Assembly (NCBI GenBank): GCA_039189765.1 | Contig: JBCCYL010000001.1 | Location: 125,020-189,019, forward strand | Origin: Cyanobacteria bacterium P01_F01_bin.150 | GTDB taxonomy: Bacteria; Cyanobacteriota; Cyanobacteriia; CAKZMO01 | Length of the DNA: 64,000 nucleotides | Direction: 5' to 3' | Shown: positions 1 to 64,000 of the stretch, piece after piece | How positions within the stretch are numbered: the first letter of the stretch is position 1 | Layout of the letters: each line of letters begins with the position of its first letter | Made by a program: the position numbers and the translations under genes | The notes under the pieces: generated by a model | What the model was told of the DNA's origin: nothing | Seen by the model: only the letters and a program-made list of their open reading frames with translations | Database searches by the model: none

Positions 1-294
1 ATAGCAGGCGGCGGCGGTGACGATACCCTTTTAGGAGGCGGTGGCAGCGATACAATTGTTGGTGGCGGTGGTAACGATATTTATGTTTTGGAACGAAAGT
101 CAGGCCAGGATACGTTTAGAGGCTTTAGAGTCGGTCAAGATCAGTTGGGGTTGTCAAACAATTTAACGTTTGATGGGTTGACTATCACTGCCCAGGGAAA
201 CAATACCCTGATTCGAGCTGGTAGCAACTCCCTGGCAATTCTACAAGGTATACAGCCAGATGCCTTGTCCGAAGCTGACTTTATAGTCGTTTAA
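1..294 (+). CDS. C-terminal end of an RTX-type calcium-binding repeat protein (5' part lies upstream of the window)
   Basis: In-frame from nt 1, stop at 292-294. The translation IAGGGGDDTLLGGGGSDTIVGGGGNDIYV shows GGxGxD nonapeptide repeats. The acidic tail ...LSEADFIVV* parallels the C-terminus of the next gene. Confidence 0.6.
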   Translation: MAGGGGDDTLLGGGGSDTIVGGGGNDIYVLERKSGQDTFRGFRVGQDQLGLSNNLTFDGLTITAQGNNTLIRAGSNSLAILQGIQPDALSEADFIVV

Positions 295-342
295 TCTACT
301 ATTTGAATTCATTAGAAAACGATAGACGAGTACTCACCAGCT

Positions 343-1740
343 ATGCCAGAACTTAGTATTACAGCCGATCCTTTAATTCTTATTGAAGATGAAGGAACCA
401 CAACAACCATTACCATCAGTTCCAATGAGCCGCTGCCAGAAGGCGGTCTGACTGTTTTAATTGAAACCGGTAAGCCATTTGCGCTGGGAGACTTTAATGC
501 CTTTCAAGCTTCCTTTTCTGGGGGAGTTTTGATCAGAGGCTTATTAGATAATAGCGGCCTTGAGTTTCGCTTGACGAACCAAACGGCAACAATCACCCTT
601 CCGGTATTTGACGATCCGGATCGAACAGCAGATGGAGCCGTAACCGATCCATCAGGTCCGTTAAGAAACGACGATCAGGGCGAAGAACAAACCACTATCT
701 CCATTGGCTCAGGAGAGGGATACACGGTCAGTCCAACAGCAGGTAGCATCACTCTCACCTTTTTTGATACCGCTCCGCCTGCCTCCACGCCTACGCCCGC
801 CCCTACGCCTACACCAGACCCCATATCTACGCCCGCCCCCACACCTACGCCAGACTCTACTCCAGAGCTTAGTATTAGTGCCGATATTCTTACCCTCTTG
901 GAAAATGAGGGCACGGAAACGACGTTTACGATTACGTCTAGTGAGCCGCTACCAGAGGGTGGCTTAGTGATTTCGCTTGAAACCAATAAGCTAGGTGCCC
1001 TAGATGACTTTGTTGGGTTTACCACATCTTCTCAGCTTTCAACCACTGGGGGGGCCGTAATAGAGGTTGCCCAGGATGGCAGCGACTTTACCTTCCGTCT
1101 AGATTCGCAAACGGCAACCATTCGCCTCCCCATTGATAATGATAACGATACGGGGAAAGAGCAGACCACTTTTTCTATTGCTACAGGAGACGGGTATACC
1201 GTTAGTCAAACCTCTGGAGCGGTTACCCTTACCCTTCTAGACATTAATCCACCCACAAATGGAGCCGATCGCATTCGAGGTTCAGACACTGCGGATACGA
1301 TTAGTGGAAATGGCGGTAGAGATATTTTAATTGGCCTTGCTGGCGATGATACGATTACTGGCGGTGCTGGTAGAGACTCTGTAAGGGGCGGACGCGGCAA
1401 AGATTCTCTTTTTGGCAATGGCGGCAACGACAAAATATTTGGTGGTCAGGGGAACGACACCATGTTTGGAGGTGGCGGTAGCGATATTATTGTCGGAAAT
1501 AGAGGTCGTGACACGTTTGTGTTGGAGCAAAAGTCAGGTCGTGACACCTTTAGAGACTTTACAGATAGTCAAGATCGGCTAGGTCTATCTGACGGTCTTG
1601 AATTTGATGATTTAAGCTTTATCGATCGAGGAAAGAATGTTCTGATTAGATCTGGTAATAATGCACTGGCTCTAGTGCGAGGCATCAATGCAGATCAGCT
1701 AACCGAGGCTGACTTTGTAGATGTTGAGAGTCCAATATAA
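343..1740 (+). CDS. Secreted-type repeat protein: two Calx-beta-like modules, Pro/Thr linker, C-terminal RTX (hemolysin-type Ca-binding) nonapeptide repeats; T1SS-substrate-like
   Basis: 465-aa ORF. Modules LIEDEGTTTTITISSNEPLPEGGLTV...TATITLPVFDD occur twice. The linker is PASTPTPAPTPTPDPISTPAPTPTPDSTP. RTX repeats read GGAGRDSVRGGRGKDSLFGNGGNDKIFGGQGNDTMFGGGGSDIIVG. There is no N-terminal signal peptide and the tail ...EADFVDVESPI* is acidic. Confidence 0.75.
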   Translation: MPELSITADPLILIEDEGTTTTITISSNEPLPEGGLTVLIETGKPFALGDFNAFQASFSGGVLIRGLLDNSGLEFRLTNQTATITLPVFDDPDRTADGAVTDPSGPLRNDDQGEEQTTISIGSGEGYTVSPTAGSITLTFFDTAPPASTPTPAPTPTPDPISTPAPTPTPDSTPELSISADILTLLENEGTETTFTITSSEPLPEGGLVISLETNKLGALDDFVGFTTSSQLSTTGGAVIEVAQDGSDFTFRLDSQTATIRLPIDNDNDTGKEQTTFSIATGDGYTVSQTSGAVTLTLLDINPPTNGADRIRGSDTADTISGNGGRDILIGLAGDDTITGGAGRDSVRGGRGKDSLFGNGGNDKIFGGQGNDTMFGGGGSDIIVGNRGRDTFVLEQKSGRDTFRDFTDSQDRLGLSDGLEFDDLSFIDRGKNVLIRSGNNALALVRGINADQLTEADFVDVESPI

Positions 1741-1811
1741 TACCCCATTGGTTATCCCAGCCAATATCGGTTCCCTGTCCCTGATGGGGAACTGTATGGT
1801 TGTCGAGTAAG

Positions 1812-2882
1812 TTACCGCTGGACTGAACCTACAGTTAAGCCAGAAGCCGCGATCGCCCTTTTGCAGTACTCAGGCCGCTGGTCCCCTGCAAATACCTGAC
1901 GATTGAGTCGGTGAGCGACAGCCAGCATCTCAGCATTAGGGAGCCAGGGAAAAATAATGGCGTCATTCGGTTTGGAATAGAGCTTGATCGTCTGTTCCAA
2001 CGATTGTCCCTGAAGCATCGCTTCTGGAAGGATTAAAACCGTTGTCGCCGCATCCACTAACCAGTCATGGTCCCAATCATCGGCAGTAGCAGCAAGGGCA
2101 AAGGCTGCGTCTGGAATCATATTGTAAAATTCGGGGGACGCGGTGTCACCGCAAAATATAAAGTGGCGATCGCCCAATAAGTACCAGCCAGATTGAATAG
2201 CTTTGATCTGAATCGATGGCTGAGGAACTGGGGTTACCTGAGAAGCTAGCGTAGTCTCTATCAGCACATTGCCAACGGCGGCTTCCGAAGCGTGTGGCTG
2301 CGGCTTTGTATCCTGCTGTTGAGTTTTCTTATGGGGTATGACCGCAACGATCTCCGGCTTAGCCGCTGCATGGCTAGATGTGGAGGTTTTGCTATCTTTT
2401 GATATAGGCTGATTTTTCTGAGCGTCTGTCTTCTTTACCTTCTTCTCGCGCAGGGCTTGCCTCAAGTCTTTGTGGGTCAGCTTTTTACCGGATTGGGCCT
2501 TTTCCAGATACTCCTGTCTAACCGTTGGGGGCGTTGAAGGAGCCGCTAACAGATATAGTGCCGACGTAGCAATGTCTAGTTCCTCTAGAGTAGCCTGTTC
2601 GCCAAAGCTCTCATATACATTAATAAAATTGTAAGCAGTGCGTCGACTCCAGCCAAATTCAGCTTTTAGCCAAACGTCAAACTGACCATATTGCAAATGA
2701 TCACGCACACTGGCTAACCGCTTGCCGATTTCCCAAATATCCTGAGCGGTGCGGCGTAATCGATCCTGAATTTCGCCCGTATGCTGACGCACTAAAGCAC
2801 GCTGTGTAGGCTCTAATACCTCATAGTTGAAGTGTGTCACAATGTCTTTGCCACTATTCGCGTTAGTCACGGCCCCTCCCAA
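1812..2882 (-). CDS. Hypothetical protein with N-terminal DUF3102-like domain
   Basis: 356-aa ORF, convergent with the upstream RTX gene. The N-terminal segment (...RLRRTAQDIWEIGKRLASVRDHLQYGQFDVWLKAEFGWSRRTAYNFINVYESFG) matches the DUF3102 pattern as I recall it. The C-terminal part is unassigned. Confidence 0.5.
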   Translation of the reverse strand: MGGAVTNANSGKDIVTHFNYEVLEPTQRALVRQHTGEIQDRLRRTAQDIWEIGKRLASVRDHLQYGQFDVWLKAEFGWSRRTAYNFINVYESFGEQATLEELDIATSALYLLAAPSTPPTVRQEYLEKAQSGKKLTHKDLRQALREKKVKKTDAQKNQPISKDSKTSTSSHAAAKPEIVAVIPHKKTQQQDTKPQPHASEAAVGNVLIETTLASQVTPVPQPSIQIKAIQSGWYLLGDRHFIFCGDTASPEFYNMIPDAAFALAATADDWDHDWLVDAATTVLILPEAMLQGQSLEQTIKLYSKPNDAIIFPWLPNAEMLAVAHRLNRQVFAGDQRPEYCKRAIAASGLTVGSVQR

Positions 2883-3243
2883 TGTCTTCCTAAATTAAGT
2901 TCTACAGATTTTCTTAACCTGACTTTGTAGGTCCCATTGTGTTCTATATATGCATGACTACTGTCCTAAGCGTGTCCAGTCCAGACATATGCTCAACATC
3001 TTCATAATCATCATACCCAAAATGAAGAGTTGACAAAATATACACTCTTGTTGGTTAATGAGAACAATTGCCATCTATCAAGAGTGACGTACATATAATA
3101 GTTAGCGAACAATCGAGGGGAGTTTAAATGGTGAAATTACGGAGTTTAGAGGGAAAAGAGATAAATTTCAGGATAGAGCAAAGTAACTATTTCCCATCTA
3201 ATCCCACTCCCAAACTTGTTTAAATCCGACTGTTTGTTAGCAC

Positions 3244-4008
3244 TTGTTATCTTTTGGCAACCATTTATGTGTGGTGAAACTTGAGTCTATGATCACCCAA
3301 TCTTCTGTTACTGTTGGAGACTTATTGCTAGAGATTGATCACATTTTTATCTGTGTTGATGCTGAACCCGATCCAGGGGCCTTTGCACGACTTGGCCTTA
3401 TATGTTCTGACCAAGTGGTTCGTCGTGAGCAACAGGGCATAGCATCACGCCTCGTTTTCTTTAACAACGTCTACCTTGAGTTTGTGTGGGTAGAGGATGC
3501 CGAACAGGCTGAGATTTATGCCATGCGTTCTGGAATTGACTACCTATCCCGTGCTCAGTGGAAAGTGTCCCAGTATTGTCCATTAGGGGTTGCATTACGA
3601 CACTGTAATGTGAACGACCCAGATCCAGACTTAAATGTTTTTAATCATACGTCAAATGTCGCTGATGGGGTAATCCGACTAGAAGCCAGTAACTTAGTTG
3701 CTCAGTGGGAGCCATTTTGCTACATAATTCCGTCGGCGATCGCCCTCACGACGCTTTTTGCACGCTCTCGTACCATGCAGGGGCAGCTTACTAATCACGC
3801 CTTAGGCATTCAGCGATTGACCCATGCTCACATGTCAATGGAGCATGAGGGACCCTTGACGCCGCCCATGTCCATGCTAGAGAAGGTTGGCATTGTTGAG
3901 TTAACTCAGAATCAGCAATTTGAGCTTATCTTGACCTTTGATCAGCATCGACAAGGACGGTGTCTAGATCTGGTATCTTTAGATATTCCGGTTATCTTGA
4001 GATACTAA
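3244..4008 (+). CDS. Hypothetical protein, glyoxalase-like (VOC-fold) domain
   Basis: 254-aa ORF. The segment LLEIDHIFICVDAEPDPGAFARLGL...GIASRLVFFNNVYLEFVWVED resembles the Glyoxalase_3-type pattern DH...lGF...G.aNrlvfF.n.YLElv.v.d. The start is uncertain; the alternative is ATG 3289 (MITQSS). Confidence 0.45.
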   Translation: MLSFGNHLCVVKLESMITQSSVTVGDLLLEIDHIFICVDAEPDPGAFARLGLICSDQVVRREQQGIASRLVFFNNVYLEFVWVEDAEQAEIYAMRSGIDYLSRAQWKVSQYCPLGVALRHCNVNDPDPDLNVFNHTSNVADGVIRLEASNLVAQWEPFCYIIPSAIALTTLFARSRTMQGQLTNHALGIQRLTHAHMSMEHEGPLTPPMSMLEKVGIVELTQNQQFELILTFDQHRQGRCLDLVSLDIPVILRY

Positions 4009-4011
4009 AGC

Positions 4012-6024
4012 GTGGGGTTTCGTTTTCAGTCTAAACAGAATAATGGTGTTGTGGGTGGGTCGCGTCCACGGCACTCGCCTAAAGCCGATCCCAAAAGCAT
4101 GGATAGGATCGGGTTAATACTGTGGCGATCGCTTCGGCCCTATTGGCTTGATACAGCACAACGATGGTCAGCCTGGGGCCTACTGTTCTTGTTATTACTG
4201 TTATCCATCGGTAGCAGCGCTGCTTTAATTTGGGAAACGATTGAACGGGGCAATATTTTATCTGCCCTAGCGGCCCAAGATGGGCAAAGATTTGCCAGCT
4301 CCATCATCATCTTTATTGGCTTGTTAATTGCGAGTGTTCTGCTTTTATCGTTCAAAACTTACGTGCAAGAACGTTTAGGGTTGAACTGGCGCAACTGGCT
4401 AACGCGACAAACCCTGAGCCAATATCTACAGCCCTATAAGTTCTATCAGCTTCAATATCCCATTGACAATCCTGATCAGCGTATTTCTGATGACCTTAAG
4501 ACGGTCTGTCAGGATTCACTAATGTTTCTCACGATTCTGTTCGACTCAGTGGTCCAGCTTATTGGCTTTGGCAGTGTTTTATGGCTAATTTCTAAGCCAT
4601 TGATGGGAATTTTAGTCACCTATGCAATAGCTGGTACCGTTGTCACTACCCTGATATTTGGTAGAGTCCTACTGGGCATCAACCGTCAGCGATTACAGCA
4701 GGAAGCTGATTTTCGCTATGGATTGATTCGAGTGAAAGAACAGGCAGAGGCGATCGCGTTTTATCAAGGTGCCTCAAACGAGTATGGTCAGGCTAAAATC
4801 CGTTTCCTAAATGCGTATCAAACAGTTCAGCGGCTCATTCGCTGGCAGTTTGGGCTAACCATTTTTCAAAATGGCTACCAGTACTTGACGTTTATTTTGC
4901 CGTTTATCATTCTAGCTCCTCAAATTTTTGCTGGGAACCAGGAAATCGGCACAGTGGTACAGTCCCAAGCCGCATTTGAGCGCATCGGCTTTGCCCTGGG
5001 CTTAGTCATCACCCAATTTGACAAGCTAAGTGCATTTGGAGCCGCAGTTAAGCGCTTAGATGGACTAAACAAAGGTTTAGAAAAGGCAGAAATAAAGGCA
5101 GAAATAAAGGCAGAAATAAAGGCAGAAGGCAGAAGGCAGAAGGCAGAAGAACCCACCCCTAGCCCCTCCCAGGAGGGGGACCGGAGTAGCCCAACGCCCC
5201 AACGCCCAACGCCCAACGCTCAACTCTCCAACTCTCCAACTCTCCAACTTCCCAACTTCCCAACGCCCCAGCTCTCCAACGCCCCAACGCCTCAACGCCC
5301 TATCCAAAATCTAAAATCTAAAGTTATTTCCTTTCAAAATTTAACGTTGACGACGTCGGCTAAAACGCTGGTGCGTGATTTATCCTTTGAGGTTGCGGAA
5401 GGGCGATCGCTTCTTATCACTGGAGCCAGTGGTGTGGGTAAAAGCTCATTGGTGAGGGCGATCGCAGGGTTATGGCAGTCAGGGGAAGGAGTGATCGGGG
5501 TTCCGCCCCGAGAGCAGCTCTTGTTTTTACCCCAGCGCCCCTATATGCCGTTGGGTGATTTGCGCTATCAGCTACATTATCCCCATCACCATGTTCAAAA
5601 ACAGACTGAGACATTTGACATCCGGTTATCGAACAAGCAGCTATCTAACGAGCAAATATCTAACCAGCGATTAAAAGATATTCTTGTTCAAGTTAATTTA
5701 GCCCATCTAACTGATTATTTAGGCAGTACAAATTCCGTATCTGCCCAAGAGTACGAGGATATGGACTGGTCACAAGTTCTTTCGCTTGGCGAACAACAAC
5801 GTCTTGCCATTGCCCGTGTTGTCCTTAATCCTCCGGTCTATGCCATCCTCGATGAAGCCACCAGTGCCCTCGACGAAGCCAACGAAGCCAACGTCTACCA
5901 GCTTCTGCAAACTCTCCCTACTACGCTTATCAGCATTGGTCATCGCCCCTCACTCACTGCTTATCACCAAACCCTCCTCACCCTCAACCCAGACGCTACC
6001 TGGACCTTAAAATCTATCCCGTAG
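4012..6024 (+). CDS. ABC transporter ATP-binding/permease protein, TMD-NBD half-transporter of the SbmA/BacA/ABCD (ABC_membrane_2) type
   Basis: 670-aa ORF. The N-terminal region contains hydrophobic, transmembrane-like stretches (LLFLLLLLSIGSSAALIW, IIIFIGLLIASVLLL). Walker A is GASGVGKSS, the ABC signature LSLGEQQRLAIARVVL, Walker B AILDEATSALD and the H-loop IGHRPSL. Its paralogous relationship to the next gene supports a start at ATG 4099 (MDRIGLILW...) rather than 4012. Confidence 0.85.
   Translation: MGFRFQSKQNNGVVGGSRPRHSPKADPKSMDRIGLILWRSLRPYWLDTAQRWSAWGLLFLLLLLSIGSSAALIWETIERGNILSALAAQDGQRFASSIIIFIGLLIASVLLLSFKTYVQERLGLNWRNWLTRQTLSQYLQPYKFYQLQYPIDNPDQRISDDLKTVCQDSLMFLTILFDSVVQLIGFGSVLWLISKPLMGILVTYAIAGTVVTTLIFGRVLLGINRQRLQQEADFRYGLIRVKEQAEAIAFYQGASNEYGQAKIRFLNAYQTVQRLIRWQFGLTIFQNGYQYLTFILPFIILAPQIFAGNQEIGTVVQSQAAFERIGFALGLVITQFDKLSAFGAAVKRLDGLNKGLEKAEIKAEIKAEIKAEGRRQKAEEPTPSPSQEGDRSSPTPQRPTPNAQLSNSPTLQLPNFPTPQLSNAPTPQRPIQNLKSKVISFQNLTLTTSAKTLVRDLSFEVAEGRSLLITGASGVGKSSLVRAIAGLWQSGEGVIGVPPREQLLFLPQRPYMPLGDLRYQLHYPHHHVQKQTETFDIRLSNKQLSNEQISNQRLKDILVQVNLAHLTDYLGSTNSVSAQEYEDMDWSQVLSLGEQQRLAIARVVLNPPVYAILDEATSALDEANEANVYQLLQTLPTTLISIGHRPSLTAYHQTLLTLNPDATWTLKSIP
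5077..5310. repeat. In-frame block of heptamer/octamer/12-mer tandem repeats (STRR-like) inside the ABC transporter linker
   Basis: GCAGAAATAAAG occurs 3 times, GGCAGAA 4 times, CCCAACG-type and CAACTCTC/CAACTTCC units follow, plus a ~58-nt unit (5145-5202) nearly identical to 6026-6083. The block translates as EIKAEIKAEIKAEGRRQKAEEPTPSPSQEGDRSSPTPQRPTPNAQLSNSPTLQLPNFPTPQLSNAPTPQRP without breaking the frame. Confidence 0.7.
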
Positions 6025-6184
6025 ACAGAAGAACCCACCCCTAGCCCCTCCAAGGAGGGGGACCGGAGTAGCCCAACTCCCCAGTTTTTCCGCTCCCCAA
6101 CTCCCCAACTCCCCAACTCCCCAACTCCCCAACTTCAAAATCCAAAATCCAAAATCCAAAATCCAAAATCGACCCAACCCTCCC
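6025..6184. repeat. Intergenic STRR-like tandem repeats (CCCCAACT x5, AAAATCC x5) plus second copy of the ~58-nt GAAGAACCCACCCCTAGCCCCTCC.AGGAGGGGGACCGGAGTAGCCCAAC unit
   Basis: Read directly from the sequence. The unit contains the hairpin CCCCTCC(NAGG)AGGGGG. Heptameric short tandemly repeated repetitive (STRR) sequences are characteristic of cyanobacteria. Confidence 0.7.
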
Positions 6185-8056
6185 ATGACTCATCCCCACC
6201 GCCAACCCTTCAAGCTTCAATTTCTTCAACGGCTATGGCAAGTGGCTCGGCCCTACTGGACCTCCTCCGAAAAATGGCGGGCATGGGGCTTACTTTTACT
6301 TTTGCTTTTACTATCTATTGTCAGTGCCGGGCTATTGGTTGTTGTTAGTATTTTTCTAGGGGATGTCACCTCTGCATTGGTGGCCCAGGATAGCGATCGC
6401 TTTTGGCAATCGGTTTTTATATTTATCGGTGTCATCCTAGTTGGCGTGCCACTTTTATCACTAAAAATCTTTGTTCAAGCCCAGCTCAGTTTGTATTGGC
6501 GTCGGTGGCTTACCCAAGAAATGCTACAGCGGTACTTTAGCAATCGCCAATTCTATAAACTCAGCCAGGTCAATCATCACTACGATCGCACCTCTTCTGA
6601 TATTGCGGCCAATATTGACAATCCTGATCAGCGCATTGCTGAAGACATTAATACATTTACAGAACAAGCCCTATTTTTTCTAATTGCTTTTCTGGACTCA
6701 TGCCTCCAGCTTATGGCCTTTGTGGGTGTACTCTGGGCAATTTCTAAACCGTTAATGGCCTTTTTAGTCGCCTATGCAATGGGGGGAACGATGATTACAG
6801 GCCTTGTTTTTGGCCGTAAACTAATCTATCTCAATGTGGAGCAGCTAAAACGAGAGGCTAATTTTCGTTTTGGGCTGGTGCGAGTGCGTGAAAATACGGA
6901 GGCGATCGCCCTTTACGACGGTCAAGCCCAGGAGCTATCTATCCTCCAACAGCGATTCCAGTCGCTATTTGATAATTTTAATCATCTAATCCGCTGGCAG
7001 CTGGGTCTCAACTTTTTTCAAAACGGCTACCAGTATCTAACGTTCCTTCTTCCTGCCCTAATTCTGTCTGGCCCCATCCTGAATGGCACGATGGAAGTGG
7101 GCGTACAGTCTCAAGCGGTGATTGCCTTCCGCAGCATTCTGATTGCCCTTGCGGTTATTATTCAACAGTTTGAGAAGCTAGCAGAATTTATGGCTAGGGG
7201 CGATCGCCTCCACGCGTTTCGGAACGCTATGCTCCCACCTCATCTGTCCTTCCCTATAAGTCCTTCGGACCGGCAGATAGGGGATCGGCAAACAGAGGAC
7301 TCGGAGAAACTGGAGATTCGTCATAAGCCCAGCCGAACGGAGGTCATCCAAACGATTGAAGCTCCCTATATCGCCCTTGACCATCTCACGCTTTACACGC
7401 CCGATCGCTCTACCGAACTGATTACCGATTTATCACTCACCGTGGAACCGGGGCAATCGTTGCTTGTTCAGGGTCCCAGTGGTGTGGGTAAAAGTTCATT
7501 ACTGCGGGCGATTGCAGGGCTTTGGGAGACGGGATCAGGGACGATTAGAAGACCGCCTTTAGACCAAATCGTCTTTTTACCCCAGCGACCCTACATGGCA
7601 TTGGGAACCCTGCGCCAACAGTTGATGTATCCTGTCACTCCATCTGCTTTAACTGGGGATGAATCTGTGGATGAAGAGCTGCTCCAGCATATTCTTGAGC
7701 AGGTGAACCTACCATTTCTAAAAAAGCAGTATGATGGATGGGACTCTATTGAGAACTGGTCGCAGATATTATCGGTGGGTGAGCAGCAACGGTTGGCGAT
7801 CGCTCGTCTTCTCGTAACACGATCTTTACAAACTTCAATCCCAACCGACAATCAGACTAAGTCTCTGATATCACCAATAGTTACCAGCACCTATGCGATT
7901 TTAGATGAGGCCACCAGCGCCCTGGATCAAGACAATGAAGATCGACTCTATCAGACTCTATTTGAGCATTCCATTACATATATAAGCGTAGGACATCGGC
8001 CTAATTTACAGCGCTATCATCACCATATTTTGACGTTGGATAGGCAAGAACCCTAA
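6185..8056 (+). CDS. ABC transporter ATP-binding/permease protein, paralog of the preceding gene (likely heterodimer partner)
   Basis: 623-aa ORF with the same architecture. Walker A is GPSGVGKSS, the signature LSVGEQQRLAIARLLV, Walker B AILDEATSALD and the H-loop VGHRPNL. It has an unusual ~26-aa insertion (TRSLQTSIPTDNQTKSLISPIVTSTY) between the signature and Walker B, and a long linker insertion between the TMD and NBD. Confidence 0.85.
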   Translation: MTHPHRQPFKLQFLQRLWQVARPYWTSSEKWRAWGLLLLLLLLSIVSAGLLVVVSIFLGDVTSALVAQDSDRFWQSVFIFIGVILVGVPLLSLKIFVQAQLSLYWRRWLTQEMLQRYFSNRQFYKLSQVNHHYDRTSSDIAANIDNPDQRIAEDINTFTEQALFFLIAFLDSCLQLMAFVGVLWAISKPLMAFLVAYAMGGTMITGLVFGRKLIYLNVEQLKREANFRFGLVRVRENTEAIALYDGQAQELSILQQRFQSLFDNFNHLIRWQLGLNFFQNGYQYLTFLLPALILSGPILNGTMEVGVQSQAVIAFRSILIALAVIIQQFEKLAEFMARGDRLHAFRNAMLPPHLSFPISPSDRQIGDRQTEDSEKLEIRHKPSRTEVIQTIEAPYIALDHLTLYTPDRSTELITDLSLTVEPGQSLLVQGPSGVGKSSLLRAIAGLWETGSGTIRRPPLDQIVFLPQRPYMALGTLRQQLMYPVTPSALTGDESVDEELLQHILEQVNLPFLKKQYDGWDSIENWSQILSVGEQQRLAIARLLVTRSLQTSIPTDNQTKSLISPIVTSTYAILDEATSALDQDNEDRLYQTLFEHSITYISVGHRPNLQRYHHHILTLDRQEP

Positions 8057-8704
8057 AGGAAAAGAGAGTAAAAGAAGGTGCCATCAGCTGTTTTTCTCCC
8101 AAAAAAATGTTATTTAATTTACATATTCTTTAAAAAGGGGACTTCCTCCCAGGAAATACGGATGTTATCATGATCCTCAGCAACATGATTGGTAGTGATT
8201 CTCAGTAAGAATCACTTTTAGAGAGGTATCGATCGCTTTTTCCGAGCTTTTTTGTAGTTCTCGTATATGTGGAAGGCTTACTCAGGCAGTTTATCTACCT
8301 GCTCTAGCTCTTTATTTATGCTTGGTACTTGTAAGAGCAAAAGAATGAGCTTTGAATGAGCGCTAATGGGATCGGATAGTTTGTTATCCCCAAATCGGAG
8401 GAACGTTGTTTTTTCCGAACCGTCATCCTTGAGAGAGTAGAGCGCGGTGAAAATGGATTGTATCTGTTGATGCTTATGTCCGAGTGTCGCAGTGTAATGG
8501 CGTGTGTCTGAGAAGATATCGCGCTGTTTGACATATTTAGTTCTTGGGAATAAGGTCTGCGAGCTCTGGTGGCGTCCTTAGTTTGAACGCTTCTGATGGC
8601 TGTGTGTGTCTGGAGCAATCGCCTCGTCATCACTAATCCCCCAAGAAGCATTAGAGGTCCGAGTATCAGTTCAGATTTGTGTTATTGCAAGAATAGGAGT
8701 AGCA

Positions 8705-11700
8705 ATGCCAGTCGTTAGTTTAAGTACAAGTACCAATTTCAGCGGGTCAGAAAACGCCCTAATTGAAAATGAAGGTACAGAGCTAACTCTCACATTTAGC
8801 CTTGATGAGCCAGCGCCTGCTGGAGGGCTAAAGGTCTACGTTGACAGTGATGTTCCAGAAATCCTAAATCGCCTCAATCTAATTTTGTTGGCGTTTGACC
8901 CTTCCAGATTATCTAATCTGACTGCCAGTCAAGCAGCCTTTACAGATTTTTCTAACAGTGGATTCACCGCCACCATTAATGCGGGTGCCACTGAAGCTTC
9001 GGTCACTGTTCCGGTTTTCGATACAAATGAGTCGACCCCTGATCCCTTTTTCCCGGATACTTATGACGGATTAACGACAGCGACCTTTACGCTTAAGACG
9101 CGAGACCAGATCGACTCCGTTGACGAAACAAGTCCCAGAGGGAATACCGGAAACGATTTGGCGGCGATAGAGAACGATGGCGTTCCCGTAAGTGACTACA
9201 CCATTGGTACCGCGTCCAGCACCGTTCTATTTGTAGATGATGTCAGTCAGCTGCCTTCTGACCCCACACCCACACCCCCTCCCACACCCCCTCCCACACC
9301 CCCTTCGCCAGCGAACGGCTACGATGAAGCGACCAGTGGCGATATTTCTGATAATCCTTCTAATCCCATTGAGCTGGATCTTGCAGAAGGAACGACTCAA
9401 TTGTCTGCAACGACAGGCGGTGGTGATCAGGAATATGTAACCGTAACGGTTCCTGATGGCACTCAGCTTGATTCCATTACCGTGGACTCCTATTCCACTG
9501 GGGATGTGGCCTTTATCGGTGTTCAGGAAGGCAGCACCTTTACTGAGCCACTAGATAATAGTGCTGATGTGGGTGAGCTGCTTGGCTATGCCTTGTTTGA
9601 TAATGGCGACGAAGGGACTGACATTCTAGACAACATCGGTAGAGGTGATGGCGCAGAAGGGTTCACAGGTCCTTTGCCCAGCGGTACCTACACGTTTGCC
9701 CTTCAACAGTTGGGTGCCAGCAGCGACTACACTCTAGACTTTAATGTCTCTGAAGCGTCTGCTCCAACCCCCACTCCTCCTCCCACTCCAACCCCTACCC
9801 CTCCTCCTTCTGGTCCTCCGGTCGTCAGCTTTGAAGCTGTCCCGGCAACGATTTCTGAAGAAGCCCCCGCTGAGGATCGGCTGCTAAGGCTGGAGTTTTC
9901 TGTTGCTGGAGAAATTCCTGAAGGTGGTCTAGTAGTTCTCTTCGAAAACCTCTTTGGCATTACCGATCAGGCCGATAGCGAAGCTGAAGGAGCCGCCTTT
10001 GAAGGTTTAGGTCTAGCACCACCTTTTGACCAGGAAAATAATATTATCGGTATTCGCCTATTAGAAAACCAAGCTGCAATCCAGCTACCGATGATTAACG
10101 ACTTGGTTGAGGAGACAACCACGTTTGACTTCCGCTTGCTTGAGGGCGAGGGCTATGAGCTTGATCCGGACCAGAATGCAACGCTGTTCACCATCACTGA
10201 CGACAATGGTGGTCCCGGTGTTGGTCCGACCATCGGCTTATCGGTATCTGAAACCAACCTGGCAGAAGGTGATACCTTTACGGTCAACTTTGCAGTTGAT
10301 GGCACGATCCCAGCCGGGGGCATTGATGTCCTAGTAACAAGCGATGAAAGTGTTGCGGGTCCCCTTGGGCAGTTTGAATTGTCTAATCTTGAGACACTAC
10401 AGCTCTCTGGTGTTAGCAACCTGCGCCCCGGAGACGACCGTGGTCAAAGCTTTATTGCCACTATCACTGAGGCTAATGCATCAATTACCCTATCTGTCTT
10501 TGATGACATTATTGCAGAGGAACCGGTTGACATTCCATTTATTTTAGCCAACGGTGAGCTTTACGAAGTAGACCCCAACGCGGCTGACGTAACCCTAACC
10601 ATTTCTGATGAACCCCAACCCGTTGGTCCTACGGTTGGTATTTCCCTTGACAAGACCGACGCAGTTGAAGGGGATTCAGTCACTCTATCGTTCAATGTTG
10701 AAGGGGATATTCCTGACGGCGGCCTTACGGTTCTAGTTAACGACACCACTAGTGCTCGCACTGGTGCCAGAAGTCTAACTGAATTTGATATTGCCGGAGT
10801 TCAGCTCAGTGATGGCATTGATGGATTCCCCATTGCGGCTGAAGGCGACAGCGGTTTCTTCGTTACGTTAACTGCTGCAAATGCCAGCATCACTCTACCC
10901 GTAATTGATGACGGTGCAGATGAGGATGAGGCGCTAGAGATGTTCACCTTTGAGGTCATTGATGGTGAAGCCTATGAAGTCAGTGCTGATGCGGGTAGCG
11001 TAACGCTAAATATCAGCGATGCGGCACCTGTTGCCCCAACGGTCAGCCTGAGCACTGATGTGACTACGCTGATTGAATCCGAAGGGACGATTGTCACCTT
11101 TACCCTAGAAACATCCGGCACTCTTCCTGAGGTTGTCCTGGATGAGGATGGTGACTATGTCTCCGGTGGGTTACCTGTAACATTGCAGATTGATTCGGCT
11201 CAACTTGAGTGGTTCTTTGACTTTGACAACAACAGCCGTCCACGGACAAACGCTGAAACTGGTAGCTTCAATGAGGTTCTAGTCCTTGGCGATAACTCCA
11301 CAGGTATTGCTGGCGGTCGCTTGATTGGTACATTGCTGCCACCCGATTTCAACACGGTGGAGCTGACTCTCACAGAGAGCACTGCGTCCTTCCAGTTTGA
11401 AGTCTTTGACGACGTATTTGCTGAAGCGAATGAGGACATTACGTTCACCTTGTTGGGTGGTGATGGCTACGAAGTCGCAGCAGACGCCACTCCTGTAACC
11501 CTGACCCTACAGGATAGTCCTGATGGAACAATTGACGGCACGACTCCTGTTGTTAGCCTATCCGTCGATAGCACTACTGTTGCAGAGGGAGACGCTCTAA
11601 CGGTTACCTTTAACGTGACTGGCGATATTCCTGACGGCGGTCTTCTTGTCTTTGTTGACAGTAATGCCTCTGGAGTACTGGGTGAGTTTAATCCAGACGA

Positions 11701-14700
11701 AGTTGTATTCACAGGCTTGGCGGCACCTCCAGGACCGGATACAGACGCGGGGGGTTTTGCTGCATTGATCAGTGAGAGCACCGCAACAATTACCCTACCG
11801 GTCTTTAAGGATGGTTTGGGAGAAGGGGTAGAGACTTACACCTTCAACATTGTGGATGGTGAAGCCTACGATCCCGATCCGGCAGCTAGCGAAGTGACTC
11901 TTTCCATTGAAGAGACACCTCCAGTGATTTCCGTTGATTTAGTGGGCGGCGTATTTGACGGCAGTGATTTGCTGACGCCTAATCTGGTTGAGGCTCCCGA
12001 AGCAGGCACACCCGTTTTGAGCGTTGTGGTTCAGTCTGATGCGCCTATCCCTGAAGAAGGATTGGTTGTTGATATCAATACTGATCTTGCCGATATCACT
12101 GAATTTGTTGAAGGCTCTAACTTTGTCCCCACAGCCTTTGGTGGCGAAGTCCTCGGTGCTATTTATGATGCCGACGGCAATGCAACTGGCTTGACGGTCA
12201 GAATGGATGCGTTTAATACCGTTATTAACTTTGTCGGTGGCTTAGGCCTAGAGGGCGACGGCCCCCACGAGGTTAACTTCTCTGTGGAGCCAGGCGCAGG
12301 CTATACTCCGGCGGCTGATAGTGCTGGCATTACGGTCTATGACACGATTGACCAGGTTCCAGCGGTTACATCAGTTCCTGAAGTTGGCATCAATATTGCG
12401 GAGCAGCGTCGTCCCCTTTCCGAAGGTAGCGGTGCAATTACCGTGGACTTCACCGTTACCGGTGACATTCCTGATGAGGGCGTTATCGTTTATGTCAGCA
12501 CTGGAGAACGTGCTGGATTGGGCGATTTTGACTTGCTAAATGCAGGGGTTGTTGGCGGTACGTTCCCACCTCCCGATGGAAATGCAGGCGGCTTTTACTT
12601 CAAGATCACCGAGCCGACAGCTAGCATCACCTTGCAAGCGGCTGTGGATGATGAGATTGAAGGGATTGAAGACGTTAACATTGCGATTCAGCCTCTATCT
12701 GGCTACACCATTGCTGATGGTGCGGGTGAAGCAACTGCACTGCTTCGCGAGGGCCGAGGCTCTGAGATTCAGATCAGCCTGGACGGGTCTCCCGATGTTC
12801 TGGTTGAGGAAGAGGGCACGGTTGCAACCGTTGAGCTGAGCTTGAGTGCTCCCCCTCCTGCGGAAGGGATAGAGGTCACGATTGATGCGGCTGAAATGAT
12901 TGAGTTTGATCCTCAGACTCTAACCGTATCAGATGGTGTGATTCCGGTAAGCGCAAATGAAGACAACACTAGCTTCACTATTCTTGTCCAGCAGCAGGAC
13001 GTTAGCCTGAGCGTTGCGATCGCCAACGACGGTGAAGCAGAAGGTCTTGAAACCGCCACCTTTAGTTTGGCAGAGGGAGAGGATTATCAAATCGATCCCG
13101 AGGCTGGGTCCAGCACCTTTACCATTGTGGATACTGCCGCTGATATTCCGGCTGCGCCTATCACTGAGAGCACCCGTAGCTCCCGTGATTCCATTGGTGA
13201 CACCATTGCAGAGGCTGAATCCACTGGTTTAAGTGCTGACAACAGCCGCGTCACGGTTCAAGCCGCTATTAACGGTAACTTCTTTAATGGCGATCGGGTT
13301 CGCACCGATACCACTGAAGATGTGGATATGTATTCGGTGGAGCTATCTGCGGGTGATGTATTGCGTCTTGATATTGATGCTCAAATCAACAGTGATGAAT
13401 CTCCGGATACGGTGCTGCGGCTATTTGACGCCGATGGAAACCAGCTTGCTCAGAGCGATGATGATTTTGCTCCCGATGAGCTGTTTGCTCCTGGTCGTCG
13501 CGATTCCTACATCGAGTTTACGGCTGAAACTGCTGGAACTTACTATGTGGGCGTCAGCAGCTTTGGTAATGGTCTCTTTGACTTCTGGACTAACGACGAC
13601 GGCACGTTTGACAACGATTTCTACGATCCAAACGTAGCGGGTAGTGGTGCCGGTCGTAGCGACGGTCCATACACCCTAAATCTGTCCCTTAATGAAGCAC
13701 CTAATGCAGCAGAAACTGAGATTCCTGCCAGCACGGGTGAAGGGCCAACGGTTTCTCTCTCAGCCACAGCTGCCACCTATGACAGCAGCGACAATCTGAT
13801 TGCTAGCACTTTGGTTCAGTACACGCCGGAATTTAGAAACGCCTCTATTTTGACCCTGAGTCTTGATGTTGATGGTGAAATCCCTGAAGGCGGTGTTGAG
13901 ACCTACATAACCACTGACGTTGACCTTTCTACCCTCTTTAGTACTAGCCAACCCTTCAGCTCAGAGGGCGTAGAAGTGCTTGGGGCAGTGTACGACGATG
14001 CAGGTGCCCCCGTTGGCTTGAAGGTGAATCTCACCACGGCAAGTGGCTTTATTAACCTCAACCTCATTGATCCTGAGGAAGCACCCACCGATGGTGAAGG
14101 GACGATTACCGTTACCCTGGAGCCTGCAGCTGGCTATACCGTGGGTGAAGGGACCTTCTCTGCCACTATCTACGACACGCTAGACGATGTACCTGATTTG
14201 CCAACGGTACCCACGGTTAGTATCTCCGTTAGTGAGACAACGTTAATTGAGTCTGAGGGCAATACTACAACCCTTACTTTTGAACTCAATGAGGCACCTC
14301 CAGCGGGTGGATTGACGATCAACGTCGACAGCGGTGTGCGTGCAGCCTTGGGTGAGTTTGACGTGTTTAATGCTGAGATTGAGGGCGGTAATTTCCCCTC
14401 CCCCAACTTCCGCGCCAGCGGTTTCTTCTTCACCATGACGGAGCAAACCGCAACTATCACCCTAGCCGCCTTTGACGAAACCACTAATCCAGAAATCTCG
14501 GCTGAAAATGCACTAGAAGGAATTGATGAGTTTACGTTTACCGTGCAGCCAGGTGCTGGCTATGCCATTGCTCCCAATTCCAATGCGGTGACCGTAACCA
14601 TCGCGGATAATCCTGACTCGGTTGTCCTGCCTGATGACGATGGTAACGACGACGGTGGCTCTGATGCTGGCGGTTTGACTGAGAGCGAATTTAACGACAC

Positions 14701-17700
14701 CATTGCAGATGCGATGGACACTGGTCTTAGCTCGACGAGCCCAATCTTTAGAGTTAATGGTGAGATTGATAACAGTCGTCAGACTCGCAACTTTGTTGAT
14801 GCTACTGAGGACGTTGATATCTACGCCATCACTCTAGAGGCTGGCCAAGTGGTCATTCTAGACGTAGATGGCGGCGGTACTGGCGATGCGGGTGTAGAAG
14901 GGTCCTTGCTTGATAACATCCTGCGGGTGTTTGATGCAGATGGCAACGAAGTCGCTATCAATGAAAATGGTGGTGCACCAGATGAAGTCTTCCAAGCTAA
15001 CGGTGATGCTTATCTGGAGTTTGAAGCACCTGCGGCGGGTACCTACTATGTGGGAATTAGCAACCTAGGTAACAACTTCTACGACCCCAACGTTCAAGCT
15101 AGCGGCAGCGGCTGGGAGTTTGAAGATCGCTTTGAGCCTGGTCCTTACAGATTTACGGCAACTCTGAAAGGGGCTGTTGCTAATGATAACGACAGCGTTA
15201 GCGGCAACGATGACACCATCGCCAACGCTCAGACTCTAGACCTAACGGCAGACAACCCCAACATCTTGGTTGAAGCGGCGTTTGAACAGCGCTATTTGGA
15301 TCGTAGCAACACCGTGGATGCCACTGAAGATGTGGATATGTTTGCGGTCCAGCTACAAGCGGGTGATGTTATCACTGTCGATGCGGACTCTGTACTGGTT
15401 GACTTTGACGGCTTCCCCTCCGGCCCTGCTCCTGATATCACTATCTTTGACGCCAATGGCGACAGAGTGGTAATTGGTCAAGATGAGAATGGTGAAGATA
15501 TCGTTGCTTACTCCCGTATCGGTGGTGCTCCTGATGAGGCCTTTATTGCTGGACGCGATGGCTATATCGAGTTCACAGCCCCTGAAACCGGCACGTACTA
15601 CATCGGTGCATCCCAGTATCGTAACGATAGCTACGATGCAAACGTGGTAGGCAGTGGTTCCGGTGCGGTCTTTAGTCCTCGTTTCGGCGTTCTAGCGGGT
15701 GGTGAATACACTCTAAACATTCAGCTCAACCCCGAAGGGTTTACGGGTGACGTGTACGAAGCATTCGACGGTACCCCTGCGGATGATGCACCTACGGTAA
15801 GTTTCACGACGACTGGTGGAACCTTTGCCCGTGGTGATGTCCTTGTCTCTGACCAGATTATTGAGTCTGAGGATGCGGGTACGGCAATCCTTGACTTTAC
15901 CTTCAATGTGGATGGTGAAATCCCTGAAGGTGGTCTAGAGGTGTTCGTCACTAGCGACACTGACATGACTACCTACTTCGAGGGATTGTCTTCTAACCCA
16001 CGGGTGGCAGTCGGTGGGGAAATCACTGGTGGTCTGTACAACACGGCAGGCGAACTGATTGGCTTCAAGGCAGTATTAACGGCCAGCAATGCCCGGTTCC
16101 CCTACAATGCGGCCCATCGTGAAGATGATGACCCTACGGCACCAGAGACGCTGACCTTCTCCTTGGCAAGTGGTCCTGCTTACCAGGTAGATGACTCCTC
16201 TTCCTCTTCTGCGGTTACCTTCTACGACGACCTGACGCAAGTTCAGGCCAGTGGTGGCCCTGTCCCTGAAGTGGCGATCGCGGTCGATACCAACGAACTG
16301 ATTGAGTCCGAAGGCACAGAATTGACGCTGACGGTGAACGTCACAGGCGACATTCCTGCCGAAGGTTTGTTGATCGCCATGGACGGTCAAGTCCCTGGCA
16401 CAGAAGATTCAGCACGTGGCTTCCTGGGTGAGTTCGACGTATTCAACGCCGAAGTAACTGGTGGTCCATTCCCATCTCCCAACGGCAGCGCCAGCGGCTT
16501 CTTCTTCCGCGTCTTTGAGAACACTGCAACGATTAAGCTACAGGTATTTGATGAGACCACCAATGATCAGATTGCACCGGAAGATGCCCTGGAGGGTGTA
16601 GAGGACTTCACCTTCTCTGTATTGGCAAGCGATGCTTACACCATCGACGCAACCGCCAGTTCGGTAGACATCACCATCAAGGACAACCCTGATTCTGTGC
16701 CTTTGACAGATGATGGTGGCGATGGTGGCAACGGTGGTGACGGTGGTGCAACCGATGGTCCTATCACCGATAACGATGGTCGTAGCACTATTGATGACAC
16801 CATTGAGACCGCTAATCCGACTGGTTTGAGTCCAAATCAGACTGAGGTTAGTATTGAAGGCTCCATTGCTGTTCGCTGGCGGAATGCGGCGGAACAACGG
16901 GCTGACAACACTGAAGACGTGGATATGTACTCCTTCGACTTGGCTGCGGGTGAAACCGTATCCATCGATGCGATGTCTGTACCGTTTGAGCTAGATGGCA
17001 CCACCCAAGTGACGGCTCCTACGCTGCGAGTATTCAACGCTGCAGGTGAAGAGCTGGCCATCAGCGGTAGTGAAGTAGGTGGTCCTGTGGTAGCAGACCC
17101 CTCCCTTGAGTTCACTGCAACTGAAGCGGGTACCTACTATGTGGGTGTCTCCCAGTATCTGAACGATAACTATGATCCAGCTGTAAATGCCAGTGGTGAT
17201 GGTGTTCAGTTAGTGGATGAAGGCATTAGTCCTGGAGAATACACGCTCAATCTGTCATTGACCACTGATCAGCCAGCGGTTCCTGTTATCAGCATCAACA
17301 TTGAGCCAGACGTGCTGTCTGAGGAAGATGCCGATGATACGTTGGTTAGCGTCGGATTTAACGTTGATGGCGAGATTCCAGAGGGTGGCCTATCGGTGCT
17401 TGTTACCGGCAGCGTCAATATCCTTGACCAGGCAGATGGCGCACGGGACATCGTGTTTGATAATGCGGTTCTTGGTGAGTTCTTCGATCCTGCTACTGGT
17501 ACTTTTGAAGTCATTGTTTCCGATAACAGTGGAGCAATCATTCTGCCTATCTTGAACGACATTATTCAGGAAGCGGATGAGGATTATACCTTCACCATCA
17601 TTGAGAACGATGGGTCCATCGACTCCACCTATGCGGTCGATGCAGATGCTAGCACTGATACCTTCACATTGATTGATGGTAACGGTGGCCCTGGCGTTGG

Positions 17701-19315
17701 ACCTACGGTTGGTCTCTCACTCAGTGACACTGAGCTAACGGAAGGTGATGGATTTACCATCAACTTTGATGTGGATGGCGAGATTCCTGCTGAAGGATTG
17801 ACTATTCTGGTGGATAGCCCAACTGTCTTTGCCTTGAGCGAATTCAATATCTTTGATGCGGATGGTAATCCTGCCTTTGAGTCCACTGGTATTGCAGGTG
17901 TACCTCTTGTTGGCGATACCGGAGCGAGCAGCTTCTTGGTAACGTTGACGGAGCCAGATGCCAGTATTACCATCACGACCTTTGAAGATGGTCCAAACGA
18001 AGGACTAGAGGAATTCAGCTACAGCATCGTAGATGGAGAAGTTTACGAGGTATCTGCTGATGCGGGTGAAGTATCCTTCACGATTGATGATGGCGGAACG
18101 CCTGAGCCAGAGCCTCCGACGGATTCCATTGAAGTTGTAGTTACTGTCGAAAACTTATCTCCCAATGCAGGAACGTTTATAACCCCACTTTGGGTCGGCT
18201 TCCACAACGGTGAATTTGATATTTACAATCGCGGGGAAGCGGCTACTCCAGGGTTGGAAAGCCTAGCTGAAGACGGAAGTGCCGATCTTCTATCCGCAGA
18301 TTTCGTCAATAGTGGGTTTGGTGCAGTGGATGGCGTTATTATTGGCCCTGAGGGATTGGGTGGTCCAATCGACCCAGGTGAAGTGACGTCTGCAACCTTT
18401 ACCCTCGATCTAACTGCTGACAATAGCCAGTTCTTTAGCTATGCATCGATGATTCTGCCATCGAATGACGCCTTTATTGCCAATGGCGACCCGATGATTC
18501 ATAGCCTATTTGATGAAGAGGGTAACTTTGTTGGTGTAGATTTCATTGTTGCAGGCAGTGAGGTTCTCGATGCAGGGACCGAGGTCAATGACGAATTGGC
18601 TGAGACGACGGCATTCTTCTCTCAAGCGGCACCGAACACGGGTGCAGATGAAAATGGAGTTGTCGAACTCCATCCAGGCTTTATTGAAGGAGGTAGAATC
18701 CTAAGCGAAGATGGCAGCACGGAGGGGGCACCAGCGGCCTTTACCAATGCTGACTTTACCGCAGAGGGCTATCAGGTTGTTCGAATCACGGTAGAGGCAG
18801 TGACGTCTGAGCCTCCTGTGCCCCCTGCGCCTAGCACCAGCATCGACTTTGAGGATGATACTTTAGACGTTGGCGAAGTGGTCACCGACCAGTTTGACGG
18901 ATTAAGCGTGTCCGTTGCAGGCGATTTGGAGGCTATGATCTTTGACACGGCTAATCCAACTGGCGGAGATTACGACCTTCGCAGTGATGATTTAGGTAAG
19001 GTCTTGATCATCTCTGAGGATGGTGACTCCACTGACCCGGATGACAATATCAGGGGTGGTAAAGTGGAGTTTGATTGGAACAGCGGAGTCAGCCTTGATA
19101 GCATTGGCTTGCTTGATATGGAAGAGTCCGGTAGCACTATCACTCTGTTTGCTACTGATGACACGACAGTGTTGGCAACGATCGAGATTCCAACCCTCGG
19201 CGACAACAGCTACCAGAGCCTTGACCTTGGTGTTGATGGCGTGGGTAAGATGGACGTCTACTTGGCCGGTAGTGGCGCGATCACCGAAATCATTGTTAGC
19301 GATAGCAATGCGTAA
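8705..19315 (+). CDS. Giant (~3536 aa) acidic multidomain exoprotein/adhesin-like protein: shared N-terminal domain, many Calx-beta-like modules, 4 PPC-type domains, spondin-N-like domain, conserved family C-terminal domain
   Basis: The ORF is open from 8606, but ATG 8705 is preceded by AGGAG (8695-8699) and aligns with the paralog start MVQVNLATSTNFSG. The repeated module is TVGLSVSETNLAEGDTFTVNF.V.G.IP.GG..V.V.S....LGEF......ASITL.VFDD...E..E..TF.L..GE.YEV. PPC motifs read EDVDMYSVELSAGDVLRLDIDA...TYYVGVS. The tail ...AGSGAITEIIVSDSNA* is shared with 7 other genes. Confidence 0.85.
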   Translation: MPVVSLSTSTNFSGSENALIENEGTELTLTFSLDEPAPAGGLKVYVDSDVPEILNRLNLILLAFDPSRLSNLTASQAAFTDFSNSGFTATINAGATEASVTVPVFDTNESTPDPFFPDTYDGLTTATFTLKTRDQIDSVDETSPRGNTGNDLAAIENDGVPVSDYTIGTASSTVLFVDDVSQLPSDPTPTPPPTPPPTPPSPANGYDEATSGDISDNPSNPIELDLAEGTTQLSATTGGGDQEYVTVTVPDGTQLDSITVDSYSTGDVAFIGVQEGSTFTEPLDNSADVGELLGYALFDNGDEGTDILDNIGRGDGAEGFTGPLPSGTYTFALQQLGASSDYTLDFNVSEASAPTPTPPPTPTPTPPPSGPPVVSFEAVPATISEEAPAEDRLLRLEFSVAGEIPEGGLVVLFENLFGITDQADSEAEGAAFEGLGLAPPFDQENNIIGIRLLENQAAIQLPMINDLVEETTTFDFRLLEGEGYELDPDQNATLFTITDDNGGPGVGPTIGLSVSETNLAEGDTFTVNFAVDGTIPAGGIDVLVTSDESVAGPLGQFELSNLETLQLSGVSNLRPGDDRGQSFIATITEANASITLSVFDDIIAEEPVDIPFILANGELYEVDPNAADVTLTISDEPQPVGPTVGISLDKTDAVEGDSVTLSFNVEGDIPDGGLTVLVNDTTSARTGARSLTEFDIAGVQLSDGIDGFPIAAEGDSGFFVTLTAANASITLPVIDDGADEDEALEMFTFEVIDGEAYEVSADAGSVTLNISDAAPVAPTVSLSTDVTTLIESEGTIVTFTLETSGTLPEVVLDEDGDYVSGGLPVTLQIDSAQLEWFFDFDNNSRPRTNAETGSFNEVLVLGDNSTGIAGGRLIGTLLPPDFNTVELTLTESTASFQFEVFDDVFAEANEDITFTLLGGDGYEVAADATPVTLTLQDSPDGTIDGTTPVVSLSVDSTTVAEGDALTVTFNVTGDIPDGGLLVFVDSNASGVLGEFNPDEVVFTGLAAPPGPDTDAGGFAALISESTATITLPVFKDGLGEGVETYTFNIVDGEAYDPDPAASEVTLSIEETPPVISVDLVGGVFDGSDLLTPNLVEAPEAGTPVLSVVVQSDAPIPEEGLVVDINTDLADITEFVEGSNFVPTAFGGEVLGAIYDADGNATGLTVRMDAFNTVINFVGGLGLEGDGPHEVNFSVEPGAGYTPAADSAGITVYDTIDQVPAVTSVPEVGINIAEQRRPLSEGSGAITVDFTVTGDIPDEGVIVYVSTGERAGLGDFDLLNAGVVGGTFPPPDGNAGGFYFKITEPTASITLQAAVDDEIEGIEDVNIAIQPLSGYTIADGAGEATALLREGRGSEIQISLDGSPDVLVEEEGTVATVELSLSAPPPAEGIEVTIDAAEMIEFDPQTLTVSDGVIPVSANEDNTSFTILVQQQDVSLSVAIANDGEAEGLETATFSLAEGEDYQIDPEAGSSTFTIVDTAADIPAAPITESTRSSRDSIGDTIAEAESTGLSADNSRVTVQAAINGNFFNGDRVRTDTTEDVDMYSVELSAGDVLRLDIDAQINSDESPDTVLRLFDADGNQLAQSDDDFAPDELFAPGRRDSYIEFTAETAGTYYVGVSSFGNGLFDFWTNDDGTFDNDFYDPNVAGSGAGRSDGPYTLNLSLNEAPNAAETEIPASTGEGPTVSLSATAATYDSSDNLIASTLVQYTPEFRNASILTLSLDVDGEIPEGGVETYITTDVDLSTLFSTSQPFSSEGVEVLGAVYDDAGAPVGLKVNLTTASGFINLNLIDPEEAPTDGEGTITVTLEPAAGYTVGEGTFSATIYDTLDDVPDLPTVPTVSISVSETTLIESEGNTTTLTFELNEAPPAGGLTINVDSGVRAALGEFDVFNAEIEGGNFPSPNFRASGFFFTMTEQTATITLAAFDETTNPEISAENALEGIDEFTFTVQPGAGYAIAPNSNAVTVTIADNPDSVVLPDDDGNDDGGSDAGGLTESEFNDTIADAMDTGLSSTSPIFRVNGEIDNSRQTRNFVDATEDVDIYAITLEAGQVVILDVDGGGTGDAGVEGSLLDNILRVFDADGNEVAINENGGAPDEVFQANGDAYLEFEAPAAGTYYVGISNLGNNFYDPNVQASGSGWEFEDRFEPGPYRFTATLKGAVANDNDSVSGNDDTIANAQTLDLTADNPNILVEAAFEQRYLDRSNTVDATEDVDMFAVQLQAGDVITVDADSVLVDFDGFPSGPAPDITIFDANGDRVVIGQDENGEDIVAYSRIGGAPDEAFIAGRDGYIEFTAPETGTYYIGASQYRNDSYDANVVGSGSGAVFSPRFGVLAGGEYTLNIQLNPEGFTGDVYEAFDGTPADDAPTVSFTTTGGTFARGDVLVSDQIIESEDAGTAILDFTFNVDGEIPEGGLEVFVTSDTDMTTYFEGLSSNPRVAVGGEITGGLYNTAGELIGFKAVLTASNARFPYNAAHREDDDPTAPETLTFSLASGPAYQVDDSSSSSAVTFYDDLTQVQASGGPVPEVAIAVDTNELIESEGTELTLTVNVTGDIPAEGLLIAMDGQVPGTEDSARGFLGEFDVFNAEVTGGPFPSPNGSASGFFFRVFENTATIKLQVFDETTNDQIAPEDALEGVEDFTFSVLASDAYTIDATASSVDITIKDNPDSVPLTDDGGDGGNGGDGGATDGPITDNDGRSTIDDTIETANPTGLSPNQTEVSIEGSIAVRWRNAAEQRADNTEDVDMYSFDLAAGETVSIDAMSVPFELDGTTQVTAPTLRVFNAAGEELAISGSEVGGPVVADPSLEFTATEAGTYYVGVSQYLNDNYDPAVNASGDGVQLVDEGISPGEYTLNLSLTTDQPAVPVISINIEPDVLSEEDADDTLVSVGFNVDGEIPEGGLSVLVTGSVNILDQADGARDIVFDNAVLGEFFDPATGTFEVIVSDNSGAIILPILNDIIQEADEDYTFTIIENDGSIDSTYAVDADASTDTFTLIDGNGGPGVGPTVGLSLSDTELTEGDGFTINFDVDGEIPAEGLTILVDSPTVFALSEFNIFDADGNPAFESTGIAGVPLVGDTGASSFLVTLTEPDASITITTFEDGPNEGLEEFSYSIVDGEVYEVSADAGEVSFTIDDGGTPEPEPPTDSIEVVVTVENLSPNAGTFITPLWVGFHNGEFDIYNRGEAATPGLESLAEDGSADLLSADFVNSGFGAVDGVIIGPEGLGGPIDPGEVTSATFTLDLTADNSQFFSYASMILPSNDAFIANGDPMIHSLFDEEGNFVGVDFIVAGSEVLDAGTEVNDELAETTAFFSQAAPNTGADENGVVELHPGFIEGGRILSEDGSTEGAPAAFTNADFTAEGYQVVRITVEAVTSEPPVPPAPSTSIDFEDDTLDVGEVVTDQFDGLSVSVAGDLEAMIFDTANPTGGDYDLRSDDLGKVLIISEDGDSTDPDDNIRGGKVEFDWNSGVSLDSIGLLDMEESGSTITLFATDDTTVLATIEIPTLGDNSYQSLDLGVDGVGKMDVYLAGSGAITEIIVSDSNA

Positions 19316-19455
19316 TTGAGCTGCATTCCATTTCAGCTCACTGTGCTTTGCAGATGGAACAGACTTGACTGGGGTTATCTAAATGTCCTTTGCATTAAAT
19401 AGCCTGAGTCAGACTGAACAACCCTCTGCCTAGCATCGTAATAACCACATTAGCT

Positions 19456-19501
19456 GGGACGTTTTTGCAGGGGGTGCCCCTTGCAGAAACGTCCCTATTT
19501 T
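19456..19501 (+). terminator. Rho-independent terminator downstream of the giant gene at 8705
   Basis: GGGACGTTTTTGCAGGGG-GTGC-CCCTTGCAGAAACGTCCC forms an ~18-bp perfect inverted repeat, followed by TATTTT. Confidence 0.6.
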
Positions 19502-20201
19502 AATGATAGGTCTACGGCTATAACCCTTTCACTTGTGAAAAATTTGCACAAATGATACCAGTCGTCACACCCATAAGTATTGTTACGTAGGTTAAAATAG
19601 TATCCAAGAATTAGAAATCAGCTTTCTCAGTTGGAGCTCAGCAAACGCTAAGGTGGTTTCTAATATATATATGCAAAACTGTGGTACCGGCGATCGCTCC
19701 TTCCCTTTACAAATGGCCATTAGACCTGATACCTACAAATGGCTGGCGATCGCTCCCATACCCAAAGTCTTTTGTTCTTGGCAATTGTTTCAAGAGCAAG
19801 ACTCAGGCATGTACTCCTAAGATTTTTATTCTCTCTCAGTATTTTTACCAGCTTCATAGTCTCTTTAAATAAAAAGCATCATCTTGCCAATTCAGTGATG
19901 CTACTATATTCAGTGCAACACTATTGATAACGTTATTTCTCAGATAGATTTTGATATTCGTCAATCTCTTATAAACGTTCTCCTAGATCCCAGCCGAACC
20001 TAGTGGCTACCCCCCTGGCAGAATAAACTTTAGTCTGCCGGATTAATTGGCCGTAAAGCGATTGGCAAGTGGGAGACGAAAAGCTGCTAGTTTGTACTGC
20101 GCCAGCATGGGTTTATATGTATGGCGCTAGGCTGATTCGTCAAGCCGTATTGAAGTGGAAAAGTGTTTTTGCAATCTTGCATATTGGAGCAATAGCAGTA
20201 G

Positions 20202-23200
20202 ATGACAATAATTAATCTGAGCGCAAGTCCTACAACCCTAATTGAAGACCAGGGGACGCGAGTTACCTTTCAAATCTCTTTGAGTGAGGCACCTCCTACT
20301 AATGGTTTACAGGTTAACTTTGGGACAGGTAAGGACAGAGGATTAGCGGACTTTTTGGTACTTCCTGCGGATGGTGCAGTATATGACGGAGCTTTCCCAG
20401 TTGCGTCTTTTCCCGATTTAAGTGGGGTTACTCTTCTGATTACCTCACAAAATCCGACTATTTCATTCAACATTTTTGATGATGCTGATCTTCCGGCTGA
20501 TGATCCAAATGCAACCGTCAATGATGATGTTGGAGAAGAGCAGACTACCTTCTCTATTTTGCCTGGTGATGGCTACACCGTTGGTGATAATGGCTCCGTA
20601 ACGCTAACGCTTCTAGATACGGAAGGTGCTGAAGGCGGTGAAGGTGCTGAAGGCGGTGAAGGTGCTGAAGGCGGTGAAGGTGCTGAAGGCGGTGAAGGTG
20701 CTGAAGGCGGTGAAGGTGCTGAAGGCGGCGAAGGTGCTGAAGGCGGCGAAGGTGCTGAAGGCGGTGAAGGTGCTGAAGGCGGTGAAGGTGCTGAAGGCGG
20801 CGAAGGTGCTGAAGGCGGCGAAGGTGCTGAAGGCGGTGAAGGCGGTGAAGGTGCTGAAGGCGGTGAAGGTGCTGAAGGCGGTGAAGGTGCTGAAGGCGGC
20901 GACGTCACCGTTAGCTTTAGTACGACCTCTGGTACCCTCAGCGAAGTCGATGGCCCTGCACTGGTACTCAACTTCAGTGTGGATGGCGAAATCCCTGAAG
21001 GTGGCATCACAGTCAACCTGGAAGGAGATACTGCCGAGATTCTCCAGCAGTTCTTGGCTCCAGATGGCGATGGTGCAGTCCAAACTCGAGTTACCGAAGA
21101 AGGCACTACCCTTTATCGCTTTGACACGTCGTTTGTCCCTGGCGCGGGAATTGAAGGCGGAACACTGGATGTGTTCTCCCTGGAAGATGGCGACCCAGCA
21201 GAAGACAACTCTAACCCAGCAGCAGCAGGGACTGGCTTCTTAAGCAACTTTAGCTTCACCATCACCGAATCGACAGCTAGTATTACCTTGCCAGTGTCTG
21301 ATGACATTGTCCAAGAGGCGGACCAAACTTTCAGCTACACACTTGTAGCAGGGGATGGTTACACCGTAGACCCAACTCAAAACTCAGGTACATTCACCGT
21401 AACGGATGGGGTCACTCCTGCCACATCCCCAACCGTTGGTGTTGTAGTTAGTGAAACCAACCTAGTCGAAGAAGAGCAAACCAGAACAACGCTTACCTTC
21501 ACCACAGCGGGAGACATCCCTGCTGAAGGACTGTTGGTTCAGTTGCAAGGACCAACCAGGGCCGTCGCTGAATTTGACGTTAATGGCACGAATAATACCC
21601 AGCCTCGTTTGCCGGAAGATGAATTAGAGGTAACTGGTCCGGTTGTCACCGGCGGTAATATCGCTGGTACCGATGAAGTAGCCGGTTCGGTATTCTTCCG
21701 AATTGCAGAACCCACAGCATCTATAGATATCGCTGTCTTTGATGATGATGTGATTGAAGGCACTGAAAATCTGACCTTCACCCTAGTTGATGGCGAAGCC
21801 TATGAAGTTGACTCTGCGGCCAGCTCCATTGCAGTGACTATTACTGATAGTGATGGTTTTGAAGGTTACCAGCCTGGTGATGCAGCTAGATTAGTAACTC
21901 CCCCTGCTCCTGCTCCAACCAATCCTGGAGAACAAGCTAATGCTGACTTTGTAGATCAGCTTGAAGGTGAGGAACTTCTTGACGAACTACAAGACGGTGG
22001 TTATGTAATCTACTTCCGTCATGCCATGACCGAGCGCGACTTCGCGGATCAAGTCACAGCAGATGTTAACGATTTTTCCACTCAGAGGGTACTGAGTGAG
22101 TTTGGTATACAACAATCCCTCGCTATCGGTGAAGGTTTTGAACTAGCTGAAATTCCTGTTGGCTCTGTAACCACTAGTGATTATGGCCGTGCTGTTAAGA
22201 CTGCTGCGATCGCATTTGGTGAGTACCAGAAAGACTCTGCGCTGAACTTCCTGCCATTTGAAGACTACACCGATGCACAAATCGAAGAGATGCGGGCTAA
22301 TGTACTGCCTTTCTTGACTACAGAACCAGAAGCTGGAGAAAACAGCGTCATCGTTGGTCACGATGATCTCTTTGAGGCTGGAACGGGCATTTATCCTGAT
22401 CCACAGGGTATTGCTTATATTCTTGACCCAGACGGTATGGGTGGTTTCGAAATTGTTGCTAACCTACTGCCTGAGGAATGGGTTGAGCTAGCTGAAGGCG
22501 GCGAAGGTGCTGAAGGTGGCGAAGGTGCTGAAGGTGGCGAAGGTGCTGAAGGTGGCGAAGGTGCTGAAGGTGGCGAAGGTGCTGAAGGCGGCGAAGGTGC
22601 TGAAGGCGGCGAAGGTGCTGAAGGCGGCGAAGGTGCTGAAGGTGGCGAAGGTGCTGAAGGTGGCGAAGGTGCTGAAGGTGGCGAAGGTGCTGAAGGTGGC
22701 GAAGGTGCTGAAGGTGGCGAAGGTGCTGAAGGTGGCGAAGGTGCTGAAGGCGGCGAAGGTGCTGAAGGCGGTGAAGGTGCTGAAGGCGGTGAAGGTGCTG
22801 AAGGCGGCGAAGGTGCTGAAGGTGGCGAAGGTGCTGAAGGCGGCGAAGGTGCTGAAGGCGGCGAAGGTGCTGAAGGCGGCGAAGGTGCTGAAGGCGGTGA
22901 AGGTGCTGAAGGCGGTGAAGGTGCTGAAGGCGGCGAAGGTGCTGAAGGCATCACCGTAGACATTAGCAGCAGTCCAAATGTTTTAGTTGAGGAAGATGGC
23001 ACAAACCTAACTGTATCCTTTGAACTAAGTGAAGCGGCTCCAGCGGGTGGTCTACGGGTGTTCGTGGATAGCGATATTCCAGGAATCGTCAGCCGATTGA
23101 ATCTACCTTTCTTTGCCTTTAACCCTCAGGTGGAGAATGTCGATCCGTCATCCTTCGTCACATCCTTTGATAACTCTGGATTTGCCCTCACTATTGATGA

Positions 23201-26200
23201 AGGATCAACTGGAGCATCTTTTACTATTCCAGTCTTCGATAATGCTGAGCCTGCTGATATAGCCCCTGAAGTGTTCGATGGGCTAGTTGAAGCTACGTTC
23301 ACGCTGCAAACAGAGGTCAGCACTGAAGATCAGACTGATGTTGGTACTCTAGGTGATTACAGTGTTGGCGATGGAGTAACAGCCGTTGTTTTCGCAGACA
23401 CAGCTAGTCAGCTTGAAGGCGCTGAAGGCGGTGAAGGTGCTGAAGGCGGTGAAGGTGCTGAAGGCGGTGAAGGTGCTGAAGGCGGTGAAGGCGGTGAAGG
23501 TGCTGAAGGCGGTGAAGGTGCTGAAGGCGGCGAAGGTGCTGAAGGCGGCGAAGGTGCTGAAGGCGGCGAAGGTGCTGAAGGCGGCGAAGGTGCTGAAGGC
23601 GGCGACGTCACCGTTAGCTTTAGTACTACCTCTGGTACCCTCAGCGAAGTAGATGGTCCCGCACTGGTATTGAACTTCAGTGTGGATGGCGAAATCCCTG
23701 AAGATGGCGTTACAGTCAACATAGAAGGGGATACTGTAGAGATTCTTCAACAGTTCTTGGCTCCAGATGGCGATGGTGCAGTGCAAACTCGGGTTACCGA
23801 TCAGGGCACTACCCTTTATCGTTTTGACACTTCCTTCGGTCCTGATGCGGGACTTGAAGGTGGAACGCTGGATGTATTCTCCCTGGAAGATGGCGACCCA
23901 GCGGAAGACAACTCCGACCCAGCGGCAGCCGGAACAGGTTTCTTGAGCAACTTTAGCTTCACCATCACCGAATCGACAGCTAGCATTACCTTGCCAGTGT
24001 CTGATGATATTGTTCAAGAGGCAGACCAGACCTTTAGCTACACACTTGTAGAAGGGGATGGTTACACCGTAGACCCAACTCAAAACTCAGGTACATTCAC
24101 CGTCACCGATGGAGTCACTCCTGCTACATCACCAACCGTTGGTGTTACAGTCAGTGAAGCCAACCTAGTCGAAAACGAGCAAACCAGAACAACACTTACC
24201 TTCACTACTGAGGGGGATATCCCTGCTGAAGGGCTGCTGGTTCAGCTACAAGGATCGGCCAGAGCCGTTGCTGAGTTTGACGTGAATGGCACGAATAATA
24301 CCCAACCTCGTTTGCCGGAAGATGAGTTAGAGGTAACAGGTCCTATTGTCACAGGCGGTAACATTGCTGGTACCGATGAGGTAGCCGGTTCGGTATTCTT
24401 CCGAATTACAGAACCTACAGCAACCATAGATATCGCTGTCTTCGATGATATTGTGGCTGAAGGCACTGAGAACTTGACCTTCAACCTAGTTGATGGCGAA
24501 GCCTATGAGGTTGACTCTGCAGCTAGCTCCATTGATGTGACTATCGTTGATGACAACGGCGACCTTGACGACGTCACCGTTAGCTTTAGCACCACTTCTG
24601 GCATCCTTAGTGAAGTCGATGGCCCTGCCTTGGTGCTGAACTTCAGTGTGGATGGCGAAATCCCTGACGGTGGTGTCACAGTCAACCTGGAAGGGGACAC
24701 TGCAGAAATTCTGCAGCAGTTCTTGGCTCCGGATGGCGATGGTGCGGTTCAAACTCGGGTTACCGATGAAGGCACTACCCTTTATCGCTTTGATACCTCC
24801 TTTGGCCCTGATGCGGGACTTGTAGGTGGAACACTGGACGTATTCTCCCTAGAAGATGGTGACCCAGCGGAAGACAACTCTGATCCAGCGGCAGCCGGAA
24901 CAGGCTTCTTGAGCAACTTTAGCTTCACTATCACTGAGGCAACAGCCAGCATTACCTTGCCAGTGTCGGATGACATTGTTCAAGAGGCGGACCAAACCTT
25001 TAGCTACACACTCGTAGCAGGGGATGGTTACATCGTAGACCCAACTCAAAATTCAGGGACATTCACCGTCACTGATGGGGTCACTCCTGCCACATCGCCA
25101 ACCGTCGGTGTTGCAATCAGTGAAACCAACTTAGTTGAAGACGAGCAAACCAGAACAACGATTACCTTCACCACAGAAGGAGACATCCCTGCCGAAGGAC
25201 TGTTGGTTCAGCTGCAGGGTTCTGCCAGAGCCATCGCTGAGTTTGATGTGAATGGCACAAATAACACCCAGCCTCGTTTGCCAGAAGGCGAATTAGAGGT
25301 AACGGGTCCTGTTGTCACAGGCGGTAATATCGCTGGTACTGACGAAGTAGCCGGTTCAGTGTTCTTCCGAATTACAGAATCTACAGCATCAATAGACGTC
25401 GCTGTCTTTGATGATGATGTGGAAGAAGGCACTGAGAATCTGACCTTTACACTAGTGGATGGTGAAGCCTATGAGGTTGACTCTGCGGCCAGCTCCATTG
25501 CAGTGACTATCGAGGATGGTGATAGCTTTGAGGGTTACCAGCCTGGTGACGCTGCTAGATTAGTCACTCCTCCTGCTCCTGCTCCAACAAATGAGGGAGA
25601 GCAAGCTAATGCTGACTTTGTCGATGTATTAGAAGGTGAAGAACTCCTGGATGAGCTACAAGACGGTGGGTACGTAATCTACTTCCGTCATGCCATGACA
25701 GAGCGCGACTTCGCGGATCAGGTCACAGCAAATGTCGATGACTTCTCTACTCAAAGGGTTGTCAGTGAATTCGGAGTCCAGCAATCCCTGGCCATTGGCG
25801 AAGGATTTGAGGCAGCCGAGATTCCCGTTGGTTCTGTAACCACCAGTGACTATGCTCGTGCAATTGAAACTGCGGCGATCGCGTTCGGTGAGTATCAGAA
25901 GGATTCTGCACTGAACTTCCTGCCGTTTGAGGACTACACTGATGCGCAAATCGAAGAGATGCGGGCTAATGTGCTGCCTTTCTTAACGGCGGAACCAGAA
26001 GCCGGTACAAACAGCGTCATCGTTGGTCACGACGATCTCTTTGAAGCTGGAACGGGCATCTATCCTGATCCTCAGGGTATTGCTTACGTTCTTGACCCCG
26101 ATGGTGACGGTGGTTTTGAGATTGTTGCCAACCTATTGCCTGAAGAGTGGATTGAACTGGCTGAATTTGATGGAGGCGACGCTCCTGCTGACATCGACTT

Positions 26201-26669
26201 TGACGAGGTCTTGGAAGTGGGTGATGTGGTCACAGACCAATTTGAGGGTCTAACCATTTCAACGCCTAACAACGAATTTGGTGCGATGATCTTCGACAGT
26301 GCTAACCCCACAGGCGGAGACAAGGACCTCTTAGCACCTGAATTGGGCAACGTTCTGATCATCTCTGAGGATGGTGACAGTGCTGATCCGGACGACAACA
26401 TGAGAGGTGGTACGCTGAGCTTCGATTGGGATGACCTAGTCAATGTTGACAAGGTTGGTTTCCTCGATATCGAAGAGCAGGGCGGCTCTATCAAGCTGTA
26501 CGGCGTTGACGATGTCCTCATTCAGGAAATTGCTATTCCTGGTATGGGCGATAACAGCATCCAAGACGTATCCATCGGCGTATCTGGTGTATCTCGTATG
26601 GATGTCATGCTTGCCGGTAGTGGAGCATTAACTGACATCAGCTTCCTCAGCTCAACAGATGCTGCATAG
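20202..26669 (+). CDS. Giant (2155 aa) modular protein: Calx-beta-like N-terminus, three GEGAEG tandem-repeat arrays, internally triplicated ~1-kb module, two embedded histidine-phosphatase-like domains, family C-terminal domain
   Basis: Single uninterrupted ORF. The N-terminus (LIEDQGTRVTFQISLSEAPPTNGLQVNF...) resembles the gene at 343. The segment DVTVSFSTTSG(T/I)LSEVDGPALVLNFSVDGEIP... occurs 3 times. FRHAMTERD...VIVGHDDLF occurs twice. The tail is ...LAGSGALTDISFLSSTDAA*. Confidence 0.85.
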   Translation: MTIINLSASPTTLIEDQGTRVTFQISLSEAPPTNGLQVNFGTGKDRGLADFLVLPADGAVYDGAFPVASFPDLSGVTLLITSQNPTISFNIFDDADLPADDPNATVNDDVGEEQTTFSILPGDGYTVGDNGSVTLTLLDTEGAEGGEGAEGGEGAEGGEGAEGGEGAEGGEGAEGGEGAEGGEGAEGGEGAEGGEGAEGGEGAEGGEGAEGGEGGEGAEGGEGAEGGEGAEGGDVTVSFSTTSGTLSEVDGPALVLNFSVDGEIPEGGITVNLEGDTAEILQQFLAPDGDGAVQTRVTEEGTTLYRFDTSFVPGAGIEGGTLDVFSLEDGDPAEDNSNPAAAGTGFLSNFSFTITESTASITLPVSDDIVQEADQTFSYTLVAGDGYTVDPTQNSGTFTVTDGVTPATSPTVGVVVSETNLVEEEQTRTTLTFTTAGDIPAEGLLVQLQGPTRAVAEFDVNGTNNTQPRLPEDELEVTGPVVTGGNIAGTDEVAGSVFFRIAEPTASIDIAVFDDDVIEGTENLTFTLVDGEAYEVDSAASSIAVTITDSDGFEGYQPGDAARLVTPPAPAPTNPGEQANADFVDQLEGEELLDELQDGGYVIYFRHAMTERDFADQVTADVNDFSTQRVLSEFGIQQSLAIGEGFELAEIPVGSVTTSDYGRAVKTAAIAFGEYQKDSALNFLPFEDYTDAQIEEMRANVLPFLTTEPEAGENSVIVGHDDLFEAGTGIYPDPQGIAYILDPDGMGGFEIVANLLPEEWVELAEGGEGAEGGEGAEGGEGAEGGEGAEGGEGAEGGEGAEGGEGAEGGEGAEGGEGAEGGEGAEGGEGAEGGEGAEGGEGAEGGEGAEGGEGAEGGEGAEGGEGAEGGEGAEGGEGAEGGEGAEGGEGAEGGEGAEGGEGAEGGEGAEGGEGAEGITVDISSSPNVLVEEDGTNLTVSFELSEAAPAGGLRVFVDSDIPGIVSRLNLPFFAFNPQVENVDPSSFVTSFDNSGFALTIDEGSTGASFTIPVFDNAEPADIAPEVFDGLVEATFTLQTEVSTEDQTDVGTLGDYSVGDGVTAVVFADTASQLEGAEGGEGAEGGEGAEGGEGAEGGEGGEGAEGGEGAEGGEGAEGGEGAEGGEGAEGGEGAEGGDVTVSFSTTSGTLSEVDGPALVLNFSVDGEIPEDGVTVNIEGDTVEILQQFLAPDGDGAVQTRVTDQGTTLYRFDTSFGPDAGLEGGTLDVFSLEDGDPAEDNSDPAAAGTGFLSNFSFTITESTASITLPVSDDIVQEADQTFSYTLVEGDGYTVDPTQNSGTFTVTDGVTPATSPTVGVTVSEANLVENEQTRTTLTFTTEGDIPAEGLLVQLQGSARAVAEFDVNGTNNTQPRLPEDELEVTGPIVTGGNIAGTDEVAGSVFFRITEPTATIDIAVFDDIVAEGTENLTFNLVDGEAYEVDSAASSIDVTIVDDNGDLDDVTVSFSTTSGILSEVDGPALVLNFSVDGEIPDGGVTVNLEGDTAEILQQFLAPDGDGAVQTRVTDEGTTLYRFDTSFGPDAGLVGGTLDVFSLEDGDPAEDNSDPAAAGTGFLSNFSFTITEATASITLPVSDDIVQEADQTFSYTLVAGDGYIVDPTQNSGTFTVTDGVTPATSPTVGVAISETNLVEDEQTRTTITFTTEGDIPAEGLLVQLQGSARAIAEFDVNGTNNTQPRLPEGELEVTGPVVTGGNIAGTDEVAGSVFFRITESTASIDVAVFDDDVEEGTENLTFTLVDGEAYEVDSAASSIAVTIEDGDSFEGYQPGDAARLVTPPAPAPTNEGEQANADFVDVLEGEELLDELQDGGYVIYFRHAMTERDFADQVTANVDDFSTQRVVSEFGVQQSLAIGEGFEAAEIPVGSVTTSDYARAIETAAIAFGEYQKDSALNFLPFEDYTDAQIEEMRANVLPFLTAEPEAGTNSVIVGHDDLFEAGTGIYPDPQGIAYVLDPDGDGGFEIVANLLPEEWIELAEFDGGDAPADIDFDEVLEVGDVVTDQFEGLTISTPNNEFGAMIFDSANPTGGDKDLLAPELGNVLIISEDGDSADPDDNMRGGTLSFDWDDLVNVDKVGFLDIEEQGGSIKLYGVDDVLIQEIAIPGMGDNSIQDVSIGVSGVSRMDVMLAGSGALTDISFLSSTDAA
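20626..20897. repeat. Perfect 18-nt tandem repeat array encoding (GEGAEG)n, ~15 units
   Basis: GGTGAAGGTGCTGAAGGC units with synonymous GGC/GGT variation and one 9-nt half unit. The array is in frame inside the gene at 20202. Confidence 0.9.
21985..22440 (+). other. Embedded histidine phosphatase (PGAM/SixA-superfamily)-like domain, copy 1, within gene 20202
   Basis: The N-terminal catalytic-His motif reads YVIYFRHAMTERDF (RH[G/A]xT). The C-terminal His motif reads SVIVGHDDLF about 120 aa downstream, with SDYGRAVKTA in between. Confidence 0.5.
22489..22950. repeat. Perfect 18-nt tandem repeat array encoding (GEGAEG)n, ~26 units
   Basis: GGCGAAGGTGCTGAAGGT/GGC units, in frame inside the gene at 20202. 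Confidence 0.9.
23413..23610. repeat. Perfect 18-nt tandem repeat array encoding (GEGAEG)n, ~11 units
   Basis: Same unit as the arrays at 20626 and 22489, and it contains the same 9-nt half-unit irregularity as the first array. Confidence 0.9.
25655..26110 (+). other. Embedded histidine phosphatase-like domain, copy 2, within gene 20202
   Basis: Near-identical duplicate of copy 1 (YVIYFRHAMTERDF ... SVIVGHDDLF). Confidence 0.5.
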
Positions 26670-26702
26670 GATAGCTAACTAGTACCGCGTCAGCTTTATT
26701 TT

Positions 26703-26740
26703 GAGGGAAAATCCCGTAGGGATTTTCCCCTCATTTATTT
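26703..26740 (+). terminator. Rho-independent terminator downstream of gene 20202
   Basis: GAGGGAAAATCCC-GTA-GGGATTTTCCCCTC hairpin followed by ATTTATTT. Confidence 0.55.
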
Positions 26741-26957
26741 CCTGACAGAGTACTAGCATATTGCAACTATTTGCCAGTACTCTGGCTAGCTGCAATGGCT
26801 ACCAATCAGAGGGGCTGATCAACCTTCTAATATGGAGGTCTTGATCAGTCTCTTTATTTTTTTATAAAGCGATCGCCTTTTTACCTATTAAGGTGACAAA
26901 TTGAACGACACTATAATGTAGGACTATTATTTACAACCACTCTATATGTGAAGAAAT

Positions 26958-27620
26958 ATGATTGTTGAAATTCCTAATGTTTTTTCTCAAAATGAAGTAA
27001 AAGATATTGTTGATAAACTTTCTGCCTCAGAATTTATTGATGGAAAGAAAACGGCGGGTTGGAATGCTCGGGCTGTTAAGAATAATGAGCAGCTCAAAGC
27101 CAGTGATCCTGCTGCTGCTGCTCTCAAGGAGATGGTGAAAACGAAGCTCAACAAAAACTTTCGTTTTCAGTCAACGGTTCGCCCAAAGAATATCCATACT
27201 CTGCTGTTTAGTCGGTACGAAGTCGGCATGTCCTATGGGCGACATAATGACAATGCAATGATGTCGGGGAAATGGCGAACTGATGTTTCCTTCACCATCT
27301 GGCTAACTGCCCCTGAAACCTACAAGGGAGGAGACTTAGTTATTGAAGGCCCAAGTCGTGAATCATCCTATCGTTTAGCCGCAGGGTCAGCCATTACCTA
27401 TCCATCCTCAACTCTCCACCGTGTTGATCCAATTACTGAGGGAAGTCGATGGGCGATCGTAGGCTGGGTCCAGAGTTGGATAAGAGACCCGGCCCATCGC
27501 GAAATTCTATATGATTTGGATACAGCTCGTCGCTCCATTTTTGATACCCATGGCAAAAATAAAGAATTTGATTTGGTGTCTAAGAGCTTAACTAATCTAC
27601 TGCGTAGCTGGATGGAGTAA
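26958..27620 (+). CDS. PKHD-type hydroxylase, Fe(II)/2-oxoglutarate-dependent dioxygenase (YbiX/PiuC family, prolyl-4-hydroxylase-related)
   Basis: 220-aa ORF. The HxD motif reads YGRHNDNA and the distal His is in SSTLHRVDP. Overall length and layout match the ~225-aa YbiX family. Confidence 0.7.
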   Translation: MIVEIPNVFSQNEVKDIVDKLSASEFIDGKKTAGWNARAVKNNEQLKASDPAAAALKEMVKTKLNKNFRFQSTVRPKNIHTLLFSRYEVGMSYGRHNDNAMMSGKWRTDVSFTIWLTAPETYKGGDLVIEGPSRESSYRLAAGSAITYPSSTLHRVDPITEGSRWAIVGWVQSWIRDPAHREILYDLDTARRSIFDTHGKNKEFDLVSKSLTNLLRSWME

Positions 27621-27775
27621 AACTAAACCAAAACGCAACTTAATCCCTGATCCCTGAGCTTTTTATCAGCTTTGGGGTTTTTTAATATGGCCGTAAGCAC
27701 TGATGCAAAATTTGCACAAGTGATACTGCCATCTTCTTAAGGCATCGAAATCACTGAATGAGTAATATTTAGGCA

Positions 27776-27850
27776 GGTGGTGTGGGCGCGTTGGCTTGCT
27801 TACCTCCGCTTTGCCCATAGTGACCTAACCACCGCCTAAAGTTGATCCCC
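27776..27850. repeat. Conserved palindromic intergenic element, copy 1 (GGTGGTGTGGGCGCG...GCCCA...ACCACCGCCTAAAGTTGATCCCC)
   Basis: Shares the GTGTGGGCGCG/GCCCACAC stem and the 3' motif CTAAAGTTGATCCCC with the elements at 38842, 46364 and 55243. This copy has extra loop sequence. Confidence 0.5.
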
Positions 27851-28471
27851 GTTACATTAAAAGAGTGGAAACAATAGATAAGCTTCCAAGTAGATTAAGT
27901 AATATCACCAATGATCACTATAGGAAAAAAAGAGTGTTCAATCTTTATGGGCAATGTTAATATACTAACGAGCTATTGCAATATAGTCTCAATAATTTTG
28001 TCTTTAAACAGGTTTAACTATTCTGGTCATAAGCTTTCTTCTGTTGTAAGCTAAACTGAATTGCTTTTTGATTGTGCAACGCCAGAATTCAGTAATGAGA
28101 GACGAGTTCAGACGATAAAAAGAGGGTTTGAGGGTTCTCAAGTATGACGGGACAAAGATGTAAATAGTTAGTGGCCTTTATAGTCATTTGCTGTTTTAAT
28201 TTTGTCTTAATTTTATATTGCTATTGCCAGTAGCCTATCCAACGGTTTTCTAACTTAATTGATCCTTTTGGCTTTCGAGTCATGCGGAGGGATCCTGTTG
28301 TGGCTGGTGCTGCATTTGTGGCGGTGTGATAGCAAGTATGTCGTTAGTCGTGGAACAGCATTCAACGTTGAGGAAGAGTATTCTTTCTCAATTTGTTTAA
28401 TGCAATGTTCTATTTGTGATGCTCTACCCTATCTTGTGGCCAGCTAGACAATATCGGAGATAGTCCAAACT

Positions 28472-31400
28472 ATGGTACAAGTCAATTTAGCGACTTCAAC
28501 GAACTTTAGCGGTGATGCTAATGCCGTTATTGAGGATCAAGGCAATGAGCTAACGTTTGAATTTAGCCTAGATGAGGCAGCCCCTGCAGGAGGCTTAAAG
28601 GTTTATGTTGATAGCAATGTTCCGGAGATCTTAAATCGATTTAATCTACTAGCGTTAGCCTTTGACCCTTCTAGGTTTTCCAATCTAACAACCAACCAGG
28701 AGTCGTTCACCGATTTCTCCAACAGTGGTTTCTCGGTGACCATTAACGCTGGTGCAACGGAAGCCTCAGTCACTATTCCGATTTTTGACACTGATGAGTC
28801 AATCCCCGATCCGTTCTTCCCAGAGACCTATGATGGATTGACAACGACAACGTTTACCCTCAAGACGCGAGATCAAATTGACTCTGCCGATGAGACAAGC
28901 CCCAGGGGGAGCACAGGAAATGATTTGGACTCCGTAGAAGGTGATGGTGTCCAGATTAGCGACTACACCATTGGTACCGCTTCAAGTACCGTTCTGATTG
29001 CAGATACGGTCAGTCAGTTACCTGGGCCTGTACCAACCGATGGCTATGACGAAGCTGTTAGTGGAGACATTTCAAACGATCCCAGCAGCCCTCTTAGCTT
29101 GCCTTTAGCTGAAGGGACGACAAGTCTGTCGGCAACCACAGGTAACGCAGACCAGGAGTATGTAACCGTCACGGTTCCAGATGGCTTTGAACTTGAATCG
29201 TTAGTGCTTGAGTCTTACTCCCCATCCGATGTTTCCTTTATTGGCGTGCAAGAAGGCACAACCTTTACCGAGCCACTGGACAACAGCGCAACGCTTAGCG
29301 AATTTTTAGGCTACACCCTATTTGGCATTAGTGCTATTGGCACTGACATTCTAGACAATATTGGCAACGGCTCCAATGGTGCAAACTTTGGTGGGCAGGG
29401 ATTTGAAGGGCCACTACCTTCCGGTGACTATACGTTTGCCATACAGCAGCTTGGTGGTCCTAGCGATTACGAATTAAGCTTCAATATTGCTGCTGTTGAT
29501 GACGGCGATGGCGGCGGCGATGGCGGCGATGGCGGCGGCGATGGCGGCGATGGCGGCGGTGGTGACGGCGGCGGTAACGATGGGCCTCCCGTAGTTAGCT
29601 TTGAAGTGGTGCCAAACACCTTCTCAGAAGAGTCCGCAAACAATTTAGTCGAATGGAAGTGGACCGTTACCGGTGAGTTCCCCGAAGATGGCCTCATCGT
29701 CAACCTCGATACCTCTGGAGGAGATGAACCCTTTGCCTTTACTGGACAATTTGCCGCTCAACCCGAACCCGAATTTATCAACGCAGACATCGTTGATTTT
29801 GACTTTAGCGGCAGACTCAATATTCAGCTATCCGAGCCTGAAGCATCATTTAAGCTCTACTTTATTGACGACATCATTGAAGAAGGCACCCAAACCTTTG
29901 AATTCCGACTTGTAGATGGCGAAGGCTACACCGTAGACTCAGCCCTCAACGGCAGTGTCTTTACCATTACTGATGATAATGGGGGTCCCGGTTTCGGTCC
30001 CACCGTTGGTCTGTCCGTGTCCGAGACGGACTTGGCCGAAGGCGACCCTCTAACCGTTACCTTTACGACTGAAGGTGATATTCCTGATGACGGGGTACAG
30101 GTCCTGGTTCAAAGTGATGTATTTGGTGCTCTGGGGCAATTTGAGCTAGCCGACCTAAACAACATCACCACCACTGGCATTGCAGGCTTGCCTGAAGTCG
30201 GTGACGGGGGCGGCAGTAGTTTCTTGGTCACCATCACCGACCCCATCGCAACAATTGATCTAAGCGTCTTTGATGACATCTTGTCGGAAGACCCTCTCGA
30301 TATCGCATTCACTCTGGCCAATGGTGAAGAATATGAGGTAGACCCTGACGCTGCCGGTGTGACCCTAACCATTTCCGATGAAGTTCAGCCTGCCGGACCG
30401 ACGGTTGGGCTGAGCGTTGATAAAACCACCGTAGTAGAAGGTGAGGCATTGACCCTCACTATTGCCGTGGACGGAGAGATTCCTCCAGAGGGATTACAGG
30501 TTCTGATTAATGATGTGGACAGCGTGCAAAATCAAGTCAGAAGTCTGACTGAGTTTGATATTGCCAGCGTGCAAACGGAAGGGATTGATGGGTTCCCCAT
30601 CCCTGCAGAGGGCGACAGCGGGTTCTTTGTAACAGTCACTGAACCTACGGCTACGATTACGCTAAATGCATTTGATGAGGGTGCGGACGAAGACGAAGCG
30701 GCTGAATCATTTACCTTTGCGGTGATTGATGGAGAAGCCTATGAGGTAGACCCAGATGCCAGCGGTGTCACGGTCAACATTGTTGACGTAGCTGACGCTT
30801 CAGAGACGCCCGTCGTCACTCTCACCGTAACGCCGCTTGCTAGTGAAGATGACAATCAAACCATAACTCTTACTTTCAATGTTGAAGGGGAAATCCCAAC
30901 AGATGGGCTACCCATTACAATTGAGGGTGACTTTCTAACCCTGTTTGATCCACAACTTCGCCTGCTTAATCAAAATATTCCTTTGGCAATTGAACCAGCG
31001 ACCGGTCTTGTCCCCATCGCCAATCGAGGCAGCGAATTTGATATTGCGCTTACAGCGCCGGAAGTAACCGTTTCTGTTGTCCTCTTTGATGACATCCTTG
31101 AAGAAGAAGCTCTGGAACTAAGTTTCGCGGTATCAGAAGGAGATGGCTATATTGTTGGTGGAGATGGCCCAGCAACCGTTACCATTGTGGACGGTGATAG
31201 TGTGACTCCTGGCAGCGGTCCAACTGTTAGCCTCTCGGTCACCAACACTAGTGTGGCAGAAGGTGATGAGCTTACAGTTAACTTTGATGTGGATGGTGCC
31301 ATCCCGGATAGCGGTCTTACTGTTTTTGTAGATGGTCCTCCTGCGGCAATCGGCGAATTCGCAATCTTTGATGAGAACAACAATCCATTGGTTACGACTG

Positions 31401-34357
31401 ATGGCGTTGCTGGTTTTCCAGTACCAGATAACGACGCAGGTGGTTTCTTTGTAACCCTTGTGGAAGAGCAAGCTTCGCTGACTCTCTCAGTCTTTGAAGA
31501 TGGCCCTGGCGAAGGTGAGGAAAGCCTGACTTTTGACTTAATTGATGGTGAAGCATACGAAGTATTAGAATCGGCATCATCCGTTGATCTCACCATTACG
31601 AACGACACCCCCGAAGGCACAGCAATCGTCGGCGTAACGTTAGACCCCGCAGTGGTTTCTGAAGAGGGTGATGCACCTGCATTTACGGCAACCTTTACTG
31701 TTACTAATGCTGAGATTCCTCCAGTCGAATTGGATGCCGATGGCAACTATGTCTCTGGCGGACTATCGGTGTTCGTGAATGGTGGTCTTGATATCATCAA
31801 TATTTTTGATGATGCGACTGGGCTTCAAATCCTTGATGGCATTGCCCTGGGCTCTTTCTTTGATCCTGAACAGCCCGGCCTTGTGGAGTTTATTCTGCTA
31901 GAGCCTACTTCTACCGCGACCCTCAATATCCTTAATGACGTGATTGAAGAGGGCAATGAGGACTTTACATTCTCCCTCGTCAATGACGATGCGGGTGTGC
32001 TGGGTTCCTCCTACGCCGTTAGTCCAGACGCTGCTAGCATTACCGTCACGATCGCGGATGATAACGGTGGTCCAGGGGTTGGACCCACTGTTGGCATCAC
32101 CGTAACTGACACTGAGTTGGTTGAAGGCGAAGAATTTACGCTCAACTTTACCCTTGAGGGGGATGATGTACCATCTGCGGATAACCCTTTAACCGTTTTG
32201 GTTGATAGCCCAACCTTTGCCGCTTTGGGTGAGTTTTTGTTGTTCGATGAAAATGGGACTCCCCTCTTTAGCACTACTGGTATTGATGGTGTTCCCGTTG
32301 TGGGTGATACCGGAGCGAGCAGCTTCTTGGTTGACCTAATTGACTCGACTGCCAGCATCACGCTTTCTGTTTTCGATGATGGCCCAGATGAAGGACTGGA
32401 GACGCTCACATTTGATGTGGTGAACGGAGAGGAGTACGAAGTATCTGAAACTAACAGTTCTGTTACCGTTAACATAAACGATGCTGAATCAACTCTGCCA
32501 GTTGTTTCCTTCGTTACGACAACTCCGGTGGTAACTGAAGATGAGCAACCAGTAGCAGAATTTGTATTCACTATCGACGGTGACATTCCTGACGATGACC
32601 AAGGGTTGGTCGTTACCGTTGGTGGTGACGGGATTGAAAAGCTGTTTGCGCCTCGCTTCCTTGATGGCAGTGTTCCCTTGGCGTTTGATCCAGCAGATGG
32701 CGTCATTCCGATTGGCTTTACGGGAACAGAAGTGATCCTCGGGTTTACCGCATCAGAGGTTACCTCCGCAGCAACCATTTTCAATGACATTGTCGAAGAA
32801 GAATCCGATGTCTTAACCTTCGAGATCTTGCCAGCAGACGGTTACACCATTGGTCAAGGAACGGCTAGCGTTACCGTTGAGGATGGCCCTAGTGCGACCC
32901 CTGGAGAGGGTCCAACCGTAAGCCTGTCTGTAAGCGATTCGGACTTGTTCGAAGGAGATGAATTCACCGTTAACATTACCGTGGATGAGACGACTGGAGC
33001 CATCCCAGAAGGTGGTCTGGAACTCTTTATTGATGGTGGACCCACTGATTTAGGAGAGTTCAACATCTTTGGTGAAAACGGAATCGACCCTGACACTGAT
33101 TTAGTTGGGTTAGCTGGATTCCCAGAACAGGGTGATGATCTTGGTGGCTTCTTCGTGACTGTAGTAGAACCCCAAGCCTCTATTACCTTATCAGTGTTTG
33201 AAGATGGCCCCACCGAAGGTCAAGAGCTGCTTACCTTTGAACTAGCCAATGGTGAACTCTATGAAGTGGCGGCGGATGCCGGTAGCGTGGACTTGACGAT
33301 CAATGATGGCGGTGAGGATGCAGTCTTTGCGGCTAAGTCAGGCGTTACTAGCGTATTCCTTGACTTCGCTCTGTTGGAGGACGTCGCAGGCCTAACTCTC
33401 GTCAGTGCGGATAGTGATGCCGTCCCAGCGACTCGCCCCTCCTTTCTAGATCCGTTCCAAGTTGGATTTGCCATCACTGATGACACCGACTTTACCTTTG
33501 CCCCTGCGCCGTTTACGCCCCTGGGTGGCACCATTGAGCACTCTGGCACCATTACCCTGGGATTGGGTGGCGCTGAAGCAACCATCGGTGAGTTTTCCAT
33601 TGGCTTTGATCCGGCGCGGGCGTCCGATACCGCCAGCGGTTTCTTTGTCGCTGATACATTGGATGACGCTTTGGGTCTAGAGGTGCTGTTTGATATCAGC
33701 GCCCCTGGAACAGTTATTACCTCTGGTGGCAACCTGGAAATTAGTGCCGCCGATCTGCTGCTTGCGCCAGAATTGGCTGGGGCATTGGGACTGGATGATT
33801 TGGCTGGAGCCGATGTGGGTGATGCCCAAATTGATGCAGTTGTTGCACTTACTGATGCCCCAGCGCCTAGCGCTAGCCTTGACTTCGAGGGGGATGCCCT
33901 AGAGGTTGGGGATGTGGTGACTGACCAGTTTGATGGCTTGACCATTGCGGTTGAAGGCGAGTTGGAGGCGATGATCTTTGATACGGCTAATCCAACCGGA
34001 GGCGATTACGACCTTCGCAGTGATGATCTGGGTCAAGTGTTGATTATCTCTGAAGACGGTGACTCTGCTGATCCGGATGACAACATCAGAGGCGGGACCT
34101 TGATGTTTAATTGGGATGGCGGAGTTAGTCTTGAGAGCATTGGTCTGCTTGATATTGAAGAGTCAGGCGGTGTCGTCACGATCTACGGTGAAGATGATAT
34201 GACCGTGTTGGCCACTGTTGATATTCCTGGATTGGAAAACAATAGTTACCAGAGCCTCAGCATCGGAACTGATGCTGTCGGCAAGATTGATGTATCGCTA
34301 GTGGGCAGTGGTGCCATCACGGAAATTATCCTTGGCGATACCGAAGCTGCATCATAG
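28472..34357 (+). CDS. Giant (1961 aa) family paralog: shared N-terminal domain, (GDGG)n linker, Calx-beta-like modules, unrecognised 'domain X', family C-terminal domain
   Basis: ATG 28472 has GGAGA 12 nt upstream. The N-terminus MVQVNLATSTNFSGDANAVIEDQGNELTFEFSLDEAAPAGGLKVYVDSNVPEILNRFNLL is near-identical to the gene at 8705. The tail is ...VGSGAITEIILGDTEAAS*. Confidence 0.85.
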   Translation: MVQVNLATSTNFSGDANAVIEDQGNELTFEFSLDEAAPAGGLKVYVDSNVPEILNRFNLLALAFDPSRFSNLTTNQESFTDFSNSGFSVTINAGATEASVTIPIFDTDESIPDPFFPETYDGLTTTTFTLKTRDQIDSADETSPRGSTGNDLDSVEGDGVQISDYTIGTASSTVLIADTVSQLPGPVPTDGYDEAVSGDISNDPSSPLSLPLAEGTTSLSATTGNADQEYVTVTVPDGFELESLVLESYSPSDVSFIGVQEGTTFTEPLDNSATLSEFLGYTLFGISAIGTDILDNIGNGSNGANFGGQGFEGPLPSGDYTFAIQQLGGPSDYELSFNIAAVDDGDGGGDGGDGGGDGGDGGGGDGGGNDGPPVVSFEVVPNTFSEESANNLVEWKWTVTGEFPEDGLIVNLDTSGGDEPFAFTGQFAAQPEPEFINADIVDFDFSGRLNIQLSEPEASFKLYFIDDIIEEGTQTFEFRLVDGEGYTVDSALNGSVFTITDDNGGPGFGPTVGLSVSETDLAEGDPLTVTFTTEGDIPDDGVQVLVQSDVFGALGQFELADLNNITTTGIAGLPEVGDGGGSSFLVTITDPIATIDLSVFDDILSEDPLDIAFTLANGEEYEVDPDAAGVTLTISDEVQPAGPTVGLSVDKTTVVEGEALTLTIAVDGEIPPEGLQVLINDVDSVQNQVRSLTEFDIASVQTEGIDGFPIPAEGDSGFFVTVTEPTATITLNAFDEGADEDEAAESFTFAVIDGEAYEVDPDASGVTVNIVDVADASETPVVTLTVTPLASEDDNQTITLTFNVEGEIPTDGLPITIEGDFLTLFDPQLRLLNQNIPLAIEPATGLVPIANRGSEFDIALTAPEVTVSVVLFDDILEEEALELSFAVSEGDGYIVGGDGPATVTIVDGDSVTPGSGPTVSLSVTNTSVAEGDELTVNFDVDGAIPDSGLTVFVDGPPAAIGEFAIFDENNNPLVTTDGVAGFPVPDNDAGGFFVTLVEEQASLTLSVFEDGPGEGEESLTFDLIDGEAYEVLESASSVDLTITNDTPEGTAIVGVTLDPAVVSEEGDAPAFTATFTVTNAEIPPVELDADGNYVSGGLSVFVNGGLDIINIFDDATGLQILDGIALGSFFDPEQPGLVEFILLEPTSTATLNILNDVIEEGNEDFTFSLVNDDAGVLGSSYAVSPDAASITVTIADDNGGPGVGPTVGITVTDTELVEGEEFTLNFTLEGDDVPSADNPLTVLVDSPTFAALGEFLLFDENGTPLFSTTGIDGVPVVGDTGASSFLVDLIDSTASITLSVFDDGPDEGLETLTFDVVNGEEYEVSETNSSVTVNINDAESTLPVVSFVTTTPVVTEDEQPVAEFVFTIDGDIPDDDQGLVVTVGGDGIEKLFAPRFLDGSVPLAFDPADGVIPIGFTGTEVILGFTASEVTSAATIFNDIVEEESDVLTFEILPADGYTIGQGTASVTVEDGPSATPGEGPTVSLSVSDSDLFEGDEFTVNITVDETTGAIPEGGLELFIDGGPTDLGEFNIFGENGIDPDTDLVGLAGFPEQGDDLGGFFVTVVEPQASITLSVFEDGPTEGQELLTFELANGELYEVAADAGSVDLTINDGGEDAVFAAKSGVTSVFLDFALLEDVAGLTLVSADSDAVPATRPSFLDPFQVGFAITDDTDFTFAPAPFTPLGGTIEHSGTITLGLGGAEATIGEFSIGFDPARASDTASGFFVADTLDDALGLEVLFDISAPGTVITSGGNLEISAADLLLAPELAGALGLDDLAGADVGDAQIDAVVALTDAPAPSASLDFEGDALEVGDVVTDQFDGLTIAVEGELEAMIFDTANPTGGDYDLRSDDLGQVLIISEDGDSADPDDNIRGGTLMFNWDGGVSLESIGLLDIEESGGVVTIYGEDDMTVLATVDIPGLENNSYQSLSIGTDAVGKIDVSLVGSGAITEIILGDTEAAS

Positions 34358-34542
34358 GATCCTAGACCTTGTTCAAGCTTTCTAGGAAGATTAGAATGTC
34401 AGGATGAAGAGCATTTTAGGGTCTTCTAGCCCCTTTCCTAATATTCTCTTTACCTCTTGTAAGTTTGACGACTGAGTCAGGAAGATTTCAACGGGATACT
34501 GCGGTCTTTGCTACAGTATCCCGCTTTAAAGTAAAAACCTTA

Positions 34543-34690
34543 TGAATCAACCATTTGTTAGTTTGAGTGCAAAGCCAGATTCAGCTTTAGAAGGCGATCG
34601 CACCACAGTTACCCTAACGTTTAGCCTAAATATTATTCCTCCAGAGTCGAGTCTAACCCTCTAAGGTAGACAGCCCAGACTTGGGGGAAT
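34543..34690 (+). pseudogene. Decayed remnant of a Calx-beta-like module (frameshifted) immediately upstream of gene 34733
   Basis: ATG 34543 translates as MNQPFVSLSAKPDSALEGDRTTVTLTFSLNIIPPESSLTL*, which has the module pattern VSLS..EGD..TVTF. One frame over, 34660-34698 encodes VDSPDLGEFDVY*, matching the family motif VDS....LGEFDVFNAE. The module is split by a stop and a frameshift. Confidence 0.45.
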
Positions 34691-34732
34691 TTGACGTTTA
34701 TTGATTCTAGTAATTTACAGGACCCTACTTCC

Positions 34733-35790
34733 ATGACCCTACCCGATCGCGTGATTGACGCCCTTGATACGGCCCTTGCGGAAAACCTGCCCCCAGAAGT
34801 CCCTGGTGCTGCCGTCGCTATCCTTACCCCTGAAGGGGAATGGTTTGGTGCTGCTGGGCTATCAGATTTAGAAAACAATGTTGCTTTAGCACCGGACGAT
34901 CGCTTCGAGGCAGGCAGCATCACCAAAACCTTTGTCGCCACTACGCTACTGCAGCTCGTTGAAGAAAATCAACTTGAACTAGACGACACCCTGACCGAGT
35001 GGCTGCCACCCACGATTACCGATCTGGTTCCCAACGCCAGCGATATTACCATTGAGCAAATTTTGGGTCACACCAGCGGCATTGCCGATTATTTGGATGG
35101 TTTGACCGCCCAAGCTACCCTTAACCCAACCCTGTTTTTACAACAGTGGGAACCCGAACAGCTTATTAGCTTTATTGATGGCGTCGATCCATTATTCGAT
35201 CCGGGAACGTCTTGGGAATATTCCAACACCAATTATATTTTGGCTGGGGAAGTTATTGAGGCGGTGACTGGGAATAGCTATGGGCAGGAGATCCGCGATC
35301 GCATCCTCGACCCCGTCGGTCTCGACAACACCTTTGTATTTGGGGAAGAAGACATTCCTGGCGACTACATTAGAGGGTACTGGGACTTTAACGGTGACGG
35401 CACCCTGGATAACCTACGCGTTACTGACCTGTCCTGGACCGGATCGGCGGGGTCGATTATTTCCAACACTGAAGACCTGGCTGACTTCTTTGAGGCGTTA
35501 CTGGTGGACCAGACATTACTCCAGGACGAGACCCTGGACGAAATGCTGGATACCATTCCCGTTAACTCCCCCAACTATGATTCCTATGGTTTAGGGATTG
35601 GAACGTTGGAGTCACGGAACCGCTTCTGGTACGTTCACCGGGGGCAGACGTTAGCGTTTCGTTCTAATCTTTGGTATTCTCCTCTGGAAGACATTACCTA
35701 TGTGGAGCTGCTGAATGGTCGCTCCAGCAGTAATTTAGTCAGCGATCTGCTGCCCACCTATCGCCGCACCATTCAGCCTCCCACCCCCGA
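34733..35790 (+). other. Beta-lactamase-family (PF00144-type, class C/esterase/DD-peptidase-like) domain
   Basis: SITK (SxxK active-site serine), YSN (YxN) and TGS box motifs sit at the appropriate spacing. Confidence 0.6.
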
Positions 35791-38743
35791 TATCATCACC
35801 TACGACTTTTCATGGACAGGGCAGATTGCTGGATTCTCGGTTGAAGGGGAATTTAGCTACGATTTAAACCAGTCCTACGAGGACGGGATTGTGAGGGAGG
35901 AGAATTTGGAATCCTTTGATATCACATTCTTTGATCCGGCTGGAAACTTACTCAGAACCTACGAAGATAATCATTTAACCTTTCCTGAATTTAACTTTGC
36001 GTTTGATACTAATACCCAAGAAATTCTCCAAGACGGGTTTTTCCTGGGGTCCGATGGCTTTAATTTTGGTGAAAAGACCGCTGTGGGCGATGGGTTTACG
36101 GGGCTTAACTTCTGGTCCCGCCCTGAGTTTAATTCCCAGGGCGAGGTTCCGCCTCCCCACCTCCATATTGATGATTGGGCCGATGAGTTTGGGTTCCCCT
36201 TGGGCTTTAGCTCCCATGAAGACGTGGCATTCTTTACCCGAACTACGGCGGACCTGATTGCCACAGGACGCACGGGCGATGCCTATGTAGATAATCCCGT
36301 CGCTGGTTTGGATGAATTTGGCGATCGCATCGTCGTTTCCGTTCCCGCTAACCAGGACGGAACATTTGAGGTCGAGGCGGGGGTAACGAGCCTATTCCTG
36401 AATTTCTCTCTCTTTGAATCCGCAGGGCTAGTTATTCAGGACGCCACACCCACTGCAACCCCATTTTCCAATGAGTTCCAGCTTGCCTTTGAAGTGAGTG
36501 GTGCTGATTTTAGCTTTGAATCTGTTCCCTTTGCGCCGTTGGGCGGCAGCATTTTCCACACTGGAGATATTACATTTTTAGTCGGTGGTGATACGCTCCT
36601 TACCATTGGTGATTTCTCCGTCGGCTTTGACGCTAGCCGAGTCAGCGATACCACCAGCGGCTTCTTTGTTGCCGATACCCTAGAGGATGGACTAGGTATT
36701 GATGTTCTTTTTGACGTCAGTAATCCAGACCGCCTGATTGTGGCTGACGATGAGTTGACCATCGCAGATGCAGATTTATTGTTAGCACCTGAACTGGCGG
36801 AAATCTTGGGGATAAATGACGCTATTGGCGCGGATGTTGGCGACGTTCGCATTGATGCTGCGCTGATGGACATTTCTGATCCGCCGCCGCCCCCTCCCAC
36901 CGATACGCCCGTTATCAGCATTTCTGTGGAACCCAGCGTGGTGGCTGAAGAGGGCGATACGACTTTCTTCGAGTTTATCTTAAACGTGGATGGGGAGATT
37001 CCTCCACCGGAATTTGATGCAGACGGCAACCTGATTTCCGGTGGATTGCCCTTCTTCTTTGATAGCAGCGTTGGTGCCATTTTTGAGGAAATTGAGGGTG
37101 GCCCGATTATCAACGGCTTTACCTTTGGCTCTGTTACTACAGAAACGGGAGGGCTGGAATTTATTCTGCTGGAAGATGGTGCAACCTCTGGCTTTAATAT
37201 CTTCAATGACCTGATTGAGGAAGAGGAACAGTTTACTTTTAGCATCTTTAACGATGATGAGGGGCTGCTTAACTCCAACTACACGGTTAATCCTGAGGCG
37301 TCCAGCGCGACGGTGACCATCATTGATAATAATGGTGGTCCTGGGGTGGGTCCTACTGTCAGCCTGTCGGTCAGCGAGTCAAATTTGGTGGAGGGCGATC
37401 GCTTCACCGTCAATTTCGATGTCGAGGGTGACTTGCCCGAGGGTGGCCTTGACGTCCTTGTGACTAGCGATATGGAAGGGGCCATTGGTGAGTTTGTTAT
37501 TTTTGACGAAAACAACAATTTGGCGGTTGAAACAAACGGTATTGCCGGAGTTCCCATCGCGGGAGACGGTACGGGCAGCAGCTTTGTGGTGACGTTGGTT
37601 GCCCCAGAGGCATCCCTAACCCTTGATGTCTTTGATGATGGTCCAGGAGAGGGGCTGGAGAGCATTGTGTTTGAGGTCGCCAATGGTGAACTCTATGAAA
37701 TCACAGAACTCACCAGTGCTGTAGAGCTGATGATAGACGATGCCACGAGCGTTCCTCCCCCCGAAGCAGTGGTCACCGTTGACTTTAGTACAACGACATT
37801 TATTGAAGAACTAGGCACGCCGTTCCCTGGTGAAGTAGAAAATCCTCAAACCCTTACGGTCACCTTTACCGTGGAGGGAGAACTGCCAGACGGTGTATCT
37901 CCCGTGGTGAATTTTGCCTCTAGCGAACCCGACGGTTTGACTCGCTTCTCTTTAACAGAGGCCCAGACGGACGGTTTAATTGCCGTGGCTGATGTTATTA
38001 ACTTTGAGTTTACCGACGCCCAAATTACCCTGCTGGAACCCACGTCTTCATTGACCCTTCCTGTCTTTAATCTGCCCGATGATAGGGACTTAGATAGTGA
38101 CGGCATCATCGAAGACTTTGCGGGGCAAACGGAGATGGTTGACTTTACTATTACCTCTTTGACGGATGGCGTAACCATTAATCCTGACACGCAGGTCATT
38201 ACAGGTACCTTCTTTGAGACTATCGCCGATGCCTCACCGACTCCGTCGGCTAGCATTGACTTTGAATCAGGTAGCGCCGGAGCACTCAGTGCAGGGGATG
38301 TGGTGACCAATCAGATTGACGGTCTCTCCATTGAGGCGGCTGATGATTTGGCGGTGATGATTTTCGATAGTGAGAATCCAACCGGAGGCGATAAGGATTT
38401 GGCTAGTTCCACCCTGGGCAATGTCCTGATTATTTCTGAGGATGGTGATTCCGCAGATCCTGACGACAACGCAAAGGGCGGCACCCTTATGTTTGACTGG
38501 GATGGCACCGTAAGCGTGGCGAGCTTAGGTCTGTTAGATATTGAGGAAACTGGCGGTAGTGTTACTCTGTATAGTTCGGATGACACCACTGTTCTGGCAA
38601 CCATTGATATTCCTGGATTGGGTGATAACAGTATTCAGTCCCTCGATATTGGTACTGCTGATGTCGGCAAAATGGATGTCTTCTTAGTCGGTAGTGGAGC
38701 CATCACGGAAATTATCCTAGCGGAGGACAGCAGCATCGCTTAG
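34733..38743 (+). CDS. Family paralog (~1336 aa) with N-terminal beta-lactamase-fold serine hydrolase domain, 'WTGQIAGFSVEG' domain, domain X, Calx-beta-like modules, family C-terminal domain
   Basis: The ORF track starts at TTG 34691; the first ATG is 34733 (MTLPDRVIDALD). The SxxK motif is GSITKTF, YxN is YSNTNY and the KTG-like box is WTGSAGS. The tail is ...VGSGAITEIILAEDSSIA*. Confidence 0.8.
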   Translation: MTLPDRVIDALDTALAENLPPEVPGAAVAILTPEGEWFGAAGLSDLENNVALAPDDRFEAGSITKTFVATTLLQLVEENQLELDDTLTEWLPPTITDLVPNASDITIEQILGHTSGIADYLDGLTAQATLNPTLFLQQWEPEQLISFIDGVDPLFDPGTSWEYSNTNYILAGEVIEAVTGNSYGQEIRDRILDPVGLDNTFVFGEEDIPGDYIRGYWDFNGDGTLDNLRVTDLSWTGSAGSIISNTEDLADFFEALLVDQTLLQDETLDEMLDTIPVNSPNYDSYGLGIGTLESRNRFWYVHRGQTLAFRSNLWYSPLEDITYVELLNGRSSSNLVSDLLPTYRRTIQPPTPDIITYDFSWTGQIAGFSVEGEFSYDLNQSYEDGIVREENLESFDITFFDPAGNLLRTYEDNHLTFPEFNFAFDTNTQEILQDGFFLGSDGFNFGEKTAVGDGFTGLNFWSRPEFNSQGEVPPPHLHIDDWADEFGFPLGFSSHEDVAFFTRTTADLIATGRTGDAYVDNPVAGLDEFGDRIVVSVPANQDGTFEVEAGVTSLFLNFSLFESAGLVIQDATPTATPFSNEFQLAFEVSGADFSFESVPFAPLGGSIFHTGDITFLVGGDTLLTIGDFSVGFDASRVSDTTSGFFVADTLEDGLGIDVLFDVSNPDRLIVADDELTIADADLLLAPELAEILGINDAIGADVGDVRIDAALMDISDPPPPPPTDTPVISISVEPSVVAEEGDTTFFEFILNVDGEIPPPEFDADGNLISGGLPFFFDSSVGAIFEEIEGGPIINGFTFGSVTTETGGLEFILLEDGATSGFNIFNDLIEEEEQFTFSIFNDDEGLLNSNYTVNPEASSATVTIIDNNGGPGVGPTVSLSVSESNLVEGDRFTVNFDVEGDLPEGGLDVLVTSDMEGAIGEFVIFDENNNLAVETNGIAGVPIAGDGTGSSFVVTLVAPEASLTLDVFDDGPGEGLESIVFEVANGELYEITELTSAVELMIDDATSVPPPEAVVTVDFSTTTFIEELGTPFPGEVENPQTLTVTFTVEGELPDGVSPVVNFASSEPDGLTRFSLTEAQTDGLIAVADVINFEFTDAQITLLEPTSSLTLPVFNLPDDRDLDSDGIIEDFAGQTEMVDFTITSLTDGVTINPDTQVITGTFFETIADASPTPSASIDFESGSAGALSAGDVVTNQIDGLSIEAADDLAVMIFDSENPTGGDKDLASSTLGNVLIISEDGDSADPDDNAKGGTLMFDWDGTVSVASLGLLDIEETGGSVTLYSSDDTTVLATIDIPGLGDNSIQSLDIGTADVGKMDVFLVGSGAITEIILAEDSSIA

Positions 38744-38773
38744 GCTATTTCTATTTCTAAGTGATTGACCTCG

Positions 38774-38808
38774 AACGGTCTGTGGCTGCGGCTGTAGACC
38801 GTTTTTTT
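38774..38808 (+). terminator. Putative rho-independent terminator after gene 34733
   Basis: ACGGTCT...AGACCGT stem followed by TTTTTTTG. The stem is imperfect. Confidence 0.4.
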
Positions 38809-38841
38809 GTAAAAAGTATGGCCAATGCAACGATGGTCCTG

Positions 38842-38904
38842 TTGGTTAAGACGTTTTTGTGGAGGCACGTCGCGCTCCCATTAACCAACCACAGTTGATA
38901 CCCC
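38842..38904. repeat. Conserved palindromic intergenic element, copy 2
   Basis: TTGGTTAAGACG...GTGGAGGCACGTCGCGCTCCCA...TTAACCAACCACAGTTGATACCCC. The core GCGCGACGTGCC is in the opposite orientation relative to copy 4, and the 3' AGTTGATACCCC motif is shared. Confidence 0.45.
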
Positions 38905-39840
38905 ATTAATAAAATATTTTTTTAATAAATACAGCGAGTTAATGCCCTAAATTCTGCTACAAAAAACAGGTGATTCTGATAGCAAATACGAAAGGAAAAC
39001 GATTACAGAATGAGTGATGCTTCTTCACATAAAATTTATCAAACTAGCCCATATTGACCCAGGTCAGTGATGCTACTATGAACTCATGTTTACTTAGTGC
39101 AATTAGATATCAATAAGCTTTCGTAAATGCTACTGAGGCATTGGCGATCGCACCAATCTTGAGAATATGTCGCTGTCTTGAGCGACTAGTCAAAAGGGTC
39201 TAAAGGTATGTGCCCCTTGTAAGCAGTTTTGCCCCCATTAATTAACAGGAACTCATTTGATTCTCTAGTTCCTGTCGTATTCTACGTAGAGCCATTTATT
39301 TTAGTAGATACCGCCGGTTGAAACATGCGGCAACATGTCTCAACCAGCTCCCTATGTACTGGGGCGATATCCGCAACAGTATTGCTCACCACAAGAAACC
39401 AGGGTAACCAATCATGCCTATGCCAACTGTAGCATTGTTGACCGTTTCATTGACATCGGATGGTATTCGTAGTGAAGGTTGCGATCGCGCTTCTCCAAAA
39501 CCTTTAATTCCCAGCGTAGGCGACATGGTGTAGATTGTCTCCGGTTTAAATGAGCTTACTATCGTTTTCGCTGTGTTTGTATTTCCACAAGCTCTGACTT
39601 TGTATTCAATATTCGTAGTTTTCAATCCTTCCTTCTCCGATTGGAGAGAGAGACTAGAGGTTATTTTGCAGCCCATACATTAGAGGCCACTGCGTTTTAC
39701 CTAACAATTGATGGCTTTTGATGGTTTTGCCCTTAGCTTTGTCCTTAACCTTCCACAGCAACGTTGAAGGCAAAGCCCAGATCAACCGAGAGATGTTGTT
39801 GGCAGCTCAAATCGTTCCAATTATTTGAGGAATTTGTTTT

Positions 39841-42800
39841 ATGTACTCAGAATCAGTTAGTGGCGACATTACTAACAATCCCAATGATCCCCTGGCTTTG
39901 CCCCTTGAAGAGGGAGCCAATTCTCTCTCTGCAACAACTGGAAATGGTGACCAAGAATACGTTACTGTTACGGTCCCAGCGGGATTTGAGCTTGAGTCAC
40001 TGACCCTAAGCTCATTCTCTTCCGGCGGCGATTCAGCCTTTATTGGAGTTCAATCCGGGACTACTTTTACAGAGCCGCTGGAAGATGGTGCTAACGTTGG
40101 CAATATTTTAGGTTATGCCCTCTTTTCTGGGGGACAGGTTGGCACAAATATCCTCGACAACATCGGTAACGGAGCAGGGGCGATCGGGTTTGATGGTACT
40201 CTACCGGCTGGAGAGTACACCTTTGCCCTACAGCAGCTTAGTGGTCCTACTGATTACGAGCTAACCTTCAATGTTGCCGCTGTGGATGAGGGCGGTGACG
40301 GTGGCGATGGCGGTGACGGTGGTGATGGCGGCGATGGCGGCGATGGCGGCGGGGGCTTACCTGTAGTCAGCTATGAAGCAGTACCTGCTGTATTCTCAGA
40401 AGAGGCAGACAATAATTTAGTCGAATATAAGTTCTCAGTGGATGGTGAGCTTCCGGAAGGGGGGCTTGTTATTAAGTTCAAGTCATTTGGCAATAACGAC
40501 TTTATTGAATGGTCAAATCAGTTTGCAGCGGCCCCTGGTCCAGAACTCGTAAACCTAGAGTTTGCAGATTTTACGTTTAATCCAGAGACTGGACTACTAG
40601 ATGATTTTGATCTACTAATAACGGACACCGAAGCATCGTTTCAGATTTATCTGATTAATGACATCGTGGAAGAAGGCTCCCAGGTGTTTGACTTCCGCGT
40701 TGTCGAGGGAGAGGGCTACATCGTTGATCCAAATCAATCGCCTTTATTTACGATCAATGATGATAATGGTGGCCCTGGCGTTGGTCCCACCATCGGCCTG
40801 TCGGTATCTGAAACAAATCTGGCTGAGGCGGATAGCCTTACCGTTACCTTTGATGTGGATGGAGATATTCCACCCGAAGGGGTACAGGTGCTGGTTCAAA
40901 GCGACGTTGGTGGCTCCCTTGGTCAGTTTGATTTAGCAAATCTGAACAATATCACCACCACTGGGATTGAAGGATTACCTGAAGTGGGGGATGCAGGGGG
41001 CGGTAGCTTCTTTGCCACGCTTACGGCATCGACTGCCACCATTACCCTGGATGTCTTTGATGACATTGTGGCTGAGGACCCTTTAGACATTACTTTTACC
41101 CTGGCTAACGGTGAGGTTTACGAAGTGGACCCCGATGCCGCTAGCGCAACCCTAACGATTTCTGACCAGGAACAGCCCGCAGGTCCCACTGTAAGCCTAA
41201 GCGTAGACAACACTGATTTAGTAGAAGGGGGTGACCCAGTTACCCTCTCTATCGCTGTGGATGGAGCCATCCCTGACGGTGGGTTGCCAGTGCTCATTAA
41301 TGATGTCACCAGCGCTCAGTCAGGAGTCAGAAGTCTGACTGAATTTGACGTGGCGAATGTTATTACGGCTGGTCTTAGCGGCTTTCCTGAACCGGCGGAA
41401 GGAGACAGCGGTTTCTTTGTCACGGTTGTTGAGTCCTCAGCGACTATTACCCTTGGGGCTATTGATGAAGGCGCGGATGAGGATGAATCGCTGGAAAACT
41501 TTACCTTTGAGGTGATTGATGGTGAAGCCTATGAGGTGGATGCAGATGCCGGTAGCGTAACGGTTAGCATTACCGATGCTGCTGATGCTGGCGACGGTGG
41601 CTCTGGCGGTGGTGATGGCATAATGCGTCAAATTGTTGACGGTAACACAAGTATCTCCCTCGATTTGGATGCCTTGGGATTAACCCTAGTGTCTGAGGAT
41701 AGTAGCGGTACCCCCGCCGATGGCTTTGCCCTGGGGTTCGATATCCTGGATGACGAAACTACGTTTGAAATTGCCACAGATCCAGTTGCCTTTGACAGCG
41801 GCACAATCGAGCACTTTGGCTCCGTTACCCTGGGATTGGGGGATGCGGAAGTTACCATCGGAGATTTTTCCATTGGTTTTGATCCCGCGCGAGTATCCGA
41901 TACGGCCAGCGGCTTCTTTGTCTCCGATACCCTTGAGGACGATTTAGGGCTAGAGGTCTTGTTTGATCTGGGTAACCCAGCCATCAGTTTATCTGAGGAT
42001 CAAACCACGCTGGATGTGGGCGGAGATCTGCTCCTTTCTCCAGAACTTGCGTCAGCCCTAGGCTTAGAGGCTGGCATTGATGTGGGTGATGCCTTAGTCG
42101 AGAGTCTGGTCAGAGATCCAGCCGAGACTCCAGTGATATCCATCAGTTTTGTCCCTGCGTCTGAAATCGATCCAGATACGGGGGATACAGTCATTAACGA
42201 AGACGATGGCCGAGAGGTGGCACTGCGGCTATCCTATGATGCGGGTGTCATTCCTCCCGGTGGATATGCTGTTGCTTGGATTCTGGATGTAGACGATTTA
42301 TTTGCTGTTCCTGGCCTCTTTGATGGCAATCGTCCTGCTGGGTTCGAAGAGAATGCCTATCGACTTATTGAACCCCGTGATGACGAGAACGACCCCGGTG
42401 GCACTAAATTCGTGCTTGCACCCCGACAGCTAGAATCCGATCTGTTCTTCTCCATTTTTGACGACATTATTGAAGAAGAACCCATTACTTTAAATCTGGG
42501 CCTCCAGGCAGAAGAAGAGGGCTATGAACTCGGGACGTCGCTTGTAACGATCAGACTCCAAGATGGGCCTAGTGCAACCCCTGGTGAGGGACCAACCGTT
42601 GACCTCTCTGTCGATAGTACAGAAGTTGATGAAGGCGGTGAGTTTACGGTCAACTTTGATGTGGAGGGTGCGATTCCCGATGGTGGTCTCACTGTCTTTG
42701 TCGATGGGCCGCCTGCGGCGTTAAGTGAATTTAATATCTTTGGTGACGATGGGATTGACCCAGAAACAGATATAGTTGGACTCGCTGGCTTCCCCGAGGC

Positions 42801-45800
42801 GGATGGAGATGCAGGCGGATTCTTTGCAACCATCACCGAAAATCAGGCGTCAATCACTCTATCTGTGTTTGAGGATGGTCCTGGGGAAGGGGAAGAAACG
42901 CTCACCTTTGAGCTAGCCGATGGTGAATTGTATGAGGTCGCAAATTCATCGGTTGATCTCACCATCAATAGCGACACTCCAGAGGGAACCGCGATCGTTG
43001 GCATAACCCTAGAACCCACATTTGTATCTGAAGAAGACGAGGGTGCGTCCTTTACCGCAACGTTTACGGTTACGAATGCTGACATTCCTGCGGTGGAATT
43101 TGATGCGGATGGCAACTATGTTTCTGGTGGACTATCGGTTCTGGTTGATGGAGCAGATATTACGCCCATCTTTGATGAGATTACCGGCGGTCCGATTCTT
43201 GATGGACTTGCGATCGGGTCTTTCTTTGACCCCGATCAGCCTAATCTTATTGAATTTGTGCTGTTGCAGGAAGATTCCACGGGAACGCTCAACATCGTTA
43301 ATGATGTCATCGAAGAAGAGAATCAAGACTACACGTTCACAATCTTAAATGACGAAAACGATCTGCTTGGTTCTAACTATGTGGTCAATCCGGATACCGC
43401 CAGTGCGACGGTCACATTATCTGATGGTAATGGCGGGCCTGGGGTTGGTCCCACAGTCGGCATCACGGTAGACAAAGACACCGTGGCCGAAGGAGAGACC
43501 GTCACTCTTAACTTTACGGTCGATGGTGAGATTCCGGATGAGGGGCTTGAAGTCTTAGTTCAGAGTCCGACCCCTGGGGCGATCGGCGAATTTAGTATCT
43601 TTGACGCGGACGGCAACTTCCTAATTGAGACCACTGGCATGGCGGGTTTCCCCATCTCCGCTGATGGGATTGGCAGCAGCTTCTTGGCGACGATTACCGA
43701 GCCAACTGCCAGCATTACCCTCTCTGCGTTTGATGATGGTCCTGACGAAGGAGTAGAGTCCTTGACCTTTGACATTGTCAATGGTGAGGTTTACGAAGTA
43801 TCGGAAATTGAAGGCTCTGTTACCGTAGATATTGTTGATACGGTGTCTGCTCTTCCCACTGTTTCGATTTCTACACCAACTCCAGTGGTCAGTGAAGATA
43901 GCGATCCAACCTTGACCGTCGTCTTTACCGTCGATGGTGAGATTCCTGAGGGTGGCGTGCCCATTAGCATCGGTGGTGATCTAACCAGCCTGTTTGACCC
44001 TGAACTGCGACTACTGGTTCAGGCACCCTTTATCGTCGAACCAGAGACCGGTCTAATTCCCGTGGCCAACCGCGACCCCGAATTTGATATTGCCTTGACG
44101 GCTCCTGAGGTCAGCGTTAGCTTTGAGCTGTTTGACGATATCCTCGAAGAAGAGCCTCTATCCCTTGACTTTGAGCTGTTTGAAGGGGATGGCTACATTG
44201 TCGGCGATACCGTTGCCACGGTCACCCTGGTGGATGGCGATAGTGTGACGCCCGACAGTGGTCCCACCGTGAGCCTGTCGGTTGATGATTCTGACCTTGC
44301 GGAAGGGGATGAATTCACCGTTAACTTTGACGTTGATGGCGATATTCCTGAGGGGGGTCTCACCGTCTTTGTCGATGGACCCCCTGCGGCCATCAGCGAG
44401 TTCAATATCTTTGGTGATGACGGGATTGACCCGGCCACTGATTTAGCGGGTATCGAAGGCTTCCCCGTTGCAGATAATGATGCGGGTGGCTTCTTCGTTA
44501 CTCTAGTTGAAAATCAGGCATCTATTACCCTATCGGTGTTTGATGATGGACCCACTGAAGGACCGGAGTCGATCACCTTTGAGCTGATTGACGGTGAAGA
44601 GTACGAGGTCACGTCCGTTGTGACCCGCGAGTTTAGCTGGACGGGCCAAATTGCTGGATTTAGCGTCGAGGGTGACTTTAGCTACGATGCCAGCCAGACC
44701 TACGAAGCGGGTATTGTGCGGGAGCAGGATCTGCTGTCATTCAATGTGTCTTTCTTTGACCCGGATGGCAATCTGCTACGCACCTACGAAGACAACCAGG
44801 ATTTGAGTCAGTATCCGACGTTTAACTTTGCCTTTGACACCCAAACCCAAGAGATTTTGCAGGATGGCACCTGGAATGTGGATGACAACGTCGATTTAAC
44901 CAGAAACGGCTTTATGATCGGCGAGGGGAATCCGGATCTCAGAGGCGACATCGGCGTGCAGTCGGGACTTGCCTTCTGGTCACGCCCCGCAGATGACAAG
45001 CTACCACACCTGCATGTGGATGACTGGGATAACGAACTTGGCTTCCCCATTGGCTACAGCAGCCATGAAGATGTTTCGTTCCCCACCCAAACCATTGCTG
45101 AACTGATTGAGACGGGCAAAGTGGGTGAAACCTACCTTGAGTCTGCTCAAGCCAGACCAGAGGAACTGGGTGCTCCTGTCGAGGTCTCGGTATCCGGTAA
45201 CGGTTCGGGGGGCGTGGTTGAACTCACCATCAATGATGGCGGTGAGGATGCAGTGTTTGCAGCTGAGTCTGGCGTTACTAGCGTGTTCCTCGACTTTGTG
45301 CTGTTGGAGGAAGTTGCAGGACTGACCCTAGTTAGTGCGGATAGCGATGCAACTCCAGCAGAGCGACCTTCTTTCCTAGACCCATTCCAGGTTGGATTTG
45401 CGATCGCCGACACCACTGACTTCACCTATGCCCCCGCACCCTTTACACCCCTGGGTGGCACCATTGAGCACTCTGGCACCATTACCCTTGGCTTAGGCGG
45501 TGCTGAAGCAACCATTGGTGAATTCTCCATTGGCTTTGATCCAGCTCGGGCGTCTGACACTGCCAGCGGCTTCTTTGTCGCCGATACGCTGGATGACCCA
45601 CTGGGTCTAGAGGTGCTGTTTGATATCAGCGCTCCTGGAACTGTTATCACCTCCGGCGGCAGTCTGGAAATTAGTAACGCTGACCTGCTGCTTGCGCCTG
45701 AATTGGCTGGAGCGTTGGGACTGGCTGACTTGGCTGGAGCCGATGTGGGTGATGCCCAAATTGATGCAGTTGTTGCTCTTACTGATGCACCAGCGCTTAG

Positions 45801-46287
45801 CACTAGCATTGACTTCGAGGGTGATGCCCTAGAGGTTGGGGATGTGGTGACTGACCAGTTTGATGGTTTGACCGTTGCTGTTGAAGGTGAGTTGGAAGCG
45901 ATGATCTTTGATACGGCCAATCCAACCGGAGGCGATTACGACCTCCGCAGTGATGATCTGGGCAAGGTGTTGATTATCTCTGAGGACGGTGACTCTGCTA
46001 ATCCGGATGACAACCTCAGAGGCGGCACCCTAATGTTTGATTGGGACGGTGAGGTCAGCCTTGCCAGCATCGGTCTACTAGATATTGAGGAGTCCGGCGG
46101 TACCGTTACGCTCTATGGCGCAGATGACATGACGGTGTTGACCACTATTGATATTCCTGCGTTGGATGACAACAGCTATCAAAGCCTCAGTATTGGAGCT
46201 GATGCTGTCGGCAAGATGGATGTGTTGCTAGCAGGCAGTGGTGCCATCACCGAAATCATTGTGGGTGAGGATAGCGGCATCGCGTAA
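39841..46287 (+). CDS. Giant (2148 aa) family paralog: N-terminus begins inside a module that is internal in other paralogs; Calx-beta-like modules, two domain-X copies, WTGQIAGFSVEG domain, family C-terminal domain
   Basis: The start MYSESVSGDITNNPNDPL aligns with the internal GYDEA(T/V)SGDIS.(N/D)PS.P of genes 8705 and 28472. The (DGG)n linker is at aa ~150. The tail is ...AGSGAITEIIVGEDSGIA*. Confidence 0.85.
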   Translation: MYSESVSGDITNNPNDPLALPLEEGANSLSATTGNGDQEYVTVTVPAGFELESLTLSSFSSGGDSAFIGVQSGTTFTEPLEDGANVGNILGYALFSGGQVGTNILDNIGNGAGAIGFDGTLPAGEYTFALQQLSGPTDYELTFNVAAVDEGGDGGDGGDGGDGGDGGDGGGGLPVVSYEAVPAVFSEEADNNLVEYKFSVDGELPEGGLVIKFKSFGNNDFIEWSNQFAAAPGPELVNLEFADFTFNPETGLLDDFDLLITDTEASFQIYLINDIVEEGSQVFDFRVVEGEGYIVDPNQSPLFTINDDNGGPGVGPTIGLSVSETNLAEADSLTVTFDVDGDIPPEGVQVLVQSDVGGSLGQFDLANLNNITTTGIEGLPEVGDAGGGSFFATLTASTATITLDVFDDIVAEDPLDITFTLANGEVYEVDPDAASATLTISDQEQPAGPTVSLSVDNTDLVEGGDPVTLSIAVDGAIPDGGLPVLINDVTSAQSGVRSLTEFDVANVITAGLSGFPEPAEGDSGFFVTVVESSATITLGAIDEGADEDESLENFTFEVIDGEAYEVDADAGSVTVSITDAADAGDGGSGGGDGIMRQIVDGNTSISLDLDALGLTLVSEDSSGTPADGFALGFDILDDETTFEIATDPVAFDSGTIEHFGSVTLGLGDAEVTIGDFSIGFDPARVSDTASGFFVSDTLEDDLGLEVLFDLGNPAISLSEDQTTLDVGGDLLLSPELASALGLEAGIDVGDALVESLVRDPAETPVISISFVPASEIDPDTGDTVINEDDGREVALRLSYDAGVIPPGGYAVAWILDVDDLFAVPGLFDGNRPAGFEENAYRLIEPRDDENDPGGTKFVLAPRQLESDLFFSIFDDIIEEEPITLNLGLQAEEEGYELGTSLVTIRLQDGPSATPGEGPTVDLSVDSTEVDEGGEFTVNFDVEGAIPDGGLTVFVDGPPAALSEFNIFGDDGIDPETDIVGLAGFPEADGDAGGFFATITENQASITLSVFEDGPGEGEETLTFELADGELYEVANSSVDLTINSDTPEGTAIVGITLEPTFVSEEDEGASFTATFTVTNADIPAVEFDADGNYVSGGLSVLVDGADITPIFDEITGGPILDGLAIGSFFDPDQPNLIEFVLLQEDSTGTLNIVNDVIEEENQDYTFTILNDENDLLGSNYVVNPDTASATVTLSDGNGGPGVGPTVGITVDKDTVAEGETVTLNFTVDGEIPDEGLEVLVQSPTPGAIGEFSIFDADGNFLIETTGMAGFPISADGIGSSFLATITEPTASITLSAFDDGPDEGVESLTFDIVNGEVYEVSEIEGSVTVDIVDTVSALPTVSISTPTPVVSEDSDPTLTVVFTVDGEIPEGGVPISIGGDLTSLFDPELRLLVQAPFIVEPETGLIPVANRDPEFDIALTAPEVSVSFELFDDILEEEPLSLDFELFEGDGYIVGDTVATVTLVDGDSVTPDSGPTVSLSVDDSDLAEGDEFTVNFDVDGDIPEGGLTVFVDGPPAAISEFNIFGDDGIDPATDLAGIEGFPVADNDAGGFFVTLVENQASITLSVFDDGPTEGPESITFELIDGEEYEVTSVVTREFSWTGQIAGFSVEGDFSYDASQTYEAGIVREQDLLSFNVSFFDPDGNLLRTYEDNQDLSQYPTFNFAFDTQTQEILQDGTWNVDDNVDLTRNGFMIGEGNPDLRGDIGVQSGLAFWSRPADDKLPHLHVDDWDNELGFPIGYSSHEDVSFPTQTIAELIETGKVGETYLESAQARPEELGAPVEVSVSGNGSGGVVELTINDGGEDAVFAAESGVTSVFLDFVLLEEVAGLTLVSADSDATPAERPSFLDPFQVGFAIADTTDFTYAPAPFTPLGGTIEHSGTITLGLGGAEATIGEFSIGFDPARASDTASGFFVADTLDDPLGLEVLFDISAPGTVITSGGSLEISNADLLLAPELAGALGLADLAGADVGDAQIDAVVALTDAPALSTSIDFEGDALEVGDVVTDQFDGLTVAVEGELEAMIFDTANPTGGDYDLRSDDLGKVLIISEDGDSANPDDNLRGGTLMFDWDGEVSLASIGLLDIEESGGTVTLYGADDMTVLTTIDIPALDDNSYQSLSIGADAVGKMDVLLAGSGAITEIIVGEDSGIA

Positions 46288-46302
46288 AAAGCTTTCGATA
46301 AG

Positions 46303-46329
46303 AGCGGGGGGCTACCTCCCGCTTTTTTT
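46303..46329 (+). terminator. Rho-independent terminator after gene 39841
   Basis: AGCGGGGGG-CTAC-CTCCCGC followed by TTTTTTT. The same AAAAGCGGGAG/CTCCCGCTTTT design follows genes 46466 and 55391. Confidence 0.6.
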
Positions 46330-46363
46330 CGATGGGTTTCGTTCTAATGCGAAACAAAATTAA

Positions 46364-46414
46364 CGGTGATGTGGGAGCGACGCGCCCACATCATTCGATT
46401 AAAGTTGATACCCG
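46364..46414. repeat. Conserved palindromic intergenic element, copy 3, flanked by 9-bp direct repeat GAAACAAAA
   Basis: GAAACAAAA[TTAACGGTGATGTGGGAGCGACGCGCCCACATCATTCGATTAAAGTTGATACCCGC]GAAACAAAA. The stem is GATGTGGG/CCCACATC. Confidence 0.5.
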
Positions 46415-46465
46415 CGAAACAAAACTAATTGATGTTTCAACCATTAAAAATTGAGGAGATAGTGT

Positions 46466-49400
46466 ATGTATTCAGAATCAGTCAGCGGCGATATTACAAA
46501 CAATCCTAATGACCCCTTAGCCCTCCCTCTTGAAGAGGGGGCTAATTCCCTTTCTGCAACAACTGGAAATGGTGACCAAGAATACGTTACTGTTACGGTC
46601 CCAGCAGGATTTGAGCTTGAGTCATTGACCCTGAGTTCATTCTCTTCCGGCGGCGATTCAGCCTTTATTGGAGTTCAATCTGGGACTACTTTTACAGAGC
46701 CGCTGGAAGATGGTGCTAACGTTGGCAACATTTTGGGATATGCTCTCTTTTCTGGGGGCCAGGTTGGCACAAATATCCTCGACAATATCGGTAACGGAGC
46801 AGGGGCGATCGGGTTTGATGGTGCCCTATCCGCTGGAGACTACACCTTTGCCCTACAGCAGCTTAGTGGTCCCACCGACTACGAACTAAACTTCAACGTC
46901 GCTGCTGTTGAGGATGGCGGTGACGGTGGTGATGGCGGTGACGGTGGTGATGGCGGTGACGGCGGCGATGGCGGTGACGGCGGTGATGGCGGCGGTGGCC
47001 TACCCGTGGTCAGCTATGAAGCAGTACCTGCCGTCTTCTCAGAAGAGGCAGAGAATAATTTAGTCGAGTATAAGTTCACGGTGGATGGTGAACTTCCTGA
47101 AGGCGGCCTTGTCATTAAATTTAAGTCATTTGGCGACAACGACTTTATTGAATGGTCTAATCAGTTTGCAGGGGACCCTGCTCCAGAGCTTGTGAACCTA
47201 GAGTTTGCAGATTTTACCTTCAATCCAGAGACTGGACTGCTCGATGATTTTGACCTGTTGGTGACGGACACCGAAGCATCGTTTCAGATTTACCTGATTA
47301 ATGACATCGTGGAAGAAGGCTCCCAGGTCTTCGATTTTCGCGTTGTAGAGGGTGAGGGCTACATCGTTGATCCGAATCAATCGCCTCTATTTACGATCAA
47401 TGATGACAATGGTGGCCCTGGCATTGGCCCCACCATCGGTCTGTCAGTATCTGAAACGAATTTGGCTGAAGCGGATAGCCTTACCGTTACCTTTGACGTG
47501 GATGGAGATATTCCACCAGAAGGAGTACAGGTCCTGGTACAGAGTGATGTTGATGGCTCCCTTGGTCAGTTTGACCTGGCTGATCTGGGCAACATTACTA
47601 CCACAGGCATTGCAGGATTGCCTGAAGTCGGCGATGTATTGGGCCGTAGCTTCTTTGCCACGATTACAGAATCAACCGCGACCATCACTCTAAATGTCTT
47701 TGATGACATTATTGCTGAAGAACCCTTGGATATTACCTTTACGCTAGCCAATGGTGAAGTGTATGAGGTGGACCCAGATGCCGCGAGTACAACCCTAACA
47801 ATTTCTGACCAGGTTCAGCCCGCCGGTCCCACTGTAAGTCTAAGCGTGGATAACACCGATTTAGTGGAAGGCGGTGACCCGGTTACCCTCTCTATTTCTG
47901 TGGATGGAGCCATTCCTGACGGTGGGTTGCCGGTGCTAATCAATGATCTCGCCAGCGCTCAGTCTGGGGTAAGGAGTCTCACTGAGTTTGACGTGGCGAA
48001 TGTAACCACGACGGGTATTGATGGCTTTCCATCACCTGCTGAGGGGGACAGCGGCTTCTTTGTAACCGTAACTGACTCGAACGCCACGGTTACCCTAGCT
48101 GCGTTTGATGAGGGCGCGGATGAGGATGAAGCCTCAGAGATCTTTACCTTCGAGGTCGTTGATGGAGAAGCCTACGAGGTGGATGCGGACGCAGGCAGTG
48201 TGACGGTTAGTATTACTGATTCGTCCGACGCGGGTGGTGGAGATTTGCCTGTCCTGAGCTTTACCGCATCCACTGACACCCTTAGTGAAGCAGAAGGGAC
48301 AAGTCTGACGTTCAACTTCTCTGTTGAAGGTGCATTCCCGGATGAAGGCGTCGTTGTTCGCTTTGACGAAAACTTCTTTGATACGGGCGATCAGATTAAC
48401 TTCAATATTTTTGATTTGGAGAATCTGGAGTTCTTCGATTTTGAAGAAACCTCTCCTGGCCTCTTTACCGTTGACTATTTATTGTCTGCGCCCGAAGGCT
48501 CATTGACGACAGGCGTCTTTGATGACAACGTGGCGGAAGCTGAATTTATCTACAATCCCAGCATCTTACCCATCCCTGATGCCAACTACACCATTAATCC
48601 TGATGCGAGTTCCGTTAGCATCTCCATTGTGGATGGTGTGGATAGCACGGGTGGTCCAGTTATCAGTCTTGACATCACTCCTACCGATGTAGCAGAAGGC
48701 GATACCCTCACCCTCACCTTTACTGCAGAGGGCACCATTCCCGATGGCGGCGTTGAAATAAATGTCGATACCGGCGTTGGTGTTGCCTTGGGTGACTTTA
48801 TTAGCACTGATGAGAACGGTATTCCCAACATTACAGTCACTGGATTTGCGGGGCTACCTGCATCCAATGGTGCAGCCAGCGGCTTTAGTGCCTTTATGGT
48901 AGATAGCACTGCCACTATCACCCTTGATGTGGTGAATGATGGCTTTGGCGAAGGGACCGAGACGTTTGATGTCGCCCTGCTAGATGGAGAAAACTATGAT
49001 GTGGCATCCACTGATGCCATTTCTGTGAGCATTAGCGACGCCGATCCTTCCTTACCTGTAGTAGGTCTAGAGGTTTCTCCCACCGAGAAAACCGAAGCTG
49101 ATGATGGCCCTGAAATCACGCTTACCTTTACCGTTGAGGGTGAAATTCCCGCTGTGGAGCTTGATGCTGAAGGTGCGTATGTCTCCGGTGGATTGCCCAT
49201 TGAATTTGACGGTAGCGATGTAATTGCCATCTTTGAACAGATTACTGGGGGAGCTATTCCTGATGGCTTGGAGGTGACTCGTTTCCCGGCAGACGAGACC
49301 GACACTACCTATGAATTTACCCTGCTGCAAAACACCGCAACGGTTTCAGTGACGCTTCTAGATGATGTTATCCAAGAAGAGGCACAAAACTTCTCGTTTA

Positions 49401-51967
49401 ACCTAATTCCTAGCCCTGATGGACCCTATGCGGTTAACCCTGAGGCGATTGGCGGTACGGTAACGGTGACAGACGGTATCGGTGGTCCTGGGGTTGGCCC
49501 CACGGTTGGCATCACGGTAACTGAAACTGCCTTGACAGAAGGGGATACGGTCACCCTCAACTTTACAGTCGATGGTGATATTCCTGATGGGGGTCTTGAG
49601 ATCCTAGTTCAGAGTCCGACTCCTGGAGCGATTGGTGAGTTTAACATCTTTGACGCGGATGGCAATTTTGTCATTGAGACCACTGGACTGGCGGGTTTCC
49701 CCATCTCTGCGGATGGTCAGGGAAGCAGCTTCCTGGCTACGATCACGGAGCCAAATGCAAGTGTCACTCTGTCTGTATTTGATGACGGTCCGAATGAAGG
49801 TTCGGAAGAGTTAAGCTTCAACATCGTTGATGGTGAGGTTTATGAAGTCTCAGAAACTGAGGGTTCTATTACCATCAATATTGATGATGGTGGTCCTATA
49901 GCTCCCGACCCCATTGAGGTTGTTGTTACTGTAGAAAACTTGGCCCCCGACGCAGGAACGTTTATTACTCCGCTTTGGGTCAGCTTCCACAACGGTGAAT
50001 TTGATATTTACAATCGAGGAGAAGCGGCAACGCCAGGGTTGGAAAGCATTGCTGAAGATGGAAGTGCAGCGCTCCTTGCTGAAGAGTTCATCAATAGCGG
50101 GTTTGGTGCAGTTGAAGGCGTCATTATTGGTCCTGAGGGATTGGGTGGTCCAATCGATCCGGGCGAAGTTGCCTCAGCAACATTCACCATCGATCCAAGT
50201 GCTGATAATAGTCAGTTCTTTAGCTATGCGGCGATGATTCTTCCCTCCAATGATGCCTTTATCGCTAATGGCGATCCGATGGTTCATAGCCTGTTTGATG
50301 CGGATGGCAATTTTGTTGGAGCTGACTTCATCGTTGCGGGGGGTGAAGTGTTAGATGCAGGCACCGAGGTCAATGATGAGCTCGCTGAAACTACTGCTTT
50401 CTTCTCGCAAGCCGCTCCAAATACTGGTGACGACGAGAACGGCACCGTTGAACTTCATCCAGGGTTTATTGAAGGCGGTCGCATCCTCAGCGAAGATGGC
50501 ACCACAGAGGGGGCACCTGCTGCTTTCACTAGCGCTGACTTTACTGCTGATGGATATCAGGTTGTTCGGATTACGGTAGAAGAGACGACTCCTCCTCCTA
50601 CAGGTGATGCCCCTGTCGTCAGCTTTAACATTGAGCCAGATGTGGTGATTGAAGAAGACGGTGCAGACGCTGTCTTTAGCCTCAACTTTGCGGTAGATGG
50701 AGAAATCCCAACCCCTGAGTTTGATGAGGACGGTAACTATGTTTCCGGCGGTCTGTCTGTTCTCTTACGAGTCAATGATGCTGAGGTATTTGGACAGTTT
50801 GGTAATGATTTCAGCATAGAAGGTCTGACCTTTGGGGAGTTTAGTGAAGTTGGCGGAACCGTGTTCCCACCTGATTTCTTTATCCAAGAGTTTATTCTGT
50901 TGGAAGAGACTGCTAATCTTACTCAAAACATCGCCAACGATATTCTTGAGGAAGAGCCTGCATCGTTCAACTTTGAGCTGATTGAAGCGGGTGGCCTAAT
51001 TGACTCAAACTACACCATCAATCCAGATGAGTTCACCGATACATTCTCCATTGAAGATGGCAACGGTGGTCCTGGTGTAGGCCCCACAGTTGGTATTTCG
51101 GTAACTGAGACCGAGCTGTTTGAGGGAGACCAAGTTACTCTAAACTTCACCACTGAAGGTGATATTCCAGCGGAAGGGGTGCAGGTACTGGTTCAAAGTC
51201 CAAACGATGCAGCGGTTGGTGAGTTTGTCATCTTTAATGAAGACGGTAGCCCTGCCATCGAGCTGGAGGGCATTGCAGGCTTCCCTGAAGGCGATGGCAA
51301 CAGCTTCTTGCTCACCATTACCGAGCCGGATGCAAGCATCACGCTTTCCGTGTTTGATGATGGTCCAAATGAAGGGCTAGAACCATTGACCTTTGAGGTG
51401 GTCAATGGGGAAGAGTACGAAGTTGCGGCGGATGCTGGCAGCGTGGAGCTGACCATCGATGATGGCGGACCAATACCTGGCGGTAGCATTGACTTCGAGG
51501 GTGATGCCCTAGAGGTTGGTGATGTGGTCAACGACCAGTTTGATGGTTTGACCGTTGCGGTTGAAGGTGAGTTGGAGGCGATGATTTTTGATACGGCCAA
51601 TCCCACCGGAGGGGATTACGACCTGCGCAGTGATGATCTGGGTCAGGTGTTGATTATCTCTGAGGACGGCGACTCTGCTGACCCAGATGACAATATTAGA
51701 GGCGGCACCCTGATGTTTGATTGGGATGGTGGGGTCAGTCTTGAGAGCATTGGTCTGCTTGATATTGAAGAGTCAGGCGGCATGGTCACTCTGTATGGGG
51801 TAGATGACACCACTGTGCTAGCGACCTTTGATATTCCGGCATTGGGCGACAACAGCCTCCAGTCCATCGATATCGGCACTGCTGATGTCGGCAAGATGAA
51901 TGTGCTGTTAGCCGGTAGTGGCGCTATTACCGAAATTGTCCTTGCTGAGGATAGCAGCATCGCATAA
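46466..51967 (+). CDS. Giant (1833 aa) family paralog, recent duplicate of gene 39841 over its first ~600 codons; Calx-beta-like modules, spondin-N-like domain, family C-terminal domain
   Basis: ATG 46466 has GAGGAG upstream. The N-terminal ~600 aa is above 90% identical to the gene at 39841. The spondin-N-like domain TVENLAPDAGTFITPLWVSFHNGEFDIYN is at ~49905-50580. The tail is ...AGSGAITEIVLAEDSSIA*. Confidence 0.85.
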   Translation: MYSESVSGDITNNPNDPLALPLEEGANSLSATTGNGDQEYVTVTVPAGFELESLTLSSFSSGGDSAFIGVQSGTTFTEPLEDGANVGNILGYALFSGGQVGTNILDNIGNGAGAIGFDGALSAGDYTFALQQLSGPTDYELNFNVAAVEDGGDGGDGGDGGDGGDGGDGGDGGDGGGGLPVVSYEAVPAVFSEEAENNLVEYKFTVDGELPEGGLVIKFKSFGDNDFIEWSNQFAGDPAPELVNLEFADFTFNPETGLLDDFDLLVTDTEASFQIYLINDIVEEGSQVFDFRVVEGEGYIVDPNQSPLFTINDDNGGPGIGPTIGLSVSETNLAEADSLTVTFDVDGDIPPEGVQVLVQSDVDGSLGQFDLADLGNITTTGIAGLPEVGDVLGRSFFATITESTATITLNVFDDIIAEEPLDITFTLANGEVYEVDPDAASTTLTISDQVQPAGPTVSLSVDNTDLVEGGDPVTLSISVDGAIPDGGLPVLINDLASAQSGVRSLTEFDVANVTTTGIDGFPSPAEGDSGFFVTVTDSNATVTLAAFDEGADEDEASEIFTFEVVDGEAYEVDADAGSVTVSITDSSDAGGGDLPVLSFTASTDTLSEAEGTSLTFNFSVEGAFPDEGVVVRFDENFFDTGDQINFNIFDLENLEFFDFEETSPGLFTVDYLLSAPEGSLTTGVFDDNVAEAEFIYNPSILPIPDANYTINPDASSVSISIVDGVDSTGGPVISLDITPTDVAEGDTLTLTFTAEGTIPDGGVEINVDTGVGVALGDFISTDENGIPNITVTGFAGLPASNGAASGFSAFMVDSTATITLDVVNDGFGEGTETFDVALLDGENYDVASTDAISVSISDADPSLPVVGLEVSPTEKTEADDGPEITLTFTVEGEIPAVELDAEGAYVSGGLPIEFDGSDVIAIFEQITGGAIPDGLEVTRFPADETDTTYEFTLLQNTATVSVTLLDDVIQEEAQNFSFNLIPSPDGPYAVNPEAIGGTVTVTDGIGGPGVGPTVGITVTETALTEGDTVTLNFTVDGDIPDGGLEILVQSPTPGAIGEFNIFDADGNFVIETTGLAGFPISADGQGSSFLATITEPNASVTLSVFDDGPNEGSEELSFNIVDGEVYEVSETEGSITINIDDGGPIAPDPIEVVVTVENLAPDAGTFITPLWVSFHNGEFDIYNRGEAATPGLESIAEDGSAALLAEEFINSGFGAVEGVIIGPEGLGGPIDPGEVASATFTIDPSADNSQFFSYAAMILPSNDAFIANGDPMVHSLFDADGNFVGADFIVAGGEVLDAGTEVNDELAETTAFFSQAAPNTGDDENGTVELHPGFIEGGRILSEDGTTEGAPAAFTSADFTADGYQVVRITVEETTPPPTGDAPVVSFNIEPDVVIEEDGADAVFSLNFAVDGEIPTPEFDEDGNYVSGGLSVLLRVNDAEVFGQFGNDFSIEGLTFGEFSEVGGTVFPPDFFIQEFILLEETANLTQNIANDILEEEPASFNFELIEAGGLIDSNYTINPDEFTDTFSIEDGNGGPGVGPTVGISVTETELFEGDQVTLNFTTEGDIPAEGVQVLVQSPNDAAVGEFVIFNEDGSPAIELEGIAGFPEGDGNSFLLTITEPDASITLSVFDDGPNEGLEPLTFEVVNGEEYEVAADAGSVELTIDDGGPIPGGSIDFEGDALEVGDVVNDQFDGLTVAVEGELEAMIFDTANPTGGDYDLRSDDLGQVLIISEDGDSADPDDNIRGGTLMFDWDGGVSLESIGLLDIEESGGMVTLYGVDDTTVLATFDIPALGDNSLQSIDIGTADVGKMNVLLAGSGAITEIVLAEDSSIA

Positions 51968-51979
51968 AGCGTTCGAGAA

Positions 51980-52010
51980 AAGCGGGAGGTGATTAATCTC
52001 CCGCTTTTGC
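51980..52010 (+). terminator. Rho-independent terminator after gene 46466
   Basis: AGCGGGAG-GTGATTAAT-CTCCCGCT followed by TTTGC. Confidence 0.55.
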
Positions 52011-52094
52011 AATTTCCTCGTTCCCAGCGTCTCGCCTGGAACATCGTGTTTCTTATAACGTTGCACTATTTTGGATTCTGGAGAAAATCAATTT

Positions 52095-54872
52095 ATGGTA
52101 CAGATTAGTCTGTCCACATCAACCACATTTGATGGTGATCTGAATGCTCTCGTTGAAGATCAAGGGACATTGTTAACAGTTCGATTCGACTTGGATGACG
52201 CTGCCCCTGCGGATGGGTTAAGAGTCTTCTTGGATAGTGAGGTTCCAGGCATCCTTAATCGTCTCGATTTTGCCGCATTGGTAGCAAATCCCCAGCTTGA
52301 AAATATTGATTTTTTCCCACTTCCTCAGAGAAATGATGACCGATCCGGTGTTGCACTCACCATTTCTCCGGGGGCAGAATTTGCCACGTTTACCATTAAT
52401 ATCCGCGATGATGAAGACACGGTACCGCCGCAGGAACTTTTCGATGGCTTGGTAGAAGCAGAATTTTCAGTGATTACGGCGGACCAAATCCTGCCTGAAG
52501 ATCAAGCCTCCATTGTTGGCATTAGTGACTACACGGTCGATGCCAATGCGGCCAGCAGTACGGTACTGTTTGTCGATACGGAGAGTCAGCTACCAGGTAA
52601 TTCGCCTGAACCGCCTGATTCGCCTGAGCCACCTGAGCCACCCACACCACCCACACCGCCTGAGGCACCGAGCAACGTGGACCCTGTGGCGAATAATGAT
52701 GCCTACAGTGCAACAGCGGGTGAAACCCTAGTCGTTGATGCGGTGACGGGCCTGCTAGCCAACGACAGCGATGGGGATGGGGATAGTTTAACGGTGGCGA
52801 TCGCCTCCGATGCCACCAACGGCAGCGTTTCCCTCAACGATGACGGCTCCTTTAGCTACACCCCCAATGCTGACGTTGTCGGCGTTGACCGCTTTAGCTA
52901 CACCGTTAGCGATGGCAACGGCGGCAACGATACCGCTGATGTGTCCATTAACGTTATGGCCGAACCAAGTGAGCCACCCGGCGGTAGCTTGGAGACACCT
53001 CCGGGCATTCTTCTTTCTGTAAATCCTGATAATCCAACACCTCCTGGTCCTGAATTTAGTGGGTCTCCTGCTGAATATGCAACGGCATTGGTTGCCAAGG
53101 AGATCTCGACTCGAGTGTTCGGGGCAAATGGGGATATCCAACCCACTCTCGCGACCGAAGTCACACTGCTGGGGCTTGCAGCTTCAGGATTCAATCCCAG
53201 TCTTATAGAAGTAACCATAGACGAGATCCAACAGACCGTAACCGTCTCCCATCCAGGCCTACCAGACCGCACCGCCATCTATACTGAATCCCAGGGGTCT
53301 ATCATCTTACCGGTCGGCGTGAACGACCTTGCCTTCACGCCCCAGACCATTGAGTGGTTAGGACCCCCTGAAGATGCCCTCTGGCCGTTGGGAGAGACCA
53401 TCGTCGAGGGCGACAGTCTGATCGATACAGCAGCTCTGGAGGCAGCGCTCGATACCCACATAGAACGGACAGGAATACGGGCGATCGCCGTAGTCCATGA
53501 AGGAGAGCTAGTGGGGGAGCGGTACGCACCAGGATACGGTCCATTTGTTCCACAACGTGCCTGGTCCACGGGCAAGAGTGTGGTCGCTACGGCCATTGGC
53601 CGCCTGATTGACCAGGGATATCTCGACCTCGATCAAACGGTTCCAGTCGAAGCGTGGGCGAACGACGAGCGCCAAGAGATTACCCTTCGCAATTTGCTGA
53701 ACATGTCCAGTGGGCTTGATCAACAGTTCGACCGAAGTTTAACTGCCTTTTTCTCTCCCGACAACGAGCATACGTTTATTTACAGCGAAGGATTTGACAC
53801 CGTCGCTGATGCGGTAGAAGTTCAGCCAGGCGCATTTGCTCCCGGTACCGAATACGCCTACCGCAACGCCAATCCGCTGATTGCCACCGCTGTTGCCCGT
53901 CTTGTCTTTGCCGAAGCGACGTCCCAGGATGAGTTGGCTTTCTTTGCCCGTGAAGTCTTTGAACCCCTGGGCATGCGGTCGTCTTTTATTGAGACGGATC
54001 TCCACGGCAACTTCCTCTCCTCAGGCGCATTCTTTTCAACCGCCCGCGATCTGGCACGGCTGGCGCTGGTGCATTTGCAAGAGGGCGAGTTTGGGGGAAC
54101 CCAAGTATTGTCCGAGGAGTGGACTAACTTTGTATATCAACCCTCACCCGGTCGTGAGGACTTTGGTGCCTATTGGCGAAACAATATCAATGGTGCATTG
54201 GATTTGCCCACCGATGCCTTCTTTGCCAGCGGTGGTTTTGGACAGAGGGCGATCGCCATCCCCAGCCGGGATTTGGTGATCTCTCAGCTTGCCTTTGATC
54301 CGTTTACGGATGATCAAAATTTTGAGCTTTTCGTAAATGAAGTTGTGGGCATTGTTGATGCGATCGCTCCTATCGATGAAGTTGTGTACGACTTCGAAAC
54401 CAGTAGCCAGGGAGAACTGAAATCAGGAGATGTGGTAACAGATCAATTTGAGGGTCTAACCATTGAAGCGGCCGATGACCTATCTGCCATGATTTTTGAT
54501 AGCGCAAATCCCACCGGAGGCGATCAGGATTTGGCCAGTTCAACCTTGGGCAATATCCTGATCATCTCTGAAGATGGTGACTCTGCCGACCCAGACGATA
54601 ATGCCAAGGGAGGGACCCTGATGTTTGACTGGGATGGGGTAGTAAATATAGAGAGTCTTGGCCTCCTGGATATTGAGGAGTCAGGCGGTACCGTTACCCT
54701 GTATGGAGTCGATGATGCCACGGTGCTAGCAACGATTGATATTCCTGGACTGGACGATAATAGTTTCCAATCCCTCGATATCGGTACCGCTGATGTGGGC
54801 AAGATGGACGTATTTATGGTGGGTAGTGGAGCTATTACCGATATTCTAATAGCGGAAGATAGTGCTTCGTAA
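52095..54872 (+). CDS. Family paralog (~925 aa): shared N-terminal domain, cadherin-like/Big domain, beta-lactamase-fold serine hydrolase domain, family C-terminal domain
   Basis: The ORF is open from 52071, but ATG 52095 (MVQISLSTSTTFDGD) aligns with the paralog starts and has GGAG upstream. The cadherin-like segment is NVDPVANNDAYSATAGETLVVDAV...DRFSYTVSDGNGGNDTADVSINV. SxxK is WSTGKS and YxN is YRN. The tail is ...VGSGAITDILIAEDSAS*. Confidence 0.8.
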   Translation: MVQISLSTSTTFDGDLNALVEDQGTLLTVRFDLDDAAPADGLRVFLDSEVPGILNRLDFAALVANPQLENIDFFPLPQRNDDRSGVALTISPGAEFATFTINIRDDEDTVPPQELFDGLVEAEFSVITADQILPEDQASIVGISDYTVDANAASSTVLFVDTESQLPGNSPEPPDSPEPPEPPTPPTPPEAPSNVDPVANNDAYSATAGETLVVDAVTGLLANDSDGDGDSLTVAIASDATNGSVSLNDDGSFSYTPNADVVGVDRFSYTVSDGNGGNDTADVSINVMAEPSEPPGGSLETPPGILLSVNPDNPTPPGPEFSGSPAEYATALVAKEISTRVFGANGDIQPTLATEVTLLGLAASGFNPSLIEVTIDEIQQTVTVSHPGLPDRTAIYTESQGSIILPVGVNDLAFTPQTIEWLGPPEDALWPLGETIVEGDSLIDTAALEAALDTHIERTGIRAIAVVHEGELVGERYAPGYGPFVPQRAWSTGKSVVATAIGRLIDQGYLDLDQTVPVEAWANDERQEITLRNLLNMSSGLDQQFDRSLTAFFSPDNEHTFIYSEGFDTVADAVEVQPGAFAPGTEYAYRNANPLIATAVARLVFAEATSQDELAFFAREVFEPLGMRSSFIETDLHGNFLSSGAFFSTARDLARLALVHLQEGEFGGTQVLSEEWTNFVYQPSPGREDFGAYWRNNINGALDLPTDAFFASGGFGQRAIAIPSRDLVISQLAFDPFTDDQNFELFVNEVVGIVDAIAPIDEVVYDFETSSQGELKSGDVVTDQFEGLTIEAADDLSAMIFDSANPTGGDQDLASSTLGNILIISEDGDSADPDDNAKGGTLMFDWDGVVNIESLGLLDIEESGGTVTLYGVDDATVLATIDIPGLDDNSFQSLDIGTADVGKMDVFMVGSGAITDILIAEDSAS
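53380..54370 (+). other. Beta-lactamase-family serine hydrolase-like domain inside gene 52095
   Basis: STGK (SxxK), YAYRNAN (YxN) and GGFGQRAIAIPSRDLV (the C-terminal strand typical of the family). The third box is degenerate, so it may be catalytically altered. Confidence 0.5.
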
Positions 54873-55242
54873 CACGATCTATTGGCCTGATATTCAGCTA
54901 TTCTACAGAGGAGAATTCTAATCGTTTTGCAACTGATGACCGTTTCCATGCTCTTGATCTAAATAGAAAATGGTAAAAGCTGTTTGTCTTGACCTTCAAG
55001 AGCCATCCCCCTATAAGCAGTCTCAGAGTACTTAACGATGATGGTATTGAGCAGACTAGCAAAACACTCACTGGGCAAAGTATTTCCTGTGCAAAATACT
55101 TGCTGTGCAAAAAGATCATATAAACGCATTAGTTAAGCGTAGCTTTATTGTTTCTGATCGGTCTGATTTATCTTGGGCGATCGCACTGTCCTGACTCTAA
55201 TTTGAAAACTGGAACTGTTCAGTAAAAGAAGTTTACTGTAAG

Positions 55243-55300
55243 GCGAAACAAGATGAACGGTGGTGTGGGCGCGACGTGCCCACACCACTCGCCTAAGTTC
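55243..55300. repeat. Conserved palindromic intergenic element, copy 4
   Basis: GCGAAACAAGATGAACGGTGGTGTGGGC-GCGACGT-GCCCACACCACTCGCCTAAGTTCGATCCCCCC has a perfect 11-bp stem. Its left end (GCGAAACAA.AT.AACGGTG) matches copy 3. Confidence 0.5.
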
Positions 55301-55390
55301 GATCCCCCCTAGCGACTCGCTTAAAAACTCCGTTAGAAACAGCGTAAAGCTGCCCGAAACACATGCAACTGTTTAGTAATAAGGACGTCC

Positions 55391-58300
55391 TTGATAATGA
55401 CAGACGCTCAAAATTCTGAATCTACAGGTGGTCGCAATCTTTCCGGAGCGCTCTATGTTGCGGACCAAACATTAGACACCCTATTGCTGGTTCAAGACTT
55501 AAATGGTGACGGTGATGCCAACGATCCGTCGGAAGCAACCGTGTATTTTGATGGCACAAATGCGTCGGGACTTTTAGAGCCAACGGGCAATATTTTTACA
55601 GTCCTACAGGCCGCAGATGGTTCTGTACTCTATGGTGACGGCGATAGTGATACTGTTTATCGGTTGACCGATACTAACCGTGATGGTGATGCTCTAGATG
55701 CGGACGAGGCCACGGTTTGGTTCTCCTCAGACAATGCAGAGGGTCTGCCGTTGCTGACCCCCAACGGTTTAGCCACAGGTCCCGATGGCGCAGTTTACAT
55801 CACAGAAGCCGATACAGTCGCCACGCCCAATGGTGATTTTATCTATCGCACCGAGGATTTGAACGGTGATGGCGACGCCAATGATGCAGATGAAGCGAGG
55901 GTCTGGTTAGATTTAAAGGCCCTAAATCCTAACTCCTCAGCGTTTGAAATTACCTTTATCGGAGATGTTGCCTACATTATCGATAGTGCAGGTGGTGACC
56001 CCAACGTACTTTATCGAGCGGAAGATGCAAACGGCGACGGAACCATTGACACAAGCGAAGCATCGGTGCTGGTGGACGAAACCATTGTTCCCGTTGATTT
56101 TGGCCTTGCAAGTGACAGTCAAAGTCTTTATGTGGTGGAGCTTTTAGATTTCTCAGAGGCGCAATCTGTCTTTAGAATTGACGACAATAACGGCAGTGCC
56201 ACGGTCACTGAAGTGTGGAACAATACGGCAGTGCCTGATGGCTACCTGTCCTCCGTTGCCTTCTCCATCGCTGCCAGTGATAACGGCATGCTAGCAATCA
56301 CCTCCAACGGTGTTGATCCTAACGAGGACAATATTTTTCAACTAACGGACCTTAACGGCGACGGTGATTACTTTGATGAGGGTGAGACCGTGCCCTTTCT
56401 CTCTCGCCTAGATACTGACACTGTTCCCGAACGACCAAGGGTGGTGGAGTATGCGGCGAATCCCACGCCAATAGTTCCTGGCATTGTTCTTACGGCAACC
56501 GATGCTTACTATACATTCAGCGGTAGTATTAGCTCAAATAGCACTCGCCTGCTGGGGGATAAAGCAACGGCTATTGGGCTGGAGGGATTGGACACTATTT
56601 CGTTTCTACAGTTTGATCCAATGGCGCTACCAGAAACGCTGCTAGACCAGGCATTTAGCGCAACTCTGACCCTAGAGCATGACGCATCTTTGGCTGATTC
56701 GCTAATTCCCGCCACCGACGATCGCCCGGTTATTCTCAGCATCTATGATCTGGATGCACCCTTTGATGACACCAAGCCCGGTGGTAATCTGGCTGACATT
56801 GACTATGGGGAGAATGGGGCAAATGCGATCGCCGTTACATCAGTCGGTGATGATGGCCTATACAGTTGGGATGTCACGGAACTGATAGCAGAATGGGCCG
56901 TTGACACAACTCAAAATGACGGCTTGGCCATTAGCGGGATCTTTGGCAACGAAAACCTGGATGATCGCAACAGCTACGGCATTTTCCACACCGTTGGCTC
57001 TACGGATGGACTCGTGCCGACTTTAACGATCACCCCAAAAGAAGACGATTTGCAAGTTAGTCTATCCACGTCCACCACGTTTGAAGGTGACCTTAATGCT
57101 CTGGTGGAAAATCAAGGAACAGCCATCACCTTTCGCTTTGACTTGAGTGGGCCTGCCCTGGCAGGTGGCCTGACTTTATTTGTTGATGCAGACGTCGAGC
57201 AAATGTTGAATCGGCTGGATTTGCCCACGTTTGCATTTAACCCCATCACTGAAAATATTGACTTTAGAAGCGTTATTCCCAATCGTGACAGCTCCGGCTT
57301 TGTCCTGACTATTGATGAAGGAGCCACTTTTGGCACTGCAACGCTTAACATCTTTGACAATAACGAACCTGAGCCAACCCTTCCCGAGACCTTTGATGGC
57401 CGCGTCGATGCAACCTTCTCCCTAGTTACGGAGGACCAAGTCGATCGCGATATCGAAGGACCGATTCCGACCTTAAGCGACTATACGATCGATCCAGCCG
57501 CCGCCACCAGCGTTGTTATTTTTGCAGACGATATTAGCCAACTTGAAGATCCGACCGATCCTCAGCCTCCCACACCGGGTGACGGCCTCCAGGTTAGCCT
57601 CTTTACCGGGCCAAATTACCTGATTGAAGATGAGGGCACCGTGAGCGCCCATGCCTTTAACGTCACTGGAGGCGTTATCCCTGAGGGTGGCCTGGTGGTT
57701 GCAGTAGACGCCCCCAACCTCAACGAGTTTGATCTAGCAGCGATCTCAGTGGAAGGCGGTTCCATTGAAGCAGTGCGCGATGGCGGCTTTGATTTGCGGA
57801 TGACCGAGTACACGACTCTGGTCAACCTCCCCATTGCCAATGATGGTGAAATTGAAATTGGTGAAACCGCCAGCTTTAGCTTGGCTGCGGGAGATGGCTA
57901 CAACATTGTCGCCGACTACAGCGGCGGCAGCTTTGGCTTGGTGGATACGCGATTGGACATTCCCATGGGCGTGATCAATGAACCCAATAATGCGATCGCC
58001 TTTGCCACCGAGACCCAAATCAGCCCTGAAAACCCCACCTTTTTGGGCACGGATTCAATCTATTTTGATATCGGTAACCGCTATCTTAACGACGATGGCA
58101 CCTACACCTATATCGACTACAGCGAGGACGTAGACGTCTTCAAAGTTGATTTAACCGCTGGGCAGACTATTACCATTGAGACCTTCGACTTTGACACCAA
58201 CGTTGACGAATTTGGCGTCGGTTTTGCCATTAACGCCTTTGTCTACGATGCTGAAGGTAACCAGCTTCAGGACTATATCAATACGGGCTTTGATCCGGCG

Positions 58301-61300
58301 GCGGCCCCCGACAAGCTGTTTGGTGGCCTTGGTCCCTTTGATGTGAATGAAACCGACAGCTACGACGAATTTACTGCGCCCGCAGACGGCTCCTACTTTA
58401 TTGCTGTCGGTGATGATGGCCAGGTGCAGAACTTCTGGGATGTGGTGGCCCCGTTCTATGATCCCAACGTACCGGGTTCCGGTAACGGTAATCGCTCCAT
58501 CTTTGGTGATTACAGCATTGAAATTAATTTAATCACCGACGACAATCCCCGCAAAGTCGGTACCCCCACCCCGCCGGTGAGCAACCCTGGTGTAACGAAT
58601 CCTCCCACCCTGTCCCTAAGCGCGAATCCCACCACCACCAATGGAGACGGCAACTTTATTAATGCGGTGGTGGAACATGTAGACGTGGGTGGTGTGTCCA
58701 GCGTTACCTTTACGATTCAGGCTGAGGGAGAAATTCCGGACGGTGGTATTGAGTTTGTTCTTAATAGCGATGCCAATCTGTTTGATTACGTATCATATTT
58801 AGGCCAAAGCGCCCTGCCCAGCACCATTGGTGGTCAGTCCCTAGGCGCTTACTACAACGCAGACGGCATTCCCACGGGCATCCGGCTGCTGATTGATGAG
58901 CCCTTGATGACCGTCACCTATGAATCGGCCAATAATCAGCCCTGGTTCCCCACTTTCTACGGCAATATTGTGGATCGGTATGAGCCGTTGGAAACTGATG
59001 GTGCAGAGGACGTGACCTTCTTCCTCCAGCCCGGTGAAGGCTATACCATTGATGCTGATGCCGGATCAACCGAGGTCACTTACTATGATTCCGTGGCCGA
59101 TGTGCCCCCTCCCACTACCCCTGGAGGCACGGTGCCTGAAGTGGGGATTACGGTCAGTGAAACAACTCTGATTGAAACCGAACAGACTGAAACAACCTTG
59201 ACCTTTAGCCTCTCTGAAGCACCTCCCGCAGAAGGGCTAACCATCTTTGTTGATAGTGACGACGAGCCTGTGGTGGGGAGTCCCCTCAGCCAGTTTGCCG
59301 TGCTAGAGGCAGAGGTCAGCGGAGGAAACTTCCCGATTCCCAATGCTGATTCTTCAGGCTTCTTTTTCACGGTCACTGAACAAACCGCCTCCATTACCCT
59401 CGCTGTTTTTGATGAGCTAACGGTTCCCAATATTGATCCGCTGACGGTTCAAGAAGGAATCGTTGCCCTTAACTTTGCCCTCCAGCCATTGGCAGGCTAC
59501 ACCATTGATCCAGATGCCAGTGACGTTGGCCTAACGATCGCCGACAATCCCGACTCTGGCATTCAGGTCAGCTTGACGGGTTCCCCAGACACCCTGATTG
59601 AATCAGAGGGGACTGCAGGAGTCCATACCTTTAGCTTGAGTACGCCTCCATCCGCCGAGGGATTAACGGTGAGCGTCAGTGCATCGGCGTTGGATGAGTT
59701 TGATTTGGATGCGATCGCCGTCGAAGGCGGCTCCATTGCAGCCGTGAGCACCGATGGGTTTGACCTTACGATTACCGAGCAGACCGCCACCATTAGCCTG
59801 CCAGTACTCAACGATGGTGTGGATGAAGGGAGTGAAACCGCAAGCTTTGCCCTAGAGGCCAGCGATGACTATGAGCTTAACGCCGCCTTTAATGAAGCCA
59901 CCTTTACCCTAGCGGATACCCTAGACCAGGCGACTGTTTCAGTGGAGAGTGAGCTAATTGGCGATGAAATTAGCAACAGCACAATTCCCGAGGCAAATGC
60001 ATTAAGCGTCAGCAGCAGTAATCCCACCGTATCCATCAATGGTCTGATTGGTGAAAGCTTTAGCGACCTTCCAGAGGACGTTGATTTCTTCTCCTTCGAT
60101 TTGGACGCTGGGCAAACCATTAGTTTAGATATTGACACTGAGGAAATTCTGCCCAACACGATTAACTTCCGGCAGGTCGTGTATCCAGCATTGGCCAATA
60201 TCCTGCAGAAGCCTGATACTGAACTGCGGCTATTTGATGCCCAGGGCAATGAACTGGCATCCAACAATGACGGAGCCGCTGAGGATGAAGACTTCTCCCG
60301 CGATCCCTTCCTTGAGTACACGGCCACGTCTGCGGGCACCTATTATGTAGGGGTTAGCCAGCTTGGTAACCGCAACTACGACCCCTTTGTGTCACGGAGC
60401 GGTAGCGGCTGGACCTTCCCTGAGATTGGCGTAAACAATGGGTTTTATGAGCTGACCGCCACCCTGGAAGATAGCGATTTGGAGCCAGGCCCCTTTGAAA
60501 ACTTGGTTATTTTTGGCGATAGTCTTTCCGATGCAGGCAACGCCTTCCAGATCTCAGACGGTGCAGTTCCTCCATCTCCGCCTTATGTTAACGGACGTTT
60601 TTCAAACGGTGATTTAATCGTAGATTTTATTGCCGAGGCCCTGGGGTTACCCGAAAATGAAAGCTATCTTTTAGGCGGCAGTAATTATGCCTTTGGTGGT
60701 GCCCAGACTGGTGAAGGAACGTCATTTACAGGTACGTTGGAAGGTCTACTTAATCCGGTAGAGGTTCCCAATATTGCCCAGCAAATTGATCTTTACCTGG
60801 CCGATCAGACACCCGCCAACACCGACTTATTCTTTATCTACGGTGGTGGTAATGACTTTATCGCGCCCTTAGCTGCGGGCCAAGGAATACCCACGCCAGA
60901 ATCAGTCGTTGGCAATATTACTGCCCACATTACAGAACTGGCAGAAGCGGGGGCAACAACCTTTGTGGTGCCAAATCTCCCATCCCCAGGCATTAGTCCT
61001 CTATTTGCGGGTCAGCCGCCAGAAGTAAGGGGGCTTCTCAATAATGCAACCGATGCGTTTAATCAACTGCTGGATGTGGAATTGGATGCGATCGCCTCAG
61101 ACCTAGATGTGACGATTCTTGAGCCTGACTTCAACGGCATTGTGGATGATATACTCGCCAATCCCAGTCAGTTTGGTCTGACCAATGTCACTGATTCCGT
61201 GATCGACTTTAGTAGCGGCACCCTGATTGGCAATCCTGATGAATTTTTCTTCTGGGACTTCGTTCATTCCACAACCGCTGCCAACGATATCATTGCGGAT

Positions 61301-62398
61301 GAAGCGATCGAGCTACTATTGGATAACCCTGATCCGGGTCCACCGGCAGGCTTTACGGTCTTTGACTTTGAATGGACTGGCCAAATTGCTGGGTTCAGCG
61401 TGGAGGGTACTTTCAGCTATGATGCAACCCAAACCTTCACCGACGATATTGTTCGCGAAGAGGATCTGCTTGGATTTGATATCTCTTTCTTTGACCCCGA
61501 TGGTAATCTACTGCGGACCTACGAAAATAACCATCTCACGTTCTCTGAGTTCAACTTTGCCTTCGATATCAATAATCAGCAAATTCTGACCGATGGTATC
61601 TTTACCGAACCCGATGGCTTAAACGTTGGGGAGAAGACCGCTGTGGGCGATGGCTTTACGGGGTTAAATCTCTGGAGTAAGTCCAAAGAAACCTCCTCTT
61701 CGCTGATTCATGTAGATGACTGGTCCGATGAATTTGGTTTCCCCTTGGGCTACAGCAGTCACGAAGATATTGCCTTCTTGACCCTGACCACGGCAGAGCT
61801 AATTGAAACGGGCAAGGTGGGTGAAACCTATCTGGATGATATCCAAGATACTCTGACCGAATTGGGCCAGCCGATTCGGGTGGTTCCCGACGGCGGGTTA
61901 GAGGCTGATAGCCTTGATTTTGAATCCAACTTCCAGGGAGAGCTAAGCGCTGGGGATGTGATTACCGATCAGTTTGACGATCTCACCATCGAGGTAGCGG
62001 GTGATTTAACGGCCATGATTTTTGATAGCGCCAACCCAACCGGAGGCGATTACGACCTGCGTAGCGATACGCTGGGTAATGTTTTAATCATCTCTGAAGA
62101 TGGCGACTCAGCAGACCCCGACGATAACGCCAAGGGCGGTACCCTAATGTTTGATTGGGACGGGACGGTAAGCGTGGAGAGCCTCGGTCTTCTCGACATT
62201 GAAGAATCGGGCGGCATGGTTACGCTGTACGGAGCCGATGACAATGCGGTGTTGGCAACTATCGATATTCCTGGATTAGGAGACAATAGCCTCCAGTCTC
62301 TCGATATCGGTATCGCTGATATCGGCAAGATGGACGTATTTCTGGCTGGCAGTGGAGCCATTACTGAAATAATCCTAGCGGAGGACAGCATCGCATAA
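55391..62398 (+). CDS. Giant (2335 aa) family paralog: FG-GAP-like Ca-binding repeats, DNRLRE-like domain, internal copy of the family N-terminal domain, PPC-type domains, embedded GDSL/SGNH esterase-lipase domain, WTGQIAGFSVEG domain, family C-terminal domain
   Basis: DLNGDGDANDPSEATVYF-type repeats occur 4-5 times. The GDSL blocks are FGDSLSDAGN, GRFSNG, GGGNDF and DFVHST (DxxH). The PPC motif is EDVDFFSFDLDAGQTISLDID...TYYVGVSQLGN. The tail is ...AGSGAITEIILAEDSIA*. Confidence 0.85.
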   Translation: MIMTDAQNSESTGGRNLSGALYVADQTLDTLLLVQDLNGDGDANDPSEATVYFDGTNASGLLEPTGNIFTVLQAADGSVLYGDGDSDTVYRLTDTNRDGDALDADEATVWFSSDNAEGLPLLTPNGLATGPDGAVYITEADTVATPNGDFIYRTEDLNGDGDANDADEARVWLDLKALNPNSSAFEITFIGDVAYIIDSAGGDPNVLYRAEDANGDGTIDTSEASVLVDETIVPVDFGLASDSQSLYVVELLDFSEAQSVFRIDDNNGSATVTEVWNNTAVPDGYLSSVAFSIAASDNGMLAITSNGVDPNEDNIFQLTDLNGDGDYFDEGETVPFLSRLDTDTVPERPRVVEYAANPTPIVPGIVLTATDAYYTFSGSISSNSTRLLGDKATAIGLEGLDTISFLQFDPMALPETLLDQAFSATLTLEHDASLADSLIPATDDRPVILSIYDLDAPFDDTKPGGNLADIDYGENGANAIAVTSVGDDGLYSWDVTELIAEWAVDTTQNDGLAISGIFGNENLDDRNSYGIFHTVGSTDGLVPTLTITPKEDDLQVSLSTSTTFEGDLNALVENQGTAITFRFDLSGPALAGGLTLFVDADVEQMLNRLDLPTFAFNPITENIDFRSVIPNRDSSGFVLTIDEGATFGTATLNIFDNNEPEPTLPETFDGRVDATFSLVTEDQVDRDIEGPIPTLSDYTIDPAAATSVVIFADDISQLEDPTDPQPPTPGDGLQVSLFTGPNYLIEDEGTVSAHAFNVTGGVIPEGGLVVAVDAPNLNEFDLAAISVEGGSIEAVRDGGFDLRMTEYTTLVNLPIANDGEIEIGETASFSLAAGDGYNIVADYSGGSFGLVDTRLDIPMGVINEPNNAIAFATETQISPENPTFLGTDSIYFDIGNRYLNDDGTYTYIDYSEDVDVFKVDLTAGQTITIETFDFDTNVDEFGVGFAINAFVYDAEGNQLQDYINTGFDPAAAPDKLFGGLGPFDVNETDSYDEFTAPADGSYFIAVGDDGQVQNFWDVVAPFYDPNVPGSGNGNRSIFGDYSIEINLITDDNPRKVGTPTPPVSNPGVTNPPTLSLSANPTTTNGDGNFINAVVEHVDVGGVSSVTFTIQAEGEIPDGGIEFVLNSDANLFDYVSYLGQSALPSTIGGQSLGAYYNADGIPTGIRLLIDEPLMTVTYESANNQPWFPTFYGNIVDRYEPLETDGAEDVTFFLQPGEGYTIDADAGSTEVTYYDSVADVPPPTTPGGTVPEVGITVSETTLIETEQTETTLTFSLSEAPPAEGLTIFVDSDDEPVVGSPLSQFAVLEAEVSGGNFPIPNADSSGFFFTVTEQTASITLAVFDELTVPNIDPLTVQEGIVALNFALQPLAGYTIDPDASDVGLTIADNPDSGIQVSLTGSPDTLIESEGTAGVHTFSLSTPPSAEGLTVSVSASALDEFDLDAIAVEGGSIAAVSTDGFDLTITEQTATISLPVLNDGVDEGSETASFALEASDDYELNAAFNEATFTLADTLDQATVSVESELIGDEISNSTIPEANALSVSSSNPTVSINGLIGESFSDLPEDVDFFSFDLDAGQTISLDIDTEEILPNTINFRQVVYPALANILQKPDTELRLFDAQGNELASNNDGAAEDEDFSRDPFLEYTATSAGTYYVGVSQLGNRNYDPFVSRSGSGWTFPEIGVNNGFYELTATLEDSDLEPGPFENLVIFGDSLSDAGNAFQISDGAVPPSPPYVNGRFSNGDLIVDFIAEALGLPENESYLLGGSNYAFGGAQTGEGTSFTGTLEGLLNPVEVPNIAQQIDLYLADQTPANTDLFFIYGGGNDFIAPLAAGQGIPTPESVVGNITAHITELAEAGATTFVVPNLPSPGISPLFAGQPPEVRGLLNNATDAFNQLLDVELDAIASDLDVTILEPDFNGIVDDILANPSQFGLTNVTDSVIDFSSGTLIGNPDEFFFWDFVHSTTAANDIIADEAIELLLDNPDPGPPAGFTVFDFEWTGQIAGFSVEGTFSYDATQTFTDDIVREEDLLGFDISFFDPDGNLLRTYENNHLTFSEFNFAFDINNQQILTDGIFTEPDGLNVGEKTAVGDGFTGLNLWSKSKETSSSLIHVDDWSDEFGFPLGYSSHEDIAFLTLTTAELIETGKVGETYLDDIQDTLTELGQPIRVVPDGGLEADSLDFESNFQGELSAGDVITDQFDDLTIEVAGDLTAMIFDSANPTGGDYDLRSDTLGNVLIISEDGDSADPDDNAKGGTLMFDWDGTVSVESLGLLDIEESGGMVTLYGADDNAVLATIDIPGLGDNSLQSLDIGIADIGKMDVFLAGSGAITEIILAEDSIA
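60500..61330 (+). other. GDSL/SGNH hydrolase (lipase/esterase) domain inside gene 55391
   Basis: Block I is LVIFGDSLSD, block II GRFSNGDL, block III YGGGNDF and block V FWDFVHST, all in canonical order. Confidence 0.7.
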
Positions 62399-62410
62399 AG
62401 CCTTTGAAAA

Positions 62411-62438
62411 AAGCGGGAGTTGAATCTCCCGCTTTTTG
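62411..62438 (+). terminator. Rho-independent terminator after gene 55391
   Basis: AGCGGGAG-TTGAAT-CTCCCGCT followed by TTTTGCAT. Confidence 0.6.
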
Positions 62439-62480
62439 CATATTTAGTTCAATTAAATTAGCAGTAGGAGAAATCAAAGA

Positions 62481-64000
62481 ATGGTACAAGTTAGCCTTTT
62501 TACGGGTCCCGACTATCTAATTGAAAATGAAAGTACGATTAGCGCCCACGCCTTTCTTGCCACTGACGGCATCATTCCCGCAGGTGGCCTGGTGGTCTCG
62601 GTGGATGCGCCTAGCCTCAGCGAGTTTGACCTTGCAAGCATCTCTGTCGAGGGGGGCGAAATTGTCGCCGTGCGCGATGGCGGCTTTGACCTACGGATGG
62701 ACGAATACACCACCCTGGTGAATCTGCCCATTGCCGATGATGGCGAAGTGGAAATTGGCGAAACAGCTACCTTTAGTCTGGCCACAGGTGAAGGCTACGA
62801 TACCGTTGCCGATTTTAGTGGCGGTACCTTTGAATTGGTAGATACACGAGCCGATATTCCTCAGGGCGTGATTACTGAACCAAATAATATTGCTATTGTC
62901 GCTACCGATACGCAGATTACCCCGGAAAACCCCTCCTTTGTGGGCAGAGATTCTATCTATTTTGATATCGGCAATCGCTACCTTAACGACGACGGCACCT
63001 TTACCTATATCGATTACTTCGAGGATGTCGATCTCTACAAGCTGGATTTAAGTGCAGGTAATACGGTTGCGGTTGAAATCTTTGAGGTTGAAGGCAACTT
63101 ACCCATTGGTATAGCGGAAGGCTTGGCCGTCTTTAATGCCGATGGCGACAAACTGGTTGCCACTTCGGTTATAACCCCTGCTGCTCCCGATAAGCTATTT
63201 GGTGCGGGCGGTAGTCCCATATCTGCATTTAATGAAGATGGTACGGTCAATCTAGATGAAACGGAAAATTATCTAGAATTTACGGCTCCCGAAGATGGGA
63301 TTTACTACGTGGGGGTCTCTAACCTTGCGTCTTCTGTAGTTGAGTACATTGGCGTAAATCGCGAGTACGATATCAATATTCCCGGTTCGGGAGGGTCCAA
63401 TTTAGGCACTTTTGGCAACTACGATATTGAGATTGATCTGCTGACCCCCGATAATCTCCGCAAGACAGGAACGCCAACCCCGCCGGTCAGTAACCCCAAT
63501 GTGACCAATCCCCCCACCTTTTCTTTGGCCGCTACCCCTAACACGGTAGATAGTGACGGCAACTTAATCAATGGCGTCGTCGAAACCGTAGATCCAGGCA
63601 GCGTTTCGACGGTTAATTTCACGATTCGAGCTGAAGGAGACATTCCAGACGATGGCATTGAATTTGTGCTTAACAGTAACGCCAATCTGTTTGACTATGT
63701 TTCATTTCTGGGTCAAGAAAGACTGCCCCAAACCATTGGGGGCCAATCTTTAGGTGCGTTTTATAATGCCGAGGGAATTCCTACCGGAATTCGACTGCGA
63801 ATCGATGAACCGACGATGACAGTCGCCTTTGAAGCGGCTAATCGGAACGAACGATTTATTGACCTGCTTGGCCTCAATGTCACGATCGATGTCTACGAGG
63901 CTTTAGAAACCGATGGCCCAGAAGATGTCACCTTCTTTATCCAGTCAGGAGAAGGCTATGAGATTGCTGCCGATGGGGGCACCGTAGATGTCACCTACTA
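62481..64000 (+). CDS. 5' part of a further family paralog (runs off the window end)
   Basis: ATG 62481 has AGGAG at 62466-62470. MVQVSLFTGPDYLIENESTISAHAF... is near-identical to the internal segment LQVSLFTGPNYLIEDEGTVSAHAF of gene 55391. It continues with a PPC-type motif (FEDVDLYKLDLSAGNTVAVEI) and the SLSANPTT.. module. There is no stop before nt 64000. Confidence 0.8.
   Translation, partial: MVQVSLFTGPDYLIENESTISAHAFLATDGIIPAGGLVVSVDAPSLSEFDLASISVEGGEIVAVRDGGFDLRMDEYTTLVNLPIADDGEVEIGETATFSLATGEGYDTVADFSGGTFELVDTRADIPQGVITEPNNIAIVATDTQITPENPSFVGRDSIYFDIGNRYLNDDGTFTYIDYFEDVDLYKLDLSAGNTVAVEIFEVEGNLPIGIAEGLAVFNADGDKLVATSVITPAAPDKLFGAGGSPISAFNEDGTVNLDETENYLEFTAPEDGIYYVGVSNLASSVVEYIGVNREYDINIPGSGGSNLGTFGNYDIEIDLLTPDNLRKTGTPTPPVSNPNVTNPPTFSLAATPNTVDSDGNLINGVVETVDPGSVSTVNFTIRAEGDIPDDGIEFVLNSNANLFDYVSFLGQERLPQTIGGQSLGAFYNAEGIPTGIRLRIDEPTMTVAFEAANRNERFIDLLGLNVTIDVYEALETDGPEDVTFFIQSGEGYEIAADGGTVDVTY

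Follow-up and report, generated by a model that had tools for sequence, protein, structure and literature searches.

The 64-kb stretch of cyanobacterial DNA that was analyzed (the window) carries two adjacent genes for ABC half-transporters, each a transmembrane domain (TMD) joined to a nucleotide-binding domain (NBD), followed by genes for nine giant proteins, eight of them complete and one running off the window end. The features of the locus are:

88–294, RTX protein
343–1740, + strand, RTX protein (465 aa) in which Pfam matches four RTX stretches and which also has four GGxGxD motifs
1812–2882, − strand, DUF3102 protein (PF11300 match), divergent from the ABC operon
2883–3243, no strand, AT-rich (63%) divergent promoter region with two Fur-box-like 19-mers
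3244–4008, + strand, 254-aa ORF that stops 3 nt short of the ABC1 ORF, with a weak, sub-threshold resemblance to Glyoxalase_3
4012–6024, + strand, ABC1, the upstream half-transporter gene (670 aa; Pfam and NCBIfam matches; upstream-member clade)
5082–5300, + strand, short tandem repeats with 12-, 7- and 8-nt units within the ABC1 coding region
6185–8056, + strand, ABC2, the downstream half-transporter gene (623 aa; canonical NBD motifs)
8057–8704, no strand, non-coding gap of 648 nt between ABC2 and giant 1
8705–19315, + strand, giant 1 (3,536 aa), a neighbor left out of the transporter unit, with a carbohydrate-binding-module-like terminal domain at 18809–19312
20202–62398, + strand, giants 2–8, each ending in a terminal domain of ~165 aa
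26163–26666, 33851–34354, 38237–38740, 45781–46284, 51461–51964, 54366–54869 and 61892–62395, terminal domains of giants 2–8
26958–27620, YbiX-type dioxygenase gene among giants 2–8

ABC1 and ABC2 are 42% identical over 660 alignment columns and are encoded on the + strand upstream of the giants, which agrees with the preliminary description of two paralogous TMD-NBD proteins. Both proteins match PF00005, PF06472 ABC_membrane_2 (154 bits for ABC1 and 180 bits for ABC2, cutoff 24) and PF05992 SbmA_BacA (33 and 55 bits, cutoff 24), and among NCBIfam models TIGR00954 (peroxisomal ABCD type) ranks first. Models for the ABC proteins of type I secretion systems (T1SS; PrtD, LssB and HlyB) match the NBD only, at 44–66 bits against cutoffs of 510–725, and the Pfam and NCBIfam profiles gave no Peptidase_C39 match in either protein. 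The pair is of the SbmA/BacA/ABCD type and not the HlyB type, with no C39 domain, as had been proposed. The ATPase motifs are intact in both proteins and consist of a Walker A (GASGVGKSS in ABC1, GPSGVGKSS in ABC2), a signature (LSLGEQQR, LSVGEQQR), a Walker B (AILDEATSALD in both) and an H-loop (IGHR, VGHR). An insertion of ~20 aa separates the signature from the Walker B in ABC2, and in ABC1 the linker between TMD and NBD carries ~75 inserted residues of low complexity, which the tandem repeats encode. Homologs align with ABC1 only from about residue 36, so translation probably starts at the ATG at 4102 and not at the GTG at 4012. The nearest solved structures to ABC2 are ABCD1, human ABCD4 (E = 8e-53) and Mycobacterium tuberculosis Rv1819c (PDB 6TQE, E = 5e-50), and Escherichia coli YddA is 27% identical to it (E = 2e-53); the homology to all four extends over the full length of both ABC1 and ABC2.

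The 254-aa ORF is probably co-transcribed with ABC1 and is kept directly upstream of it at two orthologous loci, L002 (41% identity) and L005 (62% identity). A DUF3102 gene divergent from the pair also recurs (L002, L005, L009, L010, L013, L014/L099 and L097). The Fur-box-like 19-mers at 2997–3015 and 3054–3072 each agree at 13 of 19 positions, a score reached by 12 matches in the whole 64 kb, and may be a weak hint of a link between the ABC operon and iron. No TonB, ExbB/D or receptor gene is present in the window, where the visible DNA upstream of the ABC operon amounts to 3.2 kb.

Gene neighborhoods were compared at 12 other loci with orthologous pairs, including those of Calothrix parasitica, Crocosphaera watsonii and Aphanothece hegewaldii. 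In a neighbor-joining tree, the upstream members fall into one clade and the downstream members into another, and nine loci have one member in each. The pair is ancient in cyanobacteria, and the lasting association of two diverged paralogs, one from each old clade, implies that they form a heterodimer. TonB and/or ExbB-ExbD are encoded within 10 kb of the pair at 8 of the 12 loci (L003, L009, L011, L013, L015, L017, L097 and L098), and DUF3102 and a Suc_Fer-like ferredoxin lie near the pair at six. This thioredoxin-like ferredoxin (CctD) is reported to recur in cyanobacterial siderophore-transport loci (bioRxiv 10.64898/2026.07.30.741596). The Calothrix locus has AMIN-TBDRs, an AraC regulator, two flavodoxins, PepSY_TM, Peripla_BP_2 and FecCD; the Crocosphaera locus has MFS_3, MacB/FtsX and an NRPS, and the Aphanothece locus has NRPS tailoring genes. 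At least one marker (TonB/ExbB/ExbD, TonB-dependent receptors, thioredoxin-like ferredoxin, DUF3102, flavodoxin, PepSY_TM, MFS_3 or NRPS) occurs at 11 of the 12 loci. A giant lies downstream of the pair at one locus only, L005, and neither giants nor their shared C-terminal domain (CTD) were found beside the orthologous pairs at the 11 others.

We favor, with somewhat better than even confidence, the interpretation that the pair is a heterodimeric, TonB-linked importer of the ABCD/BclA type with an iron-related role, and that the giants, which probably use a T1SS encoded elsewhere, are not secreted by it. ABC1 and ABC2 would be the two halves of a heterodimeric transporter of the type IV fold in the cytoplasmic membrane. 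A hydrophilic substrate would first cross the outer membrane through a receptor energized by TonB-ExbB-ExbD, and the pair would then import it across the cytoplasmic membrane. The neighboring genes point to an iron chelate or a siderophore-related compound as the most probable substrate. Import is the most likely direction, judged from characterized relatives rather than read from the sequence. Importers among these relatives are cyanobacterial BclA (PMC12003926) and Rv1819c (PMC3603451), and ABCD4 and YddA/FusD are also counted. Against this, ABCD-type proteins work as exporters too, and the MFS_3, MacB and NRPS neighbors would fit siderophore export equally. The lack of TonB-system genes in the window, the weakness of the Fur-box-like sites, and the proximity of giants to the pair at L005 and to a paralog in Nostoc PCC 7120 also weigh against the favored reading.

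YddA of E. coli and FusD of Pectobacterium are the inner-membrane ABC proteins of TonB-dependent ‘protease-associated’ import operons; the operon of YddA also encodes YddB, a TonB-dependent receptor, and the PqqL protease, and FusD is described in the same work (PMC5095587). They share with the pair full-length homology, the NPDQRIAEDI motif and a genetic link to TonB-dependent uptake and iron acquisition. They differ in being single genes, presumably homodimers, and in their coupling to a specific receptor and a protease of the M16 type, whereas the cyanobacterial loci are without M16 protease and have DUF3102, thioredoxin-like ferredoxin, flavodoxin and PepSY_TM as partners. Like the pair, the BclA proteins of Synechococcus elongatus and Cyanobacterium aponinum are cyanobacterial and have a TMD of the SbmA/BacA/ABC_membrane_2 type fused to an NBD, a likeness at the family level. 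BclA was found in 21 of 31 cyanobacteria examined, and these two proteins complement a Sinorhizobium meliloti bacA mutant for gentamicin and NCR247 uptake (PMC12003926). BclA is homodimeric, whereas the pair consists of two 42%-identical paralogs in a conserved heterodimeric arrangement, and the literature searched contained no published description of BclA with a TonB or iron neighborhood. Rv1819c and ABCD4 exemplify an exporter-type fold that moves hydrophilic cargo (cobalamin, bleomycin) to the cytosol with no binding protein; unlike the pair, they are homodimers with no TonB context, and the bacterium that harbors Rv1819c is without a TonB-dependent outer-membrane uptake system. YbtPQ and IrtAB are heterodimeric siderophore importers in which two exporter-fold TMD-NBD halves take up iron chelates with no need of a periplasmic binding protein, and they are likened to the pair by concept alone, their TMDs being of the PF00664 (ABCB-like) family and not PF06472.

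An importer of broad specificity resembling BclA or Rv1819c, which would carry peptides, antimicrobials or cobalamin and have no iron-specific role, is unlikely. It would fit the SbmA_BacA match of both proteins, the transport by cyanobacterial BclA in a heterologous host (PMC12003926), the handling of cobalamin by ABCD4 and Rv1819c (PMC3603451) and the JGI label ‘vitamin B12/bleomycin/antimicrobial peptide transport system’ on some homologs. However, neither a cobalamin riboswitch nor any other Rfam element was found in the window or at seven orthologous loci, the conserved neighbors are iron-stress genes (flavodoxin, PepSY_TM, CctD-like ferredoxin, AMIN-TBDR, FecCD and MFS_3), and the heterodimeric arrangement is unlike homodimeric BclA and Rv1819c. 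Export of a small molecule whose biosynthesis genes lie nearby, for instance a siderophore or other NRPS product, is rather less likely still. At L007, L009, L097 and L099/L014, NRPS or NRPS tailoring genes do occur no more than 10 kb from the pair or its paralog, the type IV fold is classically one of exporters, and eukaryotic ABCD proteins carry substrates out of the cytosol. Set against these points, the NRPS loci already encode MFS_3 (EntS-like) and MacB/FtsX plus its ATPase as dedicated exporters, and no NRPS is within reach in the window or at L003, L011, L015 and L098. The most constant neighbors, TonB, ExbB and ExbD, energize uptake, and the characterized bacterial relatives import (PMC12003926; Rv1819c, PMC3603451).

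The giants have pI values of at most 4.05, 17–21% Asp plus Glu, 1–3% Lys plus Arg and zero Cys. A hydropathy calculation, used here rather than SignalP, found no hydrophobic N-terminal segment even in the maximal ORFs, and in-frame stops lie 0–54 nt upstream of seven giants. For the giant at 8606/8705, a stop precedes the GTG by 9 nt and the 33-residue extension, though mildly hydrophobic, does not resemble a signal. The very low pI and missing signals of the preliminary description are thereby confirmed. The PPC and cadherin-like domains it listed were also recovered, along with β-lactamase-like, GDSL lipase and Spondin_N domains, but its Calx-beta repeats were seen below threshold only. Domain and motif analysis found no RTX repeats in any giant of the window. 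The RTX protein at 343–1740 has an acidic/hydrophobic C terminus and resembles the classical substrates of type I secretion. Its N-terminal module is common to the giants, and because RTX proteins with this module lie upstream of the pair, the pair sits inside the region and not at the head of the cluster.

The conserved CTD is real: the same ~165-aa domain ends all eight complete giants. Its predicted fold is a β-sandwich (pLDDT 92.9) that resembles carbohydrate-binding modules. The family has ~5,000 representative proteins, in which the domain is also found internally, N-terminally and in multiple copies per protein, and domains of this type are known from Sec-signal, T9SS-tail, PEP-CTERM and RTX proteins and occur away from the ABC pair. 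Eight CTD queries gave 0 tblastn matches near the ABC genes at 92 loci, and 0 matches were found at three further isolate-genome loci bearing the ABC genes; in all, none of the ~100 ABC loci retrieved carries the domain. At the level of gene neighborhoods, the pair is thus widespread without the CTD, and CTD-type domains occur without the pair. The CTD is cargo, not a secretion tag.

The ABC proteins of T1SS (HlyB, PrtD, LssB) resemble the pair in being half-size TMD-NBD proteins that adjoin large, acidic, signal-less proteins, but their TMD is of the PF00664 type, and the pair is without a C39 or C39-like domain, an adjacent membrane-fusion protein (MFP) or a conserved linkage to substrates. 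It is very improbable that the pair works without an MFP as a new kind of dedicated exporter, recognizing the CTD and moving the giants across the cytoplasmic membrane, even though the pair has nine acidic giants without signals or Cys immediately downstream on the same strand, is the only set of transport genes in the window, as first reported, has a giant 1 ortholog (78% identity) in the same order at L005 and a paralog in Nostoc PCC 7120 a few kb from giant cadherin/PPC-RTX proteins sharing modules with giants 1 and 8, and would supply a route for giants that have no RTX repeats as an export signal: 11 other pair loci have TonB/ExbBD and iron genes in place of giants or CTD, no MFP, TolC gene or other outer-membrane partner is present in the 64-kb window, the T1SS models fall far under cutoff, the 648-nt gap before giant 1 is large enough for a separate promoter, the CTD is a folded module of varied position and secretion context, characterized family members carry small molecules or short peptides (PMC12003926), and L005 (70% ABC identity) is too close a relative to be independent evidence of linkage.

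The adjacency of pair and giants is lineage-specific, and because the pair elsewhere adjoins TonB/ExbB/ExbD genes without giants, the two are most likely neighbors by chance. The original interpretation, which left open a CTD-recognizing exporter or unrelated importers adjacent by chance, is partly supported, with the TonB and iron neighborhoods of the orthologous pairs favoring the importer half. The likeliest exit for the giants, which are extracellular proteins, is through a T1SS with genes elsewhere in the genome, and ABC1 and ABC2 are most likely nutrient importers.

The ABC1 and ABC2 half-transporter genes are flanked by RTX and DUF3102 genes on the 5′ side and by giant genes on the 3′ side. 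The preliminary description placed the pair at the head of the giant cluster. The giants do lie 3′ of the pair, but RTX proteins with the same N-terminal module lie 5′, placing the pair inside the region. Every opposite-strand ORF of at least 150 aa falls within a giant gene and is regarded as spurious.

Features of the window (coordinates, strand, description)
88–294, +, end of an RTX protein
343–1740, +, complete RTX protein with four Pfam-matched RTX stretches
1812–2882, −, DUF3102 gene
3244–4008, +, 254-aa ORF
4012–6024, +, ABC1 gene
6185–8056, +, ABC2 gene, separated from giant 1 by a gap of 648 nt
8705–19315 (giant 1) and 20202–62398 (giants 2–8), +, eight complete giant genes encoding 933 to 3,536 aa, with a ninth running past the window end
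26958–27620, +, YbiX/PKHD-type Fe(II) dioxygenase gene between giants 2 and 3 (NF003974, 291 bits)

Both ABC proteins match the PF06472 (ABC_membrane_2) TMD with 154.5 (ABC1) and 180.0 (ABC2) bits against a gathering cutoff of 24.4, and the PF05992 (SbmA_BacA) TMD, fused to the NBD, with 33.3 and 54.8 bits, respectively (cutoff 24). The C-terminal NBD matches PF00005 in both, and the Walker A motif, the ABC signature, Walker B with its catalytic Glu and the H-loop are intact. The two proteins are 42% identical. Full-length matches to solved structures are ABCD1 (E 5e-90), ABCD4 (E 8e-53), and Rv1819c of M. tuberculosis (E 5e-50), and among NCBIfam models the ABCD-type TIGR00954 scores best (256 and 279 bits, below its full-length cutoff of 919). 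The type I secretion (T1SS) ABC models TIGR01842 (66 and 53 bits, cutoff 510), TIGR03375 (58 bits, cutoff 693), and TIGR01846 (44.5 bits, ABC2 only, cutoff 726) score far below threshold and align to the pair only within the NBD. Pfam gave no match to a C39 peptidase or C39-like domain in either protein. By domain content and motifs ABC1 and ABC2 are members of the known ABCD/ABC_membrane_2 family, and the earlier view of them as paralogous TMD-NBD proteins of the SbmA/BacA/ABCD type, not the HlyB type, and lacking C39, holds.

The TMD begins within ~40 residues of the N-terminus in the ABC proteins. Alignments of homologues with ABC1 begin only at about residue 36, and the ATG at 4102 may therefore be the true start of this protein. 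A protein of the metagenome-assembled genome (MAG) Cyanobacteria bacterium P01_F01_bin.150 matches ABC2 at 100% identity. Within the ABC1 gene, 5082–5300 is occupied by perfect or near-perfect short tandem repeats with units of 12, 7, and 8 nt (the 8-nt unit present 14 times), which translate into an extra ~75 aa in the linker; if this array gained or lost one 7- or 8-nt unit, the ABC1 reading frame would be expected to shift. The ABC1-ABC2 spacer contains repeats at 6093–6170 (CTCCCCAA ×5, CAAAATC ×5). An insertion of ~20 residues in ABC2 (RSLQTSIPTDNQTKSLISPIVTS, residues ~544–565, window 7814–7880) lies between the ABC signature and Walker B and is absent from ABC1 and E. coli YddA.

Nearly 8,000 of the 8,000 candidates scored are ABC2 homologues at E <1e-30, and relatives at ~50% identity occur in Nostoc, Crocosphaera, Calothrix, Fischerella, Gloeocapsa, Nodularia, and others. 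Neighborhoods were collected from a genome scan, a metagenome scan with orthologue alignment and look-ups of individual proteins. The genome scan, queried with the single ABC2 protein, covered at least four loci, and the metagenome scan with alignment contained mainly distant single-copy homologues (39–46% identity) and only five pair loci. A neighbor-joining tree separates the upstream and downstream members into two clades, and nine loci have one member in each, which makes the pair an old heterodimer and the window pair orthologous to the others.

Gene order at other pair-bearing loci (L numbers are handles for loci fetched from other genomes and metagenomes)
L003, L011: ABC, TonB, ExbB, ExbD, ABC; ABC genes convergent
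L009, L013, L097 (Aphanothece hegewaldii): TonB, ExbB, ExbD, Suc_Fer-like, DUF3102, ABC, ABC
L099/L014 (Crocosphaera watsonii): DUF3102, ABC, ABC, Suc_Fer-like, MFS_3, then MacB/FtsX, ATPase, NRPS
L015: PepSY_TM, flavodoxin, ABC, ABC, ExbD, ExbB, TonB-like
L098 (Calothrix parasitica): AMIN-TBDR, AraC regulator, flavodoxin, PepSY_TM, flavodoxin, ABC, ABC, ExbD, ExbB, AMIN-TBDR, Peripla_BP_2, FecCD
L017: ABC, ABC, TonB
L002: RTX, RTX, Suc_Fer-like, DUF3102, homologue of the 254-aa ORF, ABC, ABC, then contig end
L005 (close relative): TBDR, MFS_3, RTX, RTX, Suc_Fer-like, DUF3102, homologue of the 254-aa ORF, ABC, ABC, then giant
L025: ABC pair without any marker gene

TonB- or iron-related markers are present at 11 of the 12 other pair-bearing loci. 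TonB and/or ExbBD occur at eight, and TonB/ExbBD or receptor linkage extends to nine, with a receptor in L005 and L098. No TonB, ExbB/D or receptor gene is visible in the window, which shows just 3.2 kb 5′ of the ABC operon. In the window (88–1740), L002 (1029–2950), and L005 (2627–4606), the DUF3102/ABC unit is preceded on its 5′ side by two small RTX proteins that have the N-terminal module of the giants; a Suc_Fer-like gene follows the RTX pair in L002 and L005 and is absent from the window.

At least seven cyanobacterial loci carry the DUF3102 gene (protein of ~330–355 aa, 46–66% identity) in divergent orientation to the ABC pair (window 1812–2882, minus strand, compared with L002, L005, L009, L010, L013, L097, and L099); its product could serve the transporter in a regulatory or accessory capacity. 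The 361-nt divergent DUF3102/ABC promoter region contains two Fur-box-like sites (2997–3015 and 3054–3072), each matching 13 of 19 positions of an E. coli-type consensus. Matches at this level number 12 in the 64 kb, three of them within the 5.7 kb of intergenic DNA, and the two in the divergent promoter may be a weak hint of iron regulation. Rfam searches of the window and of seven orthologous loci gave no match to any family, the cobalamin riboswitch included. Scans of 1700–9000 for sigma-70 promoters and terminators gave no excess over shuffled controls and therefore carry no information on co-transcription of the pair with giant 1. The dioxygenase gene at 26958–27620 stands alone and encodes a YbiX/PiuC-type Fe(II)/2-oxoglutarate enzyme. 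In proteobacteria such enzymes are under Fur control and linked to receptors, which would make this gene the second pointer to iron in the region.

The characterized relatives of the pair carry hydrophilic cargo inward, to the cytosol. BclA was found in 21 of 31 cyanobacteria surveyed (28 proteins in total), and S. meliloti bacA mutants regain uptake of gentamicin and NCR247 when given the S. elongatus or C. aponinum protein (PMC12003926). The pair resembles, by its domains, these cyanobacterial members known for uptake of peptides and aminoglycosides (PMC12003926). Rv1819c and ABCD4 handle cobalamin (PMC3603451). E. coli YddA is homologous over nearly the full length (ABC2, 27% identity, E 2e-53), and its operon also encodes YddB, a TonB-dependent receptor, and PqqL, a protease; for FusD, the Pectobacterium counterpart of YddA, a role in bringing iron through the inner membrane has been proposed (PMC5095587). 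In other loci the pair adjoins a Suc_Fer-like thioredoxin-like ferredoxin of the CctD type, which is reported to recur in cyanobacterial siderophore-transport loci (bioRxiv 10.64898/2026.07.30.741596).

Taking the inward transport of these relatives together with the neighborhood, the best reading of the pair is as an importer, probably of an iron chelate; family membership, intact motifs, the age of the pair and the conserved neighborhood are observed, and direction of transport, substrate and iron regulation are what we infer here. The substrate, probably an iron chelate, would first cross the outer membrane via a TonB-dependent receptor, and the pair would then act at the inner membrane as a heterodimeric importer needing no periplasmic binding protein. 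The pair, DUF3102, and the thioredoxin-like ferredoxin may tentatively be seen as an undescribed, binding-protein-independent inner-membrane step in cyanobacterial TonB-dependent iron-chelate uptake. No paper was found in the literature that links ABC_membrane_2/PF06472 with cyanobacteria or TonB, or that describes the pair module.

A general importer of peptides or B12, without a role in iron, would agree with the family, but it fits the neighboring genes less well and we consider it unlikely. Export of a siderophore or other NRPS product is a little less likely still. NRPS genes often adjoin the pair, and NRPS tailoring genes do so at L009 and L097, but loci with NRPS neighbors already have MFS_3 and MacB-type exporters, and the constant partners of the pair are TonB components.

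The giants have the properties expected of RTX-type type I substrates in that they lack a signal peptide, are acidic (pI ≤4.05, D+E 17–21%, K+R 1–3%), and contain no Cys in ~16,000 residues. The maximal ORFs of seven of the eight start 0–54 nt past an in-frame stop; the giant 1 ATG (8705) is 108 nt from one, and the 33 residues that could be added upstream do not resemble a signal. The first 70 residues of these maximal ORFs contain no hydrophobic segment, in agreement with the claim that the giants have no N-terminal signal. Their domains are PPC, cadherin-like/Big_9, beta-lactamase-like, GDSL lipase, histidine phosphatase, and Spondin_N. The PPC and cadherin-like domains and very low pI given in the preliminary description are confirmed, but Calx-beta is sub-threshold only. 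RTX repeats are absent from the giants: no giant has a HemolysinCabind match, and 0–4 GGxGxD motifs are scattered in each. GGxGxD nonapeptide repeats are present in the small RTX protein at 343–1740 and not near the giants' C-termini. The presence of the small RTX proteins implies a type I system in this organism.

Giants 5 and 6 have their N-terminal ~590 aa in common at 91% identity (39841–51967), and long blocks are common to giants 3, 5, and 6 at 53–55%. The terminal domains are most alike between giants that are not adjacent (giant 4 and giant 8, 82%), which together with the block identities suggests recent duplication and module shuffling or gene conversion. Enzyme domains are beta-lactamase/transpeptidase-like in giants 4 (34691–38743) and 7 (52071–54872), a GDSL lipase in giant 8 (55391–62398), and a weak histidine phosphatase in giant 2 (20202–26669).

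The last ~165 residues of all eight complete giants form one domain (CTD), 58–78% identical to the query copy, with the conserved motifs NPTGGDxDL, ISEDGDSxDPDD, and GSGA.

Copies of the CTD (coordinates, strand)
Giants 1–4: 18809–19312, 26163–26666, 33851–34354, 38237–38740, +
Giants 5–8: 45781–46284, 51461–51964, 54366–54869, 61892–62395, +

Neither Pfam (best E 0.024) nor NCBIfam gave a significant match to the CTD. An AlphaFold model from a 44-sequence alignment is a confident beta-sandwich (pLDDT 92.9, pTM 0.88). The best Foldseek matches in the PDB are modules that bind carbohydrate or are lectins, namely the CBM of Ape1, CBM32, CBM6, CBM29, and lectinolysin, and since these are moderate (E 5e-5 to 1e-3, TM 0.44–0.49) "CBM-like" denotes a fold class and not a family assignment. 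A profile search of 1.84 billion representative proteins identified 5,010 carriers at E ≤0.001, 1,136 of them at E ≤1e-30. Among the best 150 of the 5,010, 114 have two to six copies and in only 50 does the best copy end within 20 residues of the C-terminus. Some of these 150 have a clear signal peptide, some have a Bacteroidota-type T9SS tail, and some are RTX proteins that carry the domain internally, ahead of a separate RTX/T1SS C-terminus. Other homologues are small and combine a Sec signal with a PEP-CTERM tail, and the domain is N-terminal in proteobacterial proteins. These varied positions, copy numbers (one to six) and export contexts identify the CTD as extracellular cargo, not a signal for a dedicated pump, and it should not be treated as a secretion tag. 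It is probably a Ca-dependent binding or anchoring module, and represents a large extracellular beta-sandwich family (~5,000 representative proteins) for which neither Pfam nor NCBIfam has a model. Sorting of the T9SS or PEP-CTERM type is rejected as the role of the CTD in the giants, which have neither a Sec signal nor a PEP-CTERM tail. In a Pleurocapsa MAG (L094, 8091–10675) the domain is N-terminal in two GDSL lipase genes, and CTD-type domains may target hydrolases to surface glycan.

Export of the giants by the pair is very improbable. Their adjacency in the window recurs in L005, and the giants lack RTX repeats. L005 is the only one of the 12 other pair-bearing loci with a giant 3′ of the pair, and is a close relative (ABC identity 65–70%; its giant matches giant 1 at 78% identity over 2,670 residues) and so not independent evidence for the link. 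A loose echo exists at a Nostoc sp. PCC 7120 paralogue near giant cadherin/PPC-RTX proteins, but beyond this and the local adjacency nothing speaks for export. tblastn with all eight CTDs found no match in the 92 ABC loci searched first or in three isolate-genome loci, and no ABC_membrane_2 gene lies within reach of the CTD-type domains in L093, L094, and L095. The test for conserved genomic linkage of the pair to the giants as substrates was thus negative. In contrast to type I secretion ABC proteins (HlyB/PrtD/LssB), the pair falls below the T1SS cutoffs and lacks the C39 or C39-like domain that many of them have, an adjacent HlyD-type membrane-fusion protein (MFP) and conserved linkage to the giants. 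No MFP or TolC-like gene occurs in the 64-kb window, as originally stated, or adjoins the pair in orthologous loci. Least probable of all is that the pair forms a cytoplasmic-membrane translocase in a new MFP-less route for CTD-ended giants with the TonB/ExbBD context elsewhere as a second use; an uptake step is the more probable and less radical reading.

The Nostoc paralogue (L007/L008, PCC 7120 lineage, 1–21674) is a single ABC2-clade member that overlaps the end of an FtsX/DevC-like gene, which is preceded by an MFP gene, with no separate DevA-type ATPase between. This MFP-FtsX-ABC_membrane_2 arrangement is unusual. The locus lies between the giant cadherin/PPC-RTX genes and an NRPS cluster, and the paralogue is ~4 kb downstream of the giant proteins, which have modules in common with giants 1 and 8 of the window.

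The proposal of a dedicated exporter recognizing the CTD is not supported, with 11 of 12 other pair loci lacking a giant and the CTD being a cargo domain. The alternative first offered, importers that happen to be adjacent, is favored by the TonB/iron neighborhoods and the importing relatives. The result for the question posed is mostly negative, and neither annotation nor further study of the pair as the secretion system of the giants is warranted. The conserved module of the pair, DUF3102, the CctD-like ferredoxin, and TonB-ExbB-ExbD is instead a candidate for the poorly defined inner-membrane step of cyanobacterial TonB-dependent iron acquisition.

Follow-up and report, generated by a model that had tools for sequence, protein, structure and literature searches.

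A repeat-DNA block in the TMD-NBD linker of a cyanobacterial ABCD/SbmA-type half transporter, with a sister copy in the adjacent spacer

The window (the whole 64,000-nucleotide stretch of DNA analyzed) contains two adjacent half transporter genes on the forward strand, ABC1 (4099–6024) and ABC2 (6185–8056). The ORF containing ABC1 is unbroken from 4012 to 6024 (+); its mechanically assigned start is GTG 4012, and ATG 4099, giving a protein of 641 aa, is the likely start of the gene. ABC1 was assigned to the ABCD/SbmA-BacA type on the basis of Pfam domains, homolog alignment and PDB relatives. It has an ABC_membrane_2 domain (PF06472, aa 51–306) followed by an ABC_tran domain (PF00005, aa 455–618), the TMD-then-ATPase order of these half transporters, and all its ATPase motifs (Walker A, Q-loop, signature, Walker B and H-loop) are intact. 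Its relatives of solved structure include ABCD1, ABCD3, ABCD4 and Rv1819c (E-values of 1e-54 to 1e-84), and the architecture of a PF06472 TMD plus an NBD is shared with ABCD4 (6JBJ), Rv1819c (6TQE) and ABCD1. Judged from its sequence, ABC1 is an intact ABCD/SbmA-type half transporter. ABC2 is a paralog of ABC1, likewise a half transporter, with 48% identity over conserved columns. The window contains 34 HIP1 sites (about 1 expected) and its homologs are cyanobacterial, so that a cyanobacterial origin is clear.

ABC1 differs from the solved ABCD/SbmA-BacA relatives in aa 331–408, which have no counterpart there. Some 75–78 extra codons (5077–5310) separate the final TMD helix from the strand that opens the NBD. 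Alignments to solved structures break in two at query aa 330/409, with both sides aligned and the insert not spanned. In the AlphaFold2 model, confidently predicted domains (TMD and NBD) flank the insert; the E/K part, encoded by a 12-mer array, is predicted to continue the helix at 307–350, the P/T/Q/S part is predicted to be disordered (pLDDT <50 for aa 357–397), and a strand is predicted at aa 403–406 (IQNLKSK, pLDDT about 90). Both lines of evidence bear out the original observation that the block sits exactly between the TMD and the NBD. No frame shift occurs across these 234 nt of 7-, 8- and 12-nt units; only the frame of ABC1 is open through the block, the remaining two plus-strand frames running into stop codons. 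The continuous ORF and intact ATPase motifs likewise agree with the claim of in-frame translation without disruption.

In order along the plus strand, the insert contains a run of 12-mers, one of AAGGCAG heptamers, the hairpin core (51 nt) and some 14 octamers; the arrays were identified by Tandem Repeats Finder. The 12-nt array AAAGGCAGAAAT (5082–5127; 3.8 copies, 100% matches) encodes (KAEI)n and is absent from the orthologs of Cyanothece sp. SIO2G6 and a TARA marine contig. The AAGGCAG array (5119–5149; 4.4 copies, 100% matches) has a CAGAAGACAGCAGGCAGCAGGCAG counterpart at the equivalent site of the SIO2G6 ortholog. It leads into the first copy of the core (5145–5195), translated as EPTPSPSQEGDR, in which the family core (5149–5186) reads GAACCCACCCCTAGCCCCTCC-CAG-GAGGGGGACCGGAG and the hairpin lies at about 5163–5179. 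The octamer array (5190–5300) comprises about 14 units of the forms CCCAACGC, CCAACTCT and CCAACTTC (CCCAACGC x14.2, 82% matches), encodes a P/T/Q/S/N-rich segment, and is missing from the SIO2G6 ortholog except for one or two CCAAC units. The heptamer-like ATCTAAA x3 that follows (5302–5322) is native coding sequence for IQNLKSK, in the first NBD strand; this peptide is conserved in the two close orthologs (IQNLTSK and VQNQKTK), and distant orthologs align here with I-x-x-x-E. The 234-nt repeat block originally proposed at 5077–5310 is thus real as a set of tandem arrays, but its final heptamer-like part was not inserted.

ABC1 and ABC2 are separated by a spacer of 160 nt (6025–6184), 145 nt of which form a second repeat block. 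The second core copy (6027–6077, +; family core 6031–6068; loop AAG) begins 3 nt past the ABC1 stop codon. Behind it, Tandem Repeats Finder identified a perfect octamer array, CTCCCCAA x5.2 (6093–6134, +), which can also be written as CCCCAACT x5 and has a G4 motif on the minus strand, and then a perfect heptamer array, CAAAATC x5.0 (6136–6170, +). A further, small hairpin, GGAGTAGCCCAACTCC, with a TTTTT run behind it (6065–6089, +), is confined to the spacer copy; this is a terminator-like match constituting weak evidence, as hits in the promoter and terminator scan, this one included, were no more numerous than expected from shuffles. The two cores are identical at 50 of 51 positions, with the sole mismatch in the hairpin loop, and two matches to the shared 51-nt unit were obtained in 0 of 100 dinucleotide shuffles. 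No third copy was found within the 64 kb with 2–3 mismatches allowed in sub-patterns. The sister copy of a unit of about 58 nt, as first described, therefore holds, but the unit consists of 51 nt plus the first array unit, with divergence beyond nt 51, and the homology between the two blocks reaches further than claimed, spanning the core, the octamer array and the A4TC heptamer array. In the TARA relative, ABC1 and ABC2 overlap by an ATGA stop/start, with no spacer, and in SIO2G6 the spacer is 331 nt long and holds a different palindromic element. The spacer copy is a true sister copy, and the spacer itself is new, as the overlap of the TARA genes shows.

The distance from FQNGYQY to Walker A had a median of 118 aa and lay between 112 and 123 aa in 100 of the 110 sequences compared, ABC1 having the longest (179 aa). 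The proposed comparison with orthologs therefore confirmed the insert as extra DNA, nearly all homologs lacking it and 100 of 110 having a uniformly short linker. The loci L005 and L006 are supported as orthologs of ABC1 by 75–76% identity, L005 also by gene order. In the Cyanothece sp. SIO2G6 ortholog we found a decayed composite of heptamer, core, CCAAC and A4TC at the matching site and in the matching frame, 66% identical to that of the window over 131 nt. When the SIO2G6 linker was shuffled 2000 times, no shuffle reached the core alignment score under 5/-4 or 1/-1 scoring, which suits about 65% identity; under the stricter 2/-3 scoring the match was not above chance. The SIO2G6 linker is homologous over its whole length and in frame, with changes mostly from GC to AT. 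Alignment against shuffles revealed no significant trace of the core in the TARA linker. The comparison shows that the composite (heptamers, core, CCAAC and A4TC) evidently occupied this site as early as the lineage common to this organism and SIO2G6. This contradicts the earlier suggestion of a recent event, and only the array expansions look recent.

The linker has also received other repeats. The Nostoc edaphicum homolog carries a related hairpin repeat, in frame, and the Nodosilinea homolog a 15-mer array, both between the TMD and the NBD; these are independent invasions of that linker. An insertion of this kind is hence not very unusual, as had been proposed, and heptamer repeats within genes and ORF-internal palindromes of the REP type are documented elsewhere (PMC4692102, PMC3733652). 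The age of the core is less straightforward: the ORF core matches the family consensus exactly, that of SIO2G6 differs by 12 changes over about 36 nt, and third codon positions of ABC1 and its SIO2G6 ortholog are only 46.5% identical. Plain neutral decay since a single ancestral insertion would therefore be insufficient to account for a pristine ORF core alongside a diverged SIO2G6 copy, and gene conversion, re-insertion or constraint would be needed.

The core belongs to a family of GC-rich hairpins of about 38 nt, with members in Symploca, a metagenomic ENA contig and a Nostoc plasmid. The stem of the core is 6–7 bp of GC; family members share a constant outer stem, and their inner stems vary without losing complementarity. 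Members typically lie 2–9 nt past a stop codon, as the spacer copy does, and the Nostoc member lies immediately 3' of a stop codon, with heptamer arrays following it. Each of the loop variants, CAG and AAG, is matched by variants in other genomes. In the ENA contig (L004), the core forms the left half of a unit of roughly 110 nt with inverted ends, the right half of which is absent from the window. The exact 18-nt leader plus stem (CCCACCCCTAGCCCCTCC ... GAGGGG) was also found in 32 non-cyanobacterial viral or bacterial contigs. An exact scan of genome and metagenome contigs with a 23-nt core pattern, which was too specific, returned two true relatives and two chance hits. Rfam contained no family for the region or for eight related loci, the fold energies of both strands of both cores were no better than those of dinucleotide shuffles (z of -0.1 to -1.2), and a literature search with the core string found no paper.

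Cyanobacterial STRR sequences were reportedly described by Mazel et al. in 1990. Their consensus units are CCCCA(A/G)T (STRR1), TT(G/T)GTCA (STRR2) and CAACAGT (STRR3). In Nostoc PCC 7120, GGGGA(C/T)T heptamer repeats have been described, about a third of the arrays being intragenic (Rehm et al. 2015, PMC4692102). The ABC blocks resemble STRRs and these G-rich heptamers in their 7-nt tandem arrays, C4/G4 tract and G4 potential, and resemble the latter also in lying between co-directional genes with the G-rich strand antisense (PMC4692102). They differ in their units: none of AAGGCAG, CAAAATC, CCCCAACT / CCCAACGC and the 12-mer corresponds to STRR1–3 or GGGGAYT, CCCCAACT being STRR1-like plus one base. 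STRRs are typical of heterocystous cyanobacteria, and the nearest relatives of the present host are Cyanothece sp. SIO2G6 and the TARA marine contig. The STRR label originally given is consequently apt for the period-7 arrays (AAGGCAG x4.4 and CAAAATC x5), but no array has a canonical consensus unit, the other arrays have periods of 8 and 12, and the largest is of period 8. The MITE label, which calls for terminal inverted repeats and a target-site duplication around a unit of 70–300 bp, was rejected, neither being present at either block.

The hairpin core invites comparison with other elements. Elhai et al. reportedly described in 2008 the SDR1–8 elements, very short hairpin-forming dispersed repeats of Nostocaceae that are often found inside heptamer arrays. 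Citing papers give SDRs as 21–27 nt long and reported only in Nostocaceae (PMC5861425, PMC3116915). In a comparison by description rather than by sequence, the core is like SDRs in being a hairpin embedded in tandem arrays and unlike them in its length of about 38 nt. REP/REPIN elements are imperfect palindromes of 20–40 nt, mostly located just 3' of ORFs and sometimes arranged as inverted doublets (PMC3733652, PMC3116915), and some REPs lie in frame inside ORFs, with clusters encoding 43–82 aa (Di Nocera et al. 2013, PMC3733652). The core resembles them (PMC3733652; Bertels and Rainey 2011, PMC3116915) as a short imperfect palindrome downstream of or within an ORF. It forms a stem-loop palindrome with a 6–7-bp GC stem and lacks a GTAG/CGTC tag at the stem end, CTAG lying directly 5' and GTAG 8 nt 3'. 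Rickettsia palindromic elements (RPEs) were reportedly described by Ogata et al. in 2000 as selfish elements in frame in functional protein genes. They are 100–150 nt long, without flanking tandem arrays, and occupy tolerated surface or linker positions. The ABC1 insert is like an RPE as an in-frame palindromic repeat at a tolerated site and unlike it in sequence, phylum, RPE size and arrays. RPEs are also mentioned in PMC3733652.

We consider the block to be, with a probability of about 0.6, non-adaptive repeat DNA, neutral or selfish, which a structurally permissive tether tolerates and of which the spacer holds a local duplicate. The 7-, 8- and 12-nt arrays around the core would be prone to slippage and would have been expanded here by replication slippage, giving the longest linker of the family; this expansion is probably recent, because the copies are perfect. 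The frame would have been kept by selection retaining only those combinations of length and frame that spare the NBD, the 12-mer part being frame-neutral and probably extending the helix, and the octamer part probably forming a disordered P/T/Q/S spacer. The copy between the genes may be viewed as paralogous to the right-hand two thirds of the block and most likely arose from the ORF by local copying, since the CAAAATC array at its end is a repeated version of the native NBD codons for IQNLKSK. Before such a duplication ABC1 and ABC2 would have abutted or overlapped, and the 160-nt spacer would be its product. The longer tether, the loss of tight translational coupling and the frameshift-prone tract would be side effects rather than selected functions, as would any weak attenuation by the spacer hairpins. 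Against this explanation, the two loop variants are as consistent with independent origins as with a substitution after duplication, and the location of the spacer copy just past a stop codon is typical of the family and would not be predicted from random local duplication.

Alternatively, a mobile SDR/REP-like hairpin preferring or creating tandem-repeat contexts may have inserted two or more times independently, once into the linker and once just past the ABC1 stop codon, with SIO2G6 representing a parallel or earlier hit at the hotspot. The dispersal of the family across genera, its typical position 2–9 nt past stop codons, the presence of both loop variants in other genomes and the entry of a related hairpin into the Nostoc edaphicum linker are consistent with such a history, and, with synonymous divergence near saturation, a window copy so pristine points to re-insertion or a younger age. 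However, the window copies share at least 9 nt outside the family core together with the order of the octamer and A4TC arrays, which foreign copies do not; in the ORF, the A4TC unit belongs to the native coding sequence of the NBD, and terminal inverted repeats and a target-site duplication were not seen. Independent insertion accordingly appears rather unlikely. Selection for function, through a tether tuning TMD-NBD coupling or partner binding, or through a contingency switch in which the gain or loss of one heptamer or octamer switches the NBD off, leaving an SbmA-like protein with the TMD alone, would fit the perfect arrays of 7 and 8 nt, which are not multiples of 3, the stops in both alternative frames within the block, the persistence of the composite in two lineages and the modeled confident helix extension of the E/K part. 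We nevertheless judge it improbable, as the insert sequence is not conserved between orthologs past decayed DNA homology, the linker inserts of other homologs are unrelated in sequence, and 100 of the 110 homologs work with a short linker. Equally doubtful is a combination in which the 18-mer-hairpin class, cross-phylum in its distribution, is actively copied or homogenized by gene conversion or homing, keeping the ABC1 copy at consensus as that of the ortholog decays, and the 7- and 8-nt arrays act as a slipped-strand switch between the full transporter and a TMD-only SbmA-like protein.

An assembly artefact or pseudogene, with repeat numbers mis-assembled, the gene interrupted or the block chimeric, would be consistent with the behavior of Logan run SRR22824305, a separate short-read assembly of this organism whose contigs stop within each block, near 5111 and 6144, so that it independently confirms the flanks but not the interiors: contig L009 ends inside the 12-mer array (5082–5127) and L008 starts inside the CAAAATC array (6136–6170). 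The exact ABC2 protein is present in this run, ABC2 and an upstream 239-aa protein having exact matches only on short Logan contigs that break at repeats, and exact-protein look-ups gave no match for ABC1 (670 or 641 aa) or for a 465-aa ORF. However, the frame is intact across all 234 nt, the downstream NBD has every motif and is predicted to fold confidently, the independent contigs agree letter for letter with the window on either side of both blocks, as far in as the first two 12-mer units and the last heptamers, and the SIO2G6 ortholog carries a homologous segment in frame. We therefore regard an artefact as very improbable indeed.

The insert is a known kind of tolerated "junk" insertion, which recurs at this linker in related genes. 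ABC1 provides a clean example of a coding linker colonized by repeat DNA without destruction of the gene, and the ortholog series displays three states: a decayed copy, an alternative element and no spacer. Two loose ends are a core that is consensus-perfect despite the old insertion and the cross-phylum 18-mer hairpin. For annotation, low-complexity linkers and 'hypothetical' antisense ORFs at this locus should be recognized as repeat-derived, and short-read assemblies break at such blocks. In cyanobacterial transporters of the ABCD/SbmA type, the TMD-NBD tether repeatedly serves as a safe harbor for repeat DNA.

The window is cyanobacterial, since it contains 34 HIP1 sites (GCGATCGC), against about one expected, and all close homologs of ABC1 are of cyanobacterial origin. 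The ORF at 4012-6024 is a single unbroken frame, coding for a membrane domain (ABC_membrane_2/SbmA-BacA) and an ATPase domain of the ABC type. Comparison with homologs placed the true start at the ATG at 4099, giving a protein of 641 aa (hereafter referred to as ABC1) in which none of the Walker A, Q-loop, signature, Walker B and H-loop motifs is damaged. The ORF at 6185-8056 encodes its paralog, ABC2. A conserved 239-254-aa protein with no Pfam match is encoded immediately upstream of ABC1 (3244-4008), and is syntenic in a TARA contig and a Logan contig. The + strand at 8606-62398 carries a series of giant ORFs (933-3569 aa) with many internal repeat units spaced by about 400-900 nt, and also perfect long 18-nt arrays encoding GAEGGE-type repeats (20622-20899, 22491-22949 and 23414-23602); at the matching position, a giant ORF is likewise present in the TARA relative.

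Within ABC1, Tandem Repeats Finder identified four arrays: perfect ones of a 12-mer (5082-5127) and of the heptamer AAGGCAG (5119-5149), one of about 14 octamers (5190-5300) and a short one of ATCTAAA units (5302-5322). The ABC1-ABC2 spacer contained two perfect arrays, CTCCCCAA x5.2 (6093-6134) and CAAAATC x5 (6136-6170). Amid these arrays lie two copies of a 51-nt unit (5145-5195 and 6027-6077), identical at 50 of 51 positions, with the sole mismatch in the hairpin loop; two matches to this unit were obtained in none of 100 shuffles, and there is no third copy in the 64 kb. The block within ABC1 is open in the frame of the gene only, both alternative frames reaching stops within it. The original prediction had thus described the arrays, the near-identical copies and the open frame correctly. 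It had also placed a sister copy between the genes, which was confirmed, but the homology between the two blocks is not limited to the hairpin core, extending through the octamers and A4TC heptamers. The folding energies of the core copies in the window were no better than those of shuffles. Of the canonical G-quadruplex motifs of the 64-kb window, six in all, the two blocks contain three (5152-5170, 5190-5214 and 6095-6130), each on the minus strand and antisense.

Linker length, taken as the FQNGYQY-to-Walker A distance, was compared across the 110 homologs for which the two anchor motifs could be located. The median was 118 aa, with 100 of the 110 lying between 112 and 123 aa, and ABC1 was the longest, at 179 aa. 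The Pfam domains of ABC1 end at aa 306/351 and restart at aa 455 (670-aa numbering), and HMMER matches to ABCD1/3/4 and Rv1819c covered residues 81-330 and 409-637 (641-aa numbering), skipping the insert. AlphaFold2, run on 48 sequences, gave a model with a mean pLDDT of 78 and confident membrane and ATPase domains. In this model, the 12-mer and heptamer arrays encode an E/K-rich part that extends the last helix (H307-350), and the P/T/Q/S-rich part (aa 357-397) has pLDDT values below 50. The heptamer-like stretch at 5302-5322 encodes IQNLKSK, modelled as the first strand of the ATPase domain and conserved in the two closest orthologs (IQNLTSK and VQNQKTK); it is therefore native rather than inserted sequence. 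Other inserts missing from all aligned homologs were observed in both proteins: in ABC1, a second insert that contains repeats and lies in frame in the ATPase domain (HHVQKQTETFDIRLSNKQLSNEQ; 5587-5655, with a 15-nt array at 5627-5668; pLDDT <50), and in ABC2, a 22-aa insert immediately N-terminal to Walker B (SLQTSIPTDNQTKSLISPIVTS; 7823-7888).

The two closest orthologs of ABC1, from the TARA metagenome contig and Cyanothece sp. SIO2G6, each display 75-76% identity on conserved columns. On the TARA contig, the genes follow one another as in the window (DUF3102 gene, 245-aa gene, ABC1, ABC2, giant protein); ABC1 and then ABC2 are the only genes on the SIO2G6 contig, which is shorter. ABC1 and ABC2 overlap (ATGA) without a spacer in the TARA contig, so the 160-nt spacer of the window, 145 nt of which is repeat block, is an addition. 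The SIO2G6 spacer (331 nt) contains a different palindromic element, a GC-rich double hairpin with inverted flanks (CCCCCCTTAATCCCCCTTGCCAAGGGGGG...CCCCCTTTACAAGGGGGAGTTAGAGGGGG; 1860-2050 of that contig). The SIO2G6 linker is shorter, yet can be aligned with the window block over its full length; the two agree at 87/131 nt (66%), and identity elsewhere in the gene is 69-78%. The order and reading frame of the block are kept in this linker, which has a tract resembling heptamers (CAGAAGACAGCAGGCAGCAGGCAG), then a decayed core (ACCTATCTCTAGCTCTTTCCATGCAGGAGAACAGAGCA), CCAAC once or twice, and the A4TC codons. Under scoring appropriate to about 65% identity, the core match score was reached by 0/2000 linker shuffles and 1-8/2000 core shuffles; under strict 2/-3 scoring, it was not above chance. 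The changes in this linker are predominantly GC to AT. The TARA linker bore no significant trace of the core. That linker has its own in-frame palindromic segment of about 50 nt (GTTCGACTGAG...CTCAGTCGAGC; ~7115-7190 of the TARA contig), which is flanked by TCCAAAATCAAAAA direct repeats and resembles a further small element that has duplicated its target. Hence, either the composite was already present at the linker site in a shared ancestor, or this site is a repeated target. The organism-specific change is the expansion of the arrays, which is recent, because they are perfect.

The core was also found elsewhere. Exact scans identified two 38-nt units in tandem in Symploca sp. SIO2E6 (GAACCCACCCCTAGCCCCTCCAAGGAGGGGGACCGGAG), and an ENA metagenome contig with several repeats of a ~110-nt unit that has inverted ends and the core as its left half. 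On a plasmid of Nostoc sp. NIES-3756, a core identical at 29/29 positions begins 3 nt past a stop codon and is followed by TAATAAC/TAATGAC heptamer arrays and then the next gene; a Leptolyngbya plasmid carries a more distant version. Unexpectedly, the exact 18-mer CCCACCCCTAGCCCCTCC (5152-5169 and 6034-6051) was present in 32 IMG/VR contigs, viral or bacterial, which are not cyanobacterial, given their GC content of 42-71% and absence of HIP1 enrichment. In nearly all of them, a hairpin follows the 18-mer; its outer stem (CCCCTC/GAGGGG) is constant, and its inner stem varies between copies but remains complementary. The motif often lies 2-9 nt past a same-strand stop codon, and often close to contig ends, and some copies form inverted doublets. 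No Rfam family matched the core or the 18-mer hairpin, and a literature search for either string found no paper. The core thus behaves like a REP-type hairpin repeat, but lacks the GTAG/CGTC tag defining the described REP super-families (PMC3733652).

Independent invasions of the linker have occurred in other homologs. That of Nostoc edaphicum (CP054698.1) contains, in frame, a 39-nt unit repeated 2.4 times in tandem, with a related hairpin (CCCCACCCTAACCCTCCCCTTGCAAAGGGGAGGGAAC), that of Nodosilinea an in-frame 15-nt array (x5.7), and two further long-linker homologs have peptides of repeat-derived appearance. Small hairpin repeats lying within heptamer arrays were reportedly described by Elhai et al. 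(2008), and Ogata et al. (2000) are reported to have described Rickettsia genes that carry palindromic elements in frame. About one third of the GGGGA(C/T)T heptamer arrays of Nostoc PCC 7120 are intragenic (PMC4692102), and REPs have been reported within ORFs, in clusters encoding 43-82 aa (PMC3733652).

We conclude that the ABC1 block consists of repeat DNA, neutral or selfish, that occupies a permissive tether, with slippage shaping it and selection for an intact frame acting as a filter. Mis-assembly is argued against by the preservation of the reading frame through the block and by the homologous in-frame segment of SIO2G6. Short reads of the same organism, assembled independently (Logan SRR22824305), gave one contig that ends in the 12-mer array (~5111) and another that begins in the CAAAATC array (6144); the blocks are therefore assembly breakpoints, with their flanks confirmed but not their interiors. 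The perfect 7- and 8-nt arrays, together with the stops in both alternative frames, would make ABC1 prone to frameshifts.

Local copying of the ABC1 block is the most likely origin of the spacer block, because the two share sequence beyond the family core and an identical array order, and because the terminal CAAAATC array corresponds to native codons of the ATPase domain. Two features do not fit a simple story, and keep alive the alternative of an active element. The core in ABC1 matches the family consensus, but the copy in SIO2G6 shows 12 changes over ~36 nt. The two genes are only 46.5% identical at third codon positions. Had a single ancestral insertion decayed neutrally, the chance of all 12 changes falling on one branch would be ~2e-4. 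This pattern points to gene conversion from other copies, re-insertion or constraint. In addition, the spacer copy lies directly past a stop codon, the typical position of the family, and the loop variants of the two window copies are each matched by variants in other genomes.

The interpretation offered in the original prediction is partly supported. Repeat or REP-like DNA that a protein linker tolerates in frame is a known kind of phenomenon, of which ABC1 is a new case, and its importance is modest, the finding itself being ordinary and unchanged by the side observations. These nonetheless merit a genome-wide survey; they comprise the recurrent invasion of the linker, the perfect match of the core to its consensus, and the 18-mer hairpin shared across phyla.

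Follow-up and report, generated by a model that had tools for sequence, protein, structure and literature searches.

Three in-frame 18-nt repeat arrays encode predicted disordered, acidic spacers at domain junctions of a modular cyanobacterial protein

We identified three period-18 arrays within a single open reading frame of Cyanobacteria bacterium P01_F01_bin.150, in a 64,000-nt window that represents the whole stretch of DNA analysed. We read them, with a probability of about 0.7, as in-frame VNTR-type repeats encoding disordered polyanionic Gly/Glu/Ala spacers (93, 153, and 63 residues) at three junctions of the protein, where we infer slippage, a spacer role, and an extracellular location. 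The arrays are an unusually long, extreme case of a known type of feature, namely VNTR-encoded disordered interdomain spacers.

Three G/E/A-coding arrays share one reading frame

TRF placed the arrays R1, R2, and R3 at 20622-20899 (15.9 copies), 22491-22949 (25.5 copies), and 23414-23602 (11.0 copies), with the copy numbers being those of one short-read MAG contig. The degenerate unit GGYGAAGGTGCTGAAGGY has 48 exact matches, all on the plus strand and all within the three arrays, against 0.00 expected by chance in dinucleotide-preserving shuffles. All three arrays are read in frame 1 of the host ORF (Table 1) and encode (GEGAEG)n, using the residues G, E, and A only. TRF and the unit matches thus bear out the preliminary description of this DNA, which had reported three such arrays at essentially these places, except that it extended the third to 23610 where we see it end at about 23603. 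It had also called the arrays perfect, which holds for the peptide and for the Y-degenerate consensus only, as two Gly third positions vary between T and C. The spurious ORFs that it anticipated in other frames are present as well (KVLKVA/KVLKAA on the plus strand; PSAPSP, AFSTF, and LQHLRR on the minus strand).

Partial units lie at the ends of each array, and the order of the unit variants differs between arrays. R1 consists of a partial unit, 11 full units, a 9-nt half unit, and three full units (types aaaaabbaabb before the half unit and aaa after it), whereas R3 consists of a partial unit, three full units, the same half unit, and six full units (aaa, then aabbbb). R2 comprises AEG followed by 25 full units without irregularity (ccccbbbccccccbbaacbbbbaab), in which type c, GGC...GGT, is found in R2 only. 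The half unit is therefore identical in R1 and R3, as had been noted, but it does not occupy the same relative position, with 11 units before and three after it in one array and three and six in the other. The co-duplication that had been deduced from this shared position is nonetheless real: the segments 20693-21841 and 23414-24544 are 88.8% identical.

Table 1 Features of the array-bearing ORF (positions in the window).
Feature	Position	Strand	Residues	Remarks
Host ORF of all three arrays	20202..26669	+	2155 aa	
Domain A, beta-sandwich	20202..20621	+	1-140	AlphaFold strands at aa 2-138
Array R1	20622..20902	+	141-233	93 aa, 31 Gly-X-Glu triplets
Half-unit irregularity in R1	20835..20843	+		9 nt, GGT GAA GGC (GEG); 3 full units before array end
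B-C module copy 1	20901..21857	+	234-552	two Calx-beta-like beta-sandwich domains
HP1	21858..22490	+	553-763	branch-1 histidine phosphatase of PRK06193 type; RHA and GHDD motifs
Array R2	22491..22949	+	764-916	153 aa, 51 triplets
Domain A'	22950..23414	+	917-1071	divergent internal copy of domain A
Array R3	23415..23603	+	1072-1134	63 aa, 21 triplets
Half-unit irregularity in R3	23484..23492	+		9 nt, GGT GAA GGC; 6 full units before array end
B-C module copies 2 and 3	23604..25526	+	1135-1455 and 1456-1775	abutting, without array between
HP2	25527..26165	+	1776-1988	second histidine phosphatase domain; then ELAEFDGGDAPAD, without array
C-terminal domain	26166..26666	+	~167 aa	without family match

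The host protein is modular, acidic, and probably extracytoplasmic

The ORF has the architecture A-[R1]-B-C-HP-[R2]-A'-[R3]-B-C-B-C-HP-Cterm, with the arrays making up 14% of the protein. AlphaFold models the first B-C module with a pLDDT of 80-97, and Foldseek matches its fold to NCX1/CALX CBD12 and to integrin leg domains, while the Pfam Calx-beta match falls under the curated cutoff. The histidine phosphatase assignment is based on Pfam PF00300 (E=7.9e-8) and on NCBIfam NF004841 (E=4.8e-173 over the two HP copies); the C-terminal domain matched no Pfam family. Domain A' begins with ITVDISSSPNVLVEEDGT, parallel to the protein N-terminus MTIINLSASPTTLIEDQGT, and several neighbouring giant ORFs also begin with an N-terminus of the domain-A type. 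The internal paralogous domains are under purifying selection, since dN/dS between them is about 0.05-0.12.

The protein is extremely acidic (net charge -403; seven Lys, no Cys), and its source is a marine filamentous-type cyanobacterial MAG. It carries neither an N-terminal signal peptide nor a recognised secretion signal, and homologous HP proteins (L005, L006-type, and P0032) bear N-terminal signal peptides. We infer that the host protein is probably extracytoplasmic.

The arrays sit at domain junctions and are predicted to be disordered

The arrays sit exactly at domain junctions, as the preliminary description had proposed. R2 starts 3 residues past the end of stand-alone HP homologues, which terminate at LLPEEWxxF (P0032 ends ...LLPEEWSQF), and it ends where the copy of the N-terminal domain (A') starts. 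R1 lies between two confidently folded beta-sandwiches (flanks at pLDDT 80-97). In the same AlphaFold model, built on a 22-sequence alignment, residues 144-231 of R1 have pLDDT <50 (block means 32-38, about 33) and no secondary structure. The array peptide is 50% Gly, carries one negative charge per three residues (-0.333 per residue), and has a mean hydropathy of 0.38, below the Uversky boundary of 0.533. A check of disorder and charge had been suggested, and on these values the arrays are predicted to encode floppy, disordered, strongly anionic Gly/Glu/Ala spacers between folded domains, with the spacer function itself suggested by composition and position.

The same peptide could instead form a collagen-like triple helix, in which Gly-X-Y runs (GAE-GGE)n of 31, 51, and 21 triplets trimerise into rigid stalks, perhaps with seawater Ca2+/Mg2+, on the model of the bacterial collagen-like proteins Scl1/2 and BclA. 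Gly does recur at every third position, the 9-nt irregularity is exactly one triplet and leaves the phase unbroken, and the related arrays in L002-L006 likewise hold an xEG triplet phase. However, the phase is broken in homologue linkers (P0015 GEGGEAGTPTE, P0032 GGEGGGE), Gly fills half of the X positions, and the arrays hold no proline or other imino acid. Each triplet carries Glu without a basic partner, that is, -1 per triplet per chain, and from collagen host-guest stability data a triple helix of such triplets is expected to be very unstable. A PDB sequence search with the repeat returned almost only collagens and collagen-like chains, but these are periodicity and composition matches with high bias; the NCBIfam match to the Scl2/SclB collagen-like adhesin is faint (19 bits against a cutoff of 325), and a match of the repeat to Pfam Collagen is lacking even at E<=1. 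Immediately downstream is a gene for a 2OG-Fe(II) PKHD-type hydroxylase, an enzyme that would find no Pro substrate in the arrays, and no trimerisation domain was recognised. We regard a triple helix as very improbable.

The charge of the arrays might also be functional in itself. As a cation-binding polyanion, they would form high-capacity, low-affinity segments for Ca2+/Mg2+ (or metal) rather than a passive spacer, and might buffer Ca2+ for Calx-beta/RTX modules or affect carbonate nucleation at the cell surface. The arrays hold 103 Glu within this highly negative protein, which has Calx-beta-like domains; in the relatives L002 and L003 the same arrays separate blocks of Ca2+-binding RTX repeats, and neighbouring genes use (DGG)n. 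Against this, the arrays show no ordered binding motif, and short non-acidic Pro/Thr linkers occupy the same junctions in homologues; since these homologues work with such linkers, domain function does not depend on the acidic array. We therefore consider cation binding an unlikely alternative to a disordered spacer.

Expansion is lineage-specific, and the repeat recurs in other marine cyanobacterial contigs

We found no close orthologue, and the exact host protein is absent from the protein collection searched; the best homologue, at 81-86% identity, covers a single domain. At 24 HP-to-next-domain and 18 X-to-B junctions of homologues the linkers are about 0-35 aa long, and some of them hold AEGAE or AEGGEGE seeds. 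Four other marine cyanobacterial MAGs and one marine metagenome contig contain this DNA unit with the same codon choice, in arrays of 30-90 aa at other junctions; these precede HP, separate HP from RTX repeats or one RTX block from the next, or directly follow a signal peptide. Related arrays carry lineage-specific Ser variants (TCT in L004, TCC in L003), and GEGGEG-type irregularities recur independently in other species. Taken together, the comparison shows an array expansion that is lineage-specific. Equivalent junctions of neighbouring giant genes hold (DGG)n and Pro/Thr linkers.

Such variability raises the alternative of neutral runaway expansion, in which slippage-prone linker DNA grew without a selected role, since disordered linkers tolerate any length. 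Linker length is not conserved at homologous junctions, where it spans about 0 to 153 aa, and one HP-to-next junction of the same protein, that of HP2, lacks an array. Yet the same repeat type is retained or re-expanded across several species and protein contexts, and 14% of a protein would be a costly share if useless. Purely neutral growth is thus a doubtful explanation, although the least improbable of those that we weighed.

Array units turn over faster than their flanks

Codon usage sets the arrays apart from the rest of the gene. Inside them, Glu is encoded by 103 GAA and 0 GAG, Ala by 51 GCT and no other codon, and GGA/GGG are absent, whereas the same gene outside the arrays has GAA/GAG at 99/52 and GCT/other Ala at 58/101. 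The co-duplicated flanks (B-C and HP modules) have meanwhile reached synonymous differences of pS 0.33-0.53. In R2 the unit variants form only 9 runs where 16.5 would be expected (P=0.001), and they are clustered in R3 as well (P=0.017). The restriction of type c to R2 is significant (Fisher P=2.6e-4), and on either side of their common irregularity R1 and R3 have unequal numbers of units. Uniform codons beside divergent flanks, together with clustered and array-specific variants, show that the arrays clearly grow and shrink over evolutionary time, with units gained and lost at a much higher rate than that of point substitution. The gene as a whole also uses these array codons most often, and some codon-level selection may contribute.

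Bacterial VNTRs mutate at 4.4e-5 to 1.8e-3 per generation, with higher rates above ~13 units (PMC3777172), which makes slippage plausible here. On the other side, hairpin potential is absent from the array DNA (z +1.7 and +2.1), and T/C variants interrupt the arrays at intervals of <=125 nt, which makes the slippage rate lower than in pure arrays.

Relatives have short G/E/A-rich linkers at these junctions, and we propose that a 9-nt tripeptide-coding seed (GSY GAA GGY) may have given rise to the alternating 18-nt unit by replication slippage and/or unequal recombination. Ongoing gain and loss of adjacent units would then homogenise and resize the arrays. Because the units are 18 nt (or 9 nt), each such event would alter spacer length alone; any 18-nt or 9-nt change is in frame, in agreement with the earlier remark that the reading frame is kept at any copy number. 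The resulting peptide would be expanded, flexible, and highly soluble, a tether that parts and electrostatically repels the flanking modules.

The arrays lack the signature of a collapsed assembly

The arrays or their copy numbers could be a product of de Bruijn-graph metagenome assembly rather than of the real genome, which the preliminary description had named as a possible refutation. Their source is a MAG, and the contigs of sibling MAGs (L002 and L004) break within the same repeat; since these arrays abut contig ends, the repeat is hard for assemblers. Short-read assemblers usually reach a maximum k of 127/141, and perfect period-18 runs extend to 125 nt at most, barely under k=127, as would fit the survival of resolvable arrays only. 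However, exact repeats in the window reach no more than 110 nt, and since every k-mer of 111 nt or longer occurs once, the path through a k=127/141 graph is unique. In a collapsed loop, the periodicity should extend over k or more nucleotides, and with both the 110-nt repeat and the 125-nt run below 127/141 there is no such signature. Moreover, the 6.5-kb ORF stays open through the arrays, which fall exactly at domain junctions, the structured pattern of unit variants is unlike chimeric assembly, and five other contigs, which come from other organisms and other assemblers, independently contain the same repeat. An artefact is accordingly improbable, slightly more so than cation binding.

Comparison with known repeat systems

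As in-frame VNTR-type spacers, the arrays resemble the SD-repeat R region of staphylococcal Clf/Sdr proteins, a long in-frame, acidic, low-complexity, copy-number-variable repeat that serves as stalk or spacer for the folded domains of a surface protein; the clfA R region also has an 18-bp unit with third-position variation. The composition differs (GEGAEG here, SD there), and Clf/Sdr proteins of Staphylococcus carry one array, beside the LPXTG anchor to the cell wall. The three arrays described here, known from one MAG contig of a cyanobacterium, lie between internal domains without LPXTG. With Scl1/Scl2 of Streptococcus and BclA of Bacillus anthracis, whose collagen-like region is length-polymorphic among strains, they share an uninterrupted Gly-X-Y periodicity, but unlike these proteins they lack Pro and Thr, are uniformly anionic, and have Gly at half of the X positions.

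The low-complexity linkers found in other modular extracellular proteins, such as the Pro/Thr linkers of glycoside hydrolases, are likewise compositionally biased, disordered, and placed between beta-sandwich or catalytic modules, and in the neighbouring genes short tandem DNA repeats also encode (DGG)n and PT linkers; the arrays are 3-10 times longer than such interdomain linkers (63-153 versus ~15-30 aa) and far more regular at the DNA level. Like the contingency loci of Moxon and colleagues, to which the preliminary description had likened them, they form a tandem repeat in a gene whose product is probably secreted or at the surface, and slipped-strand mispairing is the presumed mechanism in both cases. 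The terms hypermutable and contingency-locus-like used there imply frequent switching in a population together with an effect on phenotype, whereas the turnover seen here is on an evolutionary scale, and a unit that is a multiple of three precludes on/off switching. XTEN-type polypeptides (A, E, G, P, S, and T only) are engineered and deliberately non-repetitive, with no natural family and no evolutionary relationship to the arrays. They nevertheless share nearly the same residue palette and a net negative charge, and, being designed as unstructured, soluble, and expanded, they offer a useful physical analogy for the expected behaviour of the arrays.

Three in-frame acidic arrays lie at the domain junctions of a giant protein

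Tandem Repeats Finder resolved three arrays of period 18, all in frame within one ORF (see table). The degenerate unit GGYGAAGGTGCTGAAGGY had 48 exact matches in the window, every one on the + strand and within these arrays, against 0 matches in 100 dinucleotide-preserving shuffles, so that the counts and coordinates in the preliminary description proved correct to a few bases. The encoded segments (aa 141-233, 764-916 and 1072-1134) contain no residues other than G, E and A. The arrays had been called perfect, which holds for the peptide and for the Y-degenerate consensus but not for the DNA itself, where T/C unit variants are present. Array 1 opens with a partial unit and continues with 11 full units, a half unit of 9 nt and a further 3 full units; in array 3, a partial unit is followed by 3 full units, the identical half unit and 6 full units; and array 2 has 25 full units without irregularity.

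Pfam and NCBIfam matches together with self-BLAST, which revealed segmental duplications of 86-89% nucleotide identity, gave the order A-[R1]-B-C-HP-[R2]-A'-[R3]-B-C-B-C-HP-Cterm, where R1-R3 are the arrays, A and A' the N-terminal-type domain and its internal copy, B and C Calx-beta-like beta-sandwiches, and HP a histidine phosphatase domain. Pfam detected a His_Phos_1 domain, with Calx-beta below threshold, and NCBIfam NF004841 (PRK06193-type histidine phosphatase) matched strongly in two copies; A, A' and the C-terminal domain had no Pfam or NCBIfam match. AlphaFold modeling of aa 1-566 as a monomer, from 22 aligned sequences, predicted three beta-sandwich domains (pLDDT mostly 80-97), for which Foldseek returned the NCX1/CALX Calx-beta CBD12 and integrin leg domains, and rendered aa 144-231 as coil (pLDDT ~33). 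Array 2 starts 3 residues beyond the end of stand-alone HP homologues (one protein match, P0032, ends ...LLPEEWSQF) and ends where the N-terminal-domain copy starts, while arrays 1 and 3 both give way to domain B at its conserved start, DVTVSFSTT; the proposed placement at domain boundaries is therefore exact. The arrays lack Pro, Lys and Arg, carry -0.333 charge per residue and fall deep within the disordered zone of a charge-hydropathy plot; together with the predicted coil, this agrees with the acidic spacers first read from the DNA. The whole protein has a net charge of -403 and includes 7 Lys but no Cys.

The array-bearing protein has no signal peptide or other recognised secretion signal; it contains Calx-beta-like folds, and its relatives carry RTX repeats and signal peptides. 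In both HP domains, RHA replaces the canonical RHG motif. NF004841 is an uncharacterised equivalog ("hypothetical protein") whose stand-alone members have signal peptides, which suggests an extracytoplasmic phosphatase family in marine cyanobacteria.

Positions of the arrays and of other features in the window
Feature	Position	Strand	Details
Array-bearing ORF	20202-26669	+	2155 aa
Array 1 (R1)	20622-20899	+	period 18, 15.9 copies
Array 2 (R2)	22491-22949	+	period 18, 25.5 copies
Array 3 (R3)	23414-23602	+	period 18, 11.0 copies
Half unit, array 1	20835-20843	+	GGT GAA GGC
Half unit, array 3	23484-23492	+	GGT GAA GGC
HP domains	21858-22490, 25527-26165
Dioxygenase ORF	26958-27620	+	220 aa
Giant ORF	39841-46287		2148 aa
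Giant ORF	46466-51967		1833 aa
(DGG)n or Pro/Thr linkers	29498-29590, 40285-40356, 46910-46999, 766-867, 9254-9319, 9749-9820, 52593-52676
ABC transporter ORF	4012-6024
Low-complexity insert in ABC transporter	5082-5300		aa 357-430
Intergenic region after ABC transporter ORF	6027-6170

Array units appear to turn over faster than their flanks diverge

The arrays show a striking codon uniformity: each of the 103 Glu codons is GAA and each of the 51 Ala codons GCT, and for Gly only GGT or GGC is used, against GAA:GAG of 99:52 and GCT:other of 58:101 outside the arrays of the same gene. The co-duplicated modules around them have diverged, with pS of 0.33-0.41 (B-C) and 0.53 (HP) and dN/dS of ~0.05-0.12. 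Had the arrays aged with these flanks, about one third of their synonymous sites would differ; their uniformity argues, at the level of sequence, that duplication and loss of units outpace the build-up of substitutions. Flanks at 33-53% synonymous divergence beside codon-uniform arrays thus provide an unusually clear internal clock. Moreover, T/C variants of the unit occur in clusters (array 2, 9 runs vs 16.5 expected, P=0.001; array 3, P=0.017), a footprint of local duplication inside each array, and one unit variant is restricted to array 2 (P=2.6e-4).

Arrays 1 and 3 lie in a duplicated segment of 88.8% identity, whose left end falls inside the array. This upholds the earlier view that they were duplicated as part of a larger segment, but not the argument offered for it, that the half unit sits at the same relative position in both: it is flanked by 11 and 3 full units in array 1 and by 3 and 6 in array 3, leaving unit numbers that are now unequal on either side of the common half unit.

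The best-supported reading is that the arrays are VNTR-encoded, disordered polyanionic spacers that would evolve by slippage or unequal exchange. Two other readings overlap with it, namely a purely neutral expansion of the arrays, which we consider unlikely, and a cation-binding role, which seems distinctly unlikely. As spacers, the arrays would offer a clean and extreme example of slippage-prone DNA building and resizing disordered linkers in giant modular proteins.

In-frame units argue against on/off switching

The arrays had also been described as contingency-locus-like, which is apt for simple tandem repeats inside a gene (here three of period 18) but not for the switching of expression or antigens. 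As predicted at the time, the reading frame is preserved at any copy number: since units measure 18 or 9 nt, only spacer length changes and there is no on/off switching. The array DNA has no hairpin potential, both strands folding worse than shuffles (z +1.7 and +2.1), which rules out hairpin-driven instability. Because in-frame units cannot switch the gene, variants interrupt the arrays and hairpin potential is absent, the label "hypermutable, contingency-like" is too strong and goes beyond data from one contig. VNTR loci of E. coli O157:H7 mutate at 4.4e-5 to 1.8e-3 per generation, with greater rates above ~13 units (PMC3777172), and by analogy with these rates variability of the arrays is plausible. 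If such variation occurs in populations, the arrays would serve as strain markers and as a natural experiment on the tether length of extracellular enzymes.

Elsewhere in the window, the membrane and ATPase domains of the ABC transporter ORF are separated by an in-frame insert of low complexity, coded by tandem repeats of 12 nt (AAAGGCAGAAAT x3.8), 7 nt (AAGGCAG x4.4) and 8 nt (CCCAACGC x14), the 7- and 8-nt units not being multiples of three. These repeats resemble a classical contingency locus more closely than the (GEGAEG)n arrays do, because a change of one unit would shift the frame. A ~48-nt element containing the palindrome CCCCTCC(C/A)AGGAGGGG is present within this ORF and again in the intergenic region that follows it; there, CTCCCCAA x5 and CAAAATC x5 come after the element.

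Collagen-like and cation-responsive structures are improbable

A collagen-like triple helix is suggested by the uninterrupted Gly-X-Y pattern, in which G-(A/G)-E triplets follow one another 31, 51 and 21 times in arrays 1, 2 and 3, and by a PDB sequence search with the repeat, which returned collagens. However, a repeat made only of G, E and A, with a charge of -0.333 per residue, provides none of the stabilising Pro/Hyp, Thr or balanced ion pairs at X/Y; half of the X positions are Gly, each triplet is anionic and Pro is absent. Furthermore, the repeat matched 0 Pfam families at E<=1, Collagen (PF01391) included, scored 19.3 bits against a cutoff of 325 for NCBIfam SclB (NF038329), and loses its triplet phase in related linkers. 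Composition and model scores lead us to reject collagen membership, and we regard triple-helix formation as extremely improbable.

A broader proposal, to which we assign a very low likelihood, combines structure and recombination. The proline-free polyanionic Gly-X-Y arrays would be no passive coils but would order with Ca2+/Mg2+ into a collagen- or polyglycine-II-like assembly, or compact, so that giant surface proteins of cyanobacteria would contain springs or stalks that respond to ions; as DNA, the arrays would act as module-shuffling joints at which A, B-C, HP and RTX modules are exchanged between such genes. The left breakpoint of the R1+B-C/R3+B-C duplication, lying inside an array, is consistent with the recombination-joint idea. 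A cation-responsive or triple-helical array would be a genuinely new structural element.

A recurrent linker type in marine cyanobacteria

The spacers are an unusually long case of an already known kind. As in VNTR linkers generally, an in-frame tandem DNA repeat encodes a low-complexity product between independently folded domains, and its length at the same junction varies among homologues. In function the arrays are comparable to Pro/Thr and other such linkers between domains, and in physical character to the engineered XTEN polypeptides. The known system nearest to them in function is the Ser-Asp R region of the staphylococcal Clf/Sdr proteins (PMC3098876). Unlike its SD dipeptides, the arrays repeat GEGAEG, with Ser a rare variant in relatives only, and whereas the R region separates the ligand-binding region from a C-terminal LPXTG anchor, the arrays are internal, between modules, and the protein ends in ...ISFLSSTDAA without LPXTG.

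The search for B-C-HP homologues identified no orthologue of the same architecture, the best matches showing 81-86% identity confined to single domains. In homologues, 24 HP-to-next and 18 X-to-B junctions carry linkers of ~0-35 aa, some with AEGAE or AEGGEGE seeds, against 63-153 aa here. The DNA unit recurs with identical codons in four further MAGs of marine cyanobacteria and in a contig from a marine metagenome (together L002-L006), the only 4 + 1 loci found by genome and metagenome scans with the repeat, none of them the window's locus. There it encodes arrays of 30-90 aa with lineage-specific Ser variants, located before HP, in the HP/RTX-repeat interval, between RTX blocks or straight after a signal peptide. 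This recurrence at varied junctions and lengths points to a 9-nt/tripeptide xEG repeat as the basic element and, as far as sequence comparison goes, to a recurrent, rapidly resizing linker type of this clade. A homologue search with the pure repeat gave one weak, unrelated match (P0068) and was rendered uninformative by HMMER bias filters; a literature search for the peptide motif returned only noise. Together, the arrays define an (xEG)n linker family, small and apparently not described before, that marine cyanobacteria share among secreted proteins of the histidine-phosphatase, RTX and Calx-beta types.

In two contigs, L003 (JBCAWO010000118.1, ~1196-1357) and L006 (the marine metagenome contig, 1071-1214), an (xEG)n array occurs in a different secreted protein family, directly preceding a conserved helical-looking domain (...DYMTVLGLMKGHL.../...ELVLMKGHLRAANEL...) and, in L006, following a signal peptide at the N-terminus; arrays of this type are thus not restricted to a single protein family.

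Assembly and annotation of the arrays

Array copy numbers are those assembled in one MAG contig, and mis-assembly is a rival explanation. The same repeat terminates two related-MAG contigs (L002 and L004), indicating that such arrays are hard to assemble. Within the window, however, the longest exact repeat (110 nt) and the longest perfectly period-18 run (125 nt) are shorter than k=127/141, giving a unique de Bruijn path with no collapsed-repeat signature, and we judge mis-assembly very unlikely. The 2155-aa protein had no exact record in the assembly collection, and the neighbouring 220-aa oxygenase was recovered only on a Logan contig of 2.8 kb (SRR22824305), which begins beyond the array gene and does not extend to the arrays. 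Loci of this kind are flagged as prone to breakage or mis-sizing in short-read MAG assemblies and to spurious overlapping ORFs from gene callers. The spurious alternative-frame ORFs anticipated from the sequence are real: seven overlapping mechanical ORFs are explained as array products, including KVLKVA..., PSAPSP..., AFSTF... and LQHLRR....

Neighbouring giant genes

The window comprises a cluster of same-strand giant modular genes, whose domains include PPC, BatD/DUF11-like, Spondin_N, cadherin-like, beta-lactamase-like and RTX types, along with two ABC transporters. At equivalent junctions, other cluster members have linkers of the (DGG)n or Pro/Thr kind, which are shorter counterparts of the (GEGAEG)n arrays; the acidic (DGG)n glycine linkers measure 24-31 aa and are built from 9/18-nt units. 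Between two giant genes, 289 nt beyond the array gene, lies a 2OG-Fe(II) PKHD-type (prolyl-hydroxylase-like) dioxygenase that could modify the giant proteins, although the arrays are proline-free. The two adjacent giant ORFs of 2148 and 1833 aa are identical over their N-terminal 119 aa, a pattern that indicates recent tandem duplication or gene conversion in the cluster.

Follow-up and report, generated by a model that had tools for sequence, protein, structure and literature searches.

Among the cyanobacteria, Microcystis and Anabaena possess transposable elements of the miniature inverted-repeat type (MITEs). Nezha, as mentioned in PMC10969869 after Zhou et al. 2008, is likewise a cyanobacterial MITE. 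In prokaryotes in general, MITEs such as the Correia element of Neisseria and ERIC are typically under 500 bp and have no coding capacity, and they are defined by their size, terminal inverted repeats (TIRs), direct repeats waning with age, and stable stem-loops, a definition that the element described here fits (PMC10969869). The extragenic palindromes known as REPs are, according to PMC3733652, 20–40 bp long and in most cases bear GTAG or CGTC as a tag on one side.

The analyzed window was a stretch of 64,000 nt from contig JBCCYL010000001.1 of Cyanobacteria bacterium P01_F01_bin.150 (positions 125,020 to 189,019, forward strand). A preliminary description of this DNA had reported four copies of a short palindromic element upstream of giant genes, and all four were confirmed at their places; the count was nevertheless incomplete, as a fifth copy was found within the window and a sixth to the left of it. 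The family is thus known from six copies within ~71 kb of one genome and from one clear foreign copy (L004). The copies and associated features in the source genome were as follows (window coordinates, except for the last line):

4006 to 4014, forward strand: left flanking repeat of copy 5, TAAAGCGTG, holding the upstream stop codon (7/9 match to AAAAGCATG, in register with both termini).
4015 to 4092, forward strand: copy 5, full-length, absent from the preliminary description (nhmmer E = 6.3e-6 with a profile that did not include copy 5; 89.4 bits with covariance model R1).
4093 to 4101, forward strand: right flanking repeat of copy 5, AAAAGCATG, holding the ATG of the ABC gene (decayed 9-bp direct repeat, or 8-bp with 6/8 matches).
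27757 to 27850, forward strand: copy 1, degenerate (covariance model, CM, 12.4 bits).
38840 to 38903, forward strand: copy 2, the most degenerate copy (CM 9.5 bits; nhmmer E = 3.5e-10 with a profile including copy 2).
46334 to 46413, forward strand: copy 3, full-length, 80 nt (CM 101.5 bits; arm alignment).
46414 to 46435, forward strand: partial second copy, GCGAAACAAAACTAATTGATGT, element positions 16 to ~40 (22 nt, with an 11-nt exact repeat of 46349–46359).
55228 to 55307, forward strand: copy 4, nearly full-length (CM 93.3 bits; folding z = −4.2; arm alignment).
Logan contig L105 of the same organism, 6076 to 6155: copy 6, ~0.8 kb left of the window (CM 71 bits).

The repeat unit was found to be ~78–81 nt long, and each full copy is a single long imperfect palindrome with the termini 5′-GGGTTTCG... 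and ...GTTGATMCCC-3′ (the right terminus is also written GTTGATACCC). The left end, GGGTTTCG, lies 15–30 nt 5′ of the starts given earlier; the extents of copies 3 and 4 were revised to the coordinates listed above. The TIRs GGGTTTC and GATACCC agree at 6/7 positions. The left arm and the reverse-complemented right arm were aligned over their full length, bar a 13-nt insert, ACAAAATTAACGG, confined to the left arm; the score of this end-to-end alignment in copies 3 and 4 and in the L004 copy was reached by 0/200 shuffles, while in copy 5 the match between the arms was judged by eye only. RNAfold likewise predicts a hairpin comprising the whole element. In the covariation and folding check proposed in the preliminary description, the GC-rich inner stem was seen to vary via compensatory substitutions (5/12 pairs; 98% of cells paired), and copies 3 and 4 fold better than shuffled sequences (z = −3.5 and −4.2, respectively). 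The copies are mutually 65–74% identical, and the composite pattern GGTGRTGTGGG..CCCA..TAARKTYGATMCCC matches copies 1, 3 and 4, with 0 matches in 100 shuffles. Copies 3 and 4 have 42 nt in common at 88% identity (blastn E = 6e-8), with the remaining intergenic DNA unrelated, and no relation was seen between the flanks of the different copies either.

The copies differ in their state of preservation, and decayed, truncated and partial ones are present (copies 1 and 2 and the segment 46414–46435). Copy 1 retains the right terminus and the hairpin base but not the left terminus, and its hairpin is interrupted by insertions of ~20 nt and 9 nt; over GGTGGTGTGGGCGCG it is identical to copy 4 at 15/15 positions. 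Copy 2 lies 36 nt 3′ of the intrinsic terminator (38773–38804) that belongs to the giant gene before it; it has kept the right terminus, AGTTGATACCCC, has a hairpin that is rebuilt, lacks the left terminus and contains insertions. Copy 3 begins 4 nt past the intrinsic terminator of gene 39841–46287 and is followed by the ATG at 46466. In copy 4, the inner stem is perfect over 13 bp, the left terminus has diverged (GAAGTTTAC in place of GGGTTTCG), and the right terminus contains an extra C. On its left, copy 5 has the TAA (4006–4008) that ends an unannotated ORF of 254 aa, and on its right it has ATG 4099, with which the first ABC gene of the SbmA/BacA type begins. The copies had earlier been placed 66–950 nt upstream of gene starts; measured from the end of the element, the next start codon is 6, 621, 937, 52 and 83 nt away for copies 5, 1, 2, 3 and 4, respectively; four of the source-genome copies end 6–83 nt before a start codon. 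All six are oriented like the adjacent downstream genes (chance ~1 in 32); in the comparison between genomes, the element was found in both orientations relative to genes. The paralogous intergenic regions 51968–52070 and 62399–62482 share the terminator of 46288–46465, yet they are without the element. It should be noted that the neighbors of the copies include an ABC gene, an RTX gene and, in another genome, an iron-transport operon.

Direct repeats bracket three of the five full copies, namely, L004 (8/8 nt), copy 6 (7/7 nt) and copy 5 (7/9 nt). The repeats CTTGCGGC in L004, CGTCCTC at copy 6 and TAAAGCGTG/AAAAGCATG at copy 5 abut both element termini exactly, and no flanking duplication was seen at copy 3 or copy 4. 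The direct repeat GCGAAACAAAA previously noted at copy 3 does exist, at 46349 and 46414; however, it is not the target-site duplication that it had been suggested to be, since its first copy is internal to the element, being conserved in copy 4 and in the foreign homologue, and its second copy opens the 22-nt partial second element. L004 is an 81-nt homologue in a Synechococcales genome (CM 38 bits, E = 4e-6), which lies antisense to the neighboring genes, between two unrelated transport genes, and overlaps the 3′ end of one gene. When the element and one repeat were removed in silico, an ATPase ORF ending in ...IPIAASSKESIL* was obtained, with its TGA overlapping the ATG of the next gene (ATGA); without the 89 bp, the ATPase–SBP junction would read ...ATTGCCGCAAGTTCAAAGGAG... 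The same insertion was also seen in an independent sample (L101). A true empty site for it was sought in the nearest relatives (~70% identity), and none was obtained because gene order differs in them.

In the closest syntenic relative of the source genome, TARA scaffold L097 (ABC protein 66% identical), the orthologues of the genes flanking copy 5 are 1 nt apart. In the CM search, L097, L098 and L099 yielded no copy, and neither did 78/80 of the giant-gene loci of relatives (1.25 Mb); a match in L097 at 14377 lies inside coding sequence and was rejected as chance. The only CM matches among these 80 loci were L004 and, weakly, L023 (4665–4747, 22.6 bits), where a similar hairpin, GTGTGGGGCGC..GCGCCCCACAC, lies inside a longer palindrome without the right-terminal motif; this is possibly a distant relative of the element. 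The flanking target duplications indicate insertion rather than descent.

The copies probably constitute one family of MITE-like elements, i.e., 78–81-nt non-coding DNA forming a long imperfect palindrome, and a new MITE family is the best reading of the element. Its length is too short for encoding a transposase and falls within the MITE size range. In such a family, the conserved termini would be the binding sites of a transposase encoded elsewhere in the genome, and insertion into intergenic DNA would duplicate 7–9 bp of the target; the duplications imply that staggered-cut (DDE-type) chemistry may have moved the element. The copies near giant genes would then be passengers of the intergenic space and not regulators, and their uniform forward orientation in the locus may reflect selection against the opposite one, with which the sense transcript would contain a hairpin and a T-rich tract. 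Judging from the age of the copies (65–74% mutual identity), the family has probably ceased to be active in the source genome. Like prokaryotic MITEs in general, the element is short, non-coding and intergenic, possesses TIRs and is flanked by short direct repeats, which decay as copies age, would form a long stable stem-loop in transcripts or strands, and is present near start codons and within operons. Unlike them, it is nearly all palindromic, its inner stem evolves by compensatory change, and a conserved one-armed 13-nt insert confers polarity on it; with ~80 nt, it is among the smallest in size. In general description, it resembles Nezha and the MITEs of Microcystis and Anabaena in belonging to the same host phylum and in being small and located in intergenic DNA.

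The preliminary description had proposed either a tRNA-derived mobile element or a conserved 5′-UTR structure or sRNA. The mobile part of the former was upheld by the TIRs, the direct repeats at three copies, the restored ORF, L097 without the insert, and the unrelated flanks, whereas the tRNA part was not. A tRNA-derived repeat (SINE-like, or a duplicated tRNA 3′ end left by integrating elements) is suggested by the resemblance of GTTCGATCC in copy 4 to a T-loop. However, this T-arm-like sequence, regarded earlier as a 3′ motif common to all copies, occurs in copy 4 only, as the C is missing in the other five source-genome copies (GTTGAT in four, GCCGAT in copy 5) and in L004, and there is no complementary 5′ strand of a T-stem. 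ARAGORN found no tRNA or tmRNA in the window, and permissive Rfam scans of copies 3 and 4 and the L004 copy (E up to 10) gave only chance-level matches, none of them to tRNA; the tRNA origin is thus refuted for practical purposes and was regarded as the least probable of all the readings. A cis-acting structured RNA (a leader, a riboswitch-like element, or a site of processing or antitermination) that is cotranscribed with the downstream gene and co-regulates the giant exoprotein genes and the ABC transporter would agree with the sense-strand position of all six source-genome copies upstream of a gene, with the four that end close to a start codon, with the compensatory substitutions that maintain the inner hairpin, and with the folding of copies 3 and 4. 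Nevertheless, this explanation appears unlikely, and a conserved 5′-UTR structure or sRNA was not sustained: the orthologous leaders of the closest relatives are without the element (L097, L098 and L099; 78/80 loci), the foreign copy is antisense and between unrelated genes, copies 2 and 3 start just past intrinsic terminators, copies 1 and 2 are 0.6–0.9 kb from the downstream gene, the target duplications indicate insertion, and no Rfam family matches (no match at gathering score in the whole window). The 5′–3′ pairing considered in this connection, a pseudoknot or outer pairing of AUUAAC / GAUGAAC with GUUGAU / GUUCGAUC, holds in copies 3 and 4 and L004 but breaks down in copy 5, and the arm-to-arm palindrome, of which it would be a part, accounts for it better. 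The 3′ motif TTGATA was also considered as a −35 box and rejected, as a −10 did not consistently accompany it and nothing could be learned from a promoter scan; AACGGTGATGTG agreed with the RfaH ops/JUMPstart element at only 7/12 positions.

A REP-like extragenic palindrome, mobilized by a REP-associated tyrosine transposase (RAYT) or kept as a stabilizer or terminator at mRNA ends, has a similarly low probability. The element shares with REP/BIME sequences an extragenic GC-rich palindrome placed after genes, with a hairpin conserved in structure and not in sequence. On the reverse strand, the hairpin is followed by a T-rich tail derived from the left-arm insert, with 3–5 T in 8 nt in 4/5 full copies, and copy 4 was flagged there as terminator-like. 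At the same time, the unit is ~80 nt, twice as long as a REP, its conserved termini lie at a distance from the hairpin, and no GTAG/CGTC tag adjoins the palindrome (the adjoining bases are AACGG / TCGCC in copies 3 and 4). Transposition of the HUH/Y1 type produces no target duplication, unlike the insertion of the three copies with duplications, and terminal repeats are also present. Moreover, real terminators in the window have better T-tracts than the element does. A known terminator-like small interspersed repeat offers a further parallel in having a hairpin and a T-rich tract like an intrinsic terminator in one orientation, although here the likeness is weak (3–5 T in the first 8 nt; 1/5 copies flagged) and lies on the antisense strand in the locus, and sequence and host are unrelated. 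It is very improbable that the element is a recombination site (an integron attC-like or other site-specific recombinase target) bounding exchangeable giant-gene cassettes. Imperfect palindromes between mosaic, paralogous genes and a bulged base of copy 4 in a possible outer pairing GATGAAC/GTTCGATC would agree with such a site, but the attC core sites RYYYAAC/GTTRRRY are not fitted by the candidates AATTAAC/GTTGATA of copy 3, the element is at only some gene boundaries, and copies also adjoin the ABC and RTX genes and lie in the iron-transport operon of another genome. Furthermore, a Pfam scan of 12 window ORFs, those at 8606 and 20202 and the short ones excepted, gave no integrase, recombinase or transposase domain (short intergenic ORFs were inspected by eye).

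A plain passive MITE is not quite what one would expect from the compensatory change in 5/12 pairs, the conserved 13-nt insert in one arm and the orientation shared by all six copies. Judged from the sequences, the changes in the inner stem suggest that selection acts on the structure of the hairpin and not on a sequence bound by a transposase, and since a DDE-type MITE needs no compensatory stem change, room is left for a role as RNA or single-stranded DNA. There is a small chance that the element, although mobile, is under selection for its fold and not for its sequence. In one version, an unusual transposase would recognize a single-stranded hairpin and still make 7–9-bp target duplications; in another, a mobile RNA module would have been recruited as an orientation-dependent terminator, insulator or processing site before giant exoprotein, RTX and ABC-exporter genes.

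Further copies were sought with three DNA patterns in 185,579 species genomes (once) and in JGI metagenomes (twice), collections that do not include the source genome, and 0, 0 and 15 matches were obtained; all 15 lay in high-GC coding sequence and were rejected as chance. Comparison of two element copies with plasmid records by blastn revealed nothing, as did that of the left 8 kb of the window. Since these pattern scans and plasmid searches gave no real match, the element is apparently not a widespread named family. No partner transposase or full-length IS bearing the element's termini was found, and none was seen in the window.

With the MITE-like reading, the repeated hairpins of the giant-gene cluster are explained as insertions and not as a regulatory code, which is mainly of value for annotation. 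The covariance model and the termini (GGGTTTCG...GTTGATMCCC, with 7–9-bp duplications) are tools with which the transposase and further members of the family can be sought. The giant exoprotein genes could, hypothetically, be modulated by the copies in 5′ leaders or operons if these do affect expression or termination. One gene start was also corrected: the ABC gene begins at ATG 4099 and not at GTG 4012, from which the reading frame runs through the element.

All four palindromic copies of the preliminary description were recovered in the window, and a composite pattern of hairpin base and 3' motif matched copies 1, 3 and 4 but 0/100 dinucleotide shuffles. When each of the ten intergenic regions in the giant-gene cluster was compared with every other, copies 3 and 4 had 42 nt in common at 88% (E = 6 × 10−8), and copies 1 and 4 were identical at 15/15 nt; besides the element, these regions had practically nothing in common, and the flanks of the copies were unrelated to one another. 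A profile from the four copies matched a fifth at 4033–4092 (E = 6 × 10−6) and, marginally, L004, a locus retrieved from a Synechococcales MAG, where a copy was confirmed by a covariance model built from copies 3, 4 and 5 (38 bits, E = 4 × 10−6 in 1.25 Mb). A sixth copy was found on L105, a Logan contig of the window's organism reaching 6.9 kb further left than the window.

Element copies of the source genome (window coordinates unless stated)
27757–27850, + strand: copy 1, with insertions, left terminus gone
38840–38903, + strand: copy 2, with insertions, left terminus gone
46334–46413, + strand: copy 3
46414–46435: partial second copy, 22 nt, directly after copy 3
55228–55307, + strand: copy 4
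4015–4092: copy 5, full-length on reading of the sequence, between TAA 4006–4008, the stop of a 254-aa ORF, and ATG 4099, where the first gene of an SbmA/BacA-type ABC pair starts
L105 6076–6155: copy 6, 71 bits with the covariance model

Full copies were 78–81 nt long (copy 3, for example, reads GGGTTTCGTTCTAATGCGAAACAAAATTAACGGTGATGTGGGAGCGACGCGCCCACATCATTCGATTAAAGTTGATACCC), with identities of 65–74% among copies within the source genome. The left arm aligned end to end with the reverse-complemented right arm, the exception being a 13-nt insert confined to the left arm (ACAAAATTAACGG and variants); the alignment score was reached by 0/200 shuffles for copies 3, 4 and that of L004, and RNAfold predicted a whole-element hairpin matching this alignment. 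The termini GGGTTTC and GATACCC and the right-arm motif TAAAGTTGAT were conserved at the sequence level, and the GC-rich inner stem was conserved as a structure, with 98% of cells paired and 5 of 12 pairs changed on both sides among five distinct copies (e.g., GGTGATG to GCAGGAG to GGGAAAG). Its covariation score was reached by no shuffle, and pairing dropped to 42–49% in slid registers. Alternatively, the left arm may form a small hairpin at its 5' end (GTTTCG/CGAAAC), a fold with weak support (83% paired and no double changes).

In L004, a perfect direct repeat of 8 bp, which reads CTTGCGGC on the strand of the element, directly adjoined the 81-nt element at each terminus, and the element lay antisense between the genes of a FecE-type ATPase and a periplasmic binding protein, the ATPase ORF extending into it. 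In silico removal of the element and one repeat gave an ATPase ending in ...IPIAASSKESIL before the stop; this stop, TGA, overlaps the start codon of the following gene as ATGA, the usual arrangement of coupled genes. An identical insertion was present in an independent sample (L101). Copy 6 had a perfect 7-bp repeat, CGTCCTC, abutting its termini on both sides, and copy 5 was bracketed by TAAAGCGTG and AAAAGCATG (7/9 match), the left repeat containing the stop codon of the upstream ORF and the right one the downstream start codon. The orthologous stop and start were 1 nt apart in L097, a TARA scaffold representing the closest syntenic relative (ABC protein 66% identical; gene order as in the window, namely, RTX, DUF3102, 245-aa ORF, two ABC genes and giant gene). 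The mechanical ORF start of the first ABC gene, GTG 4012, runs through the inserted element (4012–4098), and comparison with the paralogue and L097 places its real start at ATG 4099. No flanking repeat was found at copies 3 and 4; the direct repeat previously suggested as a possible target duplication at copy 3 is accounted for by the partial second copy. The element was absent from the intergenic regions after genes 46466–51967 and 55391–62398, which have the same downstream terminator hairpin as 39841–46287.

Among 80 loci (1.25 Mb) of other cyanobacteria and Rhodobacteraceae carrying the C-terminal domain of the giant proteins, the covariance model matched only in L004 and, weakly, in L023, and it detected no copies in L097, L098 (Cyanothece sp. 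SIO2G6) and L099. A termini-based scan of all fetched sequence (1.47 Mb) gave no further copies, no real match came from scanning GTDB species genomes and JGI metagenomes with patterns, and plasmid records gave none; beyond the window, the source organism is represented by short Logan contigs only. In L023, a Leptolyngbyaceae MAG, two long palindromes (4571–4625 and 4665–4756) lie downstream of a giant gene, in the gap between two genes on the minus strand. The second closely resembles the window element in its inner stem, GTGTGGGGCGC..GCGCCCCACAC, but not in its termini (TATAGCG...CGCTATA), and may belong to a distantly related repeat family.

The element is best explained as a new MITE family with 7–9-bp target duplications; the suggestion of a MITE was supported by these duplications, the TIRs, the ORF restored on removal and the 1-nt gap in L097. 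Such duplications would imply a staggered-cut transposase supplied in trans. Its features agree with the published definition of prokaryotic MITEs (<500 bp, TIRs, stable stem-loops and flanking direct repeats waning with age; PMC10969869). The proposed tRNA-derived origin was not upheld, as ARAGORN found no tRNA and the T-loop-like GTTCGATCC was restricted to copy 4. No Rfam match reached the gathering score within the window, and permissive scans of copies 3, 4 and that of L004 gave chance-level matches only. The element departs from the published criteria for REPs (20–40 bp, GTAG or CGTC tag; PMC3733652), and its core sites are a misfit for attC.

On the MITE reading, the copies beside giant genes would be occupants of intergenic space and not a common regulatory device: copies 2 and 3 begin right behind intrinsic terminators, the next gene is 0.6–0.9 kb away from copies 1 and 2, and the element is lacking from the orthologous leaders of relatives; a conserved leader or sRNA, the other possibility raised, found no support on the same grounds. 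Two observations leave a functional role of the element a low probability: its inner stem changes by compensation, and all six source-genome copies point the same way as the genes next downstream (a chance of about 1/32). This bias could plausibly arise if the opposite orientation were polar on the downstream gene, since on the reverse strand the 13-nt insert forms a T-rich tract after the hairpin and copy 4 was flagged as terminator-like. The reverse-strand tails had 3–5 T in the first 8 nt in 4/5 full copies; the true terminators of the locus have clearly stronger T-tracts.

A different palindrome of 13–15 nt, (G)TGCAAAWTTTGCA(C), is found repeatedly in the intergenic DNA of the locus.

Sites of (G)TGCAAAWTTTGCA(C)
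19535–19549, window
27703–27717, window
6019–6031, L105
4351–4363, L097
7075–7087, L002
4519–4531, L020

In the TARA relative, the orthologous position upstream of the RTX gene has the palindrome as well, conserved, and in two other cyanobacterial MAGs it is intergenic, adjoining giant genes; within the window alone, it was not above chance at 3 mismatches. It looks like an operator for a dimeric regulator and is a better candidate for a common regulatory signal than the MITE. Crp-family genes are present in the related loci L099 and L100. The two longest intergenic regions, those upstream of genes 20202 and 39841, each contain one copy of an exact 16-nt repeat, CAGTGATGCTACTATR (19892–19907 and 39064–39079); the repeat includes a -10-like hexamer, TACTAT, and may be a shared promoter.

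The neighbourhood of window 1–8056, considered with L105, L097 and L100, has an iron or transport flavour and retains its synteny between genomes, with genes for a TonB-dependent receptor, an MFS_3 transporter, RTX proteins, a DUF3102 protein and two SbmA/BacA ABC proteins, as well as a PKHD-type 2OG-Fe(II) hydroxylase (26958–27620); L100 additionally has FecCD/FecE/binding-protein genes and a ferritin-like gene. At 6085–6170, in the gap separating the two ABC genes, tandem CCCCAACT (~6 copies) is followed by AAAATCC (~5 copies).

All eight giant proteins (genes ending at 19315, 26669, 34357, 38743, 46287, 51967, 54872 and 62398) have a common C-terminal domain in the last ~165 codons (58–89% identity between paralogues; motifs MIFDxxNPTGGDxDL, LIISEDGDSxDPDDN and GSGAITEI), for which no Pfam or NCBIfam match was found at E up to 1. 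Its 208 relatives detected by tblastn come from cyanobacteria, Rhodobacteraceae, Planctomycetes and others, and it adjoins paired SbmA/BacA-type ABC genes in the window and in the three related loci examined (L097, L098 and L100); a possible role is that of an uncharacterised signal for export or anchoring. The intrinsic terminators behind three giant genes (46303–46330, 51975–52008 and 62408–62437) are mutually homologous, AAAAGCGGGAG..CTCCCGCTTTTT, so that the 3' untranslated end was duplicated along with the conserved C-terminal domain.
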